This document shows positions 1-64,000 of a stretch of DNA of 64,000 nt, piece after piece (positions within the stretch are counted from its first letter, which is position 1; each line of letters starts with the position of its first letter). The DNA lies in the sequence record MT764208.1. One strand, 5' to 3'. Under the pieces are notes generated by a model. The model worked only from the letters and a program-made list of their open reading frames with translations, made no database searches and had not been told where the DNA came from. The DNA is from Escherichia phage JEP8. A program made the translations under genes and the position numbers.

Positions 1-2321
<2,321 letters not shown>

Positions 2322-2352
2322 CGATAATGCATAAAAAGATGAGGAAATTCTA

Positions 2353-4353
2353 ATGACTCTATTATCACCGGGTTTCGAAACGAAAGAAACTACTCTCTCC
2401 ACTACCATTGTGCAATCTGCGACTGGTCGCGCGGCACTGGTAGGTAAATTCCAATGGGGTCCAGCTTTCCAGATTATTCAAGTAACTAATGAAGTTGAAT
2501 TAGTTAATAAATTTGGTCAGCCGGATAATAACACCGCAGACTATTTCATGAGCGGGGCTAACTTCCTCCAGTACGGTAATGACCTGCGTGTTGTTCGTGT
2601 ATTGAATAAAGAAAAAGCGAAAAACGCAACCGCACTGGCTGGTAACGTCGAGTTTGAAATCACAAACGAAGGTTCAAACTATGAAGTAGGCGATACTATC
2701 AAGATTAAACATAACCGTCAAGATATTGAAACGGCGGGTAAAGTAACTAAAGTTGATGGTGATGGTAAAGTTAAGGGCGTATTTATCCCAACTGGTAAAA
2801 TTATCGCTCACGCTAAAGCAATCGGTGTATATCCAGAACTCGATGGCGGTTGGACGGCAGAGTTCACTTCTTCGTCAGGTAACGGTAGTGCGGCGCTGTC
2901 AGTAACTAAAATTGTCACTGATTCCGGTCTTCTGTTAACGGATCTGGAAACTTCCCGCGCCAATATCACAAATCAAACTTTCTTGACTAAACTCAAGAAA
3001 TATGATATGCCAGCGGTAAGCGCGATCTATGCTGGTGAGATTGGAAACTCGCTGGAAGTTGAAATTCTGGCGCGTAGTGCGTTTAAGAACACTGCACCGG
3101 ATCTGACCATGTATCCTTATGGTGGCGAGCGCACCGCAGCACGCAACCTGATTCCATATGCACCGCAGAATGATAATCAATATGCGTTTATTGTTCGTCG
3201 TGATGGTGTTGTGGTAGAATCCTATGTACTGTCTACTCTGAAAGGGGATAAAGACGTATACGGCAATTCTATCTATATGGACGACTTCTTTGCTCGTGGT
3301 TCTAGCCAGTACATCTATGCAACCGCTCAAGGGTGGGTAGATGGTTTCAGTGGTATTATCTCTCTTGCTGGTGGTGTTTCTGCTAACGAAGCAACGACTG
3401 CTGGTGTTGGTGCTGATCCGTTCATCGGTGCGATGATGCAAGGATGGGATCTGTTTGCTGAACGTGAATCTATTCACGTAAACCTGTTGATTGCTGGTGC
3501 ATGTGCTGGCGAAGGCGATGCGTTCTCTACCGTACAGAAACATGCTGTTTCCATCGGTGATGAGCGTCAGGATTGCTTAGTAATGGTTTCTCCGCCGCGT
3601 AGCACTGTTGTTAATATTCCGGTGACTACTGCAATTGATAACCTGATTGCATGGCGCGAAGGTTCAGGAAACTATAATGAAAACAACATGAACATTAATA
3701 CCACTTACGCGGTTATTGATGGTAACTACAAATATCAGTATGACAAATACAACGACGTAAACCGTTGGGTTCCGTTGGCTGCTGATATTGCTGGTTTGTG
3801 CGCTCGTACTGATGCTGTATCCCAGCCGTGGATGAGTCCGGCAGGTTATAACCGTGGTCAGATCATGAACGTGGTTAAACTGGCAATTGAGCCTCGCAAG
3901 GCGCACCGCGATCGTCTGTATCAGGCCGCAATTAACCCGGTAATCGGTGCTGGTGGTGAAGGGTTTATCCTGATGGGTGATAAAACCGCTACGACTGTTC
4001 CTAGCCCGTTTGACCGCATTAACGTTCGTCGTCTGTTTAACATGCTGAAAAAGAATATCGGCGATTCAAGCAAATACAAACTGTTTGAAAACAACGATAA
4101 CTTTACTCGCGCTTCCTTCCGTATGGAGGTTTCGCAATATCTCAGCACGATTCGCTCTCTGGGTGGCATTTATGACTTCCGAGTACAATGCGACACCACG
4201 AATAACACGCCGGATGTAATTGATCGTAACGAATTTGTTGCTAGTATGTTCATCAAACCAGCAAAATCGATCAACTATATCATGCTCAATTTCACTGCTG
4301 TTGCAACTGGTTCTGATTTTGACGAAATTATCGGTCCAGCTAACCAGGCATAA
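2353..4353 (+). CDS. 18: tail sheath protein (gp18-like)
   Basis: 666 aa; N-terminus MTLLSPGFETKETT… and overall match to T4 gp18; RBS GAGGAAA upstream. Confidence 0.93.
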   Translation: MTLLSPGFETKETTLSTTIVQSATGRAALVGKFQWGPAFQIIQVTNEVELVNKFGQPDNNTADYFMSGANFLQYGNDLRVVRVLNKEKAKNATALAGNVEFEITNEGSNYEVGDTIKIKHNRQDIETAGKVTKVDGDGKVKGVFIPTGKIIAHAKAIGVYPELDGGWTAEFTSSSGNGSAALSVTKIVTDSGLLLTDLETSRANITNQTFLTKLKKYDMPAVSAIYAGEIGNSLEVEILARSAFKNTAPDLTMYPYGGERTAARNLIPYAPQNDNQYAFIVRRDGVVVESYVLSTLKGDKDVYGNSIYMDDFFARGSSQYIYATAQGWVDGFSGIISLAGGVSANEATTAGVGADPFIGAMMQGWDLFAERESIHVNLLIAGACAGEGDAFSTVQKHAVSIGDERQDCLVMVSPPRSTVVNIPVTTAIDNLIAWREGSGNYNENNMNINTTYAVIDGNYKYQYDKYNDVNRWVPLAADIAGLCARTDAVSQPWMSPAGYNRGQIMNVVKLAIEPRKAHRDRLYQAAINPVIGAGGEGFILMGDKTATTVPSPFDRINVRRLFNMLKKNIGDSSKYKLFENNDNFTRASFRMEVSQYLSTIRSLGGIYDFRVQCDTTNNTPDVIDRNEFVASMFIKPAKSINYIMLNFTAVATGSDFDEIIGPANQA

Positions 4354-4386
4354 TCAGTAAATTGGCATAGATTAAAAGTTAAATCA

Positions 4387-4407
4387 AGCGGGGAGAAAAT
4401 CCCCGCT
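4387..4407 (+). other. intercistronic GC-rich stem-loop between genes 18 and 19
   Basis: inverted repeat AGCGGGGA-gaaaa-TCCCCGCT; no downstream T-run, so probably an RNA structural element rather than a terminator. Confidence 0.5.
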
Positions 4408-4426
4408 CTATTAAGGAATATCAATT

Positions 4427-4921
4427 ATGGCACTCGATTTGAATGATATTACACGCGGTTTCGAGTCTGGCGATTTTGCTCGTCCTAACCTGTTTGAAGT
4501 TGAGATCCCGTATCTGGGGCAAAACTTTAAGCTGATGTGTAAGGCTGCGACTGTCCCGGCTGCTACCGTAGAAAAAATTGCTATAGGCTATCAAAACCGT
4601 AAAATTAACATCGCTGGCGACCGTGTATACGACGACTGGACCATCACTGTATTCAACGATGACGCACACAAGATCCGTGATGCTATCGTTGCATGGAGCG
4701 ATCAGACACACGGCACTGGTTCGGCGATCACTGGTGCAACTCCTGCACAATATAAGAAACAAGCTATTGTTCGTCAACTTAACCGTAACACCGAATCAAC
4801 TAGCGAAAAAACATTGTACGGTATTTTCCCTACCAACGTTGGTGAAGTAACCCTCGATTGGGAACAAAACAACGAAGTTGAAACGTTTGAAGTTACTTTT
4901 GCTATCGATTGGGTAGAATAA
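4427..4921 (+). CDS. 19: tail tube protein (gp19-like)
   Basis: 164 aa; …FESGDFARPNLFEVEIPYLGQNF…; matches T4 gp19 and is paralogous to the gp54 N-terminus. Confidence 0.9.
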   Translation: MALDLNDITRGFESGDFARPNLFEVEIPYLGQNFKLMCKAATVPAATVEKIAIGYQNRKINIAGDRVYDDWTITVFNDDAHKIRDAIVAWSDQTHGTGSAITGATPAQYKKQAIVRQLNRNTESTSEKTLYGIFPTNVGEVTLDWEQNNEVETFEVTFAIDWVE

Positions 4922-4933
4922 ATATATTATCAT

Positions 4934-4952
4934 GCGGGGAGAAGTTCCCCGC
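4934..4952 (+). other. intercistronic stem-loop between genes 19 and 20
   Basis: GCGGGGA-gaagt-TCCCCGC, nearly the same hairpin as at 4387. Confidence 0.5.
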
Positions 4953-4979
4953 CTAATTTCTCCCAATTCGAGGTGAATA

Positions 4980-6545
4980 ATGTTTAGTAGATTAAAAATG
5001 CTTGCGCGTTGGGCTGATTTTGACAACGACAAATACGAAGAACAAATTAAAGATAAAGCAGAGTCTATCGCCGCACCTAAAAACAATGATGGTGCTACGG
5101 AAGTAGAAATTAACGATAATTCACCTGCTAGCTCGTGGAACTCTCTTACCCAGCAATTTTACAGCACAGACCAGAAAATCAGCACAACTAAGCAATTAGT
5201 TAACACATATCGCGGTTTGATGAATAACCATGAAGTCGAAAACGCTGTACAAAATATCGTTAACGATGCGATTGTATTTGAAGAAGGTCATGAAGTTGTT
5301 TCATTAAATCTTGAGGCGACTGGCTTTAGTGAATCTGTAAAAGAGCGCATTCATGAAGAATTTAAAGATCTTTTAAACACTATCCAGTTTGATAGGCGCG
5401 GTCAGGATATGTTCCGTCGCTGGTATGTCGATTCGCGTATTTTCTTCCATAAAATCATCGGCAAAAATCCAAAAGATGGTATCGTAGAATTACGCCAGCT
5501 TGACCCACGTAATCTTGAATATGTTCGCGAGATCATTACAGAAGACACACCGGAAGGTAAAATTTATAAAGCAACGAAAGAATATTTCATTTACACCGTA
5601 GGCAATAGTTCTTATTGCGCGGGTGGTCAAGTATTCTCTCCCAATAGTCGCGTTAAAATCCCGCGTAGTGCTATTACATACGCTCACAGCGGCTTGATGG
5701 ATTGCGATGATAAATATATCATTGGTTATTTGCATCGGGCGGTTAAGCCAGCAAACCAGCTTAAATTGTTGGAAGACGCAATGGTCGTTTATCGTATCAC
5801 GCGTGCACCGGAACGCCGAGTGTTCTTTATTGATACCGGAAACATGAACAACCGCAAGGCTGCACAGCACATGAACTCAGTGGCACAGTCTTTTAAAAAC
5901 CGCGTTGTTTATGATGCATCGACTGGTAAACTTAAAAACCAGCAAGCAAATCTATCAATGACAGAGGACTACTGGTTACAGCGTCGAGATGGTAAAGCAA
6001 TCACCGACGTTACTACTTTACCCGGTGCATCCGGTATGAGTGATATCGATGATATTCGCTACTTTAACCGTAAGTTGTATGAAGCGTTGCGTGTGCCATT
6101 GTCACGTAGTAATCTCTCCGATGCTAATATGGTGATCGGTGGTGACGGTTCAGAAATTACTCGCGATGAGTTGGAATTTTCGAAATTCATTAGAACTCTG
6201 CAATCACAGTTTTCGGAAGTATTGCGCGATCCTCTGAAATATAATCTGATTCTCAAAAATGTAATTACGGAAGACGATTGGGATCGTGAAATAAATAATA
6301 TCAAGGTGGTTTTCCATCGGGACTCTTACTATACAGAAGTTAAAGACGCGGAAATTTTAGAACGTCGAATCGGTCTAATCGAACGTATTACACCTTACAT
6401 TGGTAAATATTTCTCTAACCAGACAGTGATGCGTGACATTCTGAAATATACCGATGACCAGATGGACACCGAGAAGAAACAGATCGAAGAAGAAGCGAAC
6501 GATCCGCGCTTTAAACAAACTCCCGATGAAATAGAGGATTTTTAA
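4980..6545 (+). CDS. 20: portal vertex protein (gp20-like)
   Basis: 521 aa in the T4 gene-20 position; conserved portal core. Confidence 0.93.
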   Translation: MFSRLKMLARWADFDNDKYEEQIKDKAESIAAPKNNDGATEVEINDNSPASSWNSLTQQFYSTDQKISTTKQLVNTYRGLMNNHEVENAVQNIVNDAIVFEEGHEVVSLNLEATGFSESVKERIHEEFKDLLNTIQFDRRGQDMFRRWYVDSRIFFHKIIGKNPKDGIVELRQLDPRNLEYVREIITEDTPEGKIYKATKEYFIYTVGNSSYCAGGQVFSPNSRVKIPRSAITYAHSGLMDCDDKYIIGYLHRAVKPANQLKLLEDAMVVYRITRAPERRVFFIDTGNMNNRKAAQHMNSVAQSFKNRVVYDASTGKLKNQQANLSMTEDYWLQRRDGKAITDVTTLPGASGMSDIDDIRYFNRKLYEALRVPLSRSNLSDANMVIGGDGSEITRDELEFSKFIRTLQSQFSEVLRDPLKYNLILKNVITEDDWDREINNIKVVFHRDSYYTEVKDAEILERRIGLIERITPYIGKYFSNQTVMRDILKYTDDQMDTEKKQIEEEANDPRFKQTPDEIEDF

Positions 6546-6788
6546 ATGAAACAATTTATCGAAGCAATTAAAACTCGCGATCTAACGCTGATCGAAAAAG
6601 AATTTGATAAGATCATGGAGGCTAAAAAAGCCCAGATCATCGAATCCCAGCGTGTCGAAATCGCATCCAGTATCATGATCGAAGGTGAAGAAGAAAAAGA
6701 CCGCGATGATGAAGAAGATATGGAAGATGAGGACGACGAAGACGAAGATCGCAAAGACGATAAAAAAGACAAAGAAGACGACGAATAA
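6546..6788 (+). CDS. 67: prohead core protein (gp67-like)
   Basis: 80 aa with a highly acidic C-terminal tract (EDMEDEDDEDEDRKDDKKDKEDDE), like T4 gp67; position between 20 and 68. Confidence 0.7.
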   Translation: MKQFIEAIKTRDLTLIEKEFDKIMEAKKAQIIESQRVEIASSIMIEGEEEKDRDDEEDMEDEDDEDEDRKDDKKDKEDDE

Positions 6789-6800
6789 TAGGAAGCCAAC

Positions 6801-7208
6801 ATGATTAAAGATTTTACTCCTAAAGCTGACTTAGAAACTTTTCTGCCGGAAGCACAGGAAAAATTGGACATGTTGGCTATGTTTGAGTCAGAAGAACTAT
6901 TGAAAATCGTTGAAGGTATCTCCGAGGATGAGCCTGAACTGGCGGTAGCAATGCTGTCTATCATCGACGGAATTACTGTAAATGAAGCAATGGTTAAACA
7001 TGTAAACGCACGCGGGGAAGTTGCACGTAAGAAAGATCGCAAAACCCGTGAGCGTAATGCTTACATGACTACTGGCCTAAGCAAAGCTAAACGCCGTCAA
7101 ATTGCCCGTCGTGCTGCAAAAACCAAACGTGCAAATCCATCTATCGAACGTCATGCGGAACGTAAGCGCAAAAAAGCAATGCGTAAACGTAAGGCGTTAG
7201 GATTATAA
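6801..7208 (+). CDS. 68: prohead core protein (gp68-like)
   Basis: 135 aa, basic C-terminus; synteny between 67 and 21. Confidence 0.65.
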   Translation: MIKDFTPKADLETFLPEAQEKLDMLAMFESEELLKIVEGISEDEPELAVAMLSIIDGITVNEAMVKHVNARGEVARKKDRKTRERNAYMTTGLSKAKRRQIARRAAKTKRANPSIERHAERKRKKAMRKRKALGL

Positions 7209-7219
7209 CAGGAAACAAC

Positions 7220-7915
7220 ATGGAAAAGAACGAATTACTGATCGAACAATGGGGCGTTCCTTGTGCTCGCGGTAGTTCGTCATTGCTTGAATCATTTGAT
7301 GATAAGGCTACAGGAAATCTCTATATTCAAGGGATTTTCCTGCAAGCCGAAACAGTAAACCGCAATAAACGCTGGTATCCTCGCAGTGTTCTAGAAAATG
7401 CGGTTACTAAATACATACATGAACAAGTTGAGACACATCAAGCTCTAGGCGAACTTAATCACCCAGCAAGAGCAATGCCAGATCCATCTAATGCTTGCAT
7501 CATAATTGAAAAATTATGGTGGGAAGGTAATAACGTGATGGGTAAAGCCCGTGTTATTGAAGGGGATAAAGGCGCAGGTGATAAACTTGCTGCACTGATT
7601 CGCGCTGGCTGGATTCCTGGCGTTTCCTCCCGTGGGTTGGGTCGGTTGAAAGACTCTGGTCGCGGATACAATATTGTACAGGAAGGTTTTGTGTTGACGG
7701 TTGGTGTTGATGTTGTTTGGGGTCCGAGCGCACCAGATGCGTGGGTAACTCCGGTGGTTGAGTCAACGGATAGCGATTCTAGCGCGTCAGACGCACCAGA
7801 AAGCGATAAAACCGAAAAAGTGACTAACCCTACAGCCTCACAACAAAACATCGTAGAATCGAATAATAGCGCGTTTATGGCGCTCGCAGAAGCGTTATCT
7901 AAACGCTATAAATAA
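7220..7915 (+). CDS. 21: prohead core scaffold protein and protease (gp21-like)
   Basis: 231 aa; …GIFLQAETVNRNKRWYP…GELNHP…RAGWIPGVSSRGLG… matches T4 gp21. Confidence 0.88.
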   Translation: MEKNELLIEQWGVPCARGSSSLLESFDDKATGNLYIQGIFLQAETVNRNKRWYPRSVLENAVTKYIHEQVETHQALGELNHPARAMPDPSNACIIIEKLWWEGNNVMGKARVIEGDKGAGDKLAALIRAGWIPGVSSRGLGRLKDSGRGYNIVQEGFVLTVGVDVVWGPSAPDAWVTPVVESTDSDSSASDAPESDKTEKVTNPTASQQNIVESNNSAFMALAEALSKRYK

Positions 7916-7946
7916 TAACGTCGTTATCAACAAGAAGGTTATAACC

Positions 7947-8741
7947 ATGCTTAAAGAAATGCTGCTCGAAGAAGCAAAACAGATCACCGTAGACGTTGCT
8001 CTCGATGACCTGTTTGAATCCGTCGAACTGTCGCCGGAAGTAAAAGAAAATTTTGGTACTATCTACGCTCAGGCGGTAAAAGCTAATGCTGTTGCTCTGG
8101 CAGAAAGCCACATTGAAAAAATCGCCGCTAAAGCCGATGAACTGGTAGAATCAAAGGTCGAAGAAGCACGCACCGAGATTGAAACCAAACTGTACGAAGA
8201 TGCAGATAAATTCCTGAATCACTTAGGCGCTAAATGGCTGGCAGAAAATAAAGAAGCCGTTACCCGTAATATTAAAGCGGATCTGTGCGAATCCCTGATT
8301 GGTTCTCTGAAAGATGTTTTCGTTACTCACAATGTTGTAGTACCGGAAGAATCTGTAGACGTTGTTGCTGAACTTGACGAAGCACTCAAAGAAGAAAAAG
8401 AAAAAACCTCTGAACTCTTTGATGCCAAACTGCAACTTGAAAGCGAAATTCGTGGCATGAAGCGCGAACAAGCGATCAATGAAAGCACTCGTGATCTTTC
8501 CGATACTCAGAAAGAAAAAGTAACCGCGCTGATTGAAGGTCTGGAATATAGCGAAACTTTCGATAAGAAATTAACTGCAATTGTCGAAATGGTTGCTAAG
8601 AAAGAAGACAAACAAGCGAAGATTGAAGAATCACTAAATACTGATGCCGACAAGCTGAATGTTATTGCAGAAAATGTCGAAAAATCAGATAAAAAGGCAA
8701 CTGTAGATTCCGGCGTATCCCGCTACCTGAATTTCATCTAA
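7947..8741 (+). CDS. 22: prohead scaffold protein (gp22-like)
   Basis: 264 aa, acidic coiled-coil-rich; gene-22 position. Confidence 0.8.
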   Translation: MLKEMLLEEAKQITVDVALDDLFESVELSPEVKENFGTIYAQAVKANAVALAESHIEKIAAKADELVESKVEEARTEIETKLYEDADKFLNHLGAKWLAENKEAVTRNIKADLCESLIGSLKDVFVTHNVVVPEESVDVVAELDEALKEEKEKTSELFDAKLQLESEIRGMKREQAINESTRDLSDTQKEKVTALIEGLEYSETFDKKLTAIVEMVAKKEDKQAKIEESLNTDADKLNVIAENVEKSDKKATVDSGVSRYLNFI

Positions 8742-8759
8742 TGTAATTCAAATCTACTT

Positions 8760-8767
8760 TATAAATA
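8760..8767 (+). promoter_or_regulatory. T4-type late promoter TATAAATA upstream of gene 23
   Basis: exact TATAAATA about 35 nt upstream of the major capsid gene start. Confidence 0.65.
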
Positions 8768-8800
8768 CTTTAGGTTAACAACAAACAAGGTTTAAAGAAC

Positions 8801-10387
8801 ATGAAAACTACCAAAGAACTGATGGAAAAATGGTCCCCGCTGCTGGAGAACGAAAAACTGCCGGAAATCGCAACTGCGTCTAAGCAGAAACTGGTTGCTA
8901 AAATTCTGGAATCTCAGGAAGCGGATTTTGCTGTAGACCCGATCTATAAGGATGAAAAAGTTGTTGAAGCATTCGGTGGCTTTATCGCAGAAGCCGAAGT
9001 TGCTGGCGACCACGGTTATGACGCATCTAATATCGCGGCTGGTCAGACTACCGGTGCAATCACCAACGTAGGTCCGGCTGTTATCGGTATGGTTCGCCGT
9101 GCTATCCCTAACCTGATTGCATTTGATATTTGTGGTGTTCAGCCGATGAGCACTCCGACTAGCCAGATCTTTGCAATCCGTTCTGTATACGGTGGCGATC
9201 CGCTGAAATCTGGTGCTCGCGAAGCATTCCATCCGATGTATGCACCTGATGCGTTCCATAGCTCTCTTGCTGCTAAAGAGGCAACTGTAGGTTCACCAAC
9301 TGGTACTGCATTCGCTAAACTAACTCTTTCCCAGGCTATCGCTGCTGGTGATATCGTATATCACACCTTCGCAGAAACTGGTATTGCTTATCTGCAAAAC
9401 GTAACTGGTGATTCTGTAACACCACAGAAAGTAGGTAGCGAATCCGAAGATGAAGTAGTAATGAAGCTGATTGAAGAAGGTAAATTGGCTGAAATCGCTT
9501 TCGGTATGGCTACTTCCATTGCCGAAATTCAGGAAGGCTTTAACGGTTCCAGCAATAACCCGTGGGCTGAAATGTCAATGCGTATTGACAAACAGGTTGT
9601 TGAAGCGAAATCTCGCCAACTGAAAGCCCGTTATTCTATCGAAGTTGCGCAGGATCTGCGTGCTGTACACGGTATGGATGCTGATGCCGAACTGAATGCT
9701 ATCCTGGCTAACGAAGTTCTGCTGGAAATCAACCGTGAAATCGTTGACGTTATCAACTTTACCGCTCAGGTTGGTAAAACTGGTATGACTCAGACCGTTG
9801 GTTCTAAAGCTGGTGTATTTGACCTGCAAGACCCGATCGATACTCGCGGTGCTCGTTGGGCTGGTGAATCCTTCAAATCTCTGATCTACCAGATCGACAA
9901 AGAAGCTGCTGAAATCGCTCGTCAGACTGGTCGCGGTGCGGGTAACTTTGTTATCGCTTCCCGTAACGTTGTAAACATTCTGGCTTCTGCTGATCAGGGT
10001 ATCAGTCTTGCTATGCAGGGTGCTGCAAAAGGTCTGAATACCGACACCACTAAAGCTGTTTTCGCTGGTGTTCTGGCTGGTAAGTACAAAGTGTTCATCG
10101 ACCAGTATGCTCGTCAAGACTACTTCACCGTAGGTTACAAAGGCGACAACGAAATGGATGCTGGTATCTACTATGCTCCGTATGTTGCTCTGACTCCGCT
10201 GCGTGCAACTGACCCGCAGTCTTTCCACCCGGTTCTGGGCTTCAAGACTCGCTATGGCATCGGCATTAACCCGTTTGCAGACAGCAAATCCCAGGCACCG
10301 TCCGCTCGCATCACCTCCGGTATGTTGAGCAAAGACAGCGTAGGTAAAAACGCATACTTCCGTCGTGTATGGGTTAAAGGTTGCTAA
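8801..10387 (+). CDS. 23: major capsid protein (gp23-like)
   Basis: 528 aa; near-colinear match to T4 gp23 (…MVRRAIPNLIAFDICGVQPM…YFTVGYKG…GKNAYFRRV…). Confidence 0.97.
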   Translation: MKTTKELMEKWSPLLENEKLPEIATASKQKLVAKILESQEADFAVDPIYKDEKVVEAFGGFIAEAEVAGDHGYDASNIAAGQTTGAITNVGPAVIGMVRRAIPNLIAFDICGVQPMSTPTSQIFAIRSVYGGDPLKSGAREAFHPMYAPDAFHSSLAAKEATVGSPTGTAFAKLTLSQAIAAGDIVYHTFAETGIAYLQNVTGDSVTPQKVGSESEDEVVMKLIEEGKLAEIAFGMATSIAEIQEGFNGSSNNPWAEMSMRIDKQVVEAKSRQLKARYSIEVAQDLRAVHGMDADAELNAILANEVLLEINREIVDVINFTAQVGKTGMTQTVGSKAGVFDLQDPIDTRGARWAGESFKSLIYQIDKEAAEIARQTGRGAGNFVIASRNVVNILASADQGISLAMQGAAKGLNTDTTKAVFAGVLAGKYKVFIDQYARQDYFTVGYKGDNEMDAGIYYAPYVALTPLRATDPQSFHPVLGFKTRYGIGINPFADSKSQAPSARITSGMLSKDSVGKNAYFRRVWVKGC

Positions 10388-10470
10388 TATAAGCCATTCC
10401 TGAAAACTCCGGTCGGGTGCAATACCCGACTTATCATAAACCTTATGACAGTGTAAAGTGTTAATTCCAA

Positions 10471-10502
10471 AGGGAAGACTCGAAAGGGTCTTCCCTTTTT
10501 GC
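10471..10502 (+). terminator. rho-independent terminator after gene 23
   Basis: 9-bp stem AGGGAAGAC/GTCTTCCCT followed by TTTTT. Confidence 0.7.
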
Positions 10503-10885
10503 GTATTATAACCAGTTATAAATAAGGTTGCAAGCCTATATTCTATTGTGAGCGAAAATAGATACACACAACAAAGACAGGAAGATGCAGAACATCGGTG
10601 GGTTGCTAGCCTAAATCCGGTGGCTATGATATGTGATTTCTTTTGATGCTGGATTTATTAAAACACAACAAACAATTCCACCAATTTTCGTAGTAACTGC
10701 ATGGCAAAGGGACCAATGAATGAAATGAGCGTTCATGTTGATATTGGGTCGGATAGATTTGGTAGATATACAGATCTGGTGTATGCCGACCTTTTTATGA
10801 CATTCCAGCGTGACGCTAGCGGTAATTTTTGGTTTTGGTACGCTGTTCCCTGAATTAACCCCAAATTCTCCATAAGGAGGAATGC

Positions 10886-11038
10886 ATGAGTAAGAAAGAA
10901 AACAGCTATGTTATGACTCGTAAGGAATACAACGAATTGATGTTAGCATTAGCTTATGCAATTATTCGTTCTGATCATGCAATTAATCTGGTAAACAAAG
11001 TTAACCGTAGCGTTGATAATGTTTCTAGGAAGAAGTAA
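10886..11038 (+). CDS. hypothetical small protein (50 aa)
   Basis: ORF MSKKENSYVMTRKEY… preceded by a strong RBS AAGGAGG; not in ORF track (below 60 aa); coordinates approximate. Confidence 0.3.
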   Translation: MSKKENSYVMTRKEYNELMLALAYAIIRSDHAINLVNKVNRSVDNVSRKK

Positions 11039-11048
11039 GTTTATTTTG

Positions 11049-11076
11049 GAATCCTTCGGATTCCTTTTTCTTTTTG
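11049..11076 (+). terminator. rho-independent terminator upstream of gene 24
   Basis: GGAATCC-ttc-GGATTCC followed by TTTTTCTTTTT. Confidence 0.65.
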
Positions 11077-11084
11077 TATAAATA
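11077..11084 (+). promoter_or_regulatory. T4-type late promoter TATAAATA upstream of gene 24
   Basis: exact TATAAATA about 38 nt upstream of the gene 24 ATG. Confidence 0.6.
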
Positions 11085-11121
11085 TGATATATCCATTAAG
11101 GCAAATACAGGATTCATAAAC

Positions 11122-12363
11122 ATGACTCATATTTTTACTGAACTGTTGCGGGAATCTACTTCCTCAGTAGCTAACCAGACAGCGCGACCGCAACTATTAT
11201 CATTAACTCGCGCGGTAAACAACCTGATTTTCTCTGATCTGGTAGCAATCCAGCCAACGGATCAACCAGTATCTGCATTGTACGGCCTACGTTATCTTAA
11301 TCGTGATGGTCAGATGACTTTCCGAACTGCTACAACCTACGGTGGCGCGGCTGGTGATCGCACAGAGATTGAAGAGTTTTCAAAAGAAAAATCTTATGAC
11401 GAAGGCGCACTGTTCAAATCAGACGATGTTGTATACGAAGTTGTGACCGCTGGTACAGTCGGTGAAGATGCCGAAACTCCAGAAGCTGCAATCTTTAAAG
11501 GCGTAATGACAAACAAAATTCGTTTCTATAGCGATTGTGCATCGGTAGAATACTTTGAAGATAAAAACACCGAAATTTCGTCTACCTCTATGCAGTTTGA
11601 TAAATGGCAGGTTAATGTAGGTTCTCGTAAACTGAAAACCTCATTCACGACCGAATTGATGCAGGATCTTGAGGCAAGCCAAATCAACTCTGAAAACTCT
11701 GTAATTGATCTTCTGGCTACTGTTGCTTCCGAAGAGATCAACAAAGATATTATTCAGAAGTTGATCACTGTATCATCTCGCTATAAAATTAAAGGGATCA
11801 CCCCTGATGGCGTACTTTCTCTCGTTAGCGTTAAGGATGCACCAACACAAGCGCGTGAACTTTACCGCTATGCTTGCGAAATGAGCAATCAAATGTTGCG
11901 GACTTCCTCCTTTGCTGGTACATACGTTTTGGCGTCTTCTCGCGTGGTTGGCCTCCTGCAATCTACCGGATGGATGGAAGAAACCGACAATGCTCTAAGC
12001 GAAGGTCGTCTACGTTGCGGTCTGGAAGTGTACGCAGACACGACGACACCTTTCGATTATATGCTCGTTGGTTGTAAGCACATGATCGGTGATATGGAGA
12101 GTGTAGGTTCTCTGTTCTACTCCCCATATACAGAAGCCGACGGCGCTGGCGCGTATAAGAGCGTAATTGACCCTAATAGCTTCCAGCATCATGTAGCTAT
12201 TATGAATCGTTATTCACTCTCTGTCAACCCATACACATCAAAAGTTGATCAGGAAGAACACCAGGTCATCAAGGGTGACGATTGGGGTAAAATGGCTGGA
12301 CGTTCAGAAATGTCCTACATTTTAGGAATCGAACTGCCACCGCTTGAGATTGACAACGCTTAA
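11122..12363 (+). CDS. 24: head vertex protein (gp24-like)
   Basis: start placed at the internal ATG (MTHIFTELLRES…) that aligns with the T4 gp24 N-terminus; gp23 paralog. Confidence 0.9.
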   Translation: MTHIFTELLRESTSSVANQTARPQLLSLTRAVNNLIFSDLVAIQPTDQPVSALYGLRYLNRDGQMTFRTATTYGGAAGDRTEIEEFSKEKSYDEGALFKSDDVVYEVVTAGTVGEDAETPEAAIFKGVMTNKIRFYSDCASVEYFEDKNTEISSTSMQFDKWQVNVGSRKLKTSFTTELMQDLEASQINSENSVIDLLATVASEEINKDIIQKLITVSSRYKIKGITPDGVLSLVSVKDAPTQARELYRYACEMSNQMLRTSSFAGTYVLASSRVVGLLQSTGWMEETDNALSEGRLRCGLEVYADTTTPFDYMLVGCKHMIGDMESVGSLFYSPYTEADGAGAYKSVIDPNSFQHHVAIMNRYSLSVNPYTSKVDQEEHQVIKGDDWGKMAGRSEMSYILGIELPPLEIDNA

Positions 12364-12951
12364 CTAAATATCTAACCAAGACAAGTCAGATCCGCCCAAG
12401 ATTTTTTCGACGGCGGATCTATTTTCTTGATGATATAAGTTAAAACATGGTATCCCATGTCTACGGGCAACATAAACAGCAATTCTAGTTCCTCCAGAAA
12501 CAATCCCATTAACTTCTTTCGCCCAAAATAACACACAATCTACAGGATCATCAAGTGTCTCACCTAAGACTTGAGCAACATTTCTAGAAAACAGATTTTG
12601 CATGTATAACGGTATAGAACGAGGATTATCATAAACGTGTTCTAATTCATCCATCGCCAGATTTTTTTGTTCTAAGGTTTGCCATGCAATCACATCATGA
12701 CCGTTATGCTTATGGTCGTAAAACTTCCAATTTGGAATGAAAATTTTTCTATAATCTGGATCGTAATACTTCATGAAAGCATTGTCCATACCGTAAGCCC
12801 CTCCAGAATGCGCTACAACGCGATTTTCTGACAATACCCTCCCAATGGTACTAGCCATTATCAAAATGTCGCTAGGCGCTTTTCTAGAGCCGATTAAAGC
12901 ACATCTACGAAGTGGTTTTACTCCAAATAGATCTTGTAACTGGTCAAACAT
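12364..12951 (-). CDS. SLOG/DprA-Smf-like Rossmann-fold protein (hypothetical)
   Basis: 195 aa; GSRKAP…HSGGAYGMDNA and …GGTRIA… resemble the GxR…SGGAxGxD signature of SLOG/DprA-like domains; call is motif-level only. Confidence 0.4.
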   Translation of the reverse strand: MFDQLQDLFGVKPLRRCALIGSRKAPSDILIMASTIGRVLSENRVVAHSGGAYGMDNAFMKYYDPDYRKIFIPNWKFYDHKHNGHDVIAWQTLEQKNLAMDELEHVYDNPRSIPLYMQNLFSRNVAQVLGETLDDPVDCVLFWAKEVNGIVSGGTRIAVYVARRHGIPCFNLYHQENRSAVEKILGGSDLSWLDI

Positions 12952-13104
12952 AATATTTCCTCCATAGAAAGCAATATCATACTACAAGTTAATAACAAAT
13001 ACAAGTATCCGCGTAGCGGAAGCGAGCACAGCGAGCAATAAAAACACTTCCAGTAATTGATTAATAAATGTTCGAAACAAATTTTTATTATTCTATAAGA
13101 TAAG

Positions 13105-13130
13105 TCTTCGTTTTGATCATAATTTAATCA
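13105..13130. repeat. 26-bp direct repeat copy 1 (TCTTCGTTTTGATCATAATTTAATCA)
   Basis: exact copy recurs at about 13254-13279 in the same intergenic region. Confidence 0.8.
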
Positions 13131-13253
13131 TACATGTAAAAACTACACAAAAGGATATCGCTTCGCGAACTCCTACGGAGTATAACATTTGTGTTACAAT
13201 ATGTAGTGATTAATAATTAACCAAAGATACATTTTCTATGTTCTAAAGATCTT

Positions 13254-13279
13254 TCTTCGTTTTGATCATAATTTAATCA
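13254..13279. repeat. 26-bp direct repeat copy 2
   Basis: identical to copy at 13105-13130. Confidence 0.8.
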
Positions 13280-13333
13280 AACAGTATTAATATTGTGCAC
13301 ATGTAAACTAAAATTATGTCAATAATAGATACG

Positions 13334-13358
13334 AAAAAGCCGCCCCGAAGGACGGCTA
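13334..13358 (-). terminator. rho-independent terminator (minus strand) after ORF 13366-13803
   Basis: AGCCGCCCC-gaag-GACGGCT hairpin with an A-run on the plus side, giving a U-run on minus-strand RNA. Confidence 0.55.
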
Positions 13359-13365
13359 ATGTTAA

Positions 13366-13803
13366 TTATTTGTTGATAACGATCTGATTTCGGCGAATGG
13401 TAACATTACTCTTAGAGATGATCAGATCATCCGGCACTACGTTAGTTTTGTATGGTTGGAAGCGAACAAGCATCTGATTGCGTTTAGACCCTTCCTTAAT
13501 CTTGATTTCCATCTGGATATTGTTGCCTACGTGAGCAACCGCAATTTCACCTTTATTCTCATAGACCCACTTGTTGGTAACGTCTCCAGCAAAAGCCTTA
13601 ATAACTTGCAATGCTTCGTCGTATGCGGTAGAGCTGTGAACTTTCAGAAGTCCAGCCGTAGCAAGACGGGAGCAGGTGATCGCCGGAGATTGCCAAACAT
13701 CAACATTAATTTGCTCAATCAGAGTAACACCGCCCTGATCAACTGCTTTGAATGCTTCGAACATTGCCTTTTTCATTGCTACGTGGTTTTTACGGAATTT
13801 CAT
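13366..13803 (-). CDS. hypothetical protein (145 aa)
   Basis: ORF with RBS GAGGTG upstream; no recognised motif; the antisense track ORF 13456-13809 is judged spurious. Confidence 0.4.
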   Translation of the reverse strand: MKFRKNHVAMKKAMFEAFKAVDQGGVTLIEQINVDVWQSPAITCSRLATAGLLKVHSSTAYDEALQVIKAFAGDVTNKWVYENKGEIAVAHVGNNIQMEIKIKEGSKRNQMLVRFQPYKTNVVPDDLIISKSNVTIRRNQIVINK

Positions 13804-13849
13804 AATTAGTCACCTCTATTGATTAGTTATTCAGAATATTAATTACAAA

Positions 13850-14125
13850 TCAGGACATTGCCCGTTTGAATGCGTCCATTATAACAGTGTTATTTGGCTT
13901 GTCAACACGTTTTTGAACTTTATTTTTAAATTTTTTGTTGATGTGGTGTTTACGATAAACAACCTTTTCACGGCTGGCGTAAGCCTCGCGTGCATCTTTT
14001 ACCATCAACCATGCCTTAGCCGCATCTTGTCCGCTGATCCCGCCAATCTTCTTAGCAATATCAACAAAATTAAGACCGTGGTCTTCGCGTAGCATGTAAA
14101 CCATTAACGCTGTTTTCTTGTCCAT
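13850..14125 (-). CDS. hypothetical protein (about 92 aa)
   Basis: start placed at internal ATG (MDKKTALMVYML…) that overlaps the stop of the upstream small ORF (TGATG coupling). Confidence 0.35.
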   Translation of the reverse strand: MDKKTALMVYMLREDHGLNFVDIAKKIGGISGQDAAKAWLMVKDAREAYASREKVVYRKHHINKKFKNKVQKRVDKPNNTVIMDAFKRAMS

Positions 14126-14322
14126 CACTTCGCCCCATTGACGATTAACAGGATAGTGATCAGTACCGGAAACTGGATCATGACAGTACCAATAAACCGG
14201 ATAAACGCATTTTCTGACTTCCACACATGACATGCGACTAGCTGATAGACCATTGTTGCAACCAAAGCCAGAAAATACATCTCGATTGGTGTTTCTTTGA
14301 TCAATCGTACAATCTCATTCAT
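14125..14322 (-). CDS. hypothetical small membrane protein (65 aa)
   Basis: hydrophobic segments (…MYFLALVATMVYQLV…VLITILLIV…); RBS GAGGTG upstream. Confidence 0.35.
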   Translation of the reverse strand: MNEIVRLIKETPIEMYFLALVATMVYQLVACHVWKSENAFIRFIGTVMIQFPVLITILLIVNGAK

Positions 14323-14481
14323 ACTTCACCTCATACATTCATAAACACAACAACGAATAGGACAGTAACAGTTATTAAAGCCATTTTCAACCCCATATTC
14401 ATAATATTTTCTTCGCCTCACTATGACAGTAGCATGTCGATGCGTGCCATTATAGGCATCTAAATCGCTCTGTCAAGCACT

Positions 14482-14513
14482 AAAAACAAAAAAAGCCACC
14501 CCGAAGGATGGCT
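14482..14513 (-). terminator. rho-independent terminator (minus strand) after hoc
   Basis: AGCCACCCC-gaag-GATGGCT hairpin flanked by a long A-run on the plus side. Confidence 0.6.
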
Positions 14514-14524
14514 GATAGATTTCA

Positions 14525-15727
14525 TTAATCACGAATGCGTAGAACTCGCTCTAACGTATCTCGGTCCAGTTTATGTAACTCTTTGGAATGATACATGAAA
14601 CCATTGCGAGATTCCATGCAAGTGCAATCACTATATTTTTCTTCCGCTGCCGCGATTGTCTCCAGATCTTTGGCGTACTTGCTGGTAGAATAAACTTCTC
14701 GGTCACGCCACTCTAACCCAGCCTCATTGAATTTAACAATCTCGTCAAATACCCACCATCCAATGTAGATAAATGAAGTTTTGCGCCACGGGATCGGGTG
14801 TACGTAACGAAACATTTTAACAACTTCCATTGAACATTTTCTACTTGTACTTGTTGCAACTTCTACTGTTTCATTTTCGATCTGTTGATATAGTTTAGCA
14901 ACACACCAGAATTTGGCTGTGTCATCGTAAGTAGCACTCTCTTTGAACAGATGACCGTCTGGAGTGATAGAAAATCCTTCCTGTGCTTCGCCGACCTCAT
15001 TACCGATCAGAGTCGGTGACAGTTGCCCTTCGCGCTGCAAATACCAGTTATGTTTGATCGTCAATTCAGGCATACCGCTAGAATCGCCTACAATGTCCTC
15101 TGACACAACATAATTAAGTAAGATCTCATTACCTAGTGCCACGGTCTTTGATTCCACCACATCCTGTTCTACGTTCATTGTTGCCAGCATGATTTTAGTC
15201 GATGCGCTATTGGCTGAATCTTCCGACTCACCCCACACTTTTACAGTATACACGCCGTTTTTATCTGCTGTAAATTTTTGGATTGTAATATCCTGTTTTG
15301 TGTCTATAACTTCTTCGCCCTTACTCCAACTATAATGTAGTTCATAGTTGTCTGATGGAGTCTTCCCACCAGAAAAATTTACTGTTGCATGTAATTCTAC
15401 GTCTGTTTGTGATGATACGTAGAAATGCTGCGGTTCGGTGATATTTACGATTAATTCCGCTTCTTCCATGAGGAAAACTTCAGATTCTACTGATGTCGTC
15501 GTATCGGTATCTTGTACCGTTACTTTATAGCTACCCGCATTTTCACTTGTTGCGCCTTCTACAGTTAGCGTAGCTGTGTTATTTTCATGCGGTTGGTCGT
15601 CTTTTGTCCATGTATATGTCAAATTGCTGGGTAATGGTTCGTCACCATCTACAGTCGCCGTTAAGGTGAAACCATCGCCAGCAAGAAAACATCTTTTGTC
15701 AGATTTAATTGATACTGTGAAAGCCAT
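14525..15727 (-). CDS. hoc: outer capsid decoration protein Hoc-like (Ig-like repeats)
   Basis: 400 aa; repetitive Ig-like N-terminal region; C-terminal …YVHPIPWRKTSFIYIGWWVFDEIVK…ESRNGFMYHSK matches the T4 Hoc capsid-binding C-terminus. Confidence 0.85.
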   Translation of the reverse strand: MAFTVSIKSDKRCFLAGDGFTLTATVDGDEPLPSNLTYTWTKDDQPHENNTATLTVEGATSENAGSYKVTVQDTDTTTSVESEVFLMEEAELIVNITEPQHFYVSSQTDVELHATVNFSGGKTPSDNYELHYSWSKGEEVIDTKQDITIQKFTADKNGVYTVKVWGESEDSANSASTKIMLATMNVEQDVVESKTVALGNEILLNYVVSEDIVGDSSGMPELTIKHNWYLQREGQLSPTLIGNEVGEAQEGFSITPDGHLFKESATYDDTAKFWCVAKLYQQIENETVEVATSTSRKCSMEVVKMFRYVHPIPWRKTSFIYIGWWVFDEIVKFNEAGLEWRDREVYSTSKYAKDLETIAAAEEKYSDCTCMESRNGFMYHSKELHKLDRDTLERVLRIRD

Positions 15728-15896
15728 ATAAAGCCACTCCCATCGAAAATCCGAATTTAATTAATTGAAATAGTTGATTGTCATCAACCAGATAACCATT
15801 GCGAGATTCCAATACATGAGTATTAGAATAGTGATGCAACGAGGCCGAAATAGTATCGATCTCGTCTGGGTATTTGTTCTGTTTGATGTAATACAT
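15705..15896 (-). CDS. hypothetical small ORF with Hoc-C-terminus-like ESRNGY motif
   Basis: 63-aa track ORF overlapping the hoc start; contains …HVLESRNGYLVDD… similar to the Hoc C-terminal ESRNGFMYH; may be a remnant rather than a gene. Confidence 0.2.
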   Translation of the reverse strand: MYYIKQNKYPDEIDTISASLHHYSNTHVLESRNGYLVDDNQLFQLIKFGFSMGVALYGFHSIN

Positions 15897-15992
15897 TGAT
15901 TTTGTTAGACATGTAGTATCCTCTTTTTAATTGCATAACGGAACTACAATTAAAATTATAACAAATATTTCACAACTTTTATCACCCAAAAA

Positions 15993-16718
15993 TTACTTGA
16001 GTGTGTGGAATTGGCTATGTTTAGTCTCTCGCACCTTGACAGACCCATCGCGTTTGATATAATAGATCAGTGACTTGAGGGTGTCGTGTACATACGCGTG
16101 CGGGAAACGCTCTGGATACTTCTTCCAATCTGGAGTATTAACGATCCAGTCGAAAATCCACCACGGGCAGGAGTAGTAACCACGACCGCCACCGATCAAG
16201 CAAATGGTCGGACGGAAGCCAGTAAGATCGCAAAATGAATCAGTGTCATGTGATGGGGAACGATGTTCTGCTTCGTCAGAGAAAATGTTTGCTACCGGAG
16301 ATTTCACTTTAACTTCCGGTGCTTCTTCAACATCTGACTTAACTTCTTCGACCACTGGTTCAACTGCTGGAGATTCTTCTTTTGTTTCTTCAATGACGAT
16401 CTCAGTTTCTTTCATTGCTTCAACCAGAGACGGGTCAACTTCGTCGAATACCACTTTATCATCTGCGGTGTCTGCTGCCAGAATAAGATCGTTAATACTG
16501 GTTCCTTCTGCCGGAGTTTCTTCTTCCATTTCGGAAGCCAGTTTAGTTAATTCGGTTTCTACGAACTCGATCATGTTCTCTAGTGATAAAGTCTTTTTGA
16601 CCTTAATATCAAATTGTTTTGCGTAGTCAGCTAATTCTGTTTTAGCTGTTTTCTGTGCTTCTTTGTCGTCGGACGCCGCAATAGCGCGGAGTTCTTCGAA
16701 ATATTCTTTATCAAACAT
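15993..16718 (-). CDS. inh: Inh-like protein (prohead protease inhibitor-like) sharing the Hoc C-terminal motif
   Basis: 241 aa, acidic middle; C-terminal …CPWWIFDWIVNTPDWKKYPERFPHAYVHD… shares a WW[IV]FD motif with Hoc; position next to hoc as in T4. Confidence 0.55.
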   Translation of the reverse strand: MFDKEYFEELRAIAASDDKEAQKTAKTELADYAKQFDIKVKKTLSLENMIEFVETELTKLASEMEEETPAEGTSINDLILAADTADDKVVFDEVDPSLVEAMKETEIVIEETKEESPAVEPVVEEVKSDVEEAPEVKVKSPVANIFSDEAEHRSPSHDTDSFCDLTGFRPTICLIGGGRGYYSCPWWIFDWIVNTPDWKKYPERFPHAYVHDTLKSLIYYIKRDGSVKVRETKHSQFHTLK

Positions 16719-16744
16719 GTTATTCTCCTGATTGGGGGTGTTTG

Positions 16745-16752
16745 TATAAATA
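16745..16752 (+). promoter_or_regulatory. T4-type late promoter TATAAATA upstream of uvsW
   Basis: exact TATAAATA about 37 nt upstream of the uvsW ATG. Confidence 0.55.
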
Positions 16753-16788
16753 TTTGTATACTGTATTTATTGAGTGAGGCTATTCGCT

Positions 16789-18291
16789 ATGCAAGATATT
16801 AAAATTCACTTTCTGAACTACTCCCATGTTCAAATTGAATGTAGCGATTCAATTTTATTAGAAATGCGAGATTATTTTAGTTTTGAAGTCGAGGGAGCGC
16901 GGTTTCAAAAAAGATTTAAGTATGGTGGATGGGATGGGCGTATTCGTCTTTTAGATTACAACGGAAAGCTGCCAATCGGCCTAACTAAAACCGTGGGAAT
17001 CTTCGCTAAAAATATGGGCTATAGCGTATGGGTAGATCCTCGCTTATTCGAAAAAGAACAAGTTACAGAAGAAGAAATTACAAAATGGTGTAATGACTTA
17101 GAATTATATTCCGGTGATAACAGGATCACCCCGCATTGGTATCAATCAAAGGCCGTCTTTGAAGGTATTCATCATAAACGCCGTATGTTAGTTTTGCCTA
17201 CGTCCGCTGGTAAATCTGCGATTGCTTGTATGTTGTCTCGTTGGTACTTAGAGAACTACGAAGGGAAAGTGTTGATCATCGTTCCTACCACGTCGCTAGT
17301 GCTGCAAATGCGTGATGACTTTGTTGATTATCGCCAGTTTCCTTATGAAGCAATTCATACTATCATGAGCGGTACTAGTAAACACGTAGGTGATCGCCTG
17401 ATCGTTGTTAGTACGTGGCAATCTGCATGTAAACAACCTCGTGAGTGGTTCCAACAATTCGGGATGGTTATTGTTGACGAATGTCACAAGGCCACTGCTA
17501 AAAACCTGCTAAACATCGTTACTGATATGGATCATTGCCAATTTAAGATCGGCATGACTGGTTCCCCTCGTGACGGGAAAGCTAACATGATGCAGTATGT
17601 CGGGCTTTTCGGTGATATTTCTAAGATCGTGAGTATTGACCGCCTGATGGAAGAAGGGCAGGTGACAAAACTGAAAATTAACTGTCTTTTCCTTCGTTAT
17701 ACCGATGAGGAATGTAGCGCGGTTAAGGGGAGAGAATATGCGGAAGAGATCAAGTATATTACATCTAACCCACGACGAAATAAGTTTGCTTGCAATTTGG
17801 CGCTAAAACTCGCTAAGAAGGGCGAAAACGTATTCCTGATGTTCCGCAATACTAAGCACGGAAAACTTATGTATGACGCGTTACAGAAGGTACACGACAA
17901 GGTTTATTATATTGACGGTGGAGTTAAGACAGAAGAACGTGATGAATTTAAGAAAATGGCGGAGGGTGACACCGGGATCATTTGTGTTGCGTCTTATGGT
18001 GTGTTCTCTACTGGTGTTTCAATTAAGAATTTGCACCATGTTATTTTCGGTCATCCAGTGAAGGAATCAACTATCGTTCGTCAGAGTATCGGTCGTGCAT
18101 TGCGTAAACATGGTTCTAAGGATATTGCTACCGTTTGGGATCTTATAGATCATCTGGCGGTGAAGACAAAGAGCAAGAATGCTAAGAAACAGTTTAGTCA
18201 CCTTAATTATGCTCTTAAACATGCCCTTGAAAGAATAAAAATTTACAACACCGATCGATTCGAATATGTCACGAAAACCATCGAGATTTAA
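16789..18291 (+). CDS. uvsW: UvsW RNA-DNA/DNA helicase
   Basis: start placed at MQDIKIHF… aligning with the T4 UvsW N-terminus; SF2 helicase motifs (LPTSAGKS, DECH). Confidence 0.93.
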   Translation: MQDIKIHFLNYSHVQIECSDSILLEMRDYFSFEVEGARFQKRFKYGGWDGRIRLLDYNGKLPIGLTKTVGIFAKNMGYSVWVDPRLFEKEQVTEEEITKWCNDLELYSGDNRITPHWYQSKAVFEGIHHKRRMLVLPTSAGKSAIACMLSRWYLENYEGKVLIIVPTTSLVLQMRDDFVDYRQFPYEAIHTIMSGTSKHVGDRLIVVSTWQSACKQPREWFQQFGMVIVDECHKATAKNLLNIVTDMDHCQFKIGMTGSPRDGKANMMQYVGLFGDISKIVSIDRLMEEGQVTKLKINCLFLRYTDEECSAVKGREYAEEIKYITSNPRRNKFACNLALKLAKKGENVFLMFRNTKHGKLMYDALQKVHDKVYYIDGGVKTEERDEFKKMAEGDTGIICVASYGVFSTGVSIKNLHHVIFGHPVKESTIVRQSIGRALRKHGSKDIATVWDLIDHLAVKTKSKNAKKQFSHLNYALKHALERIKIYNTDRFEYVTKTIEI

Positions 18292-18334
18292 TAAATAGGG
18301 GCTTTAATGCCCCTTTATTCTACGGAGATTAAAA

Positions 18335-18571
18335 ATGATTAGCTTTAAACGTTTTTTGGTTGAGGCCGCTATTGACGGTTTCATGAGTAAGATTTATTCT
18401 TGTAATACTATCGAGGGATTAAATGAACTTGAGGCATATTATGAGAAGCGCAAGAAAGAAACAGAATTGAAACCTGCTGATGATATTTCGATCCGTGATG
18501 CCATCGCTGGACGCCGTAAGCAATTGGAGGCCGACAACGAGCCAGAAGAGGAGCCAGAAGAGGATTTTTAA
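18335..18571 (+). CDS. UvsW.1-like small protein
   Basis: 78-aa ORF directly downstream of uvsW, acidic C-terminus; assignment by position only. Confidence 0.4.
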   Translation: MISFKRFLVEAAIDGFMSKIYSCNTIEGLNELEAYYEKRKKETELKPADDISIRDAIAGRRKQLEADNEPEEEPEEDF

Positions 18572-18575
18572 GATA

Positions 18576-18608
18576 TAAAAAAGCCCCATCAATGATGGGG
18601 CAAAATAA
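18576..18608 (-). terminator. rho-independent terminator (minus strand; convergent junction)
   Basis: GCCCCATC-aat-GATGGGGC hairpin with plus-side A-run; sits where plus (uvsW) and minus (uvsY) transcription converge. Confidence 0.55.
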
Positions 18609-18634
18609 ACCAATTAAAATCGGTTATCAACAAA

Positions 18635-18811
18635 TTACATTAACAGCATTGTTTGCTCTACGAGTTGTTCTTGTTCTTCGCCGTTCGCATCTTCACTAAT
18701 CGAACGTTCTGTTACTAGCTGTAAGCAGTAGCCAGTGTGAACAACGCCGTTTTCTGTCTGGACGGCTAACGCATCCTCGACAGGTTGTTTACAACAAATA
18801 CAGATTTTCAT
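18635..18811 (-). CDS. hypothetical Cys-rich small protein (58 aa; uvsY-adjacent)
   Basis: ORF MKICICCKQPVEDALAV… with RBS GGAGGAA; not in ORF track; coordinates approximate. Confidence 0.35.
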   Translation of the reverse strand: MKICICCKQPVEDALAVQTENGVVHTGYCLQLVTERSISEDANGEEQEQLVEQTMLLM

Positions 18812-18832
18812 AAAAATTCCTCCTGCATGTAT

Positions 18833-19240
18833 TTAGCGACCAGATTCAAGCATACGCAATTCTATAGCATTCTTGATCGCAAATCCACGAGATTTAACGA
18901 TATCAAGTGCGCGACCAGCGAAATCCATTACCATCTGGTAGTATGCAATTTTCGTATCAAGTGGTAAGATCTCGTCGTCTGCTGCCATGACAACTTTCAA
19001 TTCTGATTTCTCATACTCAGCGCGACACCAGTCATCACTACGGTTAGTGTAAAAGTCAAGACGATTTTTCATAGCCTTTTTCTTTTTAGCCTCAAGAGCA
19101 ATCGTCTCTCTTTTCGCCTCGCTGTAAATCCTTAACCACTTTGAGTATACTACCGGATTATTCAGCGCCTCCCATTGCAACTTAGTCGCATCGATCTTCA
19201 TGTCAGCTTCTAATTGTTCTTTCAAATCGTTTAGGTCCAT
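18833..19240 (-). CDS. uvsY: UvsY recombination mediator
   Basis: 135 aa; …KLQWEALNNPVVYSKWL…IKSRGFAIKNAIELRMLESG matches T4 UvsY. Confidence 0.9.
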   Translation of the reverse strand: MDLNDLKEQLEADMKIDATKLQWEALNNPVVYSKWLRIYSEAKRETIALEAKKKKAMKNRLDFYTNRSDDWCRAEYEKSELKVVMAADDEILPLDTKIAYYQMVMDFAGRALDIVKSRGFAIKNAIELRMLESGR

Positions 19241-19287
19241 AATATCCCCTTATTCACACTAAGACCTATATCATATCACACACAAAA

Positions 19288-19674
19288 TCACTTTGCAAGT
19301 CTTATGCGTAGTTGTTCAAGATCATCTGGGTTATCTATTACTGAAAAGTAGATTGATACTATGATTGAGTTATCGTCGTACTGCGGAGTTACTTCTACTG
19401 TCAGGTTTCGGACCCGTGGTTCATAGTTTCGGATCGCCTCATTGATGTTTTTTGATAAGGTGTCCACTGTCAGTGGGTTCATGTTCTCAAACAGTGATTT
19501 ATTGAGATCGCATCCAAACAGTGGATCAAATGGACGAGATCCCTTGCGAGTAGTAACGATCAGTAGAATCGAATCCTTAACCGCTTTAATTCCTATGTTC
19601 TTTTTAACGTCGTTATTCCATGATCTGGATATATTGAGATCCAAATCAGTATACATCTGATTAATAGTTGCCAT
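19288..19674 (-). CDS. 25: baseplate wedge protein (gp25-like)
   Basis: start placed at ATG (MATINQMYTDLD…); …TTRKGSRPFDPLFGCDL…NYEPRV…FSVIDNPDD matches T4 gp25. Confidence 0.9.
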   Translation of the reverse strand: MATINQMYTDLDLNISRSWNNDVKKNIGIKAVKDSILLIVTTRKGSRPFDPLFGCDLNKSLFENMNPLTVDTLSKNINEAIRNYEPRVRNLTVEVTPQYDDNSIIVSIYFSVIDNPDDLEQLRIRLAK

Positions 19675-19682
19675 GTTATACC

Positions 19683-20312
19683 TCAAAGAATTTTAAGGAA
19701 ACTGGATAGACCTGATAATGAATATACACCAGATTCCCCGCATTCGCATTTGATCGGTACTGCCAGCGTGATTTGATTTCTTGTTAGCTCGTCGATCACT
19801 TCTTCCACTTTATCCGTGGTAAGCATATCCAACACACGGTCAAAGTCCTGTGCGTTCAGGTCGTCTATATTGAATTGCTGATCGCCGATCACGATATATT
19901 CGATACATGCAATTACCATCTGCATAATATCAACATCTTCTGTAAACTTAGGTTGACGAAATTTAATTTTTATTTGACCTAAGTCCAGAATATACGGTTC
20001 AACTTCTGGTATCTGTGTGCGTGAAACATCAAGAGAATATACTTTCTCTTTATTGCATACACCACATACCCAAGTAGCATCAATTTTCATCTTATTTAGG
20101 CTGTGACACCATAAGAGAAGAAAAATATATTCTGCTTCGCATTTCTCTAGCTCTAATGCATTGATCCCCGTACATTCATGTATGATCTCTATAACAACCT
20201 CTGACAGCTTGCCAGTCTCTTTTGCTGCTACCAGTTTTTGAAATTCGCCGAAGGTGAAAGCACGGGCGTGTATTAACTTTTCGCCTAATTGGATCTTGAA
20301 AAAGTATTGCAT
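19683..20312 (-). CDS. 26: baseplate hub protein (gp26-like)
   Basis: 209 aa, divergently oriented from gene 51 as in T4; weak sequence signal, synteny-based. Confidence 0.75.
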   Translation of the reverse strand: MQYFFKIQLGEKLIHARAFTFGEFQKLVAAKETGKLSEVVIEIIHECTGINALELEKCEAEYIFLLLWCHSLNKMKIDATWVCGVCNKEKVYSLDVSRTQIPEVEPYILDLGQIKIKFRQPKFTEDVDIMQMVIACIEYIVIGDQQFNIDDLNAQDFDRVLDMLTTDKVEEVIDELTRNQITLAVPIKCECGESGVYSLSGLSSFLKIL

Positions 20313-20354
20313 AATAAAACACCCTTTATAAACACATAGAATTATTTAGTATTT

Positions 20355-20362
20355 TATAAATA
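20355..20362 (+). promoter_or_regulatory. T4-type late promoter TATAAATA upstream of gene 51
   Basis: exact TATAAATA about 21 nt upstream of the gene 51 ATG, in the divergent 26/51 intergenic region. Confidence 0.55.
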
Positions 20363-20382
20363 CCCGAAAGGGGGATTATACC

Positions 20383-21153
20383 ATGAATATTATCCGAATA
20401 AAACTACCGGAAGGTGTGCAGAGATTTAAACCATTCACGGTAAAAGATTATAGAGATTTCCTTCTGGTGTCAACTGAAATTAAGATGAATCCAGAAGAAG
20501 AACACACGATTCTTGATGAGCTATTAGAAGAAATATATCCAGATGTAGATCCGGCATTTCGTGAATATATTTTCCTGAATGTCTTTACTAGTTCAATTGG
20601 TAAAACGAAGATACCGCTTTGTTTTACTTGCCCGACTTGCAACAAAGAAAGAAGAATGTTGCTTAACTTACAGGTTGAAGCACTAAAACCAATCGTTCTG
20701 GAGGCCGCAGGGCTTAAAATAACTTTCCGGTATGTTAAACCATCAACCGACTATGCAAAAACGTTTCTGGATGCGATAGAGCGTGTATCTGATGGTGTTA
20801 ATGATTATCTATGGACTGAATTACCGGAAGAAGTCAGAGAACAGGTTATCGATTCAATCTCATTTGCTGAATTTGAAGAAGTTGTTAAGCAGATGCACAC
20901 GATCAAGATCGAACAAAAGATATCTTGTTGTGAAAGTCATGACCTGAAATACATAGGTCTTCTTCCATTATTCAAATTGTTGTTGAATCCAGATGAGTTA
21001 TTCATCTTTTATCGAATAAACCATCTATTGGCAAAATCAAATTATTCTATCAGTGATCTTATGGACATGTTGCCCGTCGAGAGAAACATTGCACTGACAC
21101 TGGTCGAGAAAGACGTAAAAGAGGCAAACAATGCAAAGAACGGGGTTTCCTAA
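20383..21153 (+). CDS. 51: baseplate hub assembly protein (gp51-like)
   Basis: 256 aa with CxxC motif (CFTCPTC); first gene of hub operon; synteny with T4. Confidence 0.75.
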   Translation: MNIIRIKLPEGVQRFKPFTVKDYRDFLLVSTEIKMNPEEEHTILDELLEEIYPDVDPAFREYIFLNVFTSSIGKTKIPLCFTCPTCNKERRMLLNLQVEALKPIVLEAAGLKITFRYVKPSTDYAKTFLDAIERVSDGVNDYLWTELPEEVREQVIDSISFAEFEEVVKQMHTIKIEQKISCCESHDLKYIGLLPLFKLLLNPDELFIFYRINHLLAKSNYSISDLMDMLPVERNIALTLVEKDVKEANNAKNGVS

Positions 21154-22240
21154 TGTCTCAATAAAACTTTATCAGGATTATGAGGCGTTTCTAAATCATC
21201 GCTTTATAGAATTGGGTGCTACCTTTGTTACAATGACTCTGCGTGATTCGATTCGTGGGGTGAACGAAGGATTGTTGCAATTCTATGATAATAAAGCGAT
21301 GCATACAAAATTAAACGGACGAGAGATTATTCAGATTTCGCTATCCACTGCCAACACAGATGAAGTGTTCAACCGAATCTATGGGATCTCTCATAGTAAT
21401 GTAACTATTGACCAAAAATCTGACAACATTTTAACATTCCAGTTAAAGAGCTATCACGAAACACTAAACCTTAAATTTTCTCGCGCATTGACAAATAACG
21501 CTGTTAATAACGTAACCAGTATGATTGATGCCATCTATAAGGAAGTTCCTTTATGGAAACCTACTATAAAGGGTGATAACGTTGTTATTCCTCGTTGTCC
21601 GTGGGTTAGTACCATAAATGACTATATGGATTTTGTTAGGGCATACGGGCAAAGCGTAGAAACCGAGTCTTTCGTGTATTGCTGGGAAGATTTTGATGGT
21701 ATAACGATCGCTGGACACGATACAATATTAAAAAATGAGCCAATACCAGCTATAATCTGTGAGCCTAGACTCATGGGGCAATTTATTGATATGTCGCCTA
21801 ATCTGATGGTTTTTAATTTCGAGTGGCAGACTAAGAGCAATGCTAAAGTTAAAAATTCATTTAGCAATGTGACATACACAACTATTGATTTTGTTACTAA
21901 GCAGTATAATAAAATTGTTGTTGGTAATGGGGATAATATTGCACACTTTGCTCATGGTGGCGCTTATGGTAATTTAACTTATAAGAATGCGTTTTTGGAA
22001 GGTTCTAAACTTGCCACAATAGAACAATATGATTCATATGCTACCGCCGTGTGTCACGGTAATTTTTCGTTGCGCCCCGGTATGGTTATTCGATTCTTTG
22101 ATGAGAAGCAACAAGCACGCAATGATTTTATTGTTGACGAAGTGGTGCATGAAATTAGCCGAGAGCAATCATTAACTCACCTGTATATGATCGGTAACAG
22201 CGAAGAATTACAGGAAGTCAAATTTGAAGGTAAGATATAA
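21131..22240 (+). CDS. 27: baseplate hub protein (gp27-like)
   Basis: 369 aa; …YDNKAMHTKLNGREIIQIS…EPRLMGQFIDMSPNL…THLYMIGNSEEL… aligns with T4 gp27. Confidence 0.9.
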   Translation: MQRTGFPNVSIKLYQDYEAFLNHRFIELGATFVTMTLRDSIRGVNEGLLQFYDNKAMHTKLNGREIIQISLSTANTDEVFNRIYGISHSNVTIDQKSDNILTFQLKSYHETLNLKFSRALTNNAVNNVTSMIDAIYKEVPLWKPTIKGDNVVIPRCPWVSTINDYMDFVRAYGQSVETESFVYCWEDFDGITIAGHDTILKNEPIPAIICEPRLMGQFIDMSPNLMVFNFEWQTKSNAKVKNSFSNVTYTTIDFVTKQYNKIVVGNGDNIAHFAHGGAYGNLTYKNAFLEGSKLATIEQYDSYATAVCHGNFSLRPGMVIRFFDEKQQARNDFIVDEVVHEISREQSLTHLYMIGNSEELQEVKFEGKI

Positions 22241-22758
22241 TGACAGAAACTAAACCTATGTTAAAATTTGTTGTTCCTGTAAAAAAATTAGAGATAAACG
22301 GGAAACATATCAAGATCCCAAAAATGGGGATTAAGCAACATCGATTATTAAAAGATGTTCGTAGCTGTGATGAAACATTAAAGATTCTTCTTGATTCAAT
22401 CTGTCCTGGGTTAAACGCTGCCGAGTCTGAATTGGTTATGCTTAACCTTTGTGCGTTTAATGGTAAGTGTCTGGAAGAAAAAGATGGTCTTAAGCTGTCT
22501 GATGTGTATATTTGTACAGAGACTGAATTTACTTTAAATGGTAAAGTCTTTAAATTTAAAAATCCAATGTATACTTCTGACCCCATTATCGATGACGCTG
22601 ATTTCTTGAGTCATCATTATCACGATCCTAGTGTAGACTTCCATGATTTCCCAGCTTTTATTATGGATTGGGCTACAGGATTAAGAAAAACTATTGCACT
22701 TGATACACCGGAAGGTACTATCTATGGTGGAATTAACATATTGGATCGCCTATCATGA
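22240..22758 (+). CDS. 28: baseplate hub distal subunit (gp28-like)
   Basis: 172 aa; position between 27 and 29; start overlaps the gp27 stop. Confidence 0.8.
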   Translation: MTETKPMLKFVVPVKKLEINGKHIKIPKMGIKQHRLLKDVRSCDETLKILLDSICPGLNAAESELVMLNLCAFNGKCLEEKDGLKLSDVYICTETEFTLNGKVFKFKNPMYTSDPIIDDADFLSHHYHDPSVDFHDFPAFIMDWATGLRKTIALDTPEGTIYGGINILDRLS

Positions 22759-24488
22759 ATGACGCATTAACATCATTTCGCGGGATGCGCAAGGAAGCGG
22801 AAGAAAACCCGATTGATAAACTTAACAAGTTAGATAAACTTGATTCTATTGATAATCTGCAAGCCGCTACCGAATTGGTGGCGGAGACAGTAGAACAAAA
22901 ATCTAATGAAGTTGTTGGTGCGGTAGAGGATAACACCGCAGCCAATGAATTGACGGCAGAAAATACACAATCTACCGCTGGCAATACCCAAAAAACTTAT
23001 GAAGAATTGCAAAAACTCAATAATTTCTCTTCTCAGATGAATGAGAAATTACGTGGTTTTGGTGTTATGATGGAACGTAGATTTGGTGTTGTCAGTAAAA
23101 TGGCTAGCGGTATTGGTGCGATTGAAGAAGCACTGAAAAAACCGGAACAACCGCAAACAATGCCATCACCTCAGCCAGTTTTGCCTACTGTACCGGAACA
23201 GCCTAATAATGACAACTATCAAGGTCTTCCGAAGAAAAAACCAGATGTTGATGACCGAAAGAAAAAGAACGCCACAGATAAGCGTAATGCGGATTCTATG
23301 GAAAATCTTCTTAAAGTTGTTCGTGGAGGATTTAAAGAAACCATAGGTATCTCTAATAAGGTCTTAGGGATGTTATTTAAGATCACTTTGACCGCTATGG
23401 CAGAAGCCGCAAAATGGGGTGCTATTTTGATGGGTATTGTTTTTGTCATTGATACCCTGATGGTTCATTTCAGATATTGGAGCGATTTATTCGAGACAAA
23501 ATTCAGTGAATTTATGGATAAGGCCGGAGATTGGGCTGGTCCTATTAGCGATATTTTAACTACTGTTCGTCAGGTTAGAGATTATTGGTCTAAAGGAGAA
23601 TATAAAGAATTAATTAAATCGCTGGTTATGGGTATTGGTGATGCATTCTATAAAACCTTTATCCAACTTGATCGAATTATCACTACTGGTATTGCTAAAA
23701 TTCTTCGCATGATCCCTGGTATGGGTGATTATGCCGATAATTTAGAATACGGTGCTTTAAAGTCTGCTGTTGCTAAAGGCTATAAGCCAAATGACAGAGA
23801 ACTCGAATTAATGGATAAGATCGAGTCTGAACACGAAGAAGACAAATATGGAGAGCGCACAGGATGGACAGGAAAAGCCCGTGATATTGGCGAAGCTATT
23901 GGGGATTCTATTAAGGATAAAGTTAACGAAGGTCTTGTTAGTCTGGGCTGGAGAGATCAAAAGGATGTTGACGCAGAGAAACGACAAGAAGAATTAAAAC
24001 GCGGGGAATACAAGTCTGTTTCTGCTGAACAACGATCTGCTAGTCGTAAACTTAAAATTAAAAGCGAGGGAGCGATCAATAATATTAATGAAGTTATGGA
24101 GAATTTGAGCGGTGACTATGACAAAGAAAGAATGGAAGAGTTGAAAAAGGATATTGATGTTTACCGTGAGCAAGTTCAAGATCCTACATTAGTTGAAAGT
24201 GATCGTTCTCAGTTAGAGCGTCTTATTGAAAAATTTGATGAGATGTATGCTGATAAAACTAATGGTGTGGTTCCAACTAACCCTGTTCCTGCAACTGAAA
24301 CGGAAACAGCAAAACAAGCGGAACGTACTGAACAAATGCAGAAACAAGCTGCAATCCAGCAACAAACGACAAATCAGACCTCAAACGTAAATAATACACA
24401 AATTGTAACAAACAATAGAACTATTAAACAGGGTGCACCAACAACTAGAATTGATGCCCCTGGTACAATTAATATGGGGAACTTTTAA
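22755..24488 (+). CDS. 29: baseplate hub / tail length determinator (gp29-like)
   Basis: 577 aa, coiled-coil and Q/N-rich C-terminus; synteny. Confidence 0.85.
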   Translation: MNDALTSFRGMRKEAEENPIDKLNKLDKLDSIDNLQAATELVAETVEQKSNEVVGAVEDNTAANELTAENTQSTAGNTQKTYEELQKLNNFSSQMNEKLRGFGVMMERRFGVVSKMASGIGAIEEALKKPEQPQTMPSPQPVLPTVPEQPNNDNYQGLPKKKPDVDDRKKKNATDKRNADSMENLLKVVRGGFKETIGISNKVLGMLFKITLTAMAEAAKWGAILMGIVFVIDTLMVHFRYWSDLFETKFSEFMDKAGDWAGPISDILTTVRQVRDYWSKGEYKELIKSLVMGIGDAFYKTFIQLDRIITTGIAKILRMIPGMGDYADNLEYGALKSAVAKGYKPNDRELELMDKIESEHEEDKYGERTGWTGKARDIGEAIGDSIKDKVNEGLVSLGWRDQKDVDAEKRQEELKRGEYKSVSAEQRSASRKLKIKSEGAINNINEVMENLSGDYDKERMEELKKDIDVYREQVQDPTLVESDRSQLERLIEKFDEMYADKTNGVVPTNPVPATETETAKQAERTEQMQKQAAIQQQTTNQTSNVNNTQIVTNNRTIKQGAPTTRIDAPGTINMGNF

Positions 24489-25546
24489 TGAAAATTAGTG
24501 TTATCAATGATGCCGTTGATAGCTTTAAAGCGGGGGTTAAAACCTCCGCTGGTTTTACCTCAAAAAATAAAGGGAAAACATTAACCGCTCAATTCCCCGC
24601 TGAACGTGCTAGCGGTAATGATGCTAGCGGTTATTATATCAACGACTTATATAATAATGGTCTGTTATTCACTGCATACGATTATACATCTCGTACTACT
24701 GGATCGTTGCGTGATTTCAGGAAAAAGAAAAATGTTGCTAGCGGTTTTGGCGGTAGCGTTAATATCGCTGGTTTTGATTTAAATTTGGGAGGGAGAAATG
24801 CTGCATTTGACCGCGAGGCAATTGCTAATATTCTTCTTCCTCGTAGTCAATCTGACGTTGACGCTGCTAGCCATAAGTTTAATGATGTTGGTGAATCTGT
24901 CATTTCTCGCGGCGGTGGTACTTTAGGTGGTGCTCTTTCTAATATGGCATCTACTGCCGTTTTTGGTGGTATCGAAAGTATTACTGGTGGATACCTTGCC
25001 GATCACGGTGAACAGATTTATAATACTGCGCGAAGCATGTATGCTGGTGCTGACGCACGAACTAAAAACTACGTATGGCATCTAACCCCACGTAGTATTG
25101 AAGACCTTCGCAATATTCTGATCATATACGAAACGTTTTTAGAATTGTCTTATGGTTCTAGTGGTATTTCCAGCACAGCAAAAGAATTAAAAGCGGAAGT
25201 TGATGCGTGGTATAAAAATACACTATTGAGAAAATCCACTCCAGAGGAAGCGAAGAGAAATGATACTCTTTTTGAAGGGATCACCGATTTTCTATCAAAC
25301 GCAATTACTGTATCTAACCCGACAATATGGATGATCTCTAACTTTGGTAAGCGTACATCGTTTGAAGGGCGTAGCGATGCATTTGGTCCCGCTCAGATCT
25401 CAAGTGTACGTCTGGACAAGTCGCCTGATGGTAAGTTTAATGGCCTTGCTATTTCTCCTAACTTGCCTAGTACATTTGTTCTGGAAGTATCATTTAGAGA
25501 GATCTTGACACTTTCCCGTGGTACTATATTTGGGAGTGTGGTATAA
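24488..25546 (+). CDS. 48: baseplate tail tube cap (gp48-like)
   Basis: 352 aa; synteny between 29 and 54. Confidence 0.85.
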   Translation: MKISVINDAVDSFKAGVKTSAGFTSKNKGKTLTAQFPAERASGNDASGYYINDLYNNGLLFTAYDYTSRTTGSLRDFRKKKNVASGFGGSVNIAGFDLNLGGRNAAFDREAIANILLPRSQSDVDAASHKFNDVGESVISRGGGTLGGALSNMASTAVFGGIESITGGYLADHGEQIYNTARSMYAGADARTKNYVWHLTPRSIEDLRNILIIYETFLELSYGSSGISSTAKELKAEVDAWYKNTLLRKSTPEEAKRNDTLFEGITDFLSNAITVSNPTIWMISNFGKRTSFEGRSDAFGPAQISSVRLDKSPDGKFNGLAISPNLPSTFVLEVSFREILTLSRGTIFGSVV

Positions 25547-26478
25547 TGTTTGATTTAAATGATTTTAACGAACAAGCCGCTAACCTTGACTTTCAGCGAT
25601 CTAACTTATTCAGCGTGGCATTTGCCACCACTCCAAGTAATAAGACACAAGCGATCCTAGAAAGTATGGGCGGTGCGGTATATGATATTATACCAAATGC
25701 ATTAAATGACTATTTCGGGATTACTCGTGGTGATTATACTGACGCATTAACAAATCTTGCTGTACAGGGTGTTAGGCGTGCTGTTGATTCATCTGGTGTC
25801 AAAAAGTATCTTTTAGGTGCAATGTCATCCCGCGTAGTTCAATCTCTTCTGGGGCAATTTGATGTTGGTACATATGCGCTTGACTGGTTCAATATGGCAT
25901 ATAAGACAAGCGGTCTTCTGGTGTATGCTGTTAAGGTTCCAGAAAACAGATTGAATTATGAAATGGACCGTAACCACAATGCGCCAAACATTAGAATTAC
26001 CGGACGTGATTTCGATCCGCTTGTATTGAGCTTTAGAATGGACTCTAGCGCATCAAACTATCGAGCAATGCAGGATTGGGTTAACTCAGTAGAAGACCCC
26101 GTTACAGGGCTTCGTGCGCTTCCTGTTGACGTTGAAGCAGATATTCAGGTCAACTTACATAACCGAATGGGAGTTCCTCACACGATCATGATGTTTAATG
26201 GTTGTGTTCCTGTTGGTGTGAGTGCACCGGAATTAACCTATGAAAACAACAACGAAATTACAACATTCGATGTTACTTTCGCATATCGTTCTATGCAAAC
26301 TGGTGCTGTAGGAGAGCAAGCCGCGCGAGAATGGATTGAGGATAAGGCAATAAACGCAATAACAAACACTTTCGGCAATAATTTACTTGATAGTGGGTTA
26401 TCTGCTGCTGGTAATGCTTTATCGCGTCTAAATGGCGTTGGTGGGCGTGTGGTGAATACTGTCACTAACTGGTTCTGA
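25546..26478 (+). CDS. 54: baseplate tail tube initiator (gp54-like)
   Basis: 310 aa; N-terminus MFDLNDFNEQAANLDFQRSNLFSV… is paralogous to tail tube gp19. Confidence 0.85.
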   Translation: MFDLNDFNEQAANLDFQRSNLFSVAFATTPSNKTQAILESMGGAVYDIIPNALNDYFGITRGDYTDALTNLAVQGVRRAVDSSGVKKYLLGAMSSRVVQSLLGQFDVGTYALDWFNMAYKTSGLLVYAVKVPENRLNYEMDRNHNAPNIRITGRDFDPLVLSFRMDSSASNYRAMQDWVNSVEDPVTGLRALPVDVEADIQVNLHNRMGVPHTIMMFNGCVPVGVSAPELTYENNNEITTFDVTFAYRSMQTGAVGEQAAREWIEDKAINAITNTFGNNLLDSGLSAAGNALSRLNGVGGRVVNTVTNWF

Positions 26479-26484
26479 TAAGCG

Positions 26485-26518
26485 AAAGGCGGGGATTATC
26501 CCCCGCCTTTTTATTTTG
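26485..26518. terminator. bidirectional rho-independent terminator between gene 54 (+) and the lipoprotein gene (-)
   Basis: 10-bp stem AAAGGCGGGG/CCCCGCCTTT flanked by an A-run and TTTTATTTT. Confidence 0.75.
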
Positions 26519-26996
26519 CTAAATCATTGCAATATTTTAGTGCCTTAGTTTGAAATTCTGCGCTGTTAAGTTCTTCATAACGGTCATAATCACCGTTTAA
26601 TGCTGCCTTTCTTGCTTCTTGCTCTATCTGCATGTCAGACATGATAATACAGCGATCCCGCGCTTTCATCTTCTCAAGTTGTATAGACTCTTCTTTCTGC
26701 TTGCGCAATTCTTCTTGACGCTTCTTTTCTTCTTGTGCTTTCTCTTCCCGCGCTTCTTTGATTGCATCCTTGAACATCTGCGTTTGTGGTGCTAAACCAA
26801 CTTTAACGCGATCTACGTCTCGACGTTCCATTTTAGAAATAAAGCATGATTCGATCTGATCATCACTTGCATATGCTGCTTTACATTCACGAAGCAAGAA
26901 AACCGGATCTGATTTAGCATTCATCATAGCTTCCATGTTGGCACAACCAGTAAGCATGAATGCAGCCGCAAGACCAATCAGTTTAATCATTTTCAT
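26511..26996 (-). CDS. putative lipoprotein with coiled-coil region
   Basis: 161 aa; N-terminal signal peptide ending in lipobox LTGC (MKMIKLIGLAAAFMLTGC); K/E-rich helical middle. Confidence 0.55.
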   Translation of the reverse strand: MKMIKLIGLAAAFMLTGCANMEAMMNAKSDPVFLLRECKAAYASDDQIESCFISKMERRDVDRVKVGLAPQTQMFKDAIKEAREEKAQEEKKRQEELRKQKEESIQLEKMKARDRCIIMSDMQIEQEARKAALNGDYDRYEELNSAEFQTKALKYCNDLAK

Positions 26997-27817
26997 TTAG
27001 TCACCTCACCGAAAATTGTAAATTGTCTACGATTCTCATCACCGAAAGATTCTACTACGTCGTTTACCTTGACGCAAGTCCCGCGCGGTAAAATTACTTC
27101 ACATTCGCAAGGATTCCATGCAATTGACCCAACAACAAAACCTTTATGATCTTTTACGTCAATTACCCACGATACATTACAAGAATGTTGCATCTTTCCG
27201 GTCATGGATTCATATCGATTCTCACAATAAAGGCTAGTGCTGTTTGATAGCCAGCCTCCAAAGATGATCGGTGTCATGCTGGTTGACACAAAGTTTTTAA
27301 AGGTAAATTCCTTATCTTCAATAATACGCTCTATTGTCTGAATGTCAAGATGTTGACCGCGATAAAGAGTACCGTTTAACTTTTCGGTTTTATCCATGAC
27401 GCAATCCATCAAATCAACAATCTCTGATATCTCATCGGTCATGTCTTCTTCCCCTAAGAGAGCACCATTTACCCATTCGTATTGTTCAGACACATAATCA
27501 CAGATTGCATTATATTCTGCTGGGGTTATGTTGTTATGTTTGTAATGTTTGAATACATTATCTCCAAAGTCTTCGGAGTGTACTTCATACATCACATTAA
27601 TGATTTTCTTGACAAATCCATAATCTTGTGTCTCACGCTCAAGGAAGCGGATAACCTTCACATAATCATCAAAGTTAATCTGATCGCTAATCATCTCAGT
27701 GATCATGTAACCATTAATCCCCTCGATGTCATATGTTTCGATGTAATTATCCATACGTTCCATCATTGATTCGCGTGATTCTTCTGAAAGACGAAAATCC
27801 TGTAATTGTTTGAACAT
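26993..27817 (-). CDS. ADP-ribosyltransferase, Alt/Mod-family paralog
   Basis: 274 aa; R-S-E triad context …GTLYRGQ…FKNFVSTS…ECEVILPRG… parallels the catalytic region of the adjacent Alt (…ILYRGM…FKNYVSTS…ECEILLPRG…). Confidence 0.75.
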   Translation of the reverse strand: MFKQLQDFRLSEESRESMMERMDNYIETYDIEGINGYMITEMISDQINFDDYVKVIRFLERETQDYGFVKKIINVMYEVHSEDFGDNVFKHYKHNNITPAEYNAICDYVSEQYEWVNGALLGEEDMTDEISEIVDLMDCVMDKTEKLNGTLYRGQHLDIQTIERIIEDKEFTFKNFVSTSMTPIIFGGWLSNSTSLYCENRYESMTGKMQHSCNVSWVIDVKDHKGFVVGSIAWNPCECEVILPRGTCVKVNDVVESFGDENRRQFTIFGEVTK

Positions 27818-27849
27818 TTTAAACCTACCATATAACAGAAAACGGGGCT

Positions 27850-27878
27850 AGTATAAAACTAGTCCCCGTTTGAGTCAA
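27850..27878 (-). promoter_or_regulatory. sigma70-type promoter (TTGACT-N17-TATACT) within a stem-loop, upstream of the ART paralog
   Basis: read on minus strand; overlaps inverted repeat ACGGGGCTAGT…ACTAGTCCCCGT; approximate. Confidence 0.45.
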
Positions 27879-27894
27879 CCATTATTTCTTAAAA

Positions 27895-29946
27895 TTACAT
27901 TTTAAATTTATCTGGCATTGCGTCTACAGATACCAGATCAGCGATAAGCTGACGTAGAGTTGCCTTATCTGCTTTCTTACGTTCGGTTTTAGCTTCGCTA
28001 ATGAAGCTGGAGAAAGACAGGTCAGAAGCAGGTTTAATAACACCTTCACGGATGAATGCATCACCGTCTGCGATCATCTCGCCAGATTCTTGTAATGCTG
28101 CCAGTTCATTTTTGTTCATAATATGTGCCTCAATGTAATAAGTTTCTTGTGAATCCGTCGATGCCGTAGCACGAGTTACCGTATCAAAGGATAACACAAC
28201 ACCGCGAGGAAGTAAAATCTCGCATTCTTTGTAAGCAAATGCTTTGTTACCTACTGGCAATACAGGGATGTTTTCCGCGCCAGCAATGGAGAAAGCAACA
28301 TTAGCGCCACCTTCACCGCGAGAGCCAGCCATAGAATCTACACCAGCAACGGCACTAGCCACGTTTGCATTCCAGCCGCCAAAAATGTTAGGTGCAAGGG
28401 AAGTGCTCACATAGTTTTTAAAGTAAAACGCTTTTTGCTTACGTGCAGTTTCCCACATTTGCGACCGGAAGTCCATACCACGATACAGAATAGTACCAGG
28501 ATCAAGTTTAACACCATAGTTAGAGAAGGCATTATCCAGTGCATCGCACATCTTGACCAATTCTTCTGGATCTGCGATTCCCTCAAACTCTTCCAGCTTA
28601 CGATCAGTTAGGAAGTTGTTCATATTGATGTATGCTGCATCGGCATATTCGCTCAACACAAAACCTTCCGCGCCCGGCAGATCAAGATCAATATCTGCCA
28701 TCATTTCACCCATGTTGCTAGCAATTGCTTCAAACATACCGGACGCAACATTACGAAGGGCATCGGTTTTAATCTGGGTGATATGACTACGCAGCATTTC
28801 AGCTTTTACATCTGCTGGCATAGACTGGTCTACTCGATCCATTGCCAGGGCGGTGATCTTGTTTTCAAATACTTCCTCGCTCATGATTTCTTTTAAGCGT
28901 TTGATTGATGCTGCGATAACTTCCGCAGACAACGGATCATATTGATCCTGAACTTTTACCAGTTCGCTTACTGCGTATTTTGCATCGGCTTCGCTTTCAA
29001 AAATAGTACGCATGAAACCATAGCGAGTGATAATATCACTTGTCCAGTCATTCAGAGAACGGGCGGTTGAACGTTCTAAGGCTTGACGGTCAATCAGAGT
29101 ATTAAACTGTTTCTTAGGTTCTGCTTCGGTGATATCTTCTTCCGGTTTAAGATTAATTTTTTCTGGATGATTCACGTAGTCGCTGTTATAGGTCGCTTGA
29201 GTTTTCAGCATTTCTTCTTTAGTCAAACGAGATTTAGCCGCTACGCGTTGTTCTGCTTCCGCGTTTCGTTCTTCTTCTGACACAAGACTAGCCGCATACG
29301 CCTCATCTTTAGTCAGAGATTCACCAGTAGCCTTAGATACCCAGCGATCACCTAAATCACTTTCTACTTTAGTGAACAAGGATTCATCAAGTTTAATCCC
29401 TTTAATCTTATCAATCGCCATCCCGCGACGCTTGACAACAACTAAAGCGATCTTTTTGCTGGTCATTACTTCCTGCTGGAATACTTCAAACTTCGGTGTA
29501 CGACGCACCAAACGCTCTATAACGCGCTTAACCAGTTCGGTCTTACCTTTCATGCGGGATACGTTAAAACGGAACATAACAGCGTCTAATTGCGCTTTAC
29601 GGGCTGTTTCCATAACCACATCAAAAGCACTTGCCATAACTGCAATCGGGTTATCGCCTAGACCATTTTTAAGCTGTACAATACGACCGCTTTTGTTCAT
29701 TTCGCACAGTACAACATGTGCGGTTTTGTCACCCATACGAATGATTTTAGGTGTTTTGTTGGTGAAGTTACAAAGACGGACAATCACATCTTTATCGCGT
29801 GTCTGTACTGCAAAAAGCTGTTTAGGATTCTGCTTAGGCTTTAAGCACTGTACCGGAGCAATACTGCCAAAGTTTTCTTCCTCTTCCGTCAACAGCCATT
29901 TCTCGAAAGATTCAATCATTAGATCGTCGATTTCTAAGTTAAACAT
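27895..29946 (-). CDS. alt: Alt ADP-ribosyltransferase (packaged RNAP-modifying enzyme)
   Basis: 683 aa (T4 Alt is 682 aa); conserved ART motifs; located after gene 54 as in T4. Confidence 0.9.
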   Translation of the reverse strand: MFNLEIDDLMIESFEKWLLTEEEENFGSIAPVQCLKPKQNPKQLFAVQTRDKDVIVRLCNFTNKTPKIIRMGDKTAHVVLCEMNKSGRIVQLKNGLGDNPIAVMASAFDVVMETARKAQLDAVMFRFNVSRMKGKTELVKRVIERLVRRTPKFEVFQQEVMTSKKIALVVVKRRGMAIDKIKGIKLDESLFTKVESDLGDRWVSKATGESLTKDEAYAASLVSEEERNAEAEQRVAAKSRLTKEEMLKTQATYNSDYVNHPEKINLKPEEDITEAEPKKQFNTLIDRQALERSTARSLNDWTSDIITRYGFMRTIFESEADAKYAVSELVKVQDQYDPLSAEVIAASIKRLKEIMSEEVFENKITALAMDRVDQSMPADVKAEMLRSHITQIKTDALRNVASGMFEAIASNMGEMMADIDLDLPGAEGFVLSEYADAAYINMNNFLTDRKLEEFEGIADPEELVKMCDALDNAFSNYGVKLDPGTILYRGMDFRSQMWETARKQKAFYFKNYVSTSLAPNIFGGWNANVASAVAGVDSMAGSRGEGGANVAFSIAGAENIPVLPVGNKAFAYKECEILLPRGVVLSFDTVTRATASTDSQETYYIEAHIMNKNELAALQESGEMIADGDAFIREGVIKPASDLSFSSFISEAKTERKKADKATLRQLIADLVSVDAMPDKFKM

Positions 29947-29986
29947 TTTATATCCTCTAGTTGATAACCTATAAACCTATATTTAT

Positions 29987-30008
29987 GAAAAAGGGGCTTA
30001 ACGCCCCC
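29987..30008 (-). terminator. rho-independent terminator (minus strand)
   Basis: GGGGC-ttaac-GCCCC with plus-side A-run; the same hairpin recurs at about 34028-34048. Confidence 0.5.
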
Positions 30009-30013
30009 ATTTA

Positions 30014-30226
30014 TTATAATGCACCATCGAGCAATTGCTCTAATGTGTATCCTGAATAGTCTTTTTCAATCAGGATATATTTTCCTACTCGTTTAATACA
30101 ACCGCGCATTTCAACGTATTCTGCGTAGTTGATGGTACGGGTTGTTCCATCTTCCAGTAATGCAGTACCGATTTCGTTAATGCGGTCATAAGTTACGTCG
30201 GTAATGATGATTTCGATGTTAGCCAT
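30014..30226 (-). CDS. hypothetical protein (70 aa)
   Basis: small ORF behind a PeSL-type promoter; no motif recognised. Confidence 0.4.
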   Translation of the reverse strand: MANIEIIITDVTYDRINEIGTALLEDGTTRTINYAEYVEMRGCIKRVGKYILIEKDYSGYTLEQLLDGAL

Positions 30227-30262
30227 TTGATACTCCTTAGTAGTTCGTTTCGGTGTGGGTGT

Positions 30263-30291
30263 ATTATGCTATACACCCTCTGTTATGTCAA
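30263..30291 (-). promoter_or_regulatory. PeSL-type early promoter (TTGACA-N17-CATAAT; -10 embedded in hairpin GGGTGTAT…ATACACCC)
   Basis: minus-strand reading; followed by conserved leader …CCGAAACGAA…GGAG…ATG; approximate. Confidence 0.55.
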
Positions 30292-30297
30292 CAACTT

Positions 30298-30477
30298 TTA
30301 GAACATTTTTGAAATTAATTCTGCTTTGATTTCGCAGAGAACACCTAAAGATTTCTCGTCACCCGCTTTTGCTGCTTCTGATTGCATTTTTGAAATGGCT
30401 TCAATGTCAGTGCAATTATAAGCCGCTTGAACTTTAGCGATTGCGATGATTGCCGATTCGATGGTTAATTGTTTCAT
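30298..30477 (-). CDS. hypothetical protein (59 aa)
   Basis: ORF MKQLTIESAIIAIAKVQ… with RBS GGAG; not in ORF track; approximate. Confidence 0.3.
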   Translation of the reverse strand: MKQLTIESAIIAIAKVQAAYNCTDIEAISKMQSEAAKAGDEKSLGVLCEIKAELISKMF

Positions 30478-30509
30478 GTTTGATTCTCCTTTCGTTTCGG
30501 TATGGGTGT

Positions 30510-30538
30510 ATTATAGGGGATCGATGATCCCCTGTCAA
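30510..30538 (-). promoter_or_regulatory. PeSL-type early promoter (TTGACA-GGGGATCatcGATCCCC-TATAAT)
   Basis: perfect -35 and -10 hexamers with 17-nt palindromic spacer; approximate. Confidence 0.6.
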
Positions 30539-30546
30539 CAAATTTT

Positions 30547-31083
30547 TTAGTTATTTTTTAATTGCTCATCTTGCAATAGGGCAATCACATGCTGGCGATG
30601 TTCTTCCGATTGAGGCACACCGAAAAAGTTTGTTTTGTAGAAATACTCTAATCGGTCTTCTCGTGTGCTCTCTTCCATCATGATCGCGGGTAGTCCGAGA
30701 TTTCGGAAACGTCGCTTTTCTGCTGGCGTAAAATCACTGTAATACAACATAGAATCATCATTACAAGCAATGCTAAACTCATCCTTCATAAAGGAGAATA
30801 TTGCGTTTAAACGCTGTTTACCGTCCACGATTTCGATCTCATAGCGAGAGCCATCATCAATCTTAGCCATTGCGATAGCACCAACCGGAAAATCATTAAT
30901 CAGGTTTTCGATAAACATACGTTTGTTTTCGGTGTCCCATACTAAAGGACGCTGATAATCTGGGTTCATGTTGATATAGCCATCTTCTAACCATGCATCA
31001 TAAACAGAGATGACAAAGTTTTTAGTATTGGTATAGTAACGGCGTTTAGGCGTTAAACGGCGTTTAGGCGTTAAACGGTTCAT
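30547..31083 (-). CDS. DUF262 / ParB-like nuclease-domain protein
   Basis: start placed at ATG preceded by AGGAG (MNRLTPKRR…); hallmark motifs …NPDYQRPLVW… and …EIVDGKQRLNAIF… (DGQQR-like); lacks any C-terminal HNH/DUF1524 module. Confidence 0.65.
   Translation of the reverse strand: MNRLTPKRRLTPKRRYYTNTKNFVISVYDAWLEDGYINMNPDYQRPLVWDTENKRMFIENLINDFPVGAIAMAKIDDGSRYEIEIVDGKQRLNAIFSFMKDEFSIACNDDSMLYYSDFTPAEKRRFRNLGLPAIMMEESTREDRLEYFYKTNFFGVPQSEEHRQHVIALLQDEQLKNN
31041..31076. repeat. exact 18-bp tandem duplication (GGCGTTTAGGCGTTAAAC x2) inside the DUF262 gene
   Basis: in-frame; encodes duplicated peptide LTPKRR-LTPKRR at the protein N-terminus. Confidence 0.8.
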
Positions 31084-31084
31084 G

Positions 31085-31414
31085 TTATAGTCTCCTGAAT
31101 GGATCATCACGTAAATCAATATCTTTTAAGAACTCATCCCATGAATGGCGGATGTTGTTCTTAATTCTCCAGATAAGAGCAGGGATTGAACGCTCTCCCA
31201 TCTGGAAGTATGGATCATATGATCCGTATGCCCAATATGCTACTACAATTCCACAATCAGCGCAATAGTATTCTATTTCACTTGCTGGCGACCAAAGTCC
31301 ATCAATATGATCGGTGATCTTGCTTTCGATGTTATGGCTATGACAATCAGGGCAACGGATGCAATGACCTTGTTTATCGTAATTTGACGTTAGCGAATAC
31401 TTAAACAATCTCAT
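31085..31414 (-). CDS. zinc-ribbon protein (two CxxC pairs)
   Basis: 109 aa; …CIRCPDCHSH…CADCG…; translationally coupled (TAATG) to the upstream methyltransferase-like gene. Confidence 0.45.
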   Translation of the reverse strand: MRLFKYSLTSNYDKQGHCIRCPDCHSHNIESKITDHIDGLWSPASEIEYYCADCGIVVAYWAYGSYDPYFQMGERSIPALIWRIKNNIRHSWDEFLKDIDLRDDPFRRL

Positions 31415-32130
31415 TATAGATCCTTATTTGCTTCAAATACTGCCTTTGCGAATCCTCGCGGGGTAAGTGACCTTATAGTCTTTGTTCTGGTTCCTTTCCC
31501 GCCTAGCTTAGAATGCTGTTTACTGTACCCTTTATTAATCTGCAACGGTTTCTTTTCTGGCATTATAAAGCCTTGTCCGGTCCATAAGCAAGTCTTTTTC
31601 GGGTACATATCACGGGCGGCAATATACTCAGGAAACGTAGGATGCTTATCATCTTCCGGCAAATAACCGCCATATTCCCACGGATGGAACATGTAATCAG
31701 GCTTACGCCACATGCTAGAGATAACGCTTACAGGATTCTCTATCATGTAGGGAACTCCGAGCCATTCACCCAAATAAGCGGTTATTTTAGCTGCCCGTAC
31801 ATCATGAACTTGAATCAATGGTCCTTGTTCTCGTTTCTTTCGTTCAAAGTGCGCAGCGCCACTAACAGCTAAATTGGTGCACGGTGGGAATGCAAAGATA
31901 ATATCCGGTTTCCCCCATTCAAGGTCCATTGCTCTTTCCAGCCAGTTCAAATCAATCCAGGTGTTTACATAGGTAATGTTTGGATGTTCAAATCTGGTAT
32001 TATACTTTTTGTATGTACCGTGGTCGGCGTCATCCGCATTAAAGCAGACTACCTTATGACCTGCTTTAGCCCATTCTAGCCCCATTATCCCCGATCCGTC
32101 AAAGTTGCAGAATATTAATTTTTGTTTCAT
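31414..32130 (-). CDS. C5-cytosine methyltransferase-like protein, truncated (catalytic motifs I, IV, VI only)
   Basis: 238 aa; motif I FCNFDGSGIMG, motif IV PDIIFAFPPCTNLAVSG (PC Cys), motif VI YMIENPVSV (ENV-like); colinear with the M.HhaI N-terminal half; no target-recognition domain or motifs IX/X visible. Confidence 0.6.
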   Translation of the reverse strand: MKQKLIFCNFDGSGIMGLEWAKAGHKVVCFNADDADHGTYKKYNTRFEHPNITYVNTWIDLNWLERAMDLEWGKPDIIFAFPPCTNLAVSGAAHFERKKREQGPLIQVHDVRAAKITAYLGEWLGVPYMIENPVSVISSMWRKPDYMFHPWEYGGYLPEDDKHPTFPEYIAARDMYPKKTCLWTGQGFIMPEKKPLQINKGYSKQHSKLGGKGTRTKTIRSLTPRGFAKAVFEANKDL

Positions 32131-32372
32131 ATACGACCCTTTAACCCAGCACAGATTTTAGTCGGTTCTTTACCGTGCCACATTAAGTAAAGTCCGTTAA
32201 TGCGACCTTGTTTTGTGTGTGATTCTTTTCTGATCTTCTTATAGTGTCGTGCTTCCTCAACCGATTGTTTAGAATACCAATCATAAAGGAAGAGGCACAA
32301 AGGCCAACCATTAGCGGCCTTAATGCAGTTATTAAGAAATTCCTTATTGCGTTTAATTAATTTTCTTTTCAC
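32127..32372 (-). CDS. hypothetical protein (81 aa)
   Basis: basic small ORF overlapping neighbours by 4 nt on both sides (operon member). Confidence 0.35.
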   Translation of the reverse strand: MKRKLIKRNKEFLNNCIKAANGWPLCLFLYDWYSKQSVEEARHYKKIRKESHTKQGRINGLYLMWHGKEPTKICAGLKGRI

Positions 32373-32620
32373 GCTGCCCCCATTGGTTTGATAGTAACAG
32401 AATCTAAAAGACCTTTGTTAGCCAGTTCGCGGCAAGTTTTCAGATCCGCAACTTCCCAGCCAGCCGCAATCAGGTTATCAATCAGGCTGTTAGCAACTTC
32501 TTCGCTCATGAAAGAGCACTGTTTGCCGATGGTGTAGCGTACACGCTGTAATTTCAGTTTACGGAAGCCTTTAACGTTCAGGTCTTTAGCGATTTTCTTT
32601 GCGGTTTCGATGTTAGCCAT
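32369..32620 (-). CDS. hypothetical protein (83 aa), first gene of cassette
   Basis: ORF directly downstream of a PeSL-type promoter. Confidence 0.4.
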   Translation of the reverse strand: MANIETAKKIAKDLNVKGFRKLKLQRVRYTIGKQCSFMSEEVANSLIDNLIAAGWEVADLKTCRELANKGLLDSVTIKPMGAA

Positions 32621-32660
32621 TGTTTGATTCTCCTAAGTGGTATCTCGTCTTGATGGTTGT

Positions 32661-32689
32661 ATTGTAGGGGAGTTATCCTCCCCTGTCAA
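32661..32689 (-). promoter_or_regulatory. PeSL-type early promoter (TTGACA-GGGGAGgataaCTCCCC-TACAAT)
   Basis: minus-strand; palindromic 17-nt spacer; approximate. Confidence 0.55.
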
Positions 32690-32703
32690 CACTTTTTATA
32701 AAA

Positions 32704-32871
32704 TTATTTGTTAATTTCTGGTGCGTTGCTAGGATAGTAACCTTCTTTAACTCCGAGGTATTTCGCAACCATCCCTACAATCTTCTGTGCTACTACAATG
32801 TCAAATTTCAGATAATCTTCGCCGTGGGTTTCAATGATATATGCTTCACATGCTGCTTTAGTCTCGAACAT
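32704..32871 (-). CDS. hypothetical protein (55 aa), paralog of 35962-36129
   Basis: MFETKAACEAYIIETHGEDYLKFDIVVAQKIVGMVAKYLGVKEGYYPSNAPEINK; about 85-90% identical at DNA and protein level to the copy at 35962-36129. Confidence 0.45.
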   Translation of the reverse strand: MFETKAACEAYIIETHGEDYLKFDIVVAQKIVGMVAKYLGVKEGYYPSNAPEINK

Positions 32872-32904
32872 TTTGATTCTCCTATTTCGTTTCGGTATGT
32901 GTGT

Positions 32905-32933
32905 ATTATAGGGGATCTCCCGATCCCCGTCAA
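32905..32933 (-). promoter_or_regulatory. PeSL-type early promoter (TTGACG-GGGATCgggaGATCCCC-TATAAT)
   Basis: minus-strand; approximate. Confidence 0.55.
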
Positions 32934-32947
32934 CAACTTTTTTAAAA

Positions 32948-33229
32948 TTATTCGTGATTAGTTTCGATGTTGTGCATTTTGCACCAATTCAGCCAATCAC
33001 CCAGATCCTGATAGTTAATGCTTTTATCTGCTGCCATCGTTTTTGTCTTGATACCCATATGTGCGTTATGAGTAAGCATTTTTACAGTGAACTCAATTTT
33101 ATCGCCTTTAGCTTTAACATCAACCAGTTTGGTCCACTGGCTACCAGCGCCGCGAATGTTCATACCAACGATGTTTCCGATGTATGCTTCTTTGTTTTTC
33201 AGGATTTCGGTTGCTTTGATGAATTTCAT
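32948..33229 (-). CDS. hypothetical protein (93 aa)
   Basis: ORF behind PeSL promoter; no motif recognised. Confidence 0.4.
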   Translation of the reverse strand: MKFIKATEILKNKEAYIGNIVGMNIRGAGSQWTKLVDVKAKGDKIEFTVKMLTHNAHMGIKTKTMAADKSINYQDLGDWLNWCKMHNIETNHE

Positions 33230-33262
33230 TTTTGATTCTCCAGTTCGTTTCGGTATGGGTGT

Positions 33263-33291
33263 ATTATGCTATGTTCTTACTTTGGTGTCAA
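33263..33291 (-). promoter_or_regulatory. PeSL-type early promoter (TTGACA-N17-CATAAT)
   Basis: minus-strand; approximate. Confidence 0.5.
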
Positions 33292-33299
33292 CAACTTTT

Positions 33300-33569
33300 T
33301 TAGATATTTTCAGAAATAAATTTTAAAACTTGACGTAAATGTTTCTCATCTTTGATAGTCGCCGGAAGTTCTTCTTTTACTTCCTGTGCAAGATAGATAT
33401 TTCCGTTCCAAGTGAAAGATCCGTCTTCGTTTACGCGATAGCTGAACATCCACTCGCAATCATTTTCGATTTCATATACACACAGAAGAGTGTAATCTTC
33501 AAAGCTATTGAGTTCAAGGTCGAAGCCGTGACGTTTTGCAAAGTTGGTAGTGGTTTTAGTCAGTGCCAT
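33300..33569 (-). CDS. hypothetical protein (89 aa)
   Basis: ORF behind PeSL promoter. Confidence 0.4.
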   Translation of the reverse strand: MALTKTTTNFAKRHGFDLELNSFEDYTLLCVYEIENDCEWMFSYRVNEDGSFTWNGNIYLAQEVKEELPATIKDEKHLRQVLKFISENI

Positions 33570-33609
33570 TGTTTGATTCTCCTAAGTGGTATCTCGTTTC
33601 GATGTGTGT

Positions 33610-33639
33610 ATTATGCTATAGGCGTGATCTGGTGTCAAT
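33610..33639 (-). promoter_or_regulatory. PeSL-type early promoter (TTGACA-N18-CATAAT)
   Basis: minus-strand; approximate. Confidence 0.5.
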
Positions 33640-33663
33640 GCCTTTTTTAAAATTTTATGCAAT

Positions 33664-33688
33664 AAAAAAGCCGACACTAAGGTCGGCT
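33664..33688 (-). terminator. rho-independent terminator (minus strand)
   Basis: AGCCGAC-actaa-GGTCGGCT hairpin with plus-side A-run. Confidence 0.5.
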
Positions 33689-33695
33689 AATAAAA

Positions 33696-34004
33696 TCATT
33701 TAGACAAATAATCATTCTGTGCAATCCGGTCGGCGTATGCTGGTGTTATGTCAATCGCCAGCACTTTAACGCGTGCTTTCTTGCGACCTGGGTTTTCTCG
33801 TAACCAGTGCTCATGGCCGTGAACATTTTTATACTGCGATGCTTCTTCGAAGGTACGGATCGGACCTGGGTAATCAGCGTAAAGGATCTCTAGATCTTCG
33901 GTGATGTAAAAATATACATCGTAATTGCTGTTCTCTAGCTTAAGCAGAGACTTTCGGAACATTGGGAGATTTTCGCGGGTAAATTCAAAGATATTATCTT
34001 TCAT
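33696..34004 (-). CDS. HxHW-motif small protein, paralog family member a
   Basis: 102 aa; …YDVYFYITEDLEILYADY…NVHGHEHWLRENPGRKKARVKVLAIDITPAYAD…. Confidence 0.5.
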   Translation of the reverse strand: MKDNIFEFTRENLPMFRKSLLKLENSNYDVYFYITEDLEILYADYPGPIRTFEEASQYKNVHGHEHWLRENPGRKKARVKVLAIDITPAYADRIAQNDYLSK

Positions 34005-34027
34005 AGTATTATCCTCAATAGTTGGAT

Positions 34028-34048
34028 GAAAAGGGGCTTAACGCCCCG
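34028..34048 (-). terminator. rho-independent terminator (minus strand), repeat of the 29987 hairpin
   Basis: GGGGC-ttaac-GCCCC with A-run. Confidence 0.5.
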
Positions 34049-34052
34049 TATA

Positions 34053-34340
34053 TTAAAACAGTCCTTCCTGTACACCGTAGTAGAGTTCATCGCTGATAAT
34101 TTCATTAATGCGACGGTGTGCATATTCCTGATTTGCGAAGTTGTCAGCAAGTTCTACTTTAGTTTCGCCGTCATGAGTCCATTTAGTGATAACTTTACCA
34201 TCGGCAAATTTGAAGTTGAACTCTTTAGCTACCGCATCGCGTACCAGACGTGCGAACTTGTTGTTACGGATTGCATTATCGGTTTCGTGTGCAGCGTGAG
34301 CAAATTTGTTAACTTTCAGAGTGATGGTGATGTATGCCAT
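34053..34340 (-). CDS. hypothetical protein (95 aa), paralog of 37346-37657
   Basis: shares …ARLVRDAVAKEFNFKF… with …TLIREVRKALAKEFNTKI… in the 37346-37657 protein. Confidence 0.45.
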   Translation of the reverse strand: MAYITITLKVNKFAHAAHETDNAIRNNKFARLVRDAVAKEFNFKFADGKVITKWTHDGETKVELADNFANQEYAHRRINEIISDELYYGVQEGLF

Positions 34341-34386
34341 AATTTGATTCTCCTAGTTAGAAAGTGTATCTCGTTTCGATGGGTGT

Positions 34387-34415
34387 ATTATGCTATACAC
34401 CCGATCTTATGTCAA
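34387..34415 (-). promoter_or_regulatory. PeSL-type early promoter (TTGACA-N17-CATAAT; -10 inside hairpin GGGTGTAT…ATACACCC)
   Basis: minus-strand; approximate. Confidence 0.55.
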
Positions 34416-34421
34416 CACTTT

Positions 34422-34715
34422 TTATAAAATAATTTTTTGATATTTTTCTATGATGTTTGTGTAGGTCACATCAACCGCGAGCACCGTTGCTTCGAATCCA
34501 CCGTTTAGCCAATGGCTATGATCGTGATCGTTAAAGAAACCGAGGCCAGTGCGAAGACCTTCTTTATATTCGGCGCGTACATTCAGTTTGTCGTCGATAA
34601 ACAGATAAAACCATGAATTTTTACTAGGATTGATGATACAACCTTTCAGATTAGGGAGAATATCACGACTAAGAATAAACTTATCACCTACTTTGAACAT
34701 AATATTAGTCCTCAC
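34422..34715 (-). CDS. HxHW-motif small protein, paralog b
   Basis: 97 aa; …WFYLFIDDKLNVRAEY…NDHDHSHWLNGGFEATVLAVDVTYTN…. Confidence 0.5.
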   Translation of the reverse strand: MRTNIMFKVGDKFILSRDILPNLKGCIINPSKNSWFYLFIDDKLNVRAEYKEGLRTGLGFFNDHDHSHWLNGGFEATVLAVDVTYTNIIEKYQKIIL

Positions 34716-35025
34716 TTATAAGGTCAAACCAATTGTTTTTCGCATAATGCTTAATGCGTGCTTGATCTGCTTCCGCTGGTGATAGATTCCATGCAACCAC
34801 TACAACTTCTGACGCATCGTCATCCGTTTTTGATACCCAATGATTGTGATTCATACAGTTATTTGCTATCGAGTGAGCAAATGATTTCATCACTGGAGAC
34901 GTATAATCATAGTAACGGATTTTCAGATTTTCATCAACATACAAGTAGATCGTATACGGCTTATATTCAGTAACCAATAACAGACAGTTACGCAATTCTG
35001 GGAAAATCTTTTTAGTTAATTTCAT
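34705..35025 (-). CDS. HxHW-motif small protein, paralog c
   Basis: 106 aa; …YTIYLYVDENLKIRYYDY…NHNHWVSKTDDDASEVVVVAWNLSPAEAD…. Confidence 0.5.
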   Translation of the reverse strand: MKLTKKIFPELRNCLLLVTEYKPYTIYLYVDENLKIRYYDYTSPVMKSFAHSIANNCMNHNHWVSKTDDDASEVVVVAWNLSPAEADQARIKHYAKNNWFDLISED

Positions 35026-35227
35026 ATTCTAGTTCTCCGTAATACACAGTAATCCATTTTTCTTCATACTTTGTATCTTTCCAACACACAATCCCGTTTA
35101 CTGTGCAATCTTTGGAATTGACGAATGATTCATATTGTTCTGCATCTTCCATCATTGCATGAGCGGTCTTTTCATCGAATATATCGCAGATCGCTTTATA
35201 TGCTCGATAATCTTTAAATTTGCTCAT
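35012..35227 (-). CDS. hypothetical protein (MSKFKDY…), tandem paralog 1
   Basis: start placed at ATG of MSKFKDYRAYK…; adjacent gene starts MSKFKEYKAYQ…. Confidence 0.4.
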   Translation of the reverse strand: MSKFKDYRAYKAICDIFDEKTAHAMMEDAEQYESFVNSKDCTVNGIVCWKDTKYEEKWITVYYGELEYEIN

Positions 35228-35229
35228 AA

Positions 35230-35439
35230 TTAACACCACTCAAGAGTTTTTGAAAACACATCTATCCATTGTTGAGTATATGCGGTTTCTTTCCATGACA
35301 CAATACCAGTCGAATAATGGTTTTTGTTTCCAGAAAAGGACGGGCATTTTGATGCATCTTCCATCATCTTTTCGGCGAACTCTGGTGCGTATACTCGCAA
35401 AATCTGTTGATATGCTTTGTATTCTTTAAATTTGCTCAT
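35230..35439 (-). CDS. hypothetical protein (MSKFKEY…), tandem paralog 2
   Basis: start placed at MSKFKEYKAYQQ…; shares N-terminus and …MMEDA…GIV.WK.T.Y… with the neighbouring gene. Confidence 0.4.
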   Translation of the reverse strand: MSKFKEYKAYQQILRVYAPEFAEKMMEDASKCPSFSGNKNHYSTGIVSWKETAYTQQWIDVFSKTLEWC

Positions 35440-35704
35440 AATCATTCACTACCTTATCAGCTTCTTTTGTTGTTTTTACATCAACTGCGATAACTCGTAA
35501 AGGTTCGTCATGGTTCCACCAGTGGTCATGAATATCGGCTTGTGATTTATCACCAAAGGAATCACGAATATCATTTTTACATTTATAGCTAATGTGACCG
35601 TCATAGTCAACATAAAGGTAATTATCGAAAATCGGCGTTTTTAAGATCATACCGAAAAATCTTTCTTTGTGTGTCTTATCCAGCGTTGCAGTAATTCGCA
35701 TCAT
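35426..35704 (-). CDS. HxHW-motif small protein, paralog d
   Basis: 92 aa; …FDNYLYVDYDGHISYKC…DIHDHWWNHDEPLRVIAVDVKTTKEAD…. Confidence 0.5.
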   Translation of the reverse strand: MMRITATLDKTHKERFFGMILKTPIFDNYLYVDYDGHISYKCKNDIRDSFGDKSQADIHDHWWNHDEPLRVIAVDVKTTKEADKVVNDYEQI

Positions 35705-35716
35705 AATATATTCCTC

Positions 35717-35896
35717 TTAGAAAGGGATGGTCATTTCTTGAGCTTGTATGTTCTCGTTAGGATTAAACTTCATCCAACCGATATTGTCTACCAGCATATT
35801 TACATTTTTATCATATCCTACGTGAGTAGTCAACACTAAATGTGCTTTACCTTCAACGATGATTTCCATGTACTTCTGAACTTCGATAGCTTTCAT
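35717..35896 (-). CDS. hypothetical protein (59 aa)
   Basis: ORF MKAIEVQKYMEIIVEGKAHL… behind PeSL promoter; not in ORF track; approximate. Confidence 0.3.
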   Translation of the reverse strand: MKAIEVQKYMEIIVEGKAHLVLTTHVGYDKNVNMLVDNIGWMKFNPNENIQAQEMTIPF

Positions 35897-35929
35897 TTTT
35901 GATTCTCCGTTTGTTGTCTTGATGGGAGT

Positions 35930-35958
35930 ATCTTACTACTCCCTTTAATCATTGTCAA
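35930..35958 (-). promoter_or_regulatory. PeSL-type early promoter (TTGACA-N17-TAAGAT within GGGAGTA…TACTCCC hairpin)
   Basis: minus-strand; approximate. Confidence 0.45.
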
Positions 35959-35961
35959 CTA

Positions 35962-36129
35962 TTATTTGTTAATTTCTGGTGCGTTGCTTGGATAGTAACC
36001 TTCTTTAACACCCAGATATTTTGCAACCATTCCGGTGATCTTCTGTGCTACTACGATATCGAATTTCAGGTAGTCTTCACCGTGGTTTGCTACAATGTAT
36101 GCTTCGCATTCTGCTTTAGTCGGGAACAT
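35962..36129 (-). CDS. hypothetical protein (55 aa), paralog of 32704-32871
   Basis: start placed at MFPTKAECEAYIVANHGEDYLKFDIVVAQKITGMVAKYLGVKEGYYPSNAPEINK. Confidence 0.45.
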   Translation of the reverse strand: MFPTKAECEAYIVANHGEDYLKFDIVVAQKITGMVAKYLGVKEGYYPSNAPEINK

Positions 36130-36163
36130 TTTTGATTCTCCTATATCTCGTTGGTATGTGTGC

Positions 36164-36192
36164 ATTATAGGGGATCACCGATCCCCTGTCAA
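36164..36192 (-). promoter_or_regulatory. PeSL-type early promoter (TTGACA-GGGGATCaccGATCCCC-TATAAT)
   Basis: minus-strand; approximate. Confidence 0.6.
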
Positions 36193-36197
36193 CAACT

Positions 36198-36491
36198 TTA
36201 TAATGCTTTATATGCGTATTTCATAAATTTGTCTGCCACTTCATTGGCATGTTCAGCTTCTACGCCTGATTCGAGAACAATAGCTAGGTCGGTTTCGTCA
36301 TTCCCGCCGTACCAATGATTTGATGTTCGATTTTTTTCAATTGGAAATTGGTCACTTTTATCTGTGCGACAAAATACATCTAAATGCTCGTCGATGTAAA
36401 AGATCCAATCTTCATAAAGAATAACGGTATTAGCCAGATTTTTATTGCCTTCAACGAAAGGTTCGGCTACAAACAAATTAGTATGTTCCAT
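36198..36491 (-). CDS. HxHW-motif small protein, paralog e
   Basis: start placed at MEHTNLFVAEP… (RBS GAGGAAA); …VILYEDWIFYIDEHLDVF…SNHWYGGNDETDLAIVLESGVEAEHAN…. Confidence 0.5.
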   Translation of the reverse strand: MEHTNLFVAEPFVEGNKNLANTVILYEDWIFYIDEHLDVFCRTDKSDQFPIEKNRTSNHWYGGNDETDLAIVLESGVEAEHANEVADKFMKYAYKAL

Positions 36492-36507
36492 AGTAATTTC
36501 CTCAAAA

Positions 36508-36699
36508 TTATACAGCTTCGTAAACTTCCCAATGTCCAACACCAGCACGCTTAACGAAAAGGTTTTCTTTGATGTTATTCATAAACGTCTGGATGGATTT
36601 AATGCGGTTTGAAGGTTTCCATTCTTCGTTGGCATTGCGTCGATACATCATAACATTACCAGTTCGCTTATATTCAGCAACCATTTTAAGACCACACAT
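36508..36699 (-). CDS. hypothetical protein (63 aa)
   Basis: ORF MCGLKMVAEYKRTGNVMMY…; no motif recognised. Confidence 0.35.
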   Translation of the reverse strand: MCGLKMVAEYKRTGNVMMYRRNANEEWKPSNRIKSIQTFMNNIKENLFVKRAGVGHWEVYEAV

Positions 36700-36756
36700 A
36701 ATATTATCCTCAATTTGTGGGAGAGTATTACCCCTCCCAATGATTGTTATGTTATA

Positions 36757-37077
36757 TCACACAAAATGGCGTGTCAATGCTTCTTTTGCGGTTCCGCTAA
36801 GACTTTCGATCTCGCCTGGCATAACATCAACCGCCAGAACTTCTACAACATCCTCGGACCCTAACCAGTGAGTATGACCTTTGTAGAACTTGATAACCAG
36901 ACTACCTTCCTCGTCCCATTTAACGCTATCGCTAGCCCACCACACATCACCGTCGATAAAGTTGATGTAAAGCACACTACGCCACATTGAATTAATTACT
37001 TTCAATACTGCGCCTTTCATCTCTTCCACGGTATGGTCTTCCATTTTGAAGACCTCACCTACCTGAACTTTTGCCAT
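36757..37077 (-). CDS. HxHW-motif small protein, paralog f
   Basis: 106 aa; …VLYINFIDGDVWWASD…KGHTHWLGSEDVVEVLAVDVMPGEIES…. Confidence 0.5.
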   Translation of the reverse strand: MAKVQVGEVFKMEDHTVEEMKGAVLKVINSMWRSVLYINFIDGDVWWASDSVKWDEEGSLVIKFYKGHTHWLGSEDVVEVLAVDVMPGEIESLSGTAKEALTRHFV

Positions 37078-37094
37078 TTAGTCACCTCTCTTTA

Positions 37095-37274
37095 TTACAT
37101 AACAATCACGCCAGCCGTTGAAAGTTGATGTTTCAACTGAGCATTTTCTGCTACCGTCAAATCAATGATTTCTTGTGACGCTGCAATCATATATCCATTG
37201 GTGATATTGTTTTGCATCAGTTCAATGGTTTCTTCGTTGTAGCGGATTTTAGCGATGATTTCGTTGAAGTTCAT
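37095..37274 (-). CDS. hypothetical protein (59 aa)
   Basis: start placed at MNFNEIIAKIRYNEETIELMQNN… immediately after the conserved PeSL leader. Confidence 0.35.
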   Translation of the reverse strand: MNFNEIIAKIRYNEETIELMQNNITNGYMIAASQEIIDLTVAENAQLKHQLSTAGVIVM

Positions 37275-37308
37275 GATTGATTCTCCTAGTTCGTTTCGGT
37301 ATGTGTGT

Positions 37309-37337
37309 AGTATAGGGGATCGGTGATCCCCTGTCAA
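37309..37337 (-). promoter_or_regulatory. PeSL-type early promoter (TTGACA-GGGGATCggtGATCCCC-TATACT)
   Basis: minus-strand; approximate. Confidence 0.55.
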
Positions 37338-37345
37338 CAACTTTT

Positions 37346-37657
37346 TTAAAGTTTTTCCATGATAACGGTCATAATTACATCTTCTGCGCGAGCGGTCAGA
37401 TTATCAGCGTCAGCATGTGGGCGGTTGGTTGTTACAGAGATAACACCGTTGCGCACTGGTTTGATATTGATATCAAGATGATCCGCGAAACGTTCGCCAG
37501 TTACAGAATGAATTTTGGTGTTAAATTCTTTTGCCAGTGCCTTGCGAACTTCACGAATCAGGGTAGCGTTTTTCAGTTGGTTCTCCGCGCTCATGGTCTT
37601 CTGGGTGTTAATGGTTCCGTCGAAGTCAATCATTGGCAGCGTTACGATGTATTTCAT
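37346..37657 (-). CDS. hypothetical protein (103 aa), paralog of 34053-34340
   Basis: shared AKEFN motif region with 34053-34340. Confidence 0.45.
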   Translation of the reverse strand: MKYIVTLPMIDFDGTINTQKTMSAENQLKNATLIREVRKALAKEFNTKIHSVTGERFADHLDINIKPVRNGVISVTTNRPHADADNLTARAEDVIMTVIMEKL

Positions 37658-37702
37658 TTTTGATTCTCCGTTTAAGAAAGTGTGTTTCGTTTTGATGTGT
37701 GT

Positions 37703-37731
37703 AGTATAGGGGATACGTGATCCCCTGTCAA
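37703..37731 (-). promoter_or_regulatory. PeSL-type early promoter (TTGACA-GGGGATacgtGATCCCC-TATACT)
   Basis: minus-strand; approximate. Confidence 0.55.
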
Positions 37732-37744
37732 CAACTTTTTTGAA

Positions 37745-38221
37745 TTATTTTTCTTGATGCTCGCGCTCGTACTTTTCGAAATAAAATTCTACTGGCTGGT
37801 CATGAATTGACAGCAAGCCAAAGCGTTTAGCCGCTCGCAATCCCATATTGCGCTGAATGTACTTCTGGAAGTTCTCGCGTATACACTTACGCCAGTATTC
37901 TAAGCCCATACAGCTTTTATAAAGATTGCATTGCACACACGCCGGATTCATGTTATCAAGTATATCATGCTCCGGTTTATGCATTCCTACGACCTTATAC
38001 TTCCACAATCCATCATCATTACGGGCAATTCGTCCATTTTCATCATAGACTACCTTTGAGCGTCGCAATACTGGTTTGATGTGGTCTGCGTGCCAGCGAT
38101 CCCCTAGTTCCTCGCCACAATAGGCACAACGTCCACCGTATTTCATTTTCAGGATCTGGCGTTGCTCTTTCTTTGACAATTTTTTAGGTTTAGGGGCTTT
38201 CGCCCCTTCATTATCACACAT
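37745..38221 (-). mobile_element. free-standing HNH endonuclease (putative homing endonuclease) gene
   Basis: 158 aa; HNH signature …GRCAYCGEEL…WHADHIKPV…DNMNPACVQCN…; sits between DNA ligase and the hyperplastic small-gene region. Confidence 0.7.
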
Positions 38222-39710
38222 CGAATACCTCTTTTACTGTATTTGCAGTGGTCTTGTCGTAGCGAATACGTTTGATGATTGGGAGAAATAAAGAGAACTC
38301 CGGTTCATCTTCTTTACGTGATTTGCTGCGAATGTACCCGTTGCATGTCATCTCAATGACTTTTCCAATCAGGTTATGACGGTCAGCCCATAACATTTCT
38401 CGGTCGAGTTCATTTCGACTATCGAACGGAATTACACGTTCGATACCATCATCACCTTTTTCGGTTGTGGTGTCGGTCAATCCCGATCCGGTGTTAGTCA
38501 TCATTCGTCCGCACGCACTACGGACAGTAAAACCGCCTACCTTATTAGGATCTTTACTATGCGGATATACATCAACAATTTCCGCGTCGAAGTCAATCAC
38601 TTCTTTAAATTTAACCTGATCTTTACTGCGACGATCTTCAAATACACCATGCAGATTTTTAAGGATAATACCTTCTAATCCCATGTTTACATAGCGATGA
38701 TATACTTCGCGAGCTTCATCGAGATTGTTAACTACGGTATTTTCGATTATCTGAACACGAGGATCGTTAAGTTCTTCAACAATCTGTTTTAGTTCTTCGA
38801 ATCGATCTTTATACTGCTTCGTTGCTTTCTCGTTACCGTAGTACACATCACGGTCGATAACATCCCAGACAGTGTAAACAATACATTGGGCTTCTTCTTT
38901 TGGAATAGTTCCTTTCAGTGATTTGTTGAGGATACCATTTCCGGTCTGACGATCTGCAACAACGGATTCTTTCACTGCTTCCGCTACTGGCGTTAATGGC
39001 ATTTCCTCTTCTTCAAATATCCATGACAGAGTACCATCATAAACGCTCTCAACGAAGTTCTGCGCTGGTGTTTGCGAAAGGGTAGGCATATATACCAATT
39101 CGCCATCTAGAACAATTCCACGGCCTCGTAGACGCTCTAAAACCGCAAACAAATCATCAAGCCCTTGATAGGTATTACCTGAGCGGGTATAGATTGCTAA
39201 TGTTTCCCCGTCAATATCAGCCATACCACGAGCGCCATCGCTTTTAAGTTGTGCATACGCCGGATACTTGATATTAGCAATAGTCTTATCAGAACATGAC
39301 GATGCAAGGTGGCACGGTTGCTGAGGGATCAGTTTCTTCCATACCTTGTTTGCAGTGGTAGCGGAACAGCCGCATTCCAGATCACGATTCAGGACCATCA
39401 TTGCAACTTTAGCATCATCCTCTGACAAGCAAGTCAGAGTATCGGTAACTAGTTGTAATGCTGCATTACCAGTTACTTGACGCGTGGCAAGTTTATTTTT
39501 AAAGACCTGTAATGCACCGGATAAAGACAATACAGACGAATAGCGAGATGGTTTATCGTATTTCTTTACGCCAAACGTAACCTGTTTGCAATATGCCAGA
39601 TAAAAGCATTCTTTCAGCGTTTCATTGCTCGCGGATTCTTTCAGAATCTTTTCTTTCAGCGATGTTTTGTCTGTTGCTGCAAGCTGATTAATGATATTAA
39701 GAATTGACAT
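38214..39710 (-). CDS. 30: ATP-dependent DNA ligase (gp30-like)
   Basis: start placed at ATG after GAGGTG; adenylation motif KSDGARG and colinear similarity to T4 DNA ligase. Confidence 0.93.
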   Translation of the reverse strand: MSILNIINQLAATDKTSLKEKILKESASNETLKECFYLAYCKQVTFGVKKYDKPSRYSSVLSLSGALQVFKNKLATRQVTGNAALQLVTDTLTCLSEDDAKVAMMVLNRDLECGCSATTANKVWKKLIPQQPCHLASSCSDKTIANIKYPAYAQLKSDGARGMADIDGETLAIYTRSGNTYQGLDDLFAVLERLRGRGIVLDGELVYMPTLSQTPAQNFVESVYDGTLSWIFEEEEMPLTPVAEAVKESVVADRQTGNGILNKSLKGTIPKEEAQCIVYTVWDVIDRDVYYGNEKATKQYKDRFEELKQIVEELNDPRVQIIENTVVNNLDEAREVYHRYVNMGLEGIILKNLHGVFEDRRSKDQVKFKEVIDFDAEIVDVYPHSKDPNKVGGFTVRSACGRMMTNTGSGLTDTTTEKGDDGIERVIPFDSRNELDREMLWADRHNLIGKVIEMTCNGYIRSKSRKEDEPEFSLFLPIIKRIRYDKTTANTVKEVFDV

Positions 39711-40176
39711 TTTCACCTCGTTTTGTTAAACGTTCACGAATATCATTGAGGATACTACAAAATTCCGATTCAGTCAATATAGTCTTTAACGGATCAGTTC
39801 CACCTATACTATGACGCAATTTCTTATTTCCGGTAGCGAGTAATGCTTTACAAAATTCTGGGTTATTCCGTGCCATCGTAACAAATGCCAGATGTACCAG
39901 TCTGTAATAATGCTCACTCATTCGATGAATCGGGCGACCCTGAAAATATAACATGTGATTCTCTATCTTTTCGGTCCTTCCGGTTCTTTTTGCTTTGCCA
40001 CCGTGCATCAAAAAGATTTCTCTTTGTCTCTGAGGGTTCTTAAATCTTAGCCCCTGTAAAAATCCTTCTGTGCTGTTAATATCGCAACCAAATAGACGGA
40101 ATGGTCTTTTATTGAAATTACTCAATTCACCCGATGGATAAGGTCCACCCGCATAGATATCAATTTCAGAAGTCAT
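39697..40176 (-). CDS. NADAR-domain (YbiA-like, DUF1768) protein
   Basis: 159 aa; …GELSNFNKRPFRLFGCDINSTEGFLQGLRFK… fits the NADAR signature; coordinates from ORF track. Confidence 0.6.
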   Translation of the reverse strand: MTSEIDIYAGGPYPSGELSNFNKRPFRLFGCDINSTEGFLQGLRFKNPQRQREIFLMHGGKAKRTGRTEKIENHMLYFQGRPIHRMSEHYYRLVHLAFVTMARNNPEFCKALLATGNKKLRHSIGGTDPLKTILTESEFCSILNDIRERLTKRGENVNS

Positions 40177-40371
40177 TGAAACTAATCTCGCTAATCAGAG
40201 AGAACGGATCATAATCGTCACTAGGAATATCGATAGTAATCGAGTGAGGGTTTACCCATACACCAAACTGGTCTTCTTCGGTGAATACTTCGGTATGGAT
40301 TTCGTGGATGTTTACATTCATAGTTTTCATAATAAAATTCCTTAATAATCAATAACTTACAAAATCATATA

Positions 40372-40401
40372 GCCAAAATATAGGCGGGATTATTACCCGC
40401 C
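40372..40401 (-). terminator. rho-independent terminator (minus strand) after gene 31
   Basis: GGCGGG…CCCGCC hairpin followed on minus-strand RNA by UAUAUUUU. Confidence 0.5.
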
Positions 40402-40412
40402 GTTTAAAATCA

Positions 40413-40736
40413 TTAACCGTAAACTACCACAATATTCTGTTTGTGCGTTACAGTCCATTTCAGGTCGATCTCTTCTTCCTTCTTAACGCCGTTAATAACG
40501 TCTGGATGAGGAACTTTATTCATCTTTCCATGTGGCAGTAAAACAGTTTTACCCAGCAATTCTTTATCTACCGTCTCGCCAATATCAATAATCTTACCTA
40601 CCAGCGGAATCTCACCCATAGTGCGCTTTTGCTCAATAATGATCCCCATAGAGCTTTTTACTTCGGTCCCTGCGCTTTCTGCTTTAGCTTCGATAATTAC
40701 ATAATCACCAAGTGCTTTAGGAGTTTTAACGGTCAT
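40413..40736 (-). CDS. 31: co-chaperonin GroES-like (gp31-like)
   Basis: 107 aa; GroES-like pattern (…DYVIIEAKA…GEIPLVGKIIDIG…); position between ligase region and cd as in T4. Confidence 0.75.
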   Translation of the reverse strand: MTVKTPKALGDYVIIEAKAESAGTEVKSSMGIIIEQKRTMGEIPLVGKIIDIGETVDKELLGKTVLLPHGKMNKVPHPDVINGVKKEEEIDLKWTVTHKQNIVVVYG

Positions 40737-40777
40737 AATTTTATTACCTCTTCAAATCAATACAGTTTAATGATGAA

Positions 40778-40957
40778 TTATTTATAAATTTCGACGATCT
40801 GCGCTGGAGTCAGCCCGTCTACATTAATCAGACTATCAAGCCCAAAACTACGGAAACCTTCAACTGCAATTTCATATACTGGCAAAGATGTTTCTGATTC
40901 TTTACGCGGTTTCTCAACATTCGGAACTAACCACTTTTCGTATGTTTCGAAAGGCAT
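40778..40957 (-). CDS. hypothetical small protein (59 aa; 31.x-like position)
   Basis: ORF MPFETYEKWLVPNVEKPRKE…; start overlaps stop of upstream small ORF (TGATG); approximate. Confidence 0.3.
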   Translation of the reverse strand: MPFETYEKWLVPNVEKPRKESETSLPVYEIAVEGFRSFGLDSLINVDGLTPAQIVEIYK

Positions 40958-41076
40958 CAGTGCCGGATCTCGCGGACAGTACCATCTTTCTTAGTAAACT
41001 GCAAAGAGTGAGTACCGACCGAAAACATTTTCTTTAGTGCTTCACGAAGTGCGATATTATCAATTTGTTCCGTCAT
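40957..41076 (-). CDS. hypothetical small protein (39 aa)
   Basis: ORF MTEQIDNIALREALKKMF… beginning inside the last codons of cd (+1 frame); approximate. Confidence 0.25.
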   Translation of the reverse strand: MTEQIDNIALREALKKMFSVGTHSLQFTKKDGTVREIRH

Positions 41077-41575
41077 TATCAATACCCTTCAAATCAGTCA
41101 ATAATGCTTTTGGAATACGCGTAACCGTAATATCGGCATTATTCAGAATATCAGCCCAATCACGCCCACCATTTCGATCATATGTGTCGCAGTAATATAT
41201 GTGTTTAATACCACTGTTTGCAATTGCTTTAGCGCAATCTGGACATGGTGAAGCAGTACACCACATACTAGCGCCTTCAATCGACACACCGCTACGGGCA
41301 GCAAACAAAATAGCATTTAATTCAGCGTGGATCTCGTTTTTCTGCGACCATGCACTATGCTCTGGTCGTTTTTCTGGGATCATTTTGCCTTCATCATCCA
41401 GCCAACCGCTTTTATGTGCATGACAGCTACAGTTTTCTTGCCCTGCTGGAGTGCCGTTAAATCCAGTAGAAATGATTCGCCCGTCTTTTTCGATCAGTGC
41501 GCCTACCTTCCACGAAACACATTTAGAGTTCTTTGCGATTAGATAAGCGATCTGCATGTAAGTTTGTGACAACAT
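41060..41575 (-). CDS. cd: dCMP deaminase
   Basis: 171 aa; zinc-binding deaminase motifs …HAELNAILFAA… and …CTASPCPDCAKAI…. Confidence 0.9.
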   Translation of the reverse strand: MLSQTYMQIAYLIAKNSKCVSWKVGALIEKDGRIISTGFNGTPAGQENCSCHAHKSGWLDDEGKMIPEKRPEHSAWSQKNEIHAELNAILFAARSGVSIEGASMWCTASPCPDCAKAIANSGIKHIYYCDTYDRNGGRDWADILNNADITVTRIPKALLTDLKGIDNDGTN

Positions 41576-41596
41576 AATATAATCCTCACATATTAA

Positions 41597-41800
41597 TTAA
41601 CCGTATACGCGAAAGTATTCTACTGATCCGTCGCTATACTGTTTTACATTGAATGTATTCACACCATGACCATTGCTCATAATGACATATACACTACGAC
41701 GCTCATCGCTAAACGGGTTAACTGGTGCGGGTTCAATTTCAACATTAAAACCACGTTTAGCAAGTGCTTCGCCCAATTGCTTGAGTTTATCGGTAAACAT
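41597..41800 (-). CDS. hypothetical protein (67 aa)
   Basis: small ORF between pseT and cd. Confidence 0.4.
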   Translation of the reverse strand: MFTDKLKQLGEALAKRGFNVEIEPAPVNPFSDERRSVYVIMSNGHGVNTFNVKQYSDGSVEYFRVYG

Positions 41801-42678
41801 TAAAAGTCTCCGTAGTTAACCTGAAAACATTCTACACCAATTGCGCGGTACATGTCAACCACTTGATCACGGTCATCTACTGCCAACACAACATGATAAC
41901 GCGGTGCAATTTCAGAGAAGAAAATCTCTTTCTTCACTTCATGGTCAGGACGACGATCATTAGTTTCACGTTGAAAGTGAACACTAGGTTCAATACCCTG
42001 TTCACGCAACCATTGCAGAGTATCTTCTTCGCAAACATCCTCACGCCCTGAGCATGTAATGATACGATAGCCATTATCACGATACAGTTTAAGCATTTCG
42101 ATCACTTGCGGACGTGGTTTATCTTCTTTGACCTTTGTCCAGTCAAACGGATGACGACCGCCCTTATCCGCTAATGTCCCATCAATATCAAAGATCACTG
42201 CCTTTGGCAGCATGGTATTCGGTTTGTATACTTCTTGACCCATATATTCCTGCATCAGATAAAATTGGTTACGCAAATGAGAAAGTGGGATTGCTTTCTC
42301 TCCACGATAGAAATTACGTTTCTTTAGTGTCTCGAATGATTCATTGAACACTTGTTCAGTATACACCGCGTTAAATTCTTTTGCAAGTTCTTTGTAGAAT
42401 ACACGATGTTTTTCTTTCAGGTTAGTATCAGAGATAATGATACTTAATCCGCGTGATAGAGTCTCACGAGCAATCATTCTCTGAATAGACTCTACCAGCT
42501 TTTCTTTTTCCTTAGTATACTTGTATTTCAAATGTGAGTCAACACCAAACAACATAAGACGAAGGTCATCACGATTAACATTACGATAATTACTAAACCG
42601 TTTACATGTCTCCATAGCCCATGTAGTTTTACCGGACCCAGAACAACCAACGGTTAAAATCACTTCACATTTCGGCAT
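41800..42678 (-). CDS. pseT: polynucleotide 5'-kinase / 3'-phosphatase
   Basis: start placed at MPKCEVILTVGCSGSGKTTW… (P-loop) with ATG overlapping the upstream stop; HAD-type phosphatase motif IFDIDGTLA; matches T4 PseT. Confidence 0.9.
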   Translation of the reverse strand: MPKCEVILTVGCSGSGKTTWAMETCKRFSNYRNVNRDDLRLMLFGVDSHLKYKYTKEKEKLVESIQRMIARETLSRGLSIIISDTNLKEKHRVFYKELAKEFNAVYTEQVFNESFETLKKRNFYRGEKAIPLSHLRNQFYLMQEYMGQEVYKPNTMLPKAVIFDIDGTLADKGGRHPFDWTKVKEDKPRPQVIEMLKLYRDNGYRIITCSGREDVCEEDTLQWLREQGIEPSVHFQRETNDRRPDHEVKKEIFFSEIAPRYHVVLAVDDRDQVVDMYRAIGVECFQVNYGDF

Positions 42679-43130
42679 TATTTCTCCTTCGGTTTGCACC
42701 GTTCCTCATTAAGTTCTTTGCGATAATAACACATGATCAACTTACTTTCAAGTGTATATCTCTTAATATCCGCAAGCCAGACTCTGAATTTTTGGGAGTC
42801 CTCCCACGACATAGAAACTCTAGGTTTACCGTCTATTGTATCCACTTTCAGGTCAATGTCAACTTTTTCTATTGGTGCTGGTAGTGGAGGATGTAATTTC
42901 GGTTCCTGTGAATAATAGTCCATTGTACACGAAGAAAGCGCAAATACAATAGGCACAGCGAAGACATGGATTATGGCGGTCTGAAAATTCTTATGTGCTT
43001 TCTTAAACATCCAGTGTATCACGAAAATTGAAAACACCATCAGGATAATAATGCTTGCACCTATCCACAGATAATCAACCAGATTAAAATGGCTTATCTG
43101 CTCTTGTGTAGGCAATATTTCTATGCTCAT
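42678..43130 (-). CDS. putative o-spanin (outer-membrane lipoprotein)
   Basis: contains signal-peptide-like MFKKAHKNFQTAIIHVFAVPIVFALSSC with lipobox LSSC; true start ambiguous (ATGA-coupled M1 at 43130 versus internal Met about 43010). Confidence 0.45.
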   Translation of the reverse strand: MSIEILPTQEQISHFNLVDYLWIGASIIILMVFSIFVIHWMFKKAHKNFQTAIIHVFAVPIVFALSSCTMDYYSQEPKLHPPLPAPIEKVDIDLKVDTIDGKPRVSMSWEDSQKFRVWLADIKRYTLESKLIMCYYRKELNEERCKPKEK

Positions 43131-43450
43131 TTAGTAGCCTCCTTTAATTCTTCGGTAAACTCCTTAAATGAGTCATTAAGCTGTTTCTCTACCAACTTGG
43201 GTTTTTGTGCGACTACATAGCCTCGTGTAGCGTCTTTCATTGCTTTGTTTTGTTCTTCTGCAAACTTAGTTCTTATCCCGTACATCTCCTTTTGTAGTGA
43301 GTCTACGACCTTCATCTTTTCATCTGTCTTTTTCTTATACTCTGTAAATTCCTGATTCAGTCGATCTACCTCCTTTTTATTTTCCCACCACATATTTCCA
43401 CCTACCCCCAGCAACACAGAGATGATAACAATGTATATCAGCTTTGACAT
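43127..43450 (-). CDS. putative i-spanin (N-terminal TM helix plus coiled coil)
   Basis: start placed at MSKLIYIVIISVLLGVGG…; K/E-rich helical C-terminal part; position equivalent to T4 pseT.3. Confidence 0.5.
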   Translation of the reverse strand: MSKLIYIVIISVLLGVGGNMWWENKKEVDRLNQEFTEYKKKTDEKMKVVDSLQKEMYGIRTKFAEEQNKAMKDATRGYVVAQKPKLVEKQLNDSFKEFTEELKEATK

Positions 43451-43461
43451 ATTACCCCCAA

Positions 43462-43488
43462 CGACAAAAGGCGGGGAACTAGCCCCGC
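43462..43488 (-). terminator. stem-loop / weak terminator between rnlA and the spanin genes
   Basis: GCGGGG-aactag-CCCCGC followed on minus RNA by CUUUUG. Confidence 0.4.
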
Positions 43489-43494
43489 TTATTA

Positions 43495-44664
43495 TTACCA
43501 ATCAATCTTATCAGCCGGAATCAGTTTCTTATAATTCCGTAGATAGTAAGTTTTCATTGAATCCAGAATACGGTCATAATCAAGACCATCAAATGCAATC
43601 ATCAGACACATGAAAATATATGCTTGTGCATCACCATGTTTACGCGATTCGATAGTCGCATTGGATGCATATGTCTTTCTATCTTCACCCGCGTGTGCGT
43701 TATAAAACTCTGTTGCTGTCGTAAAGGCATTGCGAAGAATAGACCTGAATGCTTCCTCGAATAGCTCGATTCGTTCCAGTGCTTCCGGTTCGCCTTCATA
43801 TGCAGCACGCAAATCATCGGTTTCGCTTTCTACGACATAGTAGATCAGGTTATTAGGAAACATCGATGTGTTTTTAATGTTATGCACACCAATATACCAT
43901 TCACTCTTCACTTTGAACAGTTGACCGTCTTTAGTGCGTGCAACAATTCCTTCGATACCTTCTGCGGTCCGAACTTCATCAAGAATATTGCTAAAACGCG
44001 CTGAATCAACCTGTAACGCATTTACCAGATGAGGACGTAGGATTGAATCGGCGAATAGCATTTGATGCGGTACATACTCTCCTGTGACGTTATGGCGTAC
44101 ATTCAGAAGTGTTAGCGACGGTTCAGAATATTCTACAACAATTCGGTTGCTGGGTGCTGTATATTCAAAGTTGAAAGTATAATCAGACCCAATATCGGCG
44201 ATCTTAGCGCGTAGATCCGCATACTTCTCGGAATACAGAAGACCGTTTGCTCTCTCTGCCTGGCTTGAGTATAAGGCCGCTTTAGACTTCAACTGAACAT
44301 AGCCGTTATCAATGTATGTGCTTACTAGACTACCGTCCATTTTGTCCATGACCATTTCCACATCTTCCGGCTTAAAGCGAGCGCGATCATTCTCGCCTAA
44401 ATTAAAAAACTTCTCCATAGGACGAGATGCAATGCGGACCGGACTACCTTTATCGTCAATTTCAAACATGATCCCGCGACACTCTAACGCATCTGGTTTA
44501 TTCCACATTTCCGGTTTGCTCAAGTACAGATAACTAAAAATGCGCATACGGGTTTGCATCGCCGTAATTTCATCTTTGTAATAGAACGTATCAGATCCGT
44601 CACATAGTGCCATCAGATTTTTGAACAATGCTAAAACTTTTTTGTTGTTTTCTTTTGTTGACAT
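43495..44664 (-). CDS. rnlA: RNA ligase 1 (gp63-like)
   Basis: 389 aa; …PDALECRGIMFE…VRIASRPMEKFFNLGEN… and adenylation-lysine context KMDGSL match T4 Rnl1. Confidence 0.9.
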   Translation of the reverse strand: MSTKENNKKVLALFKNLMALCDGSDTFYYKDEITAMQTRMRIFSYLYLSKPEMWNKPDALECRGIMFEIDDKGSPVRIASRPMEKFFNLGENDRARFKPEDVEMVMDKMDGSLVSTYIDNGYVQLKSKAALYSSQAERANGLLYSEKYADLRAKIADIGSDYTFNFEYTAPSNRIVVEYSEPSLTLLNVRHNVTGEYVPHQMLFADSILRPHLVNALQVDSARFSNILDEVRTAEGIEGIVARTKDGQLFKVKSEWYIGVHNIKNTSMFPNNLIYYVVESETDDLRAAYEGEPEALERIELFEEAFRSILRNAFTTATEFYNAHAGEDRKTYASNATIESRKHGDAQAYIFMCLMIAFDGLDYDRILDSMKTYYLRNYKKLIPADKIDW

Positions 44665-45061
44665 AATTTGTGTTCCATTCTGGTTTAAATTTTGTGATCA
44701 AAACAGGTTCTTCGATATCGGCAGTGCTTATAATATCCTTACCCGTTGGATTCTCAATATATAACTCAAAGCACTGGCGGTAATAGAATGTTACTGTCTT
44801 ACCTTCCTCTAGCGCCTTATGAATATTCTTACTCTTGCGAGTATCCGCTGTTGGTGTTTGTCTGTTAATGCTAGTCCGGTAATAGTTGATCCGCTTTCTG
44901 AGATTGACAGTCTGACCAATGTATACCAGTTCATCATCAACTACAATAGCGTAAAGAACATTTAAACGGTTCTTCTGAGGCGGCAGAATCACATCACCAT
45001 CTTTACACTCTAAACATGAATATTTAACGAATCCATAGTTTTCTATTAGCTCATTAATCAT
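44600..45061 (-). CDS. denA: endonuclease II (GIY-YIG family)
   Basis: 153 aa; …NVLYAIVVDDELVYIGQTVNLRKRINYYRTSINR… closely matches T4 EndoII; overlaps rnlA start by about 65 nt. Confidence 0.85.
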   Translation of the reverse strand: MINELIENYGFVKYSCLECKDGDVILPPQKNRLNVLYAIVVDDELVYIGQTVNLRKRINYYRTSINRQTPTADTRKSKNIHKALEEGKTVTFYYRQCFELYIENPTGKDIISTADIEEPVLITKFKPEWNTNYVNKRKQQKSFSIVQKSDGTM

Positions 45062-45075
45062 TATCCTTTCCTCAC

Positions 45076-45104
45076 GTCACAACAAAGGCGGGATTTCTCC
45101 CGCC
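45076..45104 (-). terminator. rho-independent terminator (minus strand)
   Basis: GGCGGGA-tttc-TCCCGCC followed on minus RNA by CUUUGUUGUG. Confidence 0.45.
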
Positions 45105-45111
45105 CACCTTA

Positions 45112-45510
45112 TTAACTTTCCAGAATATCGCGAGCTTCGTTACGCTCCTTGATGATTTTCAGGACAAATTCCAGTTTTTCTTTGTTCAGTGTTCCATTTT
45201 CCATTGCTTCTTTGACGGTAAACACTCCGCCACCTTGCCCGTATACAGTGACAGTGATTTCACCTAACATCGTAGTATGAAAACCGCCAATTTTCGGTGA
45301 TTCGAAAGAAACAATTACCTCGCGGACAGTATTACCGTCGTTGATTTCTGAGAGGGTAATGTCGTTTTTGTAGGCGGTTGCTTTAACCATACGGATCAGC
45401 ATAGTCTGATCTGGGGAGATGGTCATTTTGTCCATTGCATGTTGCAATGCAGCGTAACCGAAAACTTTAACGAAGTCCAGAACGTCTTTGCGAGTTTGAA
45501 ATTTAATCAT
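45112..45510 (-). CDS. hypothetical protein (132 aa)
   Basis: ORF behind a PeSL-type promoter. Confidence 0.45.
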   Translation of the reverse strand: MIKFQTRKDVLDFVKVFGYAALQHAMDKMTISPDQTMLIRMVKATAYKNDITLSEINDGNTVREVIVSFESPKIGGFHTTMLGEITVTVYGQGGGVFTVKEAMENGTLNKEKLEFVLKIIKERNEARDILES

Positions 45511-45543
45511 CTTGATACTCCTTAGTTGTTTTGGTATGGGAGT

Positions 45544-45572
45544 ATCTTACTACTCCCGTGATATGCTGTCAA
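45544..45572 (-). promoter_or_regulatory. PeSL-type early promoter (TTGACA-N17-TAAGAT)
   Basis: minus-strand; GGGAGTA…TACTCCC inverted repeat spans the -10; approximate. Confidence 0.45.
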
Positions 45573-45582
45573 CTGCTTTTTT

Positions 45583-45732
45583 ATGCAACCGCAAACATCA
45601 ACATTTGAACATTCTTGGCTGTCTGGCTTTCAAAGTTCTGACATTCTTTGATAATGTCCTCTACTTTCTCGCCGGAGAACTCCGCGTAAATTTCGATTGC
45701 CATTTTCAGTACCGCGTCAAAGTTGTTCATTT
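45583..45732 (-). CDS. hypothetical small protein (49 aa)
   Basis: ORF MNNFDAVLKMAIEIYAEF… behind PeSL promoter; not in ORF track; approximate. Confidence 0.3.
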
Positions 45733-45768
45733 GATTCTCCTTAAAGTGTATTTCGTTTCGATGGGGGT

Positions 45769-45797
45769 ATATTACTATCCCCGTTTCATGCTGTCAA
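45769..45797 (-). promoter_or_regulatory. PeSL-type early promoter (TTGACA-N17-TAATAT)
   Basis: minus-strand; approximate. Confidence 0.45.
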
Positions 45798-46016
45798 CTA
45801 CTTTTTAATGACAAGTTCGAATTTTGCTACCTTGCGTCCTCGTTTATTGAAAGCAACCCACGGACGGTTTTCAATGTAGAACAATTCTTCACCAATAATG
45901 AATATTGGCTGATTGTAAAGGCGACCCATCAGGTCACGCTGGCGAATGGTAGTAGATTCGTATACTTCGCCTACTACAAAGTGTTTGCTGATAGAGTCGG
46001 TGCAAGTAAATTTCAT
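45798..46016 (-). CDS. hypothetical protein (72 aa)
   Basis: ORF behind PeSL promoter. Confidence 0.4.
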   Translation of the reverse strand: MKFTCTDSISKHFVVGEVYESTTIRQRDLMGRLYNQPIFIIGEELFYIENRPWVAFNKRGRKVAKFELVIKK

Positions 46017-46049
46017 TTTGATTCTCCTTTGTTTCGTTTCGATGGGAGT

Positions 46050-46078
46050 ATCTTACTACCCCCGTTATTCAGTGTCAA
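46050..46078 (-). promoter_or_regulatory. PeSL-type early promoter (TTGACA-N17-TAAGAT)
   Basis: minus-strand; approximate. Confidence 0.45.
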
Positions 46079-46085
46079 CTACTTT

Positions 46086-46304
46086 TTACTTGTTGTATTC
46101 ATTCCACCATTGGGTGAGCTTATCAATTATTTTTGTGTTTCTATCCAACTTCTCCCACCGTTTTCTAGGGTTTATCAACCGGAATAGGTAAGGTGTACTT
46201 GTTAAGTGAATTTGGTCAATGTAGTGATTGATGTACTGCTTTTCGATTCTAAGTTTCATCTTTTTACGATGAAAATATGCAATGACTTGTTCTTCTGTTT
46301 CCAT
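46086..46304 (-). CDS. hypothetical protein (72 aa)
   Basis: ORF behind PeSL promoter. Confidence 0.4.
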   Translation of the reverse strand: METEEQVIAYFHRKKMKLRIEKQYINHYIDQIHLTSTPYLFRLINPRKRWEKLDRNTKIIDKLTQWWNEYNK

Positions 46305-46328
46305 ATGTTCCTCCGTTTCGATGTGTGT

Positions 46329-46357
46329 ATTATGCTATGGCAAGATCAGATTGTCAA
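46329..46357 (-). promoter_or_regulatory. PeSL-type early promoter (TTGACA-N17-CATAAT)
   Basis: minus-strand; approximate. Confidence 0.5.
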
Positions 46358-46404
46358 CACCCAATAACAAAAAAGTCGCCATTATGGGCGACTTTGAACA
46401 AACA

Positions 46405-46881
46405 TTAATCATGACCGTGATTTGCAATATCCGCTCGCGTCTTATCTTTGTGATTTCCTACGTCAAAGACACGATAACCATTTTCACGCAAAACTTTAAT
46501 CACTTCTGGGTTATCCTCAAAGACTCCGACAACTTCATCTTTATCAAAGGATTTAATTACCTCTAATTTGATGTGATAGTCTTTACGGGAATCGGTACGG
46601 CCTCTCATAAAGATTTTATCAAAACACACCCCGTTAGAAATTAACCAATCAATTGTTTCCATGTAAGCATGTGAACTTCGTCCGGTGAGGATGTAAATCA
46701 AATGCCCGTTGTCGGAAAGAGCATTAATAACACGAATTACATCGTAAATGGGGGAATCTCCCCCACATGCCTTGTTATATTCGATCCATGACTCGACTTT
46801 ATCAAGATTTTCGGTTGGCATCTTTGCTAGTCGATGTGTTGGATCTGTGATCGTAAAATCTAAATCGACAAAATATATCAT
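46405..46881 (-). CDS. HAD-superfamily phosphatase-like protein
   Basis: 158 aa; N-terminal FVDLDFTITD (DxD motif I), ILTGRS (motif II), later K and ED motifs; motif-level call. Confidence 0.45.
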   Translation of the reverse strand: MIYFVDLDFTITDPTHRLAKMPTENLDKVESWIEYNKACGGDSPIYDVIRVINALSDNGHLIYILTGRSSHAYMETIDWLISNGVCFDKIFMRGRTDSRKDYHIKLEVIKSFDKDEVVGVFEDNPEVIKVLRENGYRVFDVGNHKDKTRADIANHGHD

Positions 46882-48038
46882 AGATATTTCCCGAATCGGT
46901 TGTAGTCATCGTCTGTTAAATCGGTATTAACCTGAGATACCAGATACATGATCTCTACTTCCTGCGCTGCATTCTGTACTTCGTCAGAGTTCAACCATTT
47001 ACGCATCCACGGTAACGGATGACGACGAACACTAAACGGGCTTTTCAGTCCGGCTGCACGCATACGGGAATCTGCCAGGTATTCTACATAGGTTTTCAGA
47101 ATTTCCGGTGACAGGTTAGGAATTGCCCCCATTGCGAATAGGTGGTCTACCCATTCTTTTTCTTGCTCGACAACATCCAGAAAGATTTTCGTTGCTTCGC
47201 CTTCAAGTTCTTCCGCAATCTGTTTCCACTCATCACCATCAACCCCCGTTTGCCATTGACGAATAATGTATTGTGTGCCTTTTAAGTGAAGTTGTTCATC
47301 ACGCGCAATAAATTTCATGATCTTCGCGTTACCTTCCAGTAAACCACGTTCGGCAAAGCTGAAAGTACATGCAAAGGACACATAAAAACGAATTGCTTCC
47401 AGTGCATTGACGCAGTGTGCACACAGATAAATCGAAGCCATCAGATCTCGTTTTGTATCTTCAAAAAATCTTCTTGCATCATCTAATGCTGTCTGGTCGT
47501 CTCGTTCTTCCCAATAGCGGAGATCTTCTTTTGCATTCTCATACTTACGAATCCAATAAAGAACGTCATCATAATATTTCCCGATAGATTCCGCTCGCTT
47601 CATGATAGCAGGGTTATCGATGATCTGGTCGAACTCACTAGCCGGATCAATGAAACAGTTACGCATAATGTGTGTATAGCTTCGGCTATGAATCGTTTCG
47701 CTGAATGTCCATGTTTGCAACCATGTATCGAGAGTTGGATCAGATACAATTGGACCAAATGCTGCGGACGGTGCGCGACCTTGAATAGAATCAAGTAATG
47801 TCTGATACTTCAAGTTTTCAGTAAAGAAACGCTTTTCAACGTCACCCATATTAAGATATTGAATGCGGTCGGTTGCAAGTGAAATTTCTTCGGGGCGCCA
47901 AAAAAATGACAATTGCTTTTCGATCAGTTCTTCAAATACTTGATGACGCTGAATATCATAGCGAGCGATACCCAACCCACTACCCAGAAACATTGGTTCG
48001 TTCATAATATCAACATGTTCGCGGTTAAATACGCTCAT
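46878..48038 (-). CDS. nrdB: ribonucleotide reductase small subunit (beta)
   Basis: 386 aa; di-iron/tyrosyl radical protein matching T4 NrdB; uninterrupted ORF (no intron). Confidence 0.95.
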   Translation of the reverse strand: MSVFNREHVDIMNEPMFLGSGLGIARYDIQRHQVFEELIEKQLSFFWRPEEISLATDRIQYLNMGDVEKRFFTENLKYQTLLDSIQGRAPSAAFGPIVSDPTLDTWLQTWTFSETIHSRSYTHIMRNCFIDPASEFDQIIDNPAIMKRAESIGKYYDDVLYWIRKYENAKEDLRYWEERDDQTALDDARRFFEDTKRDLMASIYLCAHCVNALEAIRFYVSFACTFSFAERGLLEGNAKIMKFIARDEQLHLKGTQYIIRQWQTGVDGDEWKQIAEELEGEATKIFLDVVEQEKEWVDHLFAMGAIPNLSPEILKTYVEYLADSRMRAAGLKSPFSVRRHPLPWMRKWLNSDEVQNAAQEVEIMYLVSQVNTDLTDDDYNRFGKYL

Positions 48039-48053
48039 TAATTCACCTCACTA

Positions 48054-48221
48054 TCACTTTTTAACACAAAAGAACTTAGTATTTCTGTTAACTTCGCTAT
48101 CCTGCTGCAATTCCTGCACAGCTTCAAAACAATTTTGATATGATGAAAACTCTACGCTGGTAACAGTTCCTTTATTATATACGCCTACGCTAACGGAAAG
48201 CAATAACCATATTGTAGCCAT
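48054..48221 (-). CDS. hypothetical small protein with hydrophobic N-terminus (55 aa), tandem paralog 1
   Basis: MATIWLLLSVSVGVYNKGTVTSVEF…; not in ORF track; approximate. Confidence 0.3.
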   Translation of the reverse strand: MATIWLLLSVSVGVYNKGTVTSVEFSSYQNCFEAVQELQQDSEVNRNTKFFCVKK

Positions 48222-48396
48222 TAGTTCACCTTTTGTTTTTCAACGCAATATAGATTCATAAAGCGTTTATTGTCTTCGCGGATAATCTCGCGAGCTTTAA
48301 CGAAATCCTGCTTTGTTGCAAATTCAATGCTTGACATATTTCCGTAATTATACATTGAATTGCTGATTGCAATCAATAACCATACAGTAGCCATTA
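48221..48396 (-). CDS. hypothetical small protein with hydrophobic N-terminus (57 aa), tandem paralog 2
   Basis: MATVWLLIAISNSMYNYGNMSSIEF…; stop overlaps start of paralog 1; approximate. Confidence 0.3.
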
Positions 48397-48438
48397 TTCG
48401 ACAACCTCAAAGCATTTATCATCAGGAAGAATAGCCCA

Positions 48439-48561
48439 TTATATGCCGTATTCATCCTCAACGTAGTAGCAACTCCCATCATGTCGAGCATCATATACAT
48501 CACCGACAACAAAGCTATCAGCTAGCTCAAAATCTACAGCAACACATTTTAATTTGGTCAT
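48439..48561 (-). CDS. hypothetical small protein (40 aa)
   Basis: start placed at MTKLKCVAVDFELADSF… after GAGG RBS. Confidence 0.3.
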   Translation of the reverse strand: MTKLKCVAVDFELADSFVVGDVYDARHDGSCYYVEDEYGI

Positions 48562-48592
48562 AATAAAATCCTCACTTGTTTTTGATGGTTGA

Positions 48593-48621
48593 ATTATAGC
48601 GGGGATTTCTCCCCGCGTCAA
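48593..48621 (-). promoter_or_regulatory. PeSL-type early promoter (TTGACG-GCGGGGAtttcTCCCCG-TATAAT)
   Basis: minus-strand; spacer hairpin equals the 4387 hairpin in reverse orientation; approximate. Confidence 0.5.
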
Positions 48622-48629
48622 CACTTATT

Positions 48630-50873
48630 TTACAGCTTGCAAGATGAGCACTCGCTAGAGTCTTCCGTACCATCTGCACCGTCGCGAACGTTCGCATAAT
48701 ACAGGGTTTTCAGACCGTAATATTGAGCAAACAACATATCATCTAAAACATCAGCAATATCGACTTTACCAGTCTTATAAGTGCTTGGATCGTAGGATGT
48801 ATTGGAACTAATCGCCTGATCCACAAACTTCTGCATGATCGCTGCCAGTGTCAGATAAGGCTTGTTACCTTTCTTGATCAGTGTCCAAAGCAGGTCAATA
48901 ACATCAGCATTATTCTCTACGTTCGGAATGACCTGATTAAATTGCCCTTCTTTCGATCCTTTAACCGATACAATCCCGCGAGGCGGTTCAATACCGTTTG
49001 TGCTGTTAGATACCTGAGAAGACGACTCACACGGCATCAGCGCCGAAAGTGTACTGTTACGAATGCCATATTTTTTCAGGTCTTCGCGCAGTTCTTCCCA
49101 ATCCATCTCATACACAGGATCAACCAGTTCATCTACTGTCTTTTTGTACCAGTCGATAGGAAGTTCACCGCGACCATAGCGTGTTTCGTGCATCAGTTCG
49201 CAAGCACCCTTCTCTTTAGCCAGTTGCACACTAGCCTTAATCAGAGCATATTGCAAGCGTTCAAACGTTTTATGCGTAAACTCGTTAGCGTCTTCATATG
49301 TGAAGAAATTATCTGCTAGATATGATGCAAAGTTAGTCACACCAACACCCAGAGAGCGACGTTTTTTGGCTGTCAGAGCTTGTTCTACAGGATAATCCTG
49401 GTAATCTAACAGGTTGTCAAGTGCACGCACCATAACCATAGCGATCCGCTCTACTTCTTCCATATTTTCGATATCAAAGTTTCCTAAAACATATGCTGCC
49501 AAAGTACATAGGCTGATCTCTGAATCATCACGACCCATCGGTTTAGTAGGCAGAGCAATTTCACAACACAGGTTAGATTGTTTAATCGGTGCTACATTAC
49601 GAATAAACGCCCCGTGATTGTTCATGTTGTCTGTGAACGTTGGGTAGATTCGACCAGTGTTAAAACGTTCAATTGCCACCGCTAAAAACAGGTCTTCGGC
49701 TTTAACACGAGTTTTACGAACACTCGGATCTTTTTCCAGTTTTTCGTAAAGCTGACGGAAACCTTCCTCATCTCGGAAGTATAGATCCCACAACAAGCCA
49801 CCTGCAACATCTGGACTAAACAGAGTAATGTAATCCCGTTTAAGGAATCGCTCTACCATCAGGTTATTAATCTGTACGCCGTAATCAAGATGACGAATGC
49901 GGTTATCTTCCACCCCCTTATTGTTCTTTAACACAATCAGACTTTCAAACTCTAAATGCCACATTGGGTAATAGAGAGTCGCCGCCCCGCCACGAATACC
50001 GCCTTGTGAGCATGACTTAACAGCAGTCTGAAAATGTTTCCAGAATGGGATAACGCCAGTATGACGAACTTCACCATGCCCGATCTTAGATCCTTCCGCG
50101 CGAATCATGCCAGCGTTGATACCGATACCAGCACGCTTGCTAATATACTTGATGATTGCATTTGCTGTTTCGTTGATGCCCTGCAATGAGTCATCACTTT
50201 CAATCACAACACACGAACTAAATTGGCGTGTTGGTGTACGCACACCTGCCATAATCGGAGTAGGCAGAGAGATTTGCTTATTCGCAACAGCATTATAAAA
50301 ATCAATCACATGTTCAAGTCGATTTTCTGTCTCTTCTTGATGCAAGCACATACCGATCAGCATATACGCAAATTGCGGTGTTTCGATGATTTTCTTAGTG
50401 CTGCGATCCTGAACAAGATATTTCTCTTTTAACTGCATAGCACCAGCATAGGTCATTTTAAAATCAAGTTTATGGTCGATGAATTTCTCCAGATATTCCA
50501 CTTCTTCACGGGAATACTTTTGTAGAATTTCACGATCATATTTTCCGGTTGCAATATTACGCTCAATATGGCTGTAAAAATCAATCGGTTGGAATTGACC
50601 GTATACTGATTTGCGAAGCGCGAACATTGCAAGGTTACTTGCTACATATTGATAATCTGGTGTTTCTACAGTAATGTTATCTGCGGCGACCTTAATCAAT
50701 ACTTTCTGGATATCATTGGTAGACATACCTTCTGTCAGAAGTGGTTCAACCATATCAAACAATTCATATGGATCAACGTTATGACCTTCGGCTGCCGCTT
50801 CCAGAATTTTCATTACTTTTTCTTTTTCAAACGGAACAGTCAGACCGGAAGACTTAACAACATTTTTAATCAT
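48630..50873 (-). CDS. nrdA: ribonucleotide reductase large subunit (alpha)
   Basis: 747 aa; class Ia RNR catalytic subunit with ATP-cone N-terminus and C-terminal Cys pair. Confidence 0.95.
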   Translation of the reverse strand: MIKNVVKSSGLTVPFEKEKVMKILEAAAEGHNVDPYELFDMVEPLLTEGMSTNDIQKVLIKVAADNITVETPDYQYVASNLAMFALRKSVYGQFQPIDFYSHIERNIATGKYDREILQKYSREEVEYLEKFIDHKLDFKMTYAGAMQLKEKYLVQDRSTKKIIETPQFAYMLIGMCLHQEETENRLEHVIDFYNAVANKQISLPTPIMAGVRTPTRQFSSCVVIESDDSLQGINETANAIIKYISKRAGIGINAGMIRAEGSKIGHGEVRHTGVIPFWKHFQTAVKSCSQGGIRGGAATLYYPMWHLEFESLIVLKNNKGVEDNRIRHLDYGVQINNLMVERFLKRDYITLFSPDVAGGLLWDLYFRDEEGFRQLYEKLEKDPSVRKTRVKAEDLFLAVAIERFNTGRIYPTFTDNMNNHGAFIRNVAPIKQSNLCCEIALPTKPMGRDDSEISLCTLAAYVLGNFDIENMEEVERIAMVMVRALDNLLDYQDYPVEQALTAKKRRSLGVGVTNFASYLADNFFTYEDANEFTHKTFERLQYALIKASVQLAKEKGACELMHETRYGRGELPIDWYKKTVDELVDPVYEMDWEELREDLKKYGIRNSTLSALMPCESSSQVSNSTNGIEPPRGIVSVKGSKEGQFNQVIPNVENNADVIDLLWTLIKKGNKPYLTLAAIMQKFVDQAISSNTSYDPSTYKTGKVDIADVLDDMLFAQYYGLKTLYYANVRDGADGTEDSSECSSCKL

Positions 50874-50920
50874 ATTACCTCACTTCATATTTTAGCAGGA
50901 ACAAGTTTATCCTCCATATT

Positions 50921-50944
50921 GGGGGCTTTCGCCCCCTTTTGTTT
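50921..50944 (+). terminator. plus-oriented intrinsic terminator-like hairpin between td and nrdA
   Basis: GGGGGC-tttc-GCCCCC followed by TTTTGTTT on the plus strand although flanking genes are on the minus strand. Confidence 0.4.
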
Positions 50945-52175
50945 ATACTGCCATTTGAGCGGTGATCGCTGGATGGCTTTGATAGTTGTGAATTTTAAAG
51001 TCTTTCGGAGTCTTTGTCAATACCTCATCTAAAGATTTAAATTCCGGCAACTCGATTGTTGGTTTATCAAACGGAACACGGCTTAACTGTTCCATAACTT
51101 GATCAAAATGGTTTTTGTAAATGTGAGTATCTCCACCAGAGAAAATCAGTTCTCCTACCTCAAGGTCACACATTTTAGCTATGATGTGAGTTAACAGCGC
51201 ATAGCTGGCGACGTTAAAGGGCAAGCCCAAAAAGCTGTCTACGCTTCGCTGAAACCACATACAAGACAGTTTACCCTCATTGACATAGAATTGCACGAAC
51301 GGATGACATACACCTAATACAGCATTATGTGTTCCTTGTACGTTCCATGAGTCAATGATGATACGTCGATCCGTTGGATTGTTTTTAATTTGTTCAATCA
51401 CGTTTTGTAACTGGTCTTCCCAAATCTTCGGGCGATAGACATATTCTTCATCGTCTTTAGTGCTCGATGTGTCTACGTCCATACTAGCAAAGATCGTGGT
51501 ATCGGGTGCTAAAATATCCCCACCCAGATAATCACTATCAAGCAGATAACCGAAATAACCATCATCTACCCATTCCTGGAATCCCCACAAGCAATATGCA
51601 TCATTAACAAAATTAGATTGAGTCTTCCAGTGATCTGCTACTAAGAATTGATTATATTCAGAATCAAACTCTTCATAACGCATACCACGCCAGATAGCAC
51701 ATAAACGGTCTTCTGTGTCGTTGGTTGGCGTAAAGTCTTCTACCCACGGGTGTTTAAATGTATGTGTATATTTGCTCTTAACGCGCTTAATTTTGATTTC
51801 ACCGTGTGGATGAATCGGTTTGCGTCGCCATGCCATACCATACATATTGCCAACATTATAGCCGTTGAATCGTAGCGGATTCTTTTCTTTCATATCAAGA
51901 CAGTTGCCGCGCCAAATGTCGAAGGCTTCTTCGTCAAACTGACCGCGTGTAATTTCCTGTAATCGACGGCGGTCAAGTGATCCCTCCATAAACCATAGCA
52001 ACTCGCCAATTACAGAGGCTGTAGCCATCTTTTTAGTGGTCAGTAATGGGAAACCCTTGCTTAAATCAATTCGCATCTCTGCGCCGAATTTAGAGAGCGT
52101 ACCTACCCCCGTGCGGTCTTCACGAGGCCAGCCATTATCAAGAACATCACGCAATAGTTTCAAATATTCTTTCAT
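50943..52175 (-). CDS. td: thymidylate synthase (ThyA/Td type) with a large internal insertion
   Basis: 410 aa; TS motifs …DRTGVGT…, …NPTDRRIIIDSWN…, catalytic …VCHPFVQFYV…, …FQRSVDSFLGLPFNVASYALL…; about 115 extra residues between the …MYGMAWRR… and …DQLQNVIEQIK… blocks. Confidence 0.9.
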   Translation of the reverse strand: MKEYLKLLRDVLDNGWPREDRTGVGTLSKFGAEMRIDLSKGFPLLTTKKMATASVIGELLWFMEGSLDRRRLQEITRGQFDEEAFDIWRGNCLDMKEKNPLRFNGYNVGNMYGMAWRRKPIHPHGEIKIKRVKSKYTHTFKHPWVEDFTPTNDTEDRLCAIWRGMRYEEFDSEYNQFLVADHWKTQSNFVNDAYCLWGFQEWVDDGYFGYLLDSDYLGGDILAPDTTIFASMDVDTSSTKDDEEYVYRPKIWEDQLQNVIEQIKNNPTDRRIIIDSWNVQGTHNAVLGVCHPFVQFYVNEGKLSCMWFQRSVDSFLGLPFNVASYALLTHIIAKMCDLEVGELIFSGGDTHIYKNHFDQVMEQLSRVPFDKPTIELPEFKSLDEVLTKTPKDFKIHNYQSHPAITAQMAV

Positions 52176-52416
52176 CCCACATCACCTTTTTCTTATTGAT
52201 TGCTTTCTTACGCAGTTTTGCTACTGTCTCGTCAATATTGATAAAGACAACGCCCGGATCGAATACAGTAACAGGTCTTGAAATGTCGCTATTTTCCTGT
52301 ACTGGAAGCCATGACGCTTGAGCTTCATCATAGAGATATTGTAAGCCGTAATAATCTACGGCTACTGCGTAGTTTTCACTGGTAGCCGTCCATAATTGAA
52401 TAATACTGATTTTCAT
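52147..52416 (-). CDS. hypothetical protein (about 89 aa)
   Basis: track ORF; start placed at internal Met MKISIIQLW…; overlaps td start. Confidence 0.3.
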   Translation of the reverse strand: MKISIIQLWTATSENYAVAVDYYGLQYLYDEAQASWLPVQENSDISRPVTVFDPGVVFINIDETVAKLRKKAINKKKVMWDERIFETIA

Positions 52417-52509
52417 TATTGTTCCCGTCCACAATGTAAACACCGACTACCAGCAAACATCAAAGATTCACCACAATGTTTGCACTCATAATCTGTCAGA
52501 ATTTTCATG

Positions 52510-53091
52510 TTACGCCTTCTTACGTTCTAAAATTTGTTCGCTGACCAGGTAATCATCAAGGAAGTAATTATGTTCTTCTTTTGTTGCAAAGTTAAAATAT
52601 AATTCCTGAATCATTTCCTTAGAGATTCCAACATCATGTTCAAATGGATCGTTGATCCCTGAACGTTGAACATACGTTAACACAATACGGTCCGCAAAGT
52701 CAACCGCTTTTTCAATCAGGGAAGGTCCACCGATAACACTTACCAAACCTTGCAATTTCTCTATGACTTCTAATAATTCCTTCAATCCACCATCATTAGT
52801 AATCGCGGTATACACATCAGGTTGTTCGCCGTTTTTTGCTTTCGGTGCTGGCTTACTGGTATCGGTACTAACAACCACATTCACACGACCTTCCAGTGCT
52901 TTAGGGAGACTTTCAAAGGTATTACGTCCCATTACAACCGCCGCAAGATCAACATCTCCCATAGTGCGCATTTTAAAGTTTTCCATGTCCTTTTTGATTG
53001 GACGACCCCACGGTAAACCGCCTTTAAAACCAAACGCCCAATTTTCATCTGACATTTTAGTGTCACCAATCGCAAATACACATTGAATCAT
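52510..53091 (-). CDS. frd: dihydrofolate reductase
   Basis: 193 aa; …GFKGGLPWGRPIKKDMENFK…VMGRNTFESLP… DHFR signature. Confidence 0.85.
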   Translation of the reverse strand: MIQCVFAIGDTKMSDENWAFGFKGGLPWGRPIKKDMENFKMRTMGDVDLAAVVMGRNTFESLPKALEGRVNVVVSTDTSKPAPKAKNGEQPDVYTAITNDGGLKELLEVIEKLQGLVSVIGGPSLIEKAVDFADRIVLTYVQRSGINDPFEHDVGISKEMIQELYFNFATKEEHNYFLDDYLVSEQILERKKA

Positions 53092-53106
53092 AATATAAAT
53101 CTCCCA

Positions 53107-53436
53107 TCAAATCAGTTTGAAATAGTTTTCGTTTACATTTTCTTCTGTGATTGCTGTCTTAAATTCTTGACCGTTATCCGGTGTGATGAAATAACGGTCA
53201 GAATAATCACGAAAACGTTTTAAGTGAGATACCCCAACATTAACACCATTTTCCCAAAAACGAAAGGTAATCATTTTTGGTTCATATCGATAGTCGCTGG
53301 TTAACACAGTACCATCCCCGCGACGGGCTTCATAAACCGTAATACATTCACGATTGGCGGCTTTTAGGCATTCTTCAATAGTGCCGCACGAGATAATACT
53401 TACTTTTTCATCTACGATTTGTTCTACAGTCCACAT
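53107..53436 (-). CDS. hypothetical protein (109 aa)
   Basis: start placed at MWTVEQIVDEK… after the PeSL leader. Confidence 0.4.
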   Translation of the reverse strand: MWTVEQIVDEKVSIISCGTIEECLKAANRECITVYEARRGDGTVLTSDYRYEPKMITFRFWENGVNVGVSHLKRFRDYSDRYFITPDNGQEFKTAITEENVNENYFKLI

Positions 53437-53467
53437 AATATAATCCTCTCTTTGTTTCGATATGTGC

Positions 53468-53495
53468 ATTATACACTATTGCGTTACGCTGTCAA
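53468..53495 (-). promoter_or_regulatory. PeSL-type early promoter (TTGACA-N16-TATAAT)
   Basis: minus-strand; approximate. Confidence 0.5.
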
Positions 53496-55112
53496 CTCTT
53501 TTTCAAAAGTTTTTACGATATACATGATAGTGCTCAATTCAGACGGCGCTACTGTTTCTGTGTAGCCATCCGGCATATCTTCTTTTGAGATATAGGAAGT
53601 TTTACCTTTCATCGCTTCCTTGATCTTGTTCTCTAAGTCTAAGATCTTTTGACCGTCTTGTAAAGTCAATTCATAAAAGATCTCGTGGTTGAATTTGGAA
53701 AGTCGAGATTGACCTCCAATTCGTTCTTTTGTTGTTCTATTGGTTATTCCAAATTTAACGCCAACGAATATTTTTTCTTTTATTAGTTTTTGAATATACA
53801 ATACTCCTTTTTTTAAGGTATTATATCCATATTGTGCGCATTTAGGACAACGAGTTCCTTTCTGAAAGTTTGTTATTGTCGGTGTAAATTCATGGCCTTC
53901 ACTACACACCAAATTTAACTTTGTAGACACACCGTTCCATTCTCCAATAAATCCATTAAATATGATATTTTCTTTTTCGAAAATTGGTTTAAGTCTTTCA
54001 AGATATTCTTCTTTTGATAATGCATAATTATTTGCACATTTAGGACAACGAGTTCCATTCTGAAAACTGGATATGATAGGAGTGAAATTGTGGCCTTCAC
54101 AACACACCAAATCCAATTTTGTTACGTTACCTTTCCACTCACCAACGATTCCATTACAGGTTATATTTTCTTTAATAAATATCGGTGCTAATTTTTCGAA
54201 ATATTCTTCCTTTGGAATCAATTTACGTTCTCTTAATTTAAGAGCTTTACATTTCGGACAGCGGCGACCTTGTTGAAAAACTGCTATGCTCGGGGTGTAA
54301 TTGTGTTTTTCATTACACACCAAATTCAGCCTAGTTCTGCTACCTTTCCACTCACCAACGATTCCATTACAGGTTATATTTTCTTCAACGAAGATTGGTT
54401 TTAATCTTTTAAAATATTCTTCTTTTGATATTTTTCTACTGTTTCTCCAGTTGATAATACCGCAGGTCGAACACCTATTACCGGATTGAAAACCGTTTAC
54501 AGTCGGTGTAAATTTATGGCCTTCACTACACAATAAATTCATTTTTGTTGTGCTTCCGTTCCATTCTCCAATAAATCCATTAAATACGATATTTTCTTTT
54601 TCGAAAATTGGTTTAAGTCTTTCAAGATATTCTTCTTTTGATAGTAATTTCAATTCTCTTAATTTAAGAGCTTTACATTTAGGACAACGACTTCCGACCT
54701 GAAATGCTGTTATCGTCGGAGTAAATTCATGATCCTCACAACATGTTAAGTTTAGTTTTGTGTGCACGCCTTTCCATTCTCCGACGAATCCATTAAACTT
54801 TATATTTTCCTCAATAAAGATTGGTTTAAGTTTTTTATAATATTCTTCTTTTGATAGGGCATAATTATTTGCGCATCTAGAGCATCGTTTACCTTTTTGA
54901 AAATCTGATATTCTTGGTGTAAATTCATGTCCTTCACAACACACCAAACCCAATTTTGTTACGTTACCTTTCCACTCACCAACAAATCCATTAAATACGA
55001 TATTTTCTTTTTCGAAAATTGGTTTAAGTCTTTCGTAATATTCCAATGGGCTAATCGAGTTATAATTTTTCTTAACCCATTCAATCTCATGCGCCTTACG
55101 TACCAACATCAT
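53484..55112 (-). CDS. tandem-repeat zinc-ribbon protein (six repeats of about 70 aa; homing-endonuclease-associated-repeat-like)
   Basis: start placed at MMLVRKAHEIEW…; six repeats of consensus EEY.ERLKPIFEKENI.FNGF.GEWKG..TKLNL.C.EGHEFTP.I..FQ.G.RCPKC; C-terminal 110 aa non-repetitive. Confidence 0.5.
   Translation of the reverse strand: MMLVRKAHEIEWVKKNYNSISPLEYYERLKPIFEKENIVFNGFVGEWKGNVTKLGLVCCEGHEFTPRISDFQKGKRCSRCANNYALSKEEYYKKLKPIFIEENIKFNGFVGEWKGVHTKLNLTCCEDHEFTPTITAFQVGSRCPKCKALKLRELKLLSKEEYLERLKPIFEKENIVFNGFIGEWNGSTTKMNLLCSEGHKFTPTVNGFQSGNRCSTCGIINWRNSRKISKEEYFKRLKPIFVEENITCNGIVGEWKGSRTRLNLVCNEKHNYTPSIAVFQQGRRCPKCKALKLRERKLIPKEEYFEKLAPIFIKENITCNGIVGEWKGNVTKLDLVCCEGHNFTPIISSFQNGTRCPKCANNYALSKEEYLERLKPIFEKENIIFNGFIGEWNGVSTKLNLVCSEGHEFTPTITNFQKGTRCPKCAQYGYNTLKKGVLYIQKLIKEKIFVGVKFGITNRTTKERIGGQSRLSKFNHEIFYELTLQDGQKILDLENKIKEAMKGKTSYISKEDMPDGYTETVAPSELSTIMYIVKTFEKELTA
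53600..54990 (-). repeat. about 210-bp tandem coding repeats (x6) within the zinc-ribbon repeat gene
   Basis: repeated DNA segments correspond to the protein repeats; boundaries approximate. Confidence 0.6.
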
Positions 55113-55139
55113 TTTATCCTCCGTTGTTTCGATGTGTGC

Positions 55140-55167
55140 ATTATACATTACATCATCAGCATGTCAA
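55140..55167 (-). promoter_or_regulatory. PeSL-type early promoter (TTGACA-N16-TATAAT) upstream of the repeat protein gene
   Basis: minus-strand; approximate. Confidence 0.5.
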
Positions 55168-55193
55168 CACCTTTTTCATAAAATTTTAGGCAA

Positions 55194-55222
55194 TAAAAAA
55201 GCCTCCCCGAAGGGAGGCTTTA
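55194..55222 (-). terminator. rho-independent terminator after gene 32 (possibly bidirectional)
   Basis: AGCCTCCC-cgaa-GGGAGGCT flanked by AAAAAAA and TTT. Confidence 0.7.
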
Positions 55223-55229
55223 AAATTCA

Positions 55230-56198
55230 TTACATCGCTAACAGAGAATCCAGGTCATCCAGATCAGAAGCGGAGGAAGTACCGCCACCCAGGTCCAGAG
55301 ATGCCATCAGATCATCAGCGGAAGAATCTAACGCCGTGCTAGCTGCGTTAATACCAACTACAGTGCTAGCTGCGGTAGTACCAGCGTCGAATGCATTCAT
55401 CTGTGCGTCAAAATCATCAAGCTGGCTGTTAATCGCTGCCGCAGCACTGGAAGCCGCAGAACCAGCTACCATAGAAACGCCCATAGTTTTCTTAAATTTG
55501 GTTTCCAGTTCATCGAACGGTTTAAACTGGCTAGGCGCTACAATCTCACTCAGATCAACCATGTTTTCCATCAGATATTTCTGATATGCTTCGTCTTCAA
55601 TTTTCGGAAGCTGTGATTGCTGCATGAAACGAGAATCATCATAGTTCTGGTGTTTATCAACCTTCTTAGCTTTCAGGAGGAAGTTAGCACCGGAGAACAC
55701 ACAAGTTACATCTACCGGAACTTCGCCCATGTCGGTATTCACGTTCACCATTGCAACGATCTTATCATAAATTTTCTGACCGAAGCGGAATTTGAATACC
55801 TTACCTTCATTTTCTGGTGCTTGAGGATCTTTCAGTACCAGAATATTTGCGTAGTAAGACGCTTTACGCTTAATCAGTTGCCATTCTGTTTTATCGGTAT
55901 TGTACAGATCTTTTTCGTTAATATATTTGCACACAGGGCAAGAATCAAAATCACCGTGGGTGCTGGAGCAGTTTTCCCAATACCATTTGCCATTAACTTT
56001 GAAGGAATGGTTTACCAGTTTCACAATCGGCAGACCGTCTTCTGTCTTAGACGGCAGGAAGCGAATCAGGGCTTCACCGTTACCTGCTGCATCAGTCTTA
56101 ATCTTCCACTCTTTCGGATCTTCTTTGGAGAAACCGTTGCCACCTTTCAGTGCGGCCAGTTGAGCTTGCAGTTTGGAAGAATCTTGGCGTTTAAACAT
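55230..56198 (-). CDS. 32: single-stranded DNA-binding protein (gp32-like)
   Basis: start placed at ATG (MFKRQDSS…) after AAGGA; zinc site …[14 protein letters not shown]… and acidic/Ser-rich C-terminus match T4 gp32. Confidence 0.93.
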
Positions 56199-56234
56199 AT
56201 TCACTATTCCTTCTTTTGATTAATTTACTAGACT

Positions 56235-56262
56235 ATTATACAGATTTAAATTTACTTGTCAA
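56235..56262 (-). promoter_or_regulatory. sigma70-consensus promoter (TTGACA-N16-TATAAT) upstream of gene 32
   Basis: minus-strand; perfect hexamers; approximate. Confidence 0.55.
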
Positions 56263-56939
56263 CTATTTGTTTCGGCTTTTAATTGAGATATTTCTTTACA
56301 CTCTTTAACTACTTTAACAAATAATGCTCTTGCTTTTGCGGCGTCAATAACAAGTAGTTTCTTGTACGCCTTCATTTTAACACTATAAGTTTGCCAAATC
56401 AAGTCTTTGGCTACCTTGTCGTGTGCGTCGATTATATTTAGAAAGCTATCTAACAACATAAACGACTCAAACGATATAATCCGATTTTGCAGTAGTTTAA
56501 AGATACCGCTAGTTTCGGTTGCGGGATTGTATGTAATTAGCTCTTTAAGAGTAACCCCGCGTTTCTCTGAGAAGTATACCAGACTTTTAATGTCATCGTC
56601 AAATCGTGTTGCTGCATCGGTTATCTTTCCTATGTATTCCATATAAAAGCCGTATGCGTCAACATCAGTGATTTCACCTACCCATGCATCGGTATTAGCT
56701 ACCAGATTGCTTAGGAATAGGAAGTATAATTCTCTTAGATTGTACTTTTCCGCTAATTTTGCGAAATAATACTTATCTCTGCGTTTATTGAATGCGGTAT
56801 CAGACAACCGCATCCTCCAATTGTATTTTACGCAATCATAACGCCCGTTCATGTGAGCTTTCATCATGCAATATAACATATACACAGATTTAGCATTAAT
56901 TCGCATATCTGGATCTGGAGGAAGACGGTTTCTGATCAT
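56259..56939 (-). CDS. 59: helicase loader (gp59-like)
   Basis: 226 aa; …DMRINAKSVYMLYCMMKAHMNGRYDCVKYNWRMRLSDTAFNKRRDKYYF… matches T4 gp59. Confidence 0.85.
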   Translation of the reverse strand: MIRNRLPPDPDMRINAKSVYMLYCMMKAHMNGRYDCVKYNWRMRLSDTAFNKRRDKYYFAKLAEKYNLRELYFLFLSNLVANTDAWVGEITDVDAYGFYMEYIGKITDAATRFDDDIKSLVYFSEKRGVTLKELITYNPATETSGIFKLLQNRIISFESFMLLDSFLNIIDAHDKVAKDLIWQTYSVKMKAYKKLLVIDAAKARALFVKVVKECKEISQLKAETNS

Positions 56940-56948
56940 ACATACCCC

Positions 56949-57218
56949 TTAAATATCGAGAGTGTTGGTCGGTTCGTCGATCACTCCCTTCCTGAGCGTT
57001 CTATTTACTATACATTCTTGTGTGATCTTGTCAATAATGGACACCGGAATATACTTCTGATAGTGACCATATTCTATAGAGTTTTCCTCTACAAACTGAG
57101 TTGTCGCTTCAAGATAAGTCAATCCCTCTTCAACAACCAGTTTTTCGATTGCAAGACCGTTTGCTGTTTTATTCGCGGCTTTTACCGCATGTTCATTAAG
57201 CATTGAACACCCGATCAT
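56949..57218 (-). CDS. 33: late transcription accessory protein (gp33-like)
   Basis: 89 aa; …EKLVVEEGLTYLEATTQFVEENSIE… resembles the T4 gp33 core; synteny after 59. Confidence 0.7.
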   Translation of the reverse strand: MIGCSMLNEHAVKAANKTANGLAIEKLVVEEGLTYLEATTQFVEENSIEYGHYQKYIPVSIIDKITQECIVNRTLRKGVIDEPTNTLDI

Positions 57219-57471
57219 AGAGTTCTACTGCCTCATCGCGTTCTGCTTCGAAGGTTTCGCGCTGTTGCTGGTGATACAGTTTAAACAGAATGCCCCACAT
57301 TTTACCATCTACGCCTAATTCTTCTTTAGCACGCTGCTTGATCTCTTTGATCTTATCGCCATATGCTTCTTGAATGGTTTTCTGATCGCTGGCTTCTTTA
57401 ATCAGTTGTGCCAGGGTATTTCCGTGCACTGCTTCGTCAAATACTACTTTTTCTTTTTTCTGTTCAGCCAT
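57196..57471 (-). CDS. dsbA: DsbA-like double-stranded DNA-binding protein
   Basis: 91 aa basic/acidic helical protein in the T4 dsbA position (between 33 and rnh); weak direct sequence evidence. Confidence 0.55.
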   Translation of the reverse strand: MAEQKKEKVVFDEAVHGNTLAQLIKEASDQKTIQEAYGDKIKEIKQRAKEELGVDGKMWGILFKLYHQQQRETFEAERDEAVELYDRVFNA

Positions 57472-57475
57472 AATA

Positions 57476-58072
57476 TTAACCCTCTTTCGTCATTAATTGA
57501 AAACCACGTTCAGCTTTTGAAATTTCGCTAGGACTTAAATCGTCACCAACATATTCTAGCATCATTTCTCGGATAATGTCAAGTGCTTTTTCATCACCTG
57601 ATTTTAACTCGAACTCAAGTTCATAGTGAGCATCTCCCATTACTTCGCCGACTTTGCAATAATAGAAAGTGTCTTTGCACATTTCCACTATAGCACCCTC
57701 AAGGTCAAGTGTCAATGACTTGCGGTATGTCATTACTTGCAACAAAGGAACTATAAGGTCGGAGTTTACGCCTAGACTATCAACATAGTGATAGAAATCA
57801 TCCATTGTTGAAAAAGTAATTTCTTCTCGGTTGAATAGTCCAGATTCACCATCACCTATTTTGACCATGATCAATGATCTATTAACGTCAAGTCGAGCAT
57901 AAATTCCTTTTCGACGCAGTGCATGATCTTCGGTATCATAATAAAATTCGTGTTTTAGAGTGTTAGCATGATCTACGATATTGTACCCGTCATACATTGC
58001 TACCCACAAATCACGGATTGTTTCTACACCATCCTGTGAATGAGCATAGTATTTTAATTCAAGTTCTTTCAT
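57476..58072 (-). CDS. CYTH-like (triphosphate tunnel metalloenzyme) domain protein
   Basis: 198 aa; N-terminal ExExK signature (MKELELKYY…), …LRRKGIYARLD…, and acidic EhEhE strand (HYELEFELK). Confidence 0.55.
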   Translation of the reverse strand: MKELELKYYAHSQDGVETIRDLWVAMYDGYNIVDHANTLKHEFYYDTEDHALRRKGIYARLDVNRSLIMVKIGDGESGLFNREEITFSTMDDFYHYVDSLGVNSDLIVPLLQVMTYRKSLTLDLEGAIVEMCKDTFYYCKVGEVMGDAHYELEFELKSGDEKALDIIREMMLEYVGDDLSPSEISKAERGFQLMTKEG

Positions 58073-58082
58073 GTGTCAACCC

Positions 58083-59030
58083 TTAGAACTCACCAATTTT
58101 CTGCAACATTTTAACTAACGCATTTGTTACAAAATAGTTATAAATTTTACCGCGTGGTGCTGGTTTAGATTTTTCCCATGCTAACAAAATTTCATATTCG
58201 ATGTTATCGGGAATAAATTCAAAATCAATAAGTTCGCGGTTTTCGTCAAAGCGTCGTGCTTCTTCCTCTGTCATCAAAGACTTTGGATCTTCGGCATCGA
58301 AAATTTGCTCCAACCATTTGGTTGCAATTGGTTTAGCTCGTTCCCCTTCCAGTCGTGAGATAATGAAATCACTACGGCACTTGATAGAAGCTACACCGTC
58401 TTTTGCGTCACCCTTAACACATTTTACCATAAGGTCTTTGTAAGGGCTACCATATTTGCATTTCTTCCACGCTTTCTGTACTGGCGCCCACTGTTTCACG
58501 TTTTTGTATTTGTGCAACTGTGTGTAGTCACCATCGCCGGAGTTGATCAGCACCTGGCGACCTTCTACAGAAAACTTTTTAGTTAACACAGCGATTATAT
58601 CATCTGCTTCAACTTTGTCAACCTTAATAACGTGATAAGGCATGTTCTCTTTAAACTCTTCGGTGATCTTATTGATTGCAGCAAAGATCATCTCCCAATC
58701 ACGCGGATCTGCGTCTCGCTTTTCCTTACGGTTGCGTTTATAGTAAGGGGCGATATCACGTCGCCAGTAACCTTTGCTTGAATCAAAAGCAAGCACCGTA
58801 ATAGGGTATTGCTCTTTGAATTTTGTCATATTATAACGCATGGTGTCAAGAATAAGATGACGGATCATGCCTTCATTAATGGGATCTTCCGGTTTAAAGG
58901 TATGCGAGATAGTAGCAATCATAAGCTGCGACATATCAATCAAATGCACACCTTCCGGCAGTTTATCTTCTGGATCATCGAAGAAATCATTAAGTGTAGC
59001 GGTAGTTTTTGTAAACGGGTTATACGTCAT
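58083..59030 (-). CDS. rnh: RNase H / 5'-3' flap exonuclease (FEN-1 family)
   Basis: 315 aa; colinear with T4 RNase H (…DFIISRLEGERAKP…PRGKIYNYFV…). Confidence 0.9.
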   Translation of the reverse strand: MTYNPFTKTTATLNDFFDDPEDKLPEGVHLIDMSQLMIATISHTFKPEDPINEGMIRHLILDTMRYNMTKFKEQYPITVLAFDSSKGYWRRDIAPYYKRNRKEKRDADPRDWEMIFAAINKITEEFKENMPYHVIKVDKVEADDIIAVLTKKFSVEGRQVLINSGDGDYTQLHKYKNVKQWAPVQKAWKKCKYGSPYKDLMVKCVKGDAKDGVASIKCRSDFIISRLEGERAKPIATKWLEQIFDAEDPKSLMTEEEARRFDENRELIDFEFIPDNIEYEILLAWEKSKPAPRGKIYNYFVTNALVKMLQKIGEF

Positions 59031-59032
59031 AA

Positions 59033-59230
59033 TTAAGTTCTCTCCACTCTCACAACAACATATTCGCCAAACGAGTTAGATACTTCACGATCATACCCGT
59101 ATTTCTCCATAACTCGCAGAATTGCATTGTTTAATTCGGCGCGGAAATAATTGTAATCCTTATCAGGGATTCTGTCAACTACCCATTTTGCACCGTCTGA
59201 CAAATCAACTTTAACCATAATATATATCAT
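59033..59230 (-). CDS. hypothetical protein (65 aa)
   Basis: small ORF between rnh and the gene 34 promoter region. Confidence 0.35.
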   Translation of the reverse strand: MIYIMVKVDLSDGAKWVVDRIPDKDYNYFRAELNNAILRVMEKYGYDREVSNSFGEYVVVRVERT

Positions 59231-59258
59231 CCTCTTTTGTTTCTATCAAGCCTTATTT

Positions 59259-59266
59259 TATAAATA
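59259..59266 (+). promoter_or_regulatory. T4-type late promoter TATAAATA upstream of gene 34
   Basis: exact TATAAATA about 30 nt upstream of the gene 34 ATG, followed by RBS AAGGAG. Confidence 0.65.
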
Positions 59267-59294
59267 TGAACATACTATAAAAGGAGACCCAATA

Positions 59295-62200
59295 ATGGCA
59301 GATTTTTCTCAACATTTCAAGGCCACATTTGGCTTTGACGCTGGTAATGAAAAGGTCGTCAATGTAGCATTGGCTGATAAGAATGTCAACACCGATGCGG
59401 TCAACGTTGAATTTTTCAATTACCATAATGGTATTACTCAGTATGACACAACTCGCGGTTATGATCAATACGGAACTACAATCTATCAAAACCGTCCGTA
59501 TTATGCAAAAGAAGATATCACAAAACCAGCAGGTGATTTTGACCCGACTAAATGGCAAGCACTGCGCACGGACCCACGTTGGGATTATATTGCAGCAACT
59601 TCCGGTGATACTCCTTTACAGTCTGGTGATTATATCGCAGCAGATGGTCAATTTGCAAACTTGACTTTCTCTATGCCAACTAAACCAGCAGAGGGAGACA
59701 CTATAACAGTAAAAGATATCGGTGGCAAGTGTGGTGTTAACGAATTATCGTTCTTGAGTTCAGGACATGAGTTTTACCATAACGGTAATGTGTATAACCG
59801 AAAATGGTATTGCACTACCCCGTATGCAATGAACTATTTCATCTTTGTTCGTAATCGTTGGCATGTTTATCAGACAGGAACAGAGCCACGCGGTGTGTAC
59901 GCACAGCCAGCGATTGATGCTATTCAAATGCAGAATGGTGATCAGGTCTTTCGTCGTAGTTCGTTGGGTAATATTACCTTAGTGCTTCCTAAGTTTGCCA
60001 ACAATGGCGACATGATCCAGACTACAGACCTTGACGGATTAACCGCAACCAACCACGTTACGGTTAAAGTTCATGAGCACGCAGAAGAACAATCAATTGG
60101 CACGTCCGGTCTAAAAGAGATTATCGGTAAGCGTAGCGGTCATGGTGTATTCATCTTTGACAAGACGGAAAACTTATGGCGTTTGTGGGATGGTGATCAG
60201 TCTGTTCGTCTTAAACCGATCATCGATGACACTCGCTTGCAACCTAATAGCTATGTTGCTGTATTTGGTGGTCGTGATGTTACTCTGACGCTGCCGACCA
60301 ATGTCGAGCCGGGTGATCGTATTCAAGTTTCTATGCAGTATATGCACGGAAACCAGAATTGCCGTATTATCACCCCCACAGAGGATACAAAAATCCTTAT
60401 GCAGAAAAACATGGTTCAGTTTCCTAAGCGTAGCGAGTACCCATTCAATGGGACCGATACATGGACTGGAGTGTCTGAATTGTCTTTCAACGCTGCAAAT
60501 GATTATGTACCTTATCTGGAGTTCTCTTATTCAGAAGGTGATGATGGTAAGAAATACTGGTTGGTGGCACATGCTCACCCGATTGTAGAACGAGTAGATC
60601 CGACTCGTAAAGACCGTGTTGGTGTAATTGCACTGGCTACCCAGGATGAAACAAACAAAAACCATGAAGATAATCCTAGCGACGAAGTTGCGGTGACTCC
60701 AAAGGTTCTGGCTAATAAAACAGCCAACGAAACTCGACGCGGTATTGCTCGCATTGCAACTCAAGCGGAAACGCATCAAGATACTGGTTCCAACTTCCTG
60801 GATGATGTTATCGTTACGCCTAAAAAGTTAAATGACTGTGTTGCTACCGAAGCCCGTCGTGGTGTGATGGAAATTGCAACCCAGCACGAAACCAATGAAG
60901 GTTTAGACGATACCCGCGCTATTACTCCTAAGAAATTAGAAGAACGTCGCGCTTCCGAAGATCTCGCTGGTATTGCTGAAATTGTTCAGGTTGGCGGTAG
61001 TGCTGCCGCTCGACGTGGCGAAGCTGGTACAGGGATCTATAACATCAACGACCATGCTAAAATTGTTACGCCAAAAAACATCAACGAGGTCAAGGCGACC
61101 GAAACTTCCCGTGGTGTTGGCTATCTGGCAACTGACGCGGAAGTGCAAGGGGCTACAGAATCAACCCCGCAAGATGCTTTACTAATCACGACTCGCACGC
61201 TAACGAAACGTACTGCTACCGAATCGCGCACTGGTATCGCTGAAATTGCAACTCAGGAAGAAACAAACTTAGGTCAAAGTGATAACCATATCATCACGCC
61301 TAAAAAGCTGCATACTCGCCGCGCAACGGAAACTTTACACGGTTTAGCAGAAATTGCAACTCAGCCGGAATTTGACGCAGGTCTTGACGATGCTCGCATT
61401 TCTACCCCATTGAAGATTAAAACCTTCTTTGAGAATGCACAGCGTTTGAAAGTAGATCCGACTCAGGGGCTTAACCTTACTGGTGATTTGTGGCAAGGTA
61501 TCATGATCCGTGGTCTGGACGCAACCGAAGACACAAAAGGTGTCGCTAAAGTTGCTACTACTCAGCTTACGGATGCTGGTCAAGATGATACTACAATCAT
61601 CACGCCTAAAAAGCTGCAAGACAAAAAGGCCACAGAAGGTAAAGAAGGTATTATCCGAGTTGGTACTCAAGCCGAAACCGTGGCTGGTACACTGGCTAAT
61701 GTAGCAATTTCTCCGAAGAACTTCAAATATGTTGTTCAGACAGAGGATACATGGAAAGCAACCGAAGCGCGTCGTGGTTTCTTGAAAGTTGCCACTCAGG
61801 AAAACTGTTTTGTTGGTGATAATCTGCAAGGTTCTACTCAAGAACTAGGAAACTACCAGCATGACGGAATTGCTGTTACTCCTAAAGGATTAAACTACGC
61901 TCTTGCTAATTTCTTACCTAAGATGGCAACCGCTCAGAATAGTTTGAAATTGGGTAACGTAGAGGCCGCTAAATGGGCGCGTAGAGACATTGACCAGACC
62001 ATAGAGAGCAATTACACGTTTAATAAAAACGTTAACGTGAAGGGCGATTTAGGGTGCTTAAAATCCGGTTCCTTTGAAACTCTGTCTGTGACTAAGAACT
62101 CTACTGATGTTCCGAGTAATGGTCATCTGGTGTTGGGTGAGCGTGGAGTTGACGGTCACACCGGAATTACATTGCATGGCACAACCGCATCGGAAGGCAT

Positions 62201-63035
62201 GAAAAACTCCTGGTCTATTATCGTTGGTGGTACTGGAACGGCGCAAGCAGTTAATAGTGGCGCTATCGCTTTCGGTCAAATCAATGATGGTGGAGTCGTC
62301 GAGCATTACGCCTTTGCTATGGAACACAATGGCGACGCGACAGCATATAGAGACTTTATTGCAGGTCGCAACCTGTATGCGAAACAAGGCGGTTTATACA
62401 TTGTTGACCAGTCTAATCCGGCAATGACTCGTTCCCCAGATGGTATGCTGAATATCGGTCACGGTGGAAGTGTTAACATCAAGGCAGGTCATCAAACGTT
62501 AACTACAGAGATCGCCGGACAGAAATATCAGATCGTACACGCAGGAAACGCCGACGAAGTTCTTAACCGTCGGTTTGTTAAGAATGCTGGCGATACAATG
62601 GTCGGTAAGCTGACTATGGATAATGCGCCTATTGTTTCTGTTAAACATGAAGCTAGCGCGGCAACCGCTCCGGCAATTGGTAACATCGGTTTCTGGAATA
62701 TGCGAGTTACTACCCAGAACATCAAAGAAACTTATCCAGAGAAGAAAAACGGTACTCTGATGCAATGGGGTACTGACGCGGACGGGCTTACCCAGCTTTG
62801 GTCCCCTGATGGTACTCATAAACATTATATCCGTTCCGGTACTGGTGGTCAATGGACCGCATGGGGTGAAATTTACACCAAACAGAATAAGCCTACCGCT
62901 CAGGAAATCGGGGCAGTAGTTGCAGAAGGTGGTTTAATGAACTCTATGACGGTGCGTGACTGGATCAAGGTTGGTAATGTTAAAATCATCGCCAATAATC
63001 TGACTCGTACCGTAGATTTTATCTGGGAAGACTAA
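59295..63035 (+). CDS. 34: long tail fiber proximal subunit (gp34-like)
   Basis: 1246 aa; repeated …TPKKL…ATE.RRG.AEIATQ… modules and C-terminus …TVRDWIKVGNVKII…VDFIWED like T4 gp34. Confidence 0.92.
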   Translation: MADFSQHFKATFGFDAGNEKVVNVALADKNVNTDAVNVEFFNYHNGITQYDTTRGYDQYGTTIYQNRPYYAKEDITKPAGDFDPTKWQALRTDPRWDYIAATSGDTPLQSGDYIAADGQFANLTFSMPTKPAEGDTITVKDIGGKCGVNELSFLSSGHEFYHNGNVYNRKWYCTTPYAMNYFIFVRNRWHVYQTGTEPRGVYAQPAIDAIQMQNGDQVFRRSSLGNITLVLPKFANNGDMIQTTDLDGLTATNHVTVKVHEHAEEQSIGTSGLKEIIGKRSGHGVFIFDKTENLWRLWDGDQSVRLKPIIDDTRLQPNSYVAVFGGRDVTLTLPTNVEPGDRIQVSMQYMHGNQNCRIITPTEDTKILMQKNMVQFPKRSEYPFNGTDTWTGVSELSFNAANDYVPYLEFSYSEGDDGKKYWLVAHAHPIVERVDPTRKDRVGVIALATQDETNKNHEDNPSDEVAVTPKVLANKTANETRRGIARIATQAETHQDTGSNFLDDVIVTPKKLNDCVATEARRGVMEIATQHETNEGLDDTRAITPKKLEERRASEDLAGIAEIVQVGGSAAARRGEAGTGIYNINDHAKIVTPKNINEVKATETSRGVGYLATDAEVQGATESTPQDALLITTRTLTKRTATESRTGIAEIATQEETNLGQSDNHIITPKKLHTRRATETLHGLAEIATQPEFDAGLDDARISTPLKIKTFFENAQRLKVDPTQGLNLTGDLWQGIMIRGLDATEDTKGVAKVATTQLTDAGQDDTTIITPKKLQDKKATEGKEGIIRVGTQAETVAGTLANVAISPKNFKYVVQTEDTWKATEARRGFLKVATQENCFVGDNLQGSTQELGNYQHDGIAVTPKGLNYALANFLPKMATAQNSLKLGNVEAAKWARRDIDQTIESNYTFNKNVNVKGDLGCLKSGSFETLSVTKNSTDVPSNGHLVLGERGVDGHTGITLHGTTASEGMKNSWSIIVGGTGTAQAVNSGAIAFGQINDGGVVEHYAFAMEHNGDATAYRDFIAGRNLYAKQGGLYIVDQSNPAMTRSPDGMLNIGHGGSVNIKAGHQTLTTEIAGQKYQIVHAGNADEVLNRRFVKNAGDTMVGKLTMDNAPIVSVKHEASAATAPAIGNIGFWNMRVTTQNIKETYPEKKNGTLMQWGTDADGLTQLWSPDGTHKHYIRSGTGGQWTAWGEIYTKQNKPTAQEIGAVVAEGGLMNSMTVRDWIKVGNVKIIANNLTRTVDFIWED

Positions 63036-63041
63036 TTAAAG

Positions 63042-63057
63042 GGGGCGAAAGCCCCCT
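63042..63057 (+). other. GC-rich stem-loop after gene 34 (GGGGGC-gaaa-GCCCCC)
   Basis: same hairpin sequence as at 50921 but in opposite orientation; no strong T-run. Confidence 0.4.
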
Positions 63058-63068
63058 ATGGGGTTATT

Positions 63069-64000
63069 ATGACACAAGATATAGAATTACGCAACACTGG
63101 AATTAGGTTTGCGCATTTCGATGAGGACTCCGCGACATTTACCAGCATTTCAGAAAACAACTCTGTGATGTATAAGCTGGAAGTGCGCGGATCTAATGCG
63201 GATTCTACCAAACCAGCAAGGATTAGATTTAATGGAGTGGAGATCGTTGGCACTGGCTATGAAAATGGCCTAAATTTTAAAGTTCTTACTCCAACTGGAC
63301 AACTACACGAAGAAAAGGTATTCTATGGTCGCGGTGCTGTTTTGGCAATGCGTGATTATCTTTCTTTGCTGAAAGGTGACTATATCATTGCGATGGCAAC
63401 GCATGGAGAATTGTTTGCAGATCCGGTAAGTGATGTTGTATTTTCTAAGCTGGGTTCTGTATCATTCCCGAATCACATTTTGTTACAGCAAATGCCTCGT
63501 GTATCCTATGCAGCAATTTATTCTACGAAAATGGGTAAAATTGTGTGCGAAGGTATGCAAGCGACCCACGGGGAAGGACAAGATTCATCTATACAAATTG
63601 AGAAAGTCTATGATACTATAGATGATCTTGCTATAACAGGAACACCACAACGATTTTTAGATTATCCGGTTGAGTATGTTAGCGAAGATGCCGAACATTT
63701 CGAGCTAATACAATGGCCTCACGATGAGATCAGCGCCCCACTTGAGGATTTTAACATAAAGGCAGGTGACAAACTATCAATATCCTTTGAATTGTTCCGT
63801 GATAGTGCCGCAGCCGCAGCCAACGTAACAGCGCGTTTCTATCACAACTACTTCACCGATGGACAATATAAAACTGGTGTTCGATACAATGCCAGCAAAA
63901 AAGATCAATGGGAAAAGTTTGAAGCCGTCTATACCGTACCGGAAGGAGTTGATAGTGTAGTAACTGGTTGTATCAGATATCCAACCAACTCAAATGAAGG
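63069..64000 (+). CDS. 35: long tail fiber hinge protein (gp35-like), 3'-truncated by window end
   Basis: open reading frame MTQDIELRNTGIRFAHF… runs without stop to the window end (absent from ORF track for that reason); assignment by position after gene 34. Confidence 0.5.
   Translation, partial: MTQDIELRNTGIRFAHFDEDSATFTSISENNSVMYKLEVRGSNADSTKPARIRFNGVEIVGTGYENGLNFKVLTPTGQLHEEKVFYGRGAVLAMRDYLSLLKGDYIIAMATHGELFADPVSDVVFSKLGSVSFPNHILLQQMPRVSYAAIYSTKMGKIVCEGMQATHGEGQDSSIQIEKVYDTIDDLAITGTPQRFLDYPVEYVSEDAEHFELIQWPHDEISAPLEDFNIKAGDKLSISFELFRDSAAAAANVTARFYHNYFTDGQYKTGVRYNASKKDQWEKFEAVYTVPEGVDSVVTGCIRYPTNSNE

Follow-up and report, generated by a model that had tools for sequence, protein, structure and literature searches.

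The DprA proteins of bacteria carry two signatures proposed by Wang et al. for the binding of single-stranded DNA (ssDNA), G-S/T/A-R and F/L/Y-x-x-R-N/D (PMC3950713). In the Helicobacter pylori protein (HpDprA), motif 1 corresponds to Gly50-Arg52 in the loop that follows the first Rossmann strand, with R52 gating the pocket, and motif 2 to Phe140-Asn144 in the pocket helix, with the inserted base held by R143 and N144. The LOG motif PGGxGTxxE was set against these signatures, and the Rossmann domain of HpDprA was found to bind ssDNA on its own (PMC3950713). In viruses, SLOG domains fused to Macro, NADAR and DUF4326 domains have been described computationally by Iyer et al. in 2022, who placed most of them in a YpsA-like clade and proposed that they sense or degrade soluble ADP-ribose derivatives (PMC9503650). 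T4 gp30.3 (AdfN) is a NADAR DNA ADP-ribosylglycohydrolase that is both necessary and sufficient to overcome DarTG1 (PMC11257639). Our literature searches brought up no experiments on any DprA-like SLOG protein from a phage.

The window analyzed here, a 64,000-nucleotide stretch of Escherichia phage JEP8, comes from a T4-like coliphage of the Krischvirus type (RB49/phi1/JSE group). Over their full length, its bases 10000 to 17000 share 98 to 99% identity with Escherichia phages E26, ELT3, kvi and KFS-EC (Krischvirus kfsec). An earlier note on this DNA had reported a 195-aa protein immediately downstream of gene 24 on the opposite strand, with its stop codon abutting that of gene 24, and both points hold. 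The ORF is a real one, with a Shine-Dalgarno sequence and a match to PHROG 768. On the minus strand it starts with an ATG at 12951 and ends with a TAG at 12366-12364, and 0 nt separate this TAG from the TAA of the convergent gene 24, which ends at 12363. The features of the locus are as follows.

11074-12363, plus strand: gene 24 (capsid vertex protein), the convergent neighbor; Pfam Gp23, E 7.8e-88; PHROG major head protein
12364-12951, minus strand: SLOG protein coding sequence, 195 aa, single-domain, DprA-like, PHROG 768; ATG-initiated ORF
12952-13365, no strand: upstream non-coding spacer, 414 nt; no ORF of at least 40 aa
12959-12963, minus strand: Shine-Dalgarno GGAGG of the SLOG gene, 7 nt 5' of the ATG, read from the sequence
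13338-13357: terminator-like hairpin in the spacer, following orf145
13850-14233: DUF2774 ORF, homologue of T4 24.3, 38% identity

The true start of gene 24 is probably the ATG at 11122, and in KFS-EC a 1242-nt capsid vertex gene is annotated immediately ahead of the DprA-like gene.

The SLOG protein matched PHROG 768 with an E value of 2e-60 (204.6 bits, residues 15-187 on profile positions 4-181 of 191), and homologues were detected in 1342 of 50,697 phage records, indicating that this is not a chance ORF. The homologue covers at least 80% of the query in 1170 of those records, whose hosts include Klebsiella, Pseudomonas, Escherichia, Aeromonas, Vibrio and Acinetobacter, among others. When 1.84 billion representatives were searched exhaustively with an HMM, 4315 cluster representatives matched at E≤1e-3. 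Present in about 2.6% of deposited phage genomes, the family is among the commonest uncharacterized accessory genes of large lytic phages, and its carriers include many therapeutic T4-like, Pakpuna- and Vequinta-like phages. The JEP8 protein is 100% identical to that of UPWr_E1 and 99.5% identical to that of JSE. Its RefSeq orthologue in NC_055757 (KFS-EC gp055, YP_010097189.1), the same gene in the same position with no material difference, is named "DprA-like DNA recombination-mediator protein," as is PHROG 768 itself. This protein and the DprA-like protein of Vibrio phage VP-1 are both members of PHROG 768 and belong to the same family as the JEP8 protein; the name was assigned by similarity. 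Public annotation and the literature already contain the gene, its family, its fold class and its fusion partners, so that as a finding the gene adds no new entity. What is added here is a DprA-like rather than YpsA-like placement, the family-wide retention of both DprA ssDNA motifs, the rnlB-SLOG-gene 24 synteny with its breakdown in Krischvirus, and a stand-alone AdfN-type NADAR gene in the same genome.

We built an AlphaFold2 model of the protein on a 33-sequence alignment. The model, with a mean pLDDT of 94.1 and a pTM of 0.89, shows one domain with strands and helices over residues 2-184, and the protein gave no extra Pfam matches. It is a three-layer alpha/beta Rossmannoid that superposes on solved members of the SLOG superfamily, and the superfamily loops that build the nucleotide pocket, GSR and SGGAxGxD after strands 1 and 2 and GGT at a helix N-terminus, are 91 to 98% conserved in 277 members. 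A Foldseek search with the model ranked HpDprA first (E 9e-6). Comparison with other known structures gave 12.0 for the Moco carrier protein, 11.8 for TM1055, 11.2 for both YpsA and ShosA, about 10.4 to 11.0 for LOG-type enzymes and 9.8 for the ThsA SLOG domain with 3'cADPR. Among predicted viral structures, phage members of its own family come nearest (TM 0.7-0.8), whereas viral models of the YspA/DUF2493 clade are clearly more distant (TM 0.40-0.47); of the named nearest viral models, three have DprA-type names and one is listed as 'Transposase'. The earlier assignment to a SLOG/DprA-like Rossmann fold was therefore borne out by the PHROG 768 match, the model and the Foldseek ranking, and no competing fold was found.

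Curated profiles gave weaker signals. The protein scored 22.3 bits against a cutoff of 29.6 with the Pfam DprA model PF02481, below the curated threshold and over residues 15-60 only, and it fell far under threshold with TIGR00732 (14.4 bits versus 191). All 33 aligned relatives matched PF02481 (best E 4.6e-6) and almost no other family. Neither the protein nor its 33 aligned relatives matched the LOG family PF03641, and no match by the protein or its relatives was obtained with the YpsA/YspA clade models PF10686 and DUF1273. The PADLOC models for PsyrA (E 4.2e-5) and ShosA (E 3.6e-4) matched residues 15-61 weakly. The SLOG protein is a stand-alone, single-domain protein of the SLOG (Smf/DprA-LOG) Rossmannoid superfamily and belongs to its DprA-like branch; by sequence, motifs and structure it falls in the DprA-like and not the YpsA-like viral SLOG clade.

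The motifs quoted in the earlier note (IGSRKAP, HSGGAYGMDNA and SGGTRIA) are all present in the translation, which contains IGSRKAPSD, AHSGGAYGMDNAF and SGGTRIAVY. Conservation was counted in an alignment of 277 family members, 36 of which are fusion proteins, and the pocket motifs map as follows.

12883-12891, minus strand: DprA motif 1, G21-S22-R23; G 97%, S 91%, R 96%
12784-12807, minus strand: glycine-rich loop S49-G-G-A-x-G-x-D56 (DprA SGxAxGxD); S49 95%, G50 98%, A52 96%, G54 97%, D56 98%
12571-12594, minus strand: DprA motif 2, L120-F-S-R123-N124-V-A-Q127; L120 83%, R123 98%, N124 96%, Q127 96%
12478-12495, minus strand: GGT loop at a helix N-terminus, G153-G-T155-R-I-A158; G153 98%, G154 97%, T155 98%, A158 96%

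Both DprA signatures are found in the JEP8 protein and are near-invariant across the 277 relatives. The S49-D56 loop aligns with HpDprA SGGALGVD and E. coli Smf SGLARGID, and by eye the four motifs match E. coli Smf GSR, SGLARGID, FPRRNR and SGSLVTA. An hhalign comparison of the family profile with the single E. coli Smf sequence aligned the N-terminal 64 columns only, with low probability. Q127, in the motif 2 segment, is a family-specific Gln, and Asn171 is largely conserved (88%). The basic residue after GGT, R156, varies in the family (R 35%, G 28%, A 22%). Ala158 occupies the position of the LOG catalytic Glu, and the protein has S-G-G-T-R-I-A where LOG enzymes have PGGxGTxxE. The entire DprA base-binding pocket (GSR, SGGAxGxD, LxxRN and GGT) is kept, and the LOG hydrolase signature is absent. 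The pI was also considered as a proxy for DNA binding and discarded, as it does not discriminate: the JEP8 protein is mildly acidic (6.4), the family median is 8 to 8.9 and the Smf Rossmann domain has a value of 6.8.

The protein differs from characterized SLOG proteins in several respects. Identity to bacterial DprA/Smf proteins (H. pylori 4LJK/4LJR, R. palustris 3MAJ, S. pneumoniae 3UQZ) is about 20%. The SAM and C-terminal winged-helix domains of DprA are missing, so that the usual DprA architecture is not found, and the stretch linking strand 3 to the RN helix has been rebuilt. The phage family has an invariant Gln127 of its own, as well as the largely conserved Asn171. Its gene is phage encoded, has no competence context, and has relatives fused to NADAR or DUF4326. 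LOG (cytokinin riboside 5'-monophosphate) phosphoribohydrolases and the ThsA SLOG domain are only 9 to 15% identical, and the JEP8 protein is without the catalytic PGGxGTxxE motif. The ShosA and PsyrA antitoxins have an N-terminal SAM domain and an adjoining toxin gene, for ShosT (a PRTase) or PsyrT, whereas the JEP8 protein has neither: the PADLOC models match 45 residues only, and its neighbors are gene 24 and a non-coding spacer. The viral SLOG set of Iyer et al. shares with this family the superfamily, the fusion partners and the proposed NAD/ADP-ribose conflict arena, but that set is mostly YpsA-like with small-molecule substrates proposed, and the family described here is DprA-like.

In T4, gene 24 is followed by rnlB, 24.2, 24.3, hoc and inh, in keeping with the rnlB and small 24.x ORFs that the earlier note had placed there. 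The JEP8 order is gene 24, SLOG, the 414-nt spacer, orf145, the DUF2774 ORF, a 65-aa ORF, hoc and inh. In Gelderlandvirus, Klebsiella T4-like phages and others, the order is hoc, a 24.3-like gene, two further genes, rnlB and SLOG, and then gene 24. The SLOG gene is flanked by rnlB and gene 24, in many cases with an overlap at the stop codon of rnlB, in Klebsiella phi1_146055, in Salmonella STP4-a (Gelderlandvirus) and in 10 IMG/VR loci, and an rnlB-type ligase gene is found directly upstream of it, often overlapping, in 18 of 78 viral loci. Slopekvirus-type loci show an rnl-(HNH)-SLOG arrangement at some distance from the head genes, with NAMPT four genes downstream. In T4-like contigs that are more remote, SLOG again lies close to where the gp23 block ends. 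As SLOG coexists with rnlB in many T4-like genera, it is an old occupant of the slot next to gene 24. T4-like and other large lytic phages share it as a conserved accessory gene, which in the T4-likes is found at the end of the head-gene block, typically just downstream of rnlB.

A tblastn search with four Rnl2 proteins, including T4 RnlB, was negative for the window and for the other 100 kb of KFS-EC, and the same search ruled out an rnlB remnant or pseudogene in the 414-nt spacer. Krischvirus has lost rnlB yet keeps the SLOG gene and the 24.3 homologue. The proposal that the gene is an accessory replacement is therefore correct in part: rnlB is gone from this genus and T4 has no SLOG gene, but SLOG coexists with rnlB elsewhere and the 24.3 homologue (DUF2774) has been retained.

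The 414-nt spacer presumably holds the promoter of the SLOG gene. It contains a 38-nt direct repeat, and a consensus scan of the SLOG strand of the spacer found no sigma-70 promoter, nor was a TATAAATA late promoter seen in it by eye. An Rfam scan of the whole window returned no family at gathering score, and the spacer is thus no known RNA. The ORFs at 13366-14322 had been put forward as places to look for functional partners, and we saw no sign of such a role, since the hairpin and the spacer separate them from the SLOG gene. orf145 (13366-13803) matched only PHROG 15652, of unknown function, and no Pfam, NCBIfam or PADLOC family. In the comparison of viral loci it was found only in Krischvirus, and its single-sequence AlphaFold2 model, with a pLDDT of 44, is too poor for use in a fold search. 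Pfam scans of conserved-looking neighbors in distant viral loci were mostly empty and revealed no conserved partner beyond the T4-like synteny.

The strongest functional evidence is provided by domain fusions. Among the best 150 of the 4315 representatives, the domain is fused to NADAR (P0070, P0148 and P0170), to DUF4326 (P0160) and to a complete RecJ (DHH-DHHA1-OB, P0161), and proteins of 1475 to 1488 aa combine it with two further SLOG domains and NADAR. A search seeded with one of the fusions returned many NADAR-SLOG (306-345 aa) and NADAR-DUF4326-SLOG (435-503 aa) proteins, and a DUF4326-SLOG fusion is present in the viral loci. Three sampled fusion genes sit in phage-like contigs, and no DarT-like gene was found near any of the three. 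In a 1446-aa SLOG protein, an AlkB-like 2OG-Fe(II) domain scored 28.5 bits against 31.2, which is sub-threshold and is noted as a lead only. NADAR and RecJ both act on ssDNA. NAMPT, an NAD salvage enzyme, is encoded within five genes of SLOG in 10 of the 78 viral loci, and also in Pakpunavirus PaoP5.

The phage has exactly one SLOG gene and one NADAR gene, 27 kb apart. The latter is as follows.

39697-40176, minus strand: gp30.3/AdfN-type NADAR gene; PF08010 Phage_30_3, E 1.2e-38

It overlaps the start of a 500-aa ORF at 38214-39716 on the minus strand, which from the gene order we take to be the DNA ligase. Because NADAR-SLOG fusions occur in many other phage proteins, the NADAR gene is a candidate functional partner of SLOG in JEP8.

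Our preferred reading, to which we give a probability of about 0.4, is that SLOG may be a module that recognizes single-stranded nucleic acid in the service of ADP-ribose-linked counter-defence or repair. The protein would act as a binder and not as a LOG-type N-glycosidase. A base or nucleotide moiety would be inserted in the DprA-type pocket, most likely, as in DprA, the base of a single-stranded nucleic acid, and the ligand could be an ADP-ribose-linked nucleotide. SLOG might, for example, recognize or hold modified ssDNA for the phage NADAR protein, the gp30.3/AdfN homologue; the two would be encoded by separate genes in JEP8, and many other phages have NADAR and this domain joined in one polypeptide. 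This reading is suggested by three lines of evidence: the pocket corresponds to the DNA contacts of DprA, the NADAR and RecJ partners act on ssDNA, and NADAR counters DarT. Against it we count the 27-kb distance between the SLOG and NADAR genes, the variability of R156 and the pI of 6.4. The DprA models matched the N-terminal 45 residues only and below threshold, and the fusion partners include DUF4326, whose substrate is not known. Moreover, T4 has NADAR without SLOG, which indicates that SLOG is not needed by NADAR.

The pocket is also the generic nucleotide pocket of SLOG proteins, so a small-molecule ligand would fit its conservation equally well. SLOG may instead sense, soak up or degrade a soluble immune signal derived from ADP-ribose, as put forward for viral SLOGs by Iyer, Burroughs, Anantharaman and Aravind in 2022, who had them bind or cleave the cADPR-like molecules that host TIR or other NAD-consuming defences produce (PMC9503650). 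Such a role was predicted along with the viral SLOG-Macro, -NADAR and -DUF4326 fusions (PMC9503650), NAMPT recurs as a neighbor, and the conserved pocket binds a nucleotide in every SLOG family. We nevertheless regard this as rather unlikely for the JEP8 protein. The viral SLOGs considered in that work are mostly YpsA-like (PMC9503650), and our protein lies outside their clade, with no PF10686 or DUF1273 match and TM values of 0.40 to 0.47. It has an invariant Ala in place of the catalytic Glu of LOG, its pocket residues correspond one for one to the DNA-contacting residues of DprA, and the RecJ fusion points to DNA. Alternatively, SLOG might be what its database name says, a true recombination mediator, that is, a minimal DprA that coats ssDNA and loads UvsX or the host RecA. 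Among solved folds DprA comes closest, the protein retains both ssDNA motifs, and the isolated Rossmann domain of HpDprA suffices for ssDNA binding (PMC3950713). The gene also lies a few kb from uvsW and uvsY, and one relative adjoins a DNA polymerase gene. However, the phage already has a dedicated mediator, UvsY, in addition to UvsX, and the protein is without the SAM and C-terminal domains of DprA. No conserved linkage to a recombinase gene was seen in the 78 viral loci. NADAR, DUF4326 and NAMPT recur as partners and recombination genes do not, and T4 does without the gene. These observations make a mediator function improbable.

The weak PADLOC matches at residues 15-61 raise the idea of an orphan antitoxin mimic, which would stand in for the labile ShosA or PsyrA at host shut-off and so disarm abortive infection by ShosTA or PsyrTA. 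Published work shows that ShosA does not bind ShosT but neutralizes it by way of ssDNA binding, dimerization and RecA, and phages are known to carry orphan antitoxin-like genes, AdfN being an example (PMC11257639). We hold this to be very improbable, as the PADLOC matches do not extend beyond the generic GSR...SGGAxGxD segment and do not surpass the Pfam match to DprA. ShosA requires dimerization and RecA contact, and for its stability a SAM domain, which the SLOG protein does not have. With 1342 phage records and many hosts, the family is also far more widespread than a mimic of two specific systems would lead one to expect. The proximity of rnlB suggests yet another function, that of an RNA-repair accessory that prepares or holds broken RNA for RNA ligase 2, given that the two genes are adjacent in 18 of the 78 loci and in two settings, next to gene 24 and in the Slopekvirus-type arrangement. 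Krischvirus, however, keeps SLOG with no Rnl2 homologue detected by tblastn in the window and the rest of KFS-EC. The linked loci all look T4-type, where adjacency may reflect inherited gene order, and carriers outside the T4-likes show no ligase neighbor. We therefore consider this explanation the least probable of those weighed here.

Within the preferred reading of SLOG as a nucleic-acid recognition module, a more specific version can be formulated, although we think it unlikely. SLOG would be a counter-defence factor that uses the DprA base pocket to recognize ADP-ribosylated or otherwise adducted bases on single-stranded phage DNA and passes them on to NADAR, or that itself treats adducts refractory to NADAR, such as the thymidine-ADP-ribose of DarT2-type enzymes. 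If so, it would constitute the second, separable half of an anti-DarT module that elsewhere is made as one NADAR-(DUF4326)-SLOG polypeptide. If the NADAR fusions do reflect a shared function, SLOG would belong to the field of DNA ADP-ribosylation defence (DarTG) and its reversal by phages (AdfN), and an RB49-like phage in which SLOG and NADAR are separate genes would then be a convenient genetic test system.

The spacer that separates the SLOG gene, which encodes the DprA-like protein of the window, from its upstream neighbour orf145 was found to be non-coding and to carry a direct repeat.

12952-13365: non-coding spacer of 414 nt from the SLOG gene to orf145, lacking any ORF that reaches 40 aa
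13097-13134 and 13246-13283: 38-nt direct repeat, copies 89% identical and spaced 149 nt
13357-13338, minus strand: terminator-like hairpin directly 3' of the orf145 stop codon

The 22-nt core of the repeat, CGTTTTGATCATAATTTAATCA, is present in exactly two copies in the window, against 0 expected. Cassettes combining a promoter and a stem-loop (PeSL) have been reported for RB49 and phi1 (PMC2839356), and the spacer repeat may represent a pair of such PeSL-type cassettes. A search of the spacer against Rfam families gave no match.

Beyond the spacer, the following features lead towards hoc.

13366-13803, minus strand: orf145, matching PHROG 15652 (function unknown)
13850-14233, minus strand: DUF2774 ORF of 127 aa (DUF2774, E 1.5e-28)
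14125-14322, minus strand: 65-aa ORF (PHROG 16558), upstream of the DUF2774 ORF
14476-14449 and 13905-13878, minus strand: sigma-70 promoters, both matching the consensus perfectly (TTGACA and TATAAT, 16-nt spacing)

Among 78 SLOG-bearing viral loci, orf145 was observed solely in those of Krischvirus. It had no match in Pfam, NCBIfam or PADLOC, and its single-sequence AlphaFold model (pLDDT 44) was unusable. The DUF2774 ORF is a homologue of T4 24.3, and its true start is probably internal, since the annotated protein of the close relative KFS-EC has 91 aa. The middle part of the 65-aa ORF product is hydrophobic and, judged by eye, resembles a membrane helix. Both promoters lie within this block near hoc, one falling within the DUF2774 ORF, and both would fit the type of early-promoter cassette found in RB49-like phages.

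In related genera, rnlB sits roughly at the position of orf145. A clear SLOG homologue from Pantoea phage Phynn (P0007; 193 aa, 48% identity to the window protein) carries the NCBI name 'RNA ligase', probably a mis-annotation transferred from the adjoining rnlB position. KFS-EC gp015 (154 aa), from another region of that genome, is also labelled 'RNA ligase', without resemblance to Rnl2.

The SLOG domain of this family was also detected inside giant phage proteins on IMG/VR contigs, of 1446 aa (L087:3643-7983) and 2858 aa (L050:55-8631). The 1446-aa protein in addition gave a sub-threshold AlkB-like 2OG-Fe(II) oxygenase hit (28.5 versus 31.2 bits). Pfam gave no match for the remainder of either protein. 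On a set of distant T4-like contigs (L079-L083), the SLOG gene is two genes from gp23 and is directly preceded by an IMPDH/GMP-reductase-family gene (L080:1130-2293 and related loci; PF00478, E 4.9e-69).

Elsewhere, the window encodes a NADAR protein that is a homologue of the T4 anti-DarTG1 factor.

39697-40176, minus strand: gp30.3/AdfN-type NADAR gene, 159 aa (PF08010, E 1.2e-38)

This gene overlaps the start of a 500-aa ORF (38214-39716, minus strand), which we take from gene order to be the DNA ligase.

Follow-up and report, generated by a model that had tools for sequence, protein, structure and literature searches.

Phage T4 makes two kinds of ADP-ribosyltransferase (ART), namely, Alt, the packaged RNA polymerase ADP-ribosyltransferase, and ModA and ModB, which are early, non-packaged enzymes. 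For RB49, Nolan et al. (2006) listed the gene RB49ORF183c as a paralogous duplication of alt, beside T4 alt.-1/alt.-2 and 44RRORF188c (PMC1524935). A GenBank note has described RB49ORF183c since 2003 as "similar to C-terminal part of T4 Alt protein," and RefSeq names the product "ADP-ribosyltransferase." The product of the next gene, RB49ORF182c, is called a "putative lipoprotein" in phage W115 and likewise a lipoprotein in UniProt. A literature search on the function of either gene found nothing beyond Nolan et al. 2006. With GenBank entries for both genes dating from 2003 and the ART paralogue in print since 2006, the recovery of the two genes in another genome carries little weight as a discovery; the pair is real, but it is largely ordinary and previously annotated.

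The window analyzed here, a stretch of 64,000 nucleotides from Escherichia phage JEP8 (sequence record MT764208.1), belongs to the genus Krischvirus (RB49/Phi1-like) and shares 98.5 to 99% identity with RB49, Phi1, GEC-3S, and ELT3. The three open reading frames of a first-pass annotation, encoding Alt (683 aa), a short ART (sART; 274 aa), and a predicted lipoprotein (161 aa), are all present (Table 1), and the 4-nt overlap it reported is an ATGA in which the lipoprotein ATG lies over the sART stop codon. The sART and lipoprotein genes occupy the space between alt and the converging baseplate gene 54 (gp54). Their counterparts in RB49 (RB49ORF183c and RB49ORF182c), Phi1, and GEC-3S are the same genes, with 98 to 100% protein identity and the same order, overlap, promoter, and terminator; we see no substantive difference from these phages, and the window represents a further isolate of the same phage genus. 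Both genes are kept in 58 GenBank Krischvirus genomes. The alt-sART-lipoprotein trio also occurs in metagenomic relatives at 44 to 46% identity, and sART and the lipoprotein gene are adjacent in all lineages examined (the window, L009, L015, and L017). We interpret the locus, with a probability of about 0.72, as a two-gene early Krischvirus operon that encodes an old Alt paralogue and an envelope lipoprotein that is not its partner.

Table 1. Genes and signals of the alt-sART-lipoprotein locus in the window
Feature	Coordinates	Strand	Description	Basis
alt	27895..29946	-	Full-length Alt-type ADP-ribosyltransferase, 683 aa	ORF; PHROG 802, E = 1.5e-179; PF03496
sART	26993..27817	-	Short Alt-like ADP-ribosyltransferase, 274 aa; RB49ORF183c orthologue	PHROG 15144, 274/274, E = 4e-198
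Lipoprotein gene	26511..26996	-	161 aa; RB49ORF182c orthologue	PHROG 16112, function unknown
ATGA overlap	26993-26996	-	Lipoprotein ATG over sART stop codon	
Lipoprotein signal peptide and lipobox	26943-26996	-	Codons 1-18	
Exchangeable cassette	26528..26963	-	Mature domain of the lipoprotein	blastn breakpoints and alignment
Predicted sigma-70 early promoter of sART	27850..27878	-	G-TTGACT, 17 nt, TATACT; A-rich stretch upstream	10/12 consensus positions
Probable intrinsic terminator of alt	27835..27869	-	Hairpin ACGGGG-A-CUAG ... CUAG-CCCCGU, then UUUUCU	
Signals upstream of alt	29980..30008	-	Terminator 29992-30008, then late-promoter-like CATAAATA at 29987..29980	
Terminator hairpin between converging gp54 and the sART-lipoprotein operon	26484..26511	.	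11 pairs, 7 G-C	Found on + strand

The motifs previously noted in sART (GTLYRGQ, FKNFVSTS, and CECEVILPRG) are found as described, and the neighboring Alt carries ILYRGM, FKNYVSTS, and KECEILLPRG. Together they supply the catalytic residues in the right order, R153 (LYRG), S178-T179-S180, and E238-C-E240 (E238-x-E240), and R153, STS178-180, and E238/E240 are invariant among 10 aligned homologues, including Alt. All of the catalytic residues hold down to 44% identity. Both ARTs exceed the 23.4-bit cutoff of PF03496 (ADPrib_exo_Tox), sART with 59.3 bits over residues 82 to 266 and Alt with 37.3 bits. A Foldseek search with the AlphaFold2 model of sART (pLDDT 82, pTM 0.81) matched C3bot2, Certhrax, CDTa, iota Ia, and Vis with E values of 2.6e-11 to 4e-9 and probability 1.00, and the modeled fold is that of a C3/VIP2-type R-S-E ADP-ribosyltransferase. 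The C3-like and binary-toxin ARTs (C3bot, iota Ia, CDTa, C2-I, Certhrax, and Vis) thus have the fold and the catalytic motif in common with sART, but identity is only 13 to 20%, and sART is a phage cytoplasmic enzyme without a secretion or translocation component. No signal peptide or export signal was found in its sequence. The dN/dS of sART is 0.01 to 0.06, equal to or below that of alt itself, and the gene is under strong purifying selection.

Membership of sART in the Alt family is supported by BLASTP against T4 Alt (31.5% identity over 181 aa, 87.8 bits, E = 9e-23). The match to the resident neighbor Alt scores 66.6 bits (36.7% identity over 109 aa), and the resident Alt itself aligns to T4 Alt with 26.6% identity over 695 aa (E = 1e-60). 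An ART-domain phylogeny, which had been proposed as a check, placed the sART proteins in a clade of their own in 170 of 200 bootstrap replicates and as sister to the resident Alt in none of the 200. This neighbor-joining tree was built on 175 columns of very divergent sequences, and its deep branching is unreliable; it indicates that sART is no recent copy and leaves the source of sART unplaced. When 1.84 billion representative proteins were searched exhaustively, the short type was represented by only three full-length clusters (271 to 282 aa) and one 76-aa fragment, compared with dozens of Alt proteins of 600 to 712 aa. The first-pass annotation had suggested either a local duplication or an acquired ART. 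Its duplication reading holds as far as sART is an Alt paralogue, whereas a recent tandem copy is rejected by the BLAST scores, the tree, and the dN/dS values; sART is an old, independently maintained member of the family.

Duplicates of alt directly downstream of alt are also seen elsewhere, and they raise the alternative that sART arose recently by local duplication or is a functionless remnant in decay. In T4, the record notes and BLAST of alt.-1 and alt.-2 against Alt identify broken remnants at the same position, and on Tequatrovirus-like contigs (L012) the second alt is split into two open reading frames. The T4 copies, however, are N-terminal pieces only, and the Tequatrovirus-like copy is full length but divided into 273 and 415 aa, whereas the Krischvirus copy is the catalytic half alone, in one intact, selected gene. 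The low dN/dS and the catalytic residues that persist to 44% identity speak against decay, as do the conserved promoter that sART has for itself, its 36.7% identity to the neighboring Alt, and its failure ever to group with that neighbor. We consider the remnant explanation hardly credible and regard sART as a strongly selected, separately regulated Alt-family member and not as debris of a recent duplication.

On the Alt profile (PHROG 802), sART spans positions 330 to 602. All that remains is the central helical part together with the catalytic domain; the N-terminal ∼330 aa are missing, and so is the conserved C-terminal tail (∼80 aa; ..MPDKFKM) that full-length and split Alts have in common. 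A full T4 Alt-type architecture (∼680 aa) was rejected for sART on these two missing regions. In line with this division, the neighboring Alts bear PF26846 (Tevenvirinae_ADPRT region), while the short ARTs have PF03496 only. T4 Alt has the homologous R/STS/ExE catalytic domain with the preceding helical region and occupies the same place between genes 30 and 54. It differs from sART in that sART belongs to a separate clade and has a predicted sigma-70 early promoter in place of the late-type signal found upstream of alt.

Orthology with the Mod enzymes was also rejected. BLASTP gave no hit below E = 0.6 between sART and T4 ModA, T4 ModB, or RB49 ModB, and sART is not an ordinary ModA/ModB orthologue that has changed its place, because RB49 has a modB-like gene (RB49p014, 167 aa) after srd, at the site syntenic with srd-modA-modB of T4. 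A Mod profile run against the whole RB49 genome matched only this modB-like ORF; the ART set of the complete genome consists of exactly Alt, sART, and one ModB-like gene. These three Krischvirus ARTs offer a natural comparison for the T4-type division of labor between injected and newly made ADP-ribosyltransferases. T4 ModA and ModB resemble sART in small size, R-S-E type, presumed early synthesis from a host-type promoter, and intracellular action, but they share no significant sequence similarity with it and occupy a different genome position.

The promoter attributed to sART is borne out by a TTGACT-17-TATACT element, and the same promoter is annotated in GEC-3S. Its hexamers and spacing persist across five lineages with only 44 to 48% identity between their proteins, and its −35 GTTGAC matches the early-promoter preference reported for RB49 (PMC1524935). 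The stem-loop noted at the same place was likewise recovered (27842-27869 plus a T-run; fold of −22.1 kcal/mol, z = −2.75), and its loop and 3′ arm hold the −10 hexamer (27855..27850). The hairpin, like the promoter, persists in all five lineages; in relatives the stem is retained via two-sided changes (CUAG/CUAG versus ACAG/CUGU), and CCCCGTTTTCT is invariant. The hairpin is probably the intrinsic terminator of alt. Host sigma-70 RNA polymerase would transcribe the operon from a promoter whose −10 box lies inside this hairpin, so that alt transcripts would stop there while new ones begin within it. The predicted start of the early transcript is near 27843, just past the −10 hexamer. Placing a promoter within a terminator hairpin in this way would give the phage a neat, conserved means of switching between late alt and the early operon.

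Upstream of alt, the GEC-3S annotation gives a terminator only, and no sigma-70 promoter is annotated there or was found by our scan. The CATAAATA element at this site is a candidate late promoter, judged by the T4/RB49 late consensus (PMC1524935). No late promoter (TATAAATA or WATAAATA) was found on the minus strand near sART or the lipoprotein gene. The consensus promoter and its conservation suggest that the operon is expressed early. At the far end, the hairpin between the converging genes is annotated on both strands in GEC-3S and conserved in L009; its position and the GEC-3S record suggest that it works on the minus strand as well. A promoter-like site inside the sART gene (27348..27321, 11/12 consensus) was taken as chance because neither L009 nor L015 conserves it.

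These signals also bear on whether sART is packaged and injected like Alt, as a second virion-borne enzyme. The T4 prohead protease cuts a short Leu/Ile-x-Glu motif, and residues 10 to 12 of sART (L-S-E) would fit it; sART belongs to the Alt family, and some read-through from the late alt transcript is possible. The N-terminal L/I-x-E triplet, however, is not conserved in register among the homologues, and residues 12 to 28 form a confident helix that belongs to the fold in the AlphaFold2 model. No late motif accompanies the gene's strong, conserved sigma-70 promoter, and a terminator lies between alt and sART. The protein is also shorter than Alt by the first ∼330 aa and the conserved tail at the C terminus, regions whose role in packaging we presume. 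Packaging of sART thus appears quite unlikely, and the enzyme is probably absent from the capsid.

We propose instead that sART is produced in the cell soon after infection and not brought in with the capsid, a deployment that would resemble that of T4 ModA and ModB. It would use NAD+ to mono-ADP-ribosylate arginines of host proteins; an early, non-packaged arginine ADP-ribosyltransferase is the most likely identity of sART. With a single Mod gene in this phage type, sART may stand in for the missing ModA.

The lipoprotein begins with MKMIKLIGLAAAFMLTGC followed by A, which confirms the lipobox LTGC read by the first-pass annotation, with a positive n-region, a hydrophobic core, L-T-G-C, and Ala at +2. 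The signal fits substrates of signal peptidase II (MKMIKLIGLAAAFM-LTGC against the lipobox [LVI][ASTVI][GAS]C). All 10 diverse members compared have the lipobox Cys, and 7 of them fit the strict consensus, with LNGC in two type-B members and LFGC in L015. The +2 residue is Ala or Ser in every member. Under the E. coli +2 rule, lipoproteins without Asp at +2 are sorted to the outer membrane, which predicts this destination here, and the protein is probably anchored in the outer membrane. The mature part has 143 residues and four Cys (38, 51, 116, and 156) that are invariant in the 10 diverse members. In the AlphaFold2 model (pLDDT 88), residues 72 to 133 form one continuous 62-residue helix. 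The proposed coiled-coil domain is accordingly half right: the long helix is there, but its core (residues 78 to 112) consists of 60% Glu/Arg/Lys with only five large hydrophobic residues, a composition closer to that of a charged single helix than to that of a classical heptad coiled coil. The model suggests two helical ends, probably disulfide-stapled (predicted pairs C38-C51 and C116-C156) and joined by the long charged helix.

In a profile search across 5.8 billion proteins, the lipoprotein turned up on Krischvirus-like phage contigs only, with no homologue outside phages, and no relative was found in the PDB, BFVD, NCBIfam, or PADLOC. It is not a conserved T4 alt-adjacent gene. T4 Alt.-3 (DUF5498) lacks a signal peptide and does not resemble the lipoprotein: BLASTP gave no hit at E ≤ 10, and tblastn of Alt.-3 against the RB49 genome gave none below E = 1; DUF5498 is located instead in the Tequatrovirus-like locus. 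The T4 exclusion proteins gave no convincing counterpart either. Alignment of the lipoprotein profile with mature Spackle (Sp) by hhalign had a probability of 0.04, and the best tblastn match of Sp in the RB49 genome (E = 0.049) mapped inside gene 41. T4 Imm had no tblastn hit in the RB49 genome, a search too insensitive to prove Imm- or Sp-like functions absent. Outer-membrane spanins are short, proline-rich lipoproteins encoded within or beside an i-spanin gene, and unimolecular spanins are lipoproteins that end in a transmembrane helix; for the Krischvirus protein, a spanin identity was rejected on the polar C terminus (..KALKYCNDLAK), the helical 143-aa mature part, and the neighbors, an ART gene and gene 54.

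The mature domain of the lipoprotein is a freely swapped, polymorphic cassette. In phage E26, the cassette is a version without detectable DNA similarity, while the flanks on its two sides retain 99.2% and 98.7% identity. Among GenBank records, type A is found in 50 and type B in 8, with 27 to 30% identity between these two types and 27 to 34% between lipoprotein types overall. In phage Whisky, sART is 100% identical while the lipoprotein is about 32 to 34% identical in alignments (28.7% in the tblastn local alignment). An association of the lipoprotein type with the adjacent baseplate/tail-tube module was hinted at by Whisky, in which the divergence runs past the lipoprotein gene into gp54, gp48, and gp29, and was ruled out by E26, PHB13, 011D4, and G37-3, which combine a type-B lipoprotein with gp54 and gp29 that are 98.7 to 99.5% and 96 to 98% identical, respectively, to those of the window. 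An association with the gp38 adhesin type, as receptor masking would suggest, was not supported, as RB49-type gp38 occurs with type A (RB49, Phi1, and ELT3) and with type B (Whisky, AV108, and PTE-Eco09). The cassette thus varies independently of sART, gp54, gp29, and gp38.

This independence argues against a role of the lipoprotein as a partner of the ART, which the first-pass annotation had considered possible. ART toxins are often accompanied by immunity proteins, one Foldseek match of sART was to an ART-ARH toxin-immunity pair (8za7), and the 4-nt overlap and the adjacency in the window, L009, L015, and L017 would suit a functional pair, whether toxin and immunity protein or enzyme and cofactor. 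Nevertheless, the lipoprotein has no resemblance to ADP-ribosylhydrolases or known immunity proteins, and a divergent mature domain stands beside an identical ART in Whisky and beside 99% identical flanking DNA in E26. The two proteins would also reside in different compartments, because the ART has no signal peptide and only the lipoprotein is exported. A functional pair is therefore very improbable. The lipoprotein would be translationally coupled to sART via the ATGA overlap without being the partner of the enzyme, and it would most likely act early in infection at the envelope of the cell, for instance by excluding superinfecting phage. A role in superinfection exclusion or elsewhere at the envelope is only a guess.

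Other small phage lipoproteins that act at the envelope include T5 Llp, T1/phi80 Cor, and the all-helical TP-J34 Ltp. Homology of the Krischvirus lipoprotein to these is confined to the signal peptide, and it is larger than they are, with 143 mature residues, four Cys, and the long charged helix. A function like that of Llp or Cor, in which the lipoprotein would mask the phage's own outer-membrane receptor and shield infected cells and progeny, would suit a lytic phage's lipoprotein that is encoded in an early operon and probably sits in the outer membrane, and it would agree with the allelic polymorphism typical of genes at the phage-envelope interface. A weak hit to PHROG 1119 (Cor, E = 0.0074) points the same way, but it is not significant and covers residues 1 to 45 only, essentially the signal peptide. 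The lipoprotein type is moreover decoupled from the gp38 type, and the protein has no structural relative, and we regard receptor masking as rather unlikely.

Sharply different, exchangeable alleles such as those of this phage-only lipoprotein usually mark genes of cell-surface competition. A bolder reading, tentative and on balance doubtful, is that the lipoprotein is an unrecognized, polymorphic Krischvirus factor for exclusion or envelope protection and that sART has a host target unlike those of Alt and ModB. If so, an early lipoprotein anchored in the outer membrane would have a disulfide-stapled head that a rigid, charged helix positions ∼9 nm deep in the periplasm. The function of the Imm/Spackle system, apparently missing in Krischviruses, would be taken over by this protein, and its ancient allelic types (27 to 34% identical and swapped as cassettes) would give different specificities.

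The minus strand of the window carries alt, a 274-aa ADP-ribosyltransferase gene (short ART) and a 161-aa lipoprotein gene, which converge with the plus-strand genes gp29, gp48 and gp54. The arrangement described in the first-pass annotation is present in full: the short ART lies directly downstream of alt and encodes the motifs LYRGQ, FKNFVSTS and ECEVILPRG, and the lipoprotein ORF follows with a 4-nt overlap (ATGA). The 3.8 kb around the locus is 98.5 to 99.0% identical to 58 GenBank Krischvirus phages, including RB49, Phi1, JSE, GEC-3S, and ELT3. The RB49 record of 2003 lists RB49ORF183c (274 aa), noted as "similar to C-terminal part of T4 Alt protein," and RB49ORF182c (161 aa), labelled "hypothetical." RefSeq names the former "ADP-ribosyltransferase"; the latter is a "putative lipoprotein" in phage W115 and, for the KFS-EC copy, a "Lipoprotein" in UniProt. 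The corresponding PHROGs families are 15144 (ADP-ribosyltransferase) and 16112 (unknown function). Nolan et al. 2006 (PMC1524935) attributed RB49ORF183c, 44RRORF188c, and T4 alt.-1/alt.-2 to paralogous duplication of the alt gene next to them, and a note in the T4 record describes alt.-1 and alt.-2 as remnants from duplicating the first part of alt. Because of these annotations and that publication, the second Alt-like ART downstream of alt is not new, and the residual novelty is confined to the polymorphic orphan lipoprotein. We found no paper on the function of either gene.

Features of the alt locus and the converging baseplate genes (window positions)
Feature	Position	Strand	Remarks
gp29	22755-24488	plus	baseplate gene
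gp48	24488-25546	plus	baseplate gene
gp54	25546-26478	plus	baseplate gene
Terminator hairpin	26484-26511		common to both converging gene sets
Lipoprotein	26511-26996	minus	161 aa, six-frame ORF list
ATGA	26993-26996		lipoprotein ATG overlapping short ART stop codon
Short ART	26993-27817	minus	274 aa, six-frame ORF list
Near-consensus sigma-70 site	27321-27348	minus	inside short ART coding sequence
alt	27895-29946	minus	683 aa, six-frame ORF list
Terminator, then late-promoter-like CATAAATA	29980-30008	minus	upstream of alt

The short ART is an Alt-like protein, as first proposed. It matches T4 Alt (BLASTP, 31.5% identity over 181 aa, E = 9e-23, 87.8 bits) and its own neighbouring Alt (36.7% over 109 aa, E = 1e-15, 66.6 bits), and scores 59.3 bits against Pfam PF03496 (ADPrib_exo_Tox; cut-off, 23.4), for which Alt scores 37.3 bits. 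It is not a Mod protein: BLASTP gave no significant match to T4 ModA, T4 ModB, or the RB49 ModB-like protein, and the modB-like gene of RB49 (RB49p014, 167 aa, 8917-9420 of the RB49 locus L008) occupies the T4-syntenic site after srd. A search of every stop-to-stop segment of the complete RB49 genome (OZ035808.1) with an Alt-domain profile and a Mod profile identified alt and the short ART as the only two Alt-type genes and the modB-like gene as the only Mod gene, with no ModA in the whole genome. RB49 therefore possesses three ARTs, the same number as T4 but not the same set.

An exhaustive phmmer search over 1.84 billion representative proteins returned 87 matches, among which the short type is represented by only 3 full-length clusters (271 to 282 aa) and one 76-aa fragment; nearly all others are Alt proteins of 600 to 712 aa. 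A neighbour-joining analysis of catalytic domains (56 sequences, 175 columns), whose deep branching is unreliable at such divergence, placed the short ARTs together in a single clade in 170 of 200 bootstraps and with Krischvirus Alt proteins in none. The tree excludes the suggestion that the gene is a recent local copy of alt. Within the genus, the short ART is under very strong purifying selection (dN/dS of 0.01 to 0.06, versus 0.02 to 0.11 for alt). The short ART-lipoprotein gene pair is old: in relatives from two further lineages (L009 and L015; 44 to 46% identical), the whole set of alt, short ART, lipoprotein, and converging gp54 is retained.

Residues R153, S178-T179-S180, and E238/E240 are invariant in homologues down to 44% identity. 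The AlphaFold2 model (pLDDT, 82; pTM, 0.81) matches C3bot2, Certhrax, CDTa, iota Ia, C2-I, and Vis at a probability of 1.00. The short ART aligns with positions 330 to 602 of the 674-position Alt profile but lacks the C-terminal ~80 residues (ending ..MPDKFKM) that are common to Alt and split Alt proteins. Most likely, it is synthesized early, stays out of the capsid, and mono-ADP-ribosylates host proteins specifically at arginine. It would be analogous to ModA and ModB in deployment but is a member of the Alt family by descent.

The promoter and stem-loop previously assigned to the short ART are both found in the 77-nt spacer that separates it from alt. The minus strand reads ...AAGAAATAATG-GTTGACT-17 nt-TATACT..., and the hairpin is ACGGGG(A)CUAG-UUUUAUA-CUAGCCCCGU, followed by UUUUCU, with the -10 hexamer within its loop and 3' arm. 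Both promoter hexamers (with TTGACT or TTGACA at -35), their 17-nt spacing, and the CCCCGTTTTCT run are conserved in four further lineages (L017, L009, L015, and L016, the last three with proteins only 44 to 48% identical to those of the window). The stem is preserved across substitutions in both of its arms (CUAG/CUAG versus ACAG/CUGU). Upstream of alt, the CATAAATA element is close to the late-promoter consensus, and neither a promoter scan nor the GEC-3S annotation places a sigma-70 site there. In GEC-3S, an early promoter of its own is annotated for each of the small ORFs lying beyond. Neither TATAAATA nor AATAAATA was found near the short ART on its strand. The simplest reading, with timing taken from sequence, is that alt would be transcribed late, with its transcripts terminating at the hairpin, and that the short ART and the lipoprotein would form an early operon beginning within that hairpin. 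A near-consensus sigma-70 site within the short ART coding sequence (TTGACA-16-TATTAT, 11/12 consensus) might in theory drive transcription of the lipoprotein gene by itself, but its lack of conservation in L009 and L015 makes a chance occurrence probable.

The lipoprotein begins with a textbook lipoprotein signal (MKMIKLIGLAAAFMLTGC, followed by A). All 10 diverse members compared share the lipobox cysteine and carry Ala or Ser at +2; besides the lipobox residue, each has four cysteines and no more, of which the last two are invariably separated by 40 residues. The AlphaFold2 prediction (pLDDT, 88) is all-helical, comprising two short helices around C38 and C51, one continuous helix of 62 residues (72 to 133) with C116 near its end, and two short C-terminal helices, with C156 in the last. 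A coiled-coil domain had been proposed; the long continuous helix is indeed predicted, but its core is 60% Glu/Arg/Lys, a composition more in keeping with a charged single helix than with a heptad coiled coil. When 5.8 billion proteins were searched twice, the second time with a mature-domain profile, all matches came from phage-sized Krischvirus-type contigs (up to 171 kb). The lipoprotein is not a T4 gene. The PHROG Cor match is weak and confined to the signal peptide, and hhalign against T4 Spackle was empty.

A tblastn search of GenBank found the window's lipoprotein version at 95% identity or more in 50 genomes; in 8 others, the same place is taken by a version only 27 to 30% identical (type B). 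DNA of phage E26 is 99.2% identical to the window down to 26964 and 98.7% identical from 26527 onwards, and between these points no similarity is detectable, so that the exchange covers precisely the mature domain. The E26 type-B ORF (MN655998.1, L014 2501-3013; 170 aa) is intact and unannotated in its record. In Whisky and JK32 the divergence runs on into gp54, gp48, and gp29, but a tie between lipoprotein type and these genes is broken in E26, PHB13, 011D4, and G37-3, where type B accompanies gp54 and gp29 that are 98.7 to 99.5% and 96 to 98% identical to those of the window. Nor is lipoprotein type tied to the type of gp38 adhesin. The lipoprotein had been considered a possible partner of the ART. 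In Whisky, the ART and the signal peptide are 100% identical and identical, respectively, while the mature lipoprotein is only ~32 to 34% identical; an unchanged ART beside a replaced neighbour, and the different cellular compartments of the two products, argue against such a partnership, and the two probably do not act as a pair.

The circumstantial evidence points to an early envelope function, such as superinfection exclusion, as the most likely role of the lipoprotein, because it lies in the putative early operon, has a predicted outer-membrane destination, and shows a balanced, cassette-like polymorphism, and because T4 Imm and Spackle have no detectable counterpart in RB49 (tblastn of the whole genome gave no convincing homologue of either). 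The signal peptide of T4 Spackle (L018 1745-2038) itself includes an L-A-S-C stretch consistent with a lipobox.

Four Krischviruses (Whisky, JK32, AV108, and PTE-Eco09) carry a divergent baseplate-hub/tail-tube module relative to window 22755-26478, adjoined by alt and short ART genes that are ~98% identical. Their gp54 is 83 to 87% identical, and gp29, annotated as two ORFs in Whisky, is alignable only over its first 27%; the gp54-gp48 stretch is 78 to 81% identical in the aligned Whisky and JK32 loci. A Tequatrovirus-like metagenomic contig (L012 4183-6248) carries a complete second alt in two parts, an N-terminal ORF of 273 aa and a catalytic one of 415 aa, after which comes a DUF5498 gene (T4 Alt.-3 homologue); T4 alt.-1/alt.-2 look like a decayed form of this arrangement. 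In another metagenomic T4-like contig (L011 2366-4386), an Alt-like gene split into 356-aa and 316-aa ORFs directly follows a gp48-like gene on the same strand, with no gp54-like gene called between them, and converges on a DNA ligase cluster. In KMB43 (OR525698.1), the match to the 933-bp gp54 query is broken into two pieces that together span 1310 bp, suggestive of a ~380-bp insertion, and the alt region of Sf20 (MF327006.1) spans 3877 bp against 3801 bp in the window, ~76 bp extra.

Follow-up and report, generated by a model that had tools for sequence, protein, structure and literature searches.

Promoter modules in the early region

The window analysed here, a whole stretch of 64,000 nt of Escherichia phage JEP8 DNA (MT764208.1), derives from a Krischvirus (RB49/phi1-type) with 95–98% identity to ELT4, phi1, GEC-3S and RB49. 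Between 30.2 and 55.2 kb it carries 18 homologous copies of a 75–100 nt module, all on the minus strand and co-oriented with the genes, each with a start codon directly downstream. In order, the module consists of an A-rich tract, TTGACA and a spacer of 16–17 nt, then a -10 box, ACAC(A/C)CAT, a leader that is unstructured and rich in A, and GGAGAATCAAA-ATG. When 10 copies were used to build an nhmmer profile, it recovered those 10 and 8 more from the window (E<1e-4). Exact TTGACA-N15-19-TATAAT promoters number 10 in the window where 0.12 are expected. Both results confirm that the repeated promoter-plus-stem-loop module of the original prediction is real. Promoter scores are 10–12 of 12 in all 18 modules, with spacers of 16–17 nt, and GGAG or GAGG followed by ATG lies 24–46 nt past the -10 in every copy. 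The exact GGAGAATCAAA occurs 11 times in the window, always inside a module. The upstream AT-rich tracts are of the AAAAAGTTG type and hold the stop codon of the upstream gene, as in promoter-early stem-loop (PeSL) elements. Compared with ten other sigma70-like sites from the same window, pairwise identity among modules is higher both in the 20 nt upstream of the -35 (0.54 vs 0.31–0.36) and in the 20 nt after the -10 (0.58 vs 0.27–0.29); outside the hexamers the modules are thus about twice as similar as the control promoters, and more alike than independent sigma70 promoters.

Modules occupy 18 of the 55 gene junctions and head 11 of the ~25 genes at 30.0–37.7 kb, so the proposal that nearly every small gene is preceded by one was overstated. 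Single-gene cassettes follow 10 of the modules and units of 2–14 genes follow the other 8. The module positions match the hyperplastic region of phi1/RB49, ORF185–240, in keeping with PeSLs, which typically stand in such regions and for the most part precede ORFans. No Pfam family was found for any of nine single-gene cassette products, and Rfam 15 covariance models gave no match at the gathering threshold anywhere in the window.

Internal hairpins (-7.6 to -19.6 kcal/mol) are present in 13 of the 18 modules and form three classes; for 10 of the 13, no more than 5 of 200 shuffles did as well or better. Class A, GGGGATCnnnGATCCCC, lies in the spacer (five copies and two variants), class B, GGGTGTAT...ATACACCC, spans the -10 (two copies), and class C, GGGAGTA-gtaaga-TACTCCC, spans a TAAGAT or TAATAT -10 (four copies). 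The two subfamilies originally predicted, one with a spacer palindrome and one with the -10 inside an inverted repeat, are thus both present, while the third had been missed. The expected stem-loop is lacking inside the remaining five modules, three of which have a canonical hairpin with T-run terminator directly upstream.

Modules are named below by the first base of the -35, and all features are on the minus strand. The module upstream of the ORF210 homologue (37658–37753; -35 37731–37726, -10 TATACT 37708–37703; nhmmer E 1e-17) has the class A spacer hairpin GGGGATcacgtATCCCC (-10.5 kcal/mol). It is followed by module 37337 (37275–37359), which precedes ORF209–206 and carries class A hairpin GGGGATCaccGATCCCC (-13.2 kcal/mol), and by module 36192 (36130–36214), which precedes ORF205 with a perfect TTGACA-17-TATAAT and class A hairpin GGGGATCggtGATCCCC. 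Upstream of ORF204–199, module 35958 (35897–35980; -10 TAAGAT) has class C hairpin GGGAGTAgtaagaTACTCCC over the -10 (-12.2 kcal/mol, z -3.7), and upstream of ORF198–197, module 34415 (34341–34437; -10 CATAAT) has class B hairpin GGGTGTATagcataATACACCC (-13.8 kcal/mol, z -3.8). Module 33638 (33570–33660; ORF194) contains no internal hairpin (-0.2 kcal/mol) and has a canonical hairpin and T-run terminator directly upstream (33669–33688), the 'stem-loop in the AT-rich region' arrangement. The PeSL-type module 33291 (33230–33313; ORF193) is without any hairpin. Class A hairpins recur at 32933 (32872–32955; -35 TTGACG; ORF191), where GGGGATCgggaGATCCCC is shifted by 1 nt (-14.3 kcal/mol), as the variant AGGGGAGgauaaCTCCCCT at 32689 (32621–32711; ORF190–187; -19.6 kcal/mol, z -5.9), and as GGGGATCatcGATCCCC at 30538 (30478–30560; ORF186), where the promoter is a perfect consensus. 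Module 30291 (30227–30313; ORF185) repeats the class B hairpin (-13.3 kcal/mol, z -3.6).

The second group begins with module 46357 (46305–46379; ORF228), which has no internal hairpin and is abutted by a canonical terminator, AAAGTCGCC...GGCGACTTT plus T-run (46372–46395). Class C hairpins follow at 46078 (46017–46100; ORF227), as GGGGGTA/TACTCCC with one G.U pair, at 45797 (45731–45819; ORF226), in weakened form (-7.6 kcal/mol), and at 45572 (45511–45594), upstream of ORF225 and the denA-to-ORF212 block. Three diverged modules complete the set: 48621 (48562–48643; -35 TTGACG; E 8e-5), upstream of ORF233–nrdB, with spacer hairpin GCGGGGAgaaaTCCCCGC (-16.7 kcal/mol); 53495 (53437–53517), upstream of ORF239-frd-td-nrdA, without a hairpin; and 55167 (55113–55189), with the Shine–Dalgarno sequence GGAGGATAAAA ahead of a CapR-repeat gene at the ORF240 position and a canonical 10-bp terminator directly upstream (55198–55221).

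The predicted total of about twenty copies separates into these 18 and two strong sigma70 promoters lacking module homology. The promoter of the Alt paralogue (27818–27900; TTGACT-17-TATACT, -35 at 27878) lies inside a 13-bp hairpin (-18.9 kcal/mol, z -4.4) followed by the T-run TTTTCTGTT, yet this hairpin is absent from the terminator-scan list; in architecture it is a PeSL, without homology to the 18 copies. The gene 32 early promoter (56199–56284; a perfect TTGACA-16-TATAAT, -35 at 56262) has no hairpin, and its site is annotated as 'early RB49 promoter' in NC_005066.

Identity with published PeSLs

Three modules match described elements: 37731 is identical to RB49 PeSL211/210 at 87/87 positions, 36192 to RB49 PeSL206/205 at 68/68, and 32933 to phi1 PeSL193/191 at 74/76. 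The modules are very probably the PeSL cassettes of RB49/phi1-type phages (Krischvirus), in which the strong early promoter at the head of each small-gene cassette doubles as a recombination point for cassette gain and loss, and the original assignment to RB49-type PeSLs is upheld. The JEP8 repeat element is already published and is not new. The RB49/phi1 PeSLs (Arbiol, Comeau, Kutateladze, Adamia, Krisch 2010, Genome Biol Evol 2:140, PMC2839356) come from the same genus and the same region (ORF185–ORF240) and share the architecture, with an A-rich tract holding a stop codon, TTGACA-N17-TATAAT, a stem-loop of G-run/C-run pairing, a Shine–Dalgarno sequence and ATG. The same two cassettes, ORF192 and ORF210, are polymorphic, and nothing essential differs. 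JEP8 has its own cassette set, without ORF192, ORF195/196 and ORF211 but retaining ORF186, 191, 210 and 226. Our count is of sequence-homologous copies only (18 in 28 kb), whereas the broader architectural definition of Arbiol et al. yields 52 per genome (PMC2839356). The PeSL definition allows the G-run/C-run stem-loop five alternative placements with respect to the promoter; in JEP8 it is internal in 13 modules and just upstream of the -35 in 3. Promoter strength, class A terminator activity and mini-circles have been demonstrated by others on identical sequences or orthologues: the RB49 PeSL206/205 promoter is strong (~13,000 Miller units), the stem-loop of RB49 PeSL211/210, the single class A hairpin tested, cut lacZ read-through about as much as rrnB T1, and the ORF210 cassette is excised as mini-circles (PMC2839356).

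Role of the hairpins

The near-consensus sigma70 promoter with its A-rich upstream tract would be fired by unmodified host RNA polymerase immediately post-infection. The probable transcription start is the A in the conserved CAT, ~7 nt past the -10, giving a predicted unstructured, A-rich leader of 17–39 nt that ends in the Shine–Dalgarno GGAG and the start codon (ATG) of a small gene whose function is uncharacterised. Whether it occupies the spacer, spans the -10 or sits immediately before the -35, the hairpin would precede this start, which would leave it out of the RNA that the module itself initiates and confine it to read-through RNA from upstream. There it may act as a terminator or attenuator insulating neighbouring cassettes, a role that we infer for classes B and C.

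The minus-strand terminator scan flagged no class A, B or C hairpin, a downstream T-run being absent, and because of this absence they fall outside the definition of a canonical intrinsic terminator, which is satisfied only by the separate hairpins that lie upstream of modules, at 33688, 46395 and 55221. The lack of a T-run, together with the confinement to read-through RNA, would also suit hairpins that work post-transcription, either as sites of processing or by stabilising 3' ends, and in this way determine how long the upstream cassette's mRNA lasts. Sense-strand G.U pairs exceed A.C pairs (8 vs 3) in the direction expected of RNA-level pairing, but the difference is small and comes from variants that are not independent of one another. 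The 7–8 bp stems are short for RNase III, and the class A effect on downstream lacZ was as strong as that of rrnB T1, in an assay blind to the difference between termination and cleavage followed by decay. We consider post-transcriptional action unlikely.

It is quite improbable that the palindromes are duplex DNA operators for a dimeric phage or host protein, either a repressor of early promoters or a recombination helper recognising GGGG...CCCC. The class A half-sites GGGGATC/GATCCCC are strongly conserved between genomes while the loop varies; these half-sites lie between the two promoter hexamers, and a protein bound there would obstruct RNA polymerase; and Arbiol et al. themselves speculate on a GGGG...CCCC-binding protein (PMC2839356). 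However, instead of one conserved inverted repeat at a fixed position, the modules have three unrelated stems in differing registers (spacer, over the -10, upstream of the -35) that share only G-run/C-run pairing, and five homologous copies have no palindrome; there is no candidate protein. Pairing rather than sequence is preserved, through compensatory changes and G.U intermediates: one class C stem pair is GC in 9 cases, AU in 7 and GU in 2, and is never unpaired, and the phi1/GEC-3S orthologue of module 34415, GGGGATAT/ATATCCCC, differs by two compensatory pairs. The unrelated stems and compensatory changes argue against a single sequence-specific operator. Neither the operator nor the RNA-processing reading, both secondary ideas of the original prediction, is needed to explain the modules.

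Among 102 distinct promoter cores from ten genomes, 49 form a 7-bp stem without a mismatch. Most CATAAT-type copies lack the class B helix (63% of cells paired vs 61% in shuffles). Modules 33291 and 53495 have neither a hairpin nor a nearby terminator, so the hairpin is facultative.

Cassette gain, loss and crossovers

Breakpoints were compared between JEP8 and nine relatives, a small sample of related genomes. Module junctions hold 4 of 5 insertions (p=0.04), and 5 of 6 single-cassette deletions or replacements have modules on both flanks (p=0.001). Both ends lie in modules at 8 positions (or 10 events, with separate counts for the two different insertions at 32933 and for the JSE deletion of 53475–55124), one end in 2 events and neither end in 3. 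These last (32129–32356, +286 nt at 37077, and 48032–48393) arose by 16-nt microhomology or at plain junctions. The chimeric modules left at events place the crossovers within the module, with a shared overlap of 19–47 nt, so the predicted coincidence of presence/absence breakpoints with these elements was borne out. For instance, ORF185 in JK32 is driven by a class A promoter half fused to the ORF185 leader, and Brandy and JK32 lack exactly the ORF210 cassette, the one seen as mini-circles by Arbiol et al. The 32933 module is the insertion site of ORF192 in RB49 and of another gene in JSE.

Near-identical, same-orientation repeats of 75–100 nt at many junctions would be a substrate for the phage's efficient homologous recombination; a crossover between copies would delete, duplicate, insert or swap 'module plus gene' cassettes while transcription units stay intact. 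Intergenic distances have a median of 70 nt at module junctions against 4 nt elsewhere, and as modules are the only sizeable gaps in this region of dispensable genes, part of the breakpoint enrichment could reflect the survival of rearrangements rather than where they arise. Taken to its limit, such survival would leave modules with no recombination role, their likeness stemming from duplicated cassettes and from selection for a strong promoter and ribosome-binding site, with only junction rearrangements viable. Paralogous cassettes do exist (ORF191 and ORF205, whose 85% homology begins at the stop codon and reaches as far as the A-rich tract of the modules), although this pair also counts in favour of exchange through the modules, and the long junction spaces and the three events away from modules would fit. 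This account is nevertheless highly unlikely, given the chimeric modules produced by crossovers inside shared module sequence, the different genes accepted by the 32933 module, and the mini-circles with chimeric PeSLs sequenced by Arbiol et al. (PMC2839356).

Relation to other modular systems

The PeSLs of T4/PST and KVP40/nt-1 (Comeau, Arbiol, Krisch 2014, PMC4122927) are likewise composite promoter/stem-loop repeats of hyperplastic regions with differential ORFs, but are analogues rather than homologues, with the consensuses TTTACW..TAYWAT and TTGYVH..TAWWAT and other stem sequences. The JEP8 module family was detected in Krischvirus records only. As with PeSLs, conserved junction sequences are the exchange points in Botstein–Campbell linkers. 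Lambdoid morons, which Hendrix and colleagues reportedly described in 2000 as a single gene with its own promoter and terminator, share that arrangement with PeSL cassettes. The regulatory sequences of morons do not form conserved repeats and are not known to mediate movement, whereas in JEP8 the repeated module is itself the crossover substrate. Integron cassettes, like PeSL cassettes, are small, promoter-served and able to be circular, and insert at a repeated site. The PeSL system differs in having no integrase and no attC/attI, and each cassette carries its own promoter; unlike in integrons, exchange appears to use general homologous recombination.

A candidate RegB/S1 site

In T4-type early mRNAs the RegB/S1 target is an 11-nt single-stranded site that starts with GGAG in the Shine–Dalgarno sequence and continues in an A-rich tract (Durand et al. 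2006, PMC1702504), with the T4 optimum GGAGAAUAAAA and the consensus GGAGRAYARAA (PMC1702504). The conserved JEP8 module end GGAGAAUCAAA, within an unstructured leader, resembles this site. In 11 copies GGAGAATCAAA matches the consensus at 10 of 11 positions, with C for A at position 8 (the RegB of RB49 is a divergent homologue), and the GGAGGATAAAA of one copy is a full match. RegB-like sites number 12 against 0.59 expected, all within modules, and mean leader folding is -1.1 kcal/mol vs -5.0 in controls. Judged from sequence, the 3' end of the module is a candidate RegB/S1 endoribonuclease site, a proposal that we make tentatively, at somewhat short of an even chance. RegB is unmentioned in the PeSL papers, and the resemblance suggests one small addition to a known element.

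If the site is real, selection for RegB/S1 recognition in addition to ribosome binding would explain why no part of the leader is better conserved than the 11-mer, which would also supply part of the homology used in shuffling. A PeSL would in that case combine three functions, on, insulate and off, in the form of a strong early promoter, a barrier to read-through and a site for timed destruction of the mRNA, and any gene placed behind it would automatically gain an 'immediate-early, then silenced' programme.

A homologous promoter module in the early region

Between 58 and 68 phage records match bases 30000–38000 and 44000–58000 of the window, with top matches (ELT4, Ec_Makalu_001, kvi, GEC-3S, phi1, ECD7 and RB49) 95–98% identical over the full length, and the best-matching phages all belong to the genus Krischvirus of the Straboviridae. 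The minus-strand gene order is that of phi1/RB49 from ORF183 to gene 59 (Alt paralogue, alt, small ORFs 185–210, HNH endonuclease, ligase, rnlA, denA, ORF225–229, nrdB, nrdA, td, frd, ORF239, ORF240, gene 32 and gene 59; ORF numbers denote phi1/RB49 homologues). Exact TTGACA-N15–19-TATAAT promoters occur 10 times in the window against 0.12 expected. A profile built from the ten obvious copies of the module returned the same ten and eight more (E 1e-9 to 1e-4) and, when rebuilt from these 18 sequences, recovered the identical 18 and no others in the window at E <1e-3. All 18 copies, named here by the first base of their -35, lie on the minus strand and abut a start codon. A hand-written and poorly designed degenerate leader pattern, CATMSVAAACRA, gave 0 matches.

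Module pairs are 54% identical over the 20 nt upstream, compared with 31–36% for pairs with ten other sigma70-like sites of the window, and 58% identical over the 20 nt after the -10, compared with 27–29% for control pairs; self-BLAST aligns copies over 50–115 nt at 73–92% identity. Since similarity extends beyond both hexamers, the copies are homologous repeats, clearly more alike than independent sigma70 promoters, which bears out the repeat family of the original prediction subject to corrections of copy number, hairpin classes and gene coverage. Two sites counted there as copies, 27878 and 56262, are missed by the profile and have unrelated flanks and leaders. The modules are real, but the statement that nearly every small gene is preceded by one is too strong, since they occupy 18 of 55 gene junctions, with 10 heading single-gene cassettes (a cassette being a module and the genes it heads) and 8 heading units of 2–14 genes.

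The consensus comprises an upstream stop codon, AAAAAAGTTG, TTGACA, 17 nt and TATAAT/TATACT/CATAAT/TAAGAT, followed by ACAC(A/C)CAT(AC)CGAAACGA, 0–20 variable nt and (T)AGGAGAATCAAA(N0–2)ATG, with 24–46 nt between the -10 and the ATG. We infer the A of the conserved CAT to be the transcription start; leaders starting there would be ~50% A and essentially without structure (mean folding energy −1.1 kcal/mol, against −5.0 for random segments of matched length). The ORF190 (32605–32620) and ORF185 (30211–30226) homologues, both on the minus strand, open with ATGGCTAACATCGAAA (MANIE) directly after their modules and are elsewhere unrelated, so module homology, or a past crossover, reaches ~16 nt into coding sequence.

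Several other initiation signals were observed. A second translation-initiation motif, GAGGA-N5–6-YTATG (typically TGAGGATAATATTATG), occurs 8 times on the minus strand against 0.40 expected (34002–34016, 34698–34713, 35702–35716, 36489–36503, 36697–36711, 41573–41587, 48559–48573 and 53434–53448), chiefly at genes inside multi-gene cassettes, and differs from the GGAGAATCAAA-ATG of module-headed genes. Two further perfect TTGACA-16-TATAAT promoters on the minus strand (13865–13924 and 14449–14476), beyond the range originally considered, have A-rich upstream tracts, GCAT(T)C(A/G)A-type starts and a faint likeness to the module (nhmmer E 0.06 for 13924–13865 against the module profile), and may be diverged modules in another plastic region. 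In the Alt paralogue promoter (27838–27881, minus strand), a 13-bp hairpin (−18.9 kcal/mol) with a T-run behind it encloses the -10, so that the same 44 nt would serve alt as terminator and the next gene as promoter; this architecture is that of a PeSL (promoter-early stem-loop), while the sequence is unrelated.

Identity with published PeSLs and distribution

PeSLs were defined in RB49 and phi1 (PMC2839356), where elements are named by their flanking ORFs. The 37731 module is identical to RB49 PeSL211/210 (87/87) and the 36192 module to RB49 PeSL206/205 (68/68), and 32933 matches phi1 PeSL193/191 at 74 of 76 positions. The modules also agree with the later description of the RB49/phi1 PeSL type as TTGACA-N17-TATAAT with a G(n)-loop-C(n) stem (PMC4122927), and the same sites are annotated as promoters or terminators in the GEC-3S and G2248 records. 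With the PeSL211/210 stem-loop inserted ahead of lacZ and behind a strong promoter, expression fell about as much as with rrnB T1, and the PeSL206/205 promoter gave ~13,000 Miller units (PMC2839356). Most clones of PeSL193/192 and PeSL206/205 carried -35 or -10 down-mutations, which the authors read as native promoters being too strong for cloning, and inverse PCR yielded the ORF192 and ORF210 cassettes as circles bearing chimeric PeSLs (PMC2839356). The PeSL interpretation originally offered is correct, and the element is known in exactly this phage group, with support from experiments on identical sequences.

A blastn search in 'distant' mode with one module matched 58 records, all Escherichia/Shigella Krischvirus-type phages, at 4–10 places each, and no Rfam family matches the modules of the window. 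Among 18 IMG/VR stretches matching CGAAACGA-N2–20-GGAGAATCAAA, profile search found modules in nine, representing three contigs (a 164,706-bp UViG, a 150-kb UViG and a 6-kb contig). Profile search of the rest gave one marginal plus-strand match (E 4e-4) and otherwise no modules; these nine look like chance pattern matches.

Internal hairpins

Three hairpin types occur within the module. Class A occupies the spacer as GGGGATC-nnn-GATCCCC (30538, 32933, 36192, 37337 and 37731), with variants AGGGGAG-gauaa-CUCCCCU at 32689 and GCGGGGA-gaaa-UCCCCGC at 48621. Class B, GGGTGTAT-agcata-ATACACCC, spans the -10 CATAAT (30291 and 34415), and class C, GGGAGTA-gtaaga-TACTCCC, spans a TAAGAT/TAATAT -10 (35958, 45572, 45797 and 46078). 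Both subfamilies recognised in the original prediction are thus present, and class C had been overlooked. Folding energies range from −7.6 to −19.6 kcal/mol, and for 10 of 13 hairpins no more than 5 of 200 shuffles did as well or better. Five copies lack an internal hairpin (33291, 33638, 46357, 53495 and 55167); directly upstream of 33638, 46357 and 55167 stands a canonical hairpin and T-run terminator, a layout that is one of five arrangements described by Arbiol et al. (PMC2839356).

Pairing was assessed over 102 distinct 40-nt promoter cores from modules of the window and nine relatives. A perfect 7-bp stem is present in 49 of these, against a chance level of ~0.5%. One class C pair switches between GC (9), AU (7) and GU (2) and is unpaired in none, and the class C covariation score was matched by 1 of 500 column shuffles. 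The orthologue of 34415 in phi1 and GEC-3S has GGGGATAT...ATATCCCC in place of GGGTGTAT...ATACACCC, a change of two compensatory pairs. Over all CATAAT-type copies, covariation of the class B helix was not significant (paired cells 63%, against 61% in shuffles); this helix is facultative, and was either lost in the 33638, 33291 and 46357 lineages or never present there. Hairpins are common in the module and are kept by selection, but a module need not have one.

Arbiol et al. themselves raised the possibility that the palindromes are duplex-DNA sites, either operators or sites for a recombination protein (PMC2839356); this is the less likely reading, given that the stems are of three unrelated kinds, that compensatory changes occur and that some copies have no hairpin. 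The bias of wobble pairs towards the sense strand (8 G.U against 3 A.C) is suggestive only, the pairs being too few, and the variants not independent, to decide between function in RNA and in DNA. The internal hairpins lie upstream of the predicted start, and would therefore be transcribed only by read-through from the preceding cassette. A post-transcriptional role of the hairpins, in processing or in protecting 3' ends, agrees with a terminator scan that found no T-run behind any internal hairpin and with the published lacZ assay, made on a class A hairpin; classes B and C may well have such a role.

Control by Dam methylation through the two GATC sites of class A stems was considered and dropped, because GATC is not enriched (352 observed, Markov expectation 343). 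Nor is GATC depleted in the window, unlike GGCC (strongly scarce, 32 against 71–110 expected), CTAG (100 against 123–233) and GGATCC (0 against 9.6), whose low counts suggest restriction-site avoidance.

Cassette gain and loss

Breakpoints were located by chaining unique 13-mers between bases 26001–59000 and nine relatives (phi1, RB49, a second RB49 assembly, GEC-3S, JSE, LF73P4, Brandy, JK32 and G2248), with anchors ordered by longest increasing subsequence and extended by X-drop. Greedy or dynamic-programming chaining of blastn HSPs was rejected, as HSPs ran or jumped across paralogous modules and junctions were mis-assigned. Insertions with both ends in modules were found at 32933 (RB49 ORF192, +544 nt; a different JSE gene, +391 nt), 33638 (ORF195/196 type, +458 to +490 nt) and 37731 (ORF211, +357 nt). 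The ORF186 (30267–30491/30544), ORF191 (32671–32897), ORF210 (37347–37695) and ORF226 (45526–45751/45792) cassettes are each cleanly missing in some relatives, again with both ends in modules, as is the replacement or loss at the ORF240 position (53475–55116). A JSE replacement (34436–35224) and an allelic replacement inside the ORF240 gene (ends 55083–55112) have one end in a module; ORF189.1 loss (32129–32356, 16-nt overlap), a +286 nt insertion at 37077 and a homing-endonuclease replacement (48032–48393) are not at modules. The original prediction had proposed comparing such breakpoints with the elements, and they are enriched there: 4 of 5 insertions fall at module junctions (p=0.04 against junction frequencies), and 5 of 6 single-cassette losses or replacements have modules on both sides (p=0.001).

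Deletions leave 19–47 nt matching both flanking copies, and alignments across them show single chimeric modules; in JK32, for example, the upstream part of the ORF186 module (A-rich tract, -35 and class A hairpin) is fused to the ORF185 module's leader. Survivorship adds to the enrichment, because no junctions other than those with modules leave long gaps between genes (median 70 nt at modules, 4 nt elsewhere), but pure descent with survivorship and no recombination role is contradicted by these intra-module crossovers and by the published mini-circles.

Modules have also been duplicated with their genes. The ORF191 and ORF205 cassettes (32703–32940 and 35961–36199) share 85% DNA identity from the gene's stop codon to the A-rich tract of its module; the two genes are paralogues that were copied along with their upstream modules. 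Further small ORFs at 33.7–37.1 kb resemble paralogue families, such as an MSKFK(E/D)Y pair (35012–35445). JSE, JK32 and G2248 lack the ORF189.1 homologue owing to a deletion bounded by two near-repeats of 16 nt, which lie at gene boundaries within an operon; here a cassette was lost without use of a module. The ORF240-position gene (53484–55112, minus strand), annotated 'endonuclease' in phi1/RB49, encodes 542 aa with six CapR homology/treble-clef zinc-finger repeats (Pfam PF21817, E 7.5e-32), its DNA containing tandem units of ~198–213 nt at 68–77% identity. Its length differs in each compared relative and it is wholly absent from JSE, so repeat number appears to vary.

A RegB-like ribosome-binding end

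RegB of T4-type phages cleaves early mRNAs within the Shine-Dalgarno GGAG and, with ribosomal protein S1, recognises an 11-nt single-stranded target, GGAGRAYARAA, with a T4 optimum of GGAGAAUAAAA (PMC1702504). RB49 has a divergent RegB, and the few mapped RB49 sites obey the same rule. The window has 12 matches to GGAGRAYMRAA, where 0.59 are expected, and every one lies within a module: 11 sites are GGAGAATCAAA, differing from the T4 optimum solely by C at position 8, and one is GGAGGATAAAA, a full match to GGAGRAYARAA. Judged by its sequence, the ribosome-binding end of the module looks like a candidate RegB site, which would be cut between the GG and AG of GGAGAAUCAAA. GGAG is in any case a good Shine-Dalgarno, and the 11-mer may have been inherited by descent. 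RegB is absent from the text of the PeSL paper (PMC2839356).

Significance

The window contains no element of a novel type. What it adds is only that later genomes confirm cassette excision where it was predicted, that a third class of hairpin occurs in this stretch, that the hairpin is facultative, and that the ribosome-binding site is a candidate RegB target, the last being a testable addition. For annotation, the modules reliably mark early transcription units and cassette boundaries in Krischvirus genomes. Few concrete mechanisms have been put forward by which large lytic phages could acquire and shed accessory genes with their transcription programme intact. PeSLs are one of these, and the 2010 prediction, which drew on two genomes, is borne out by genomes that were sequenced later.
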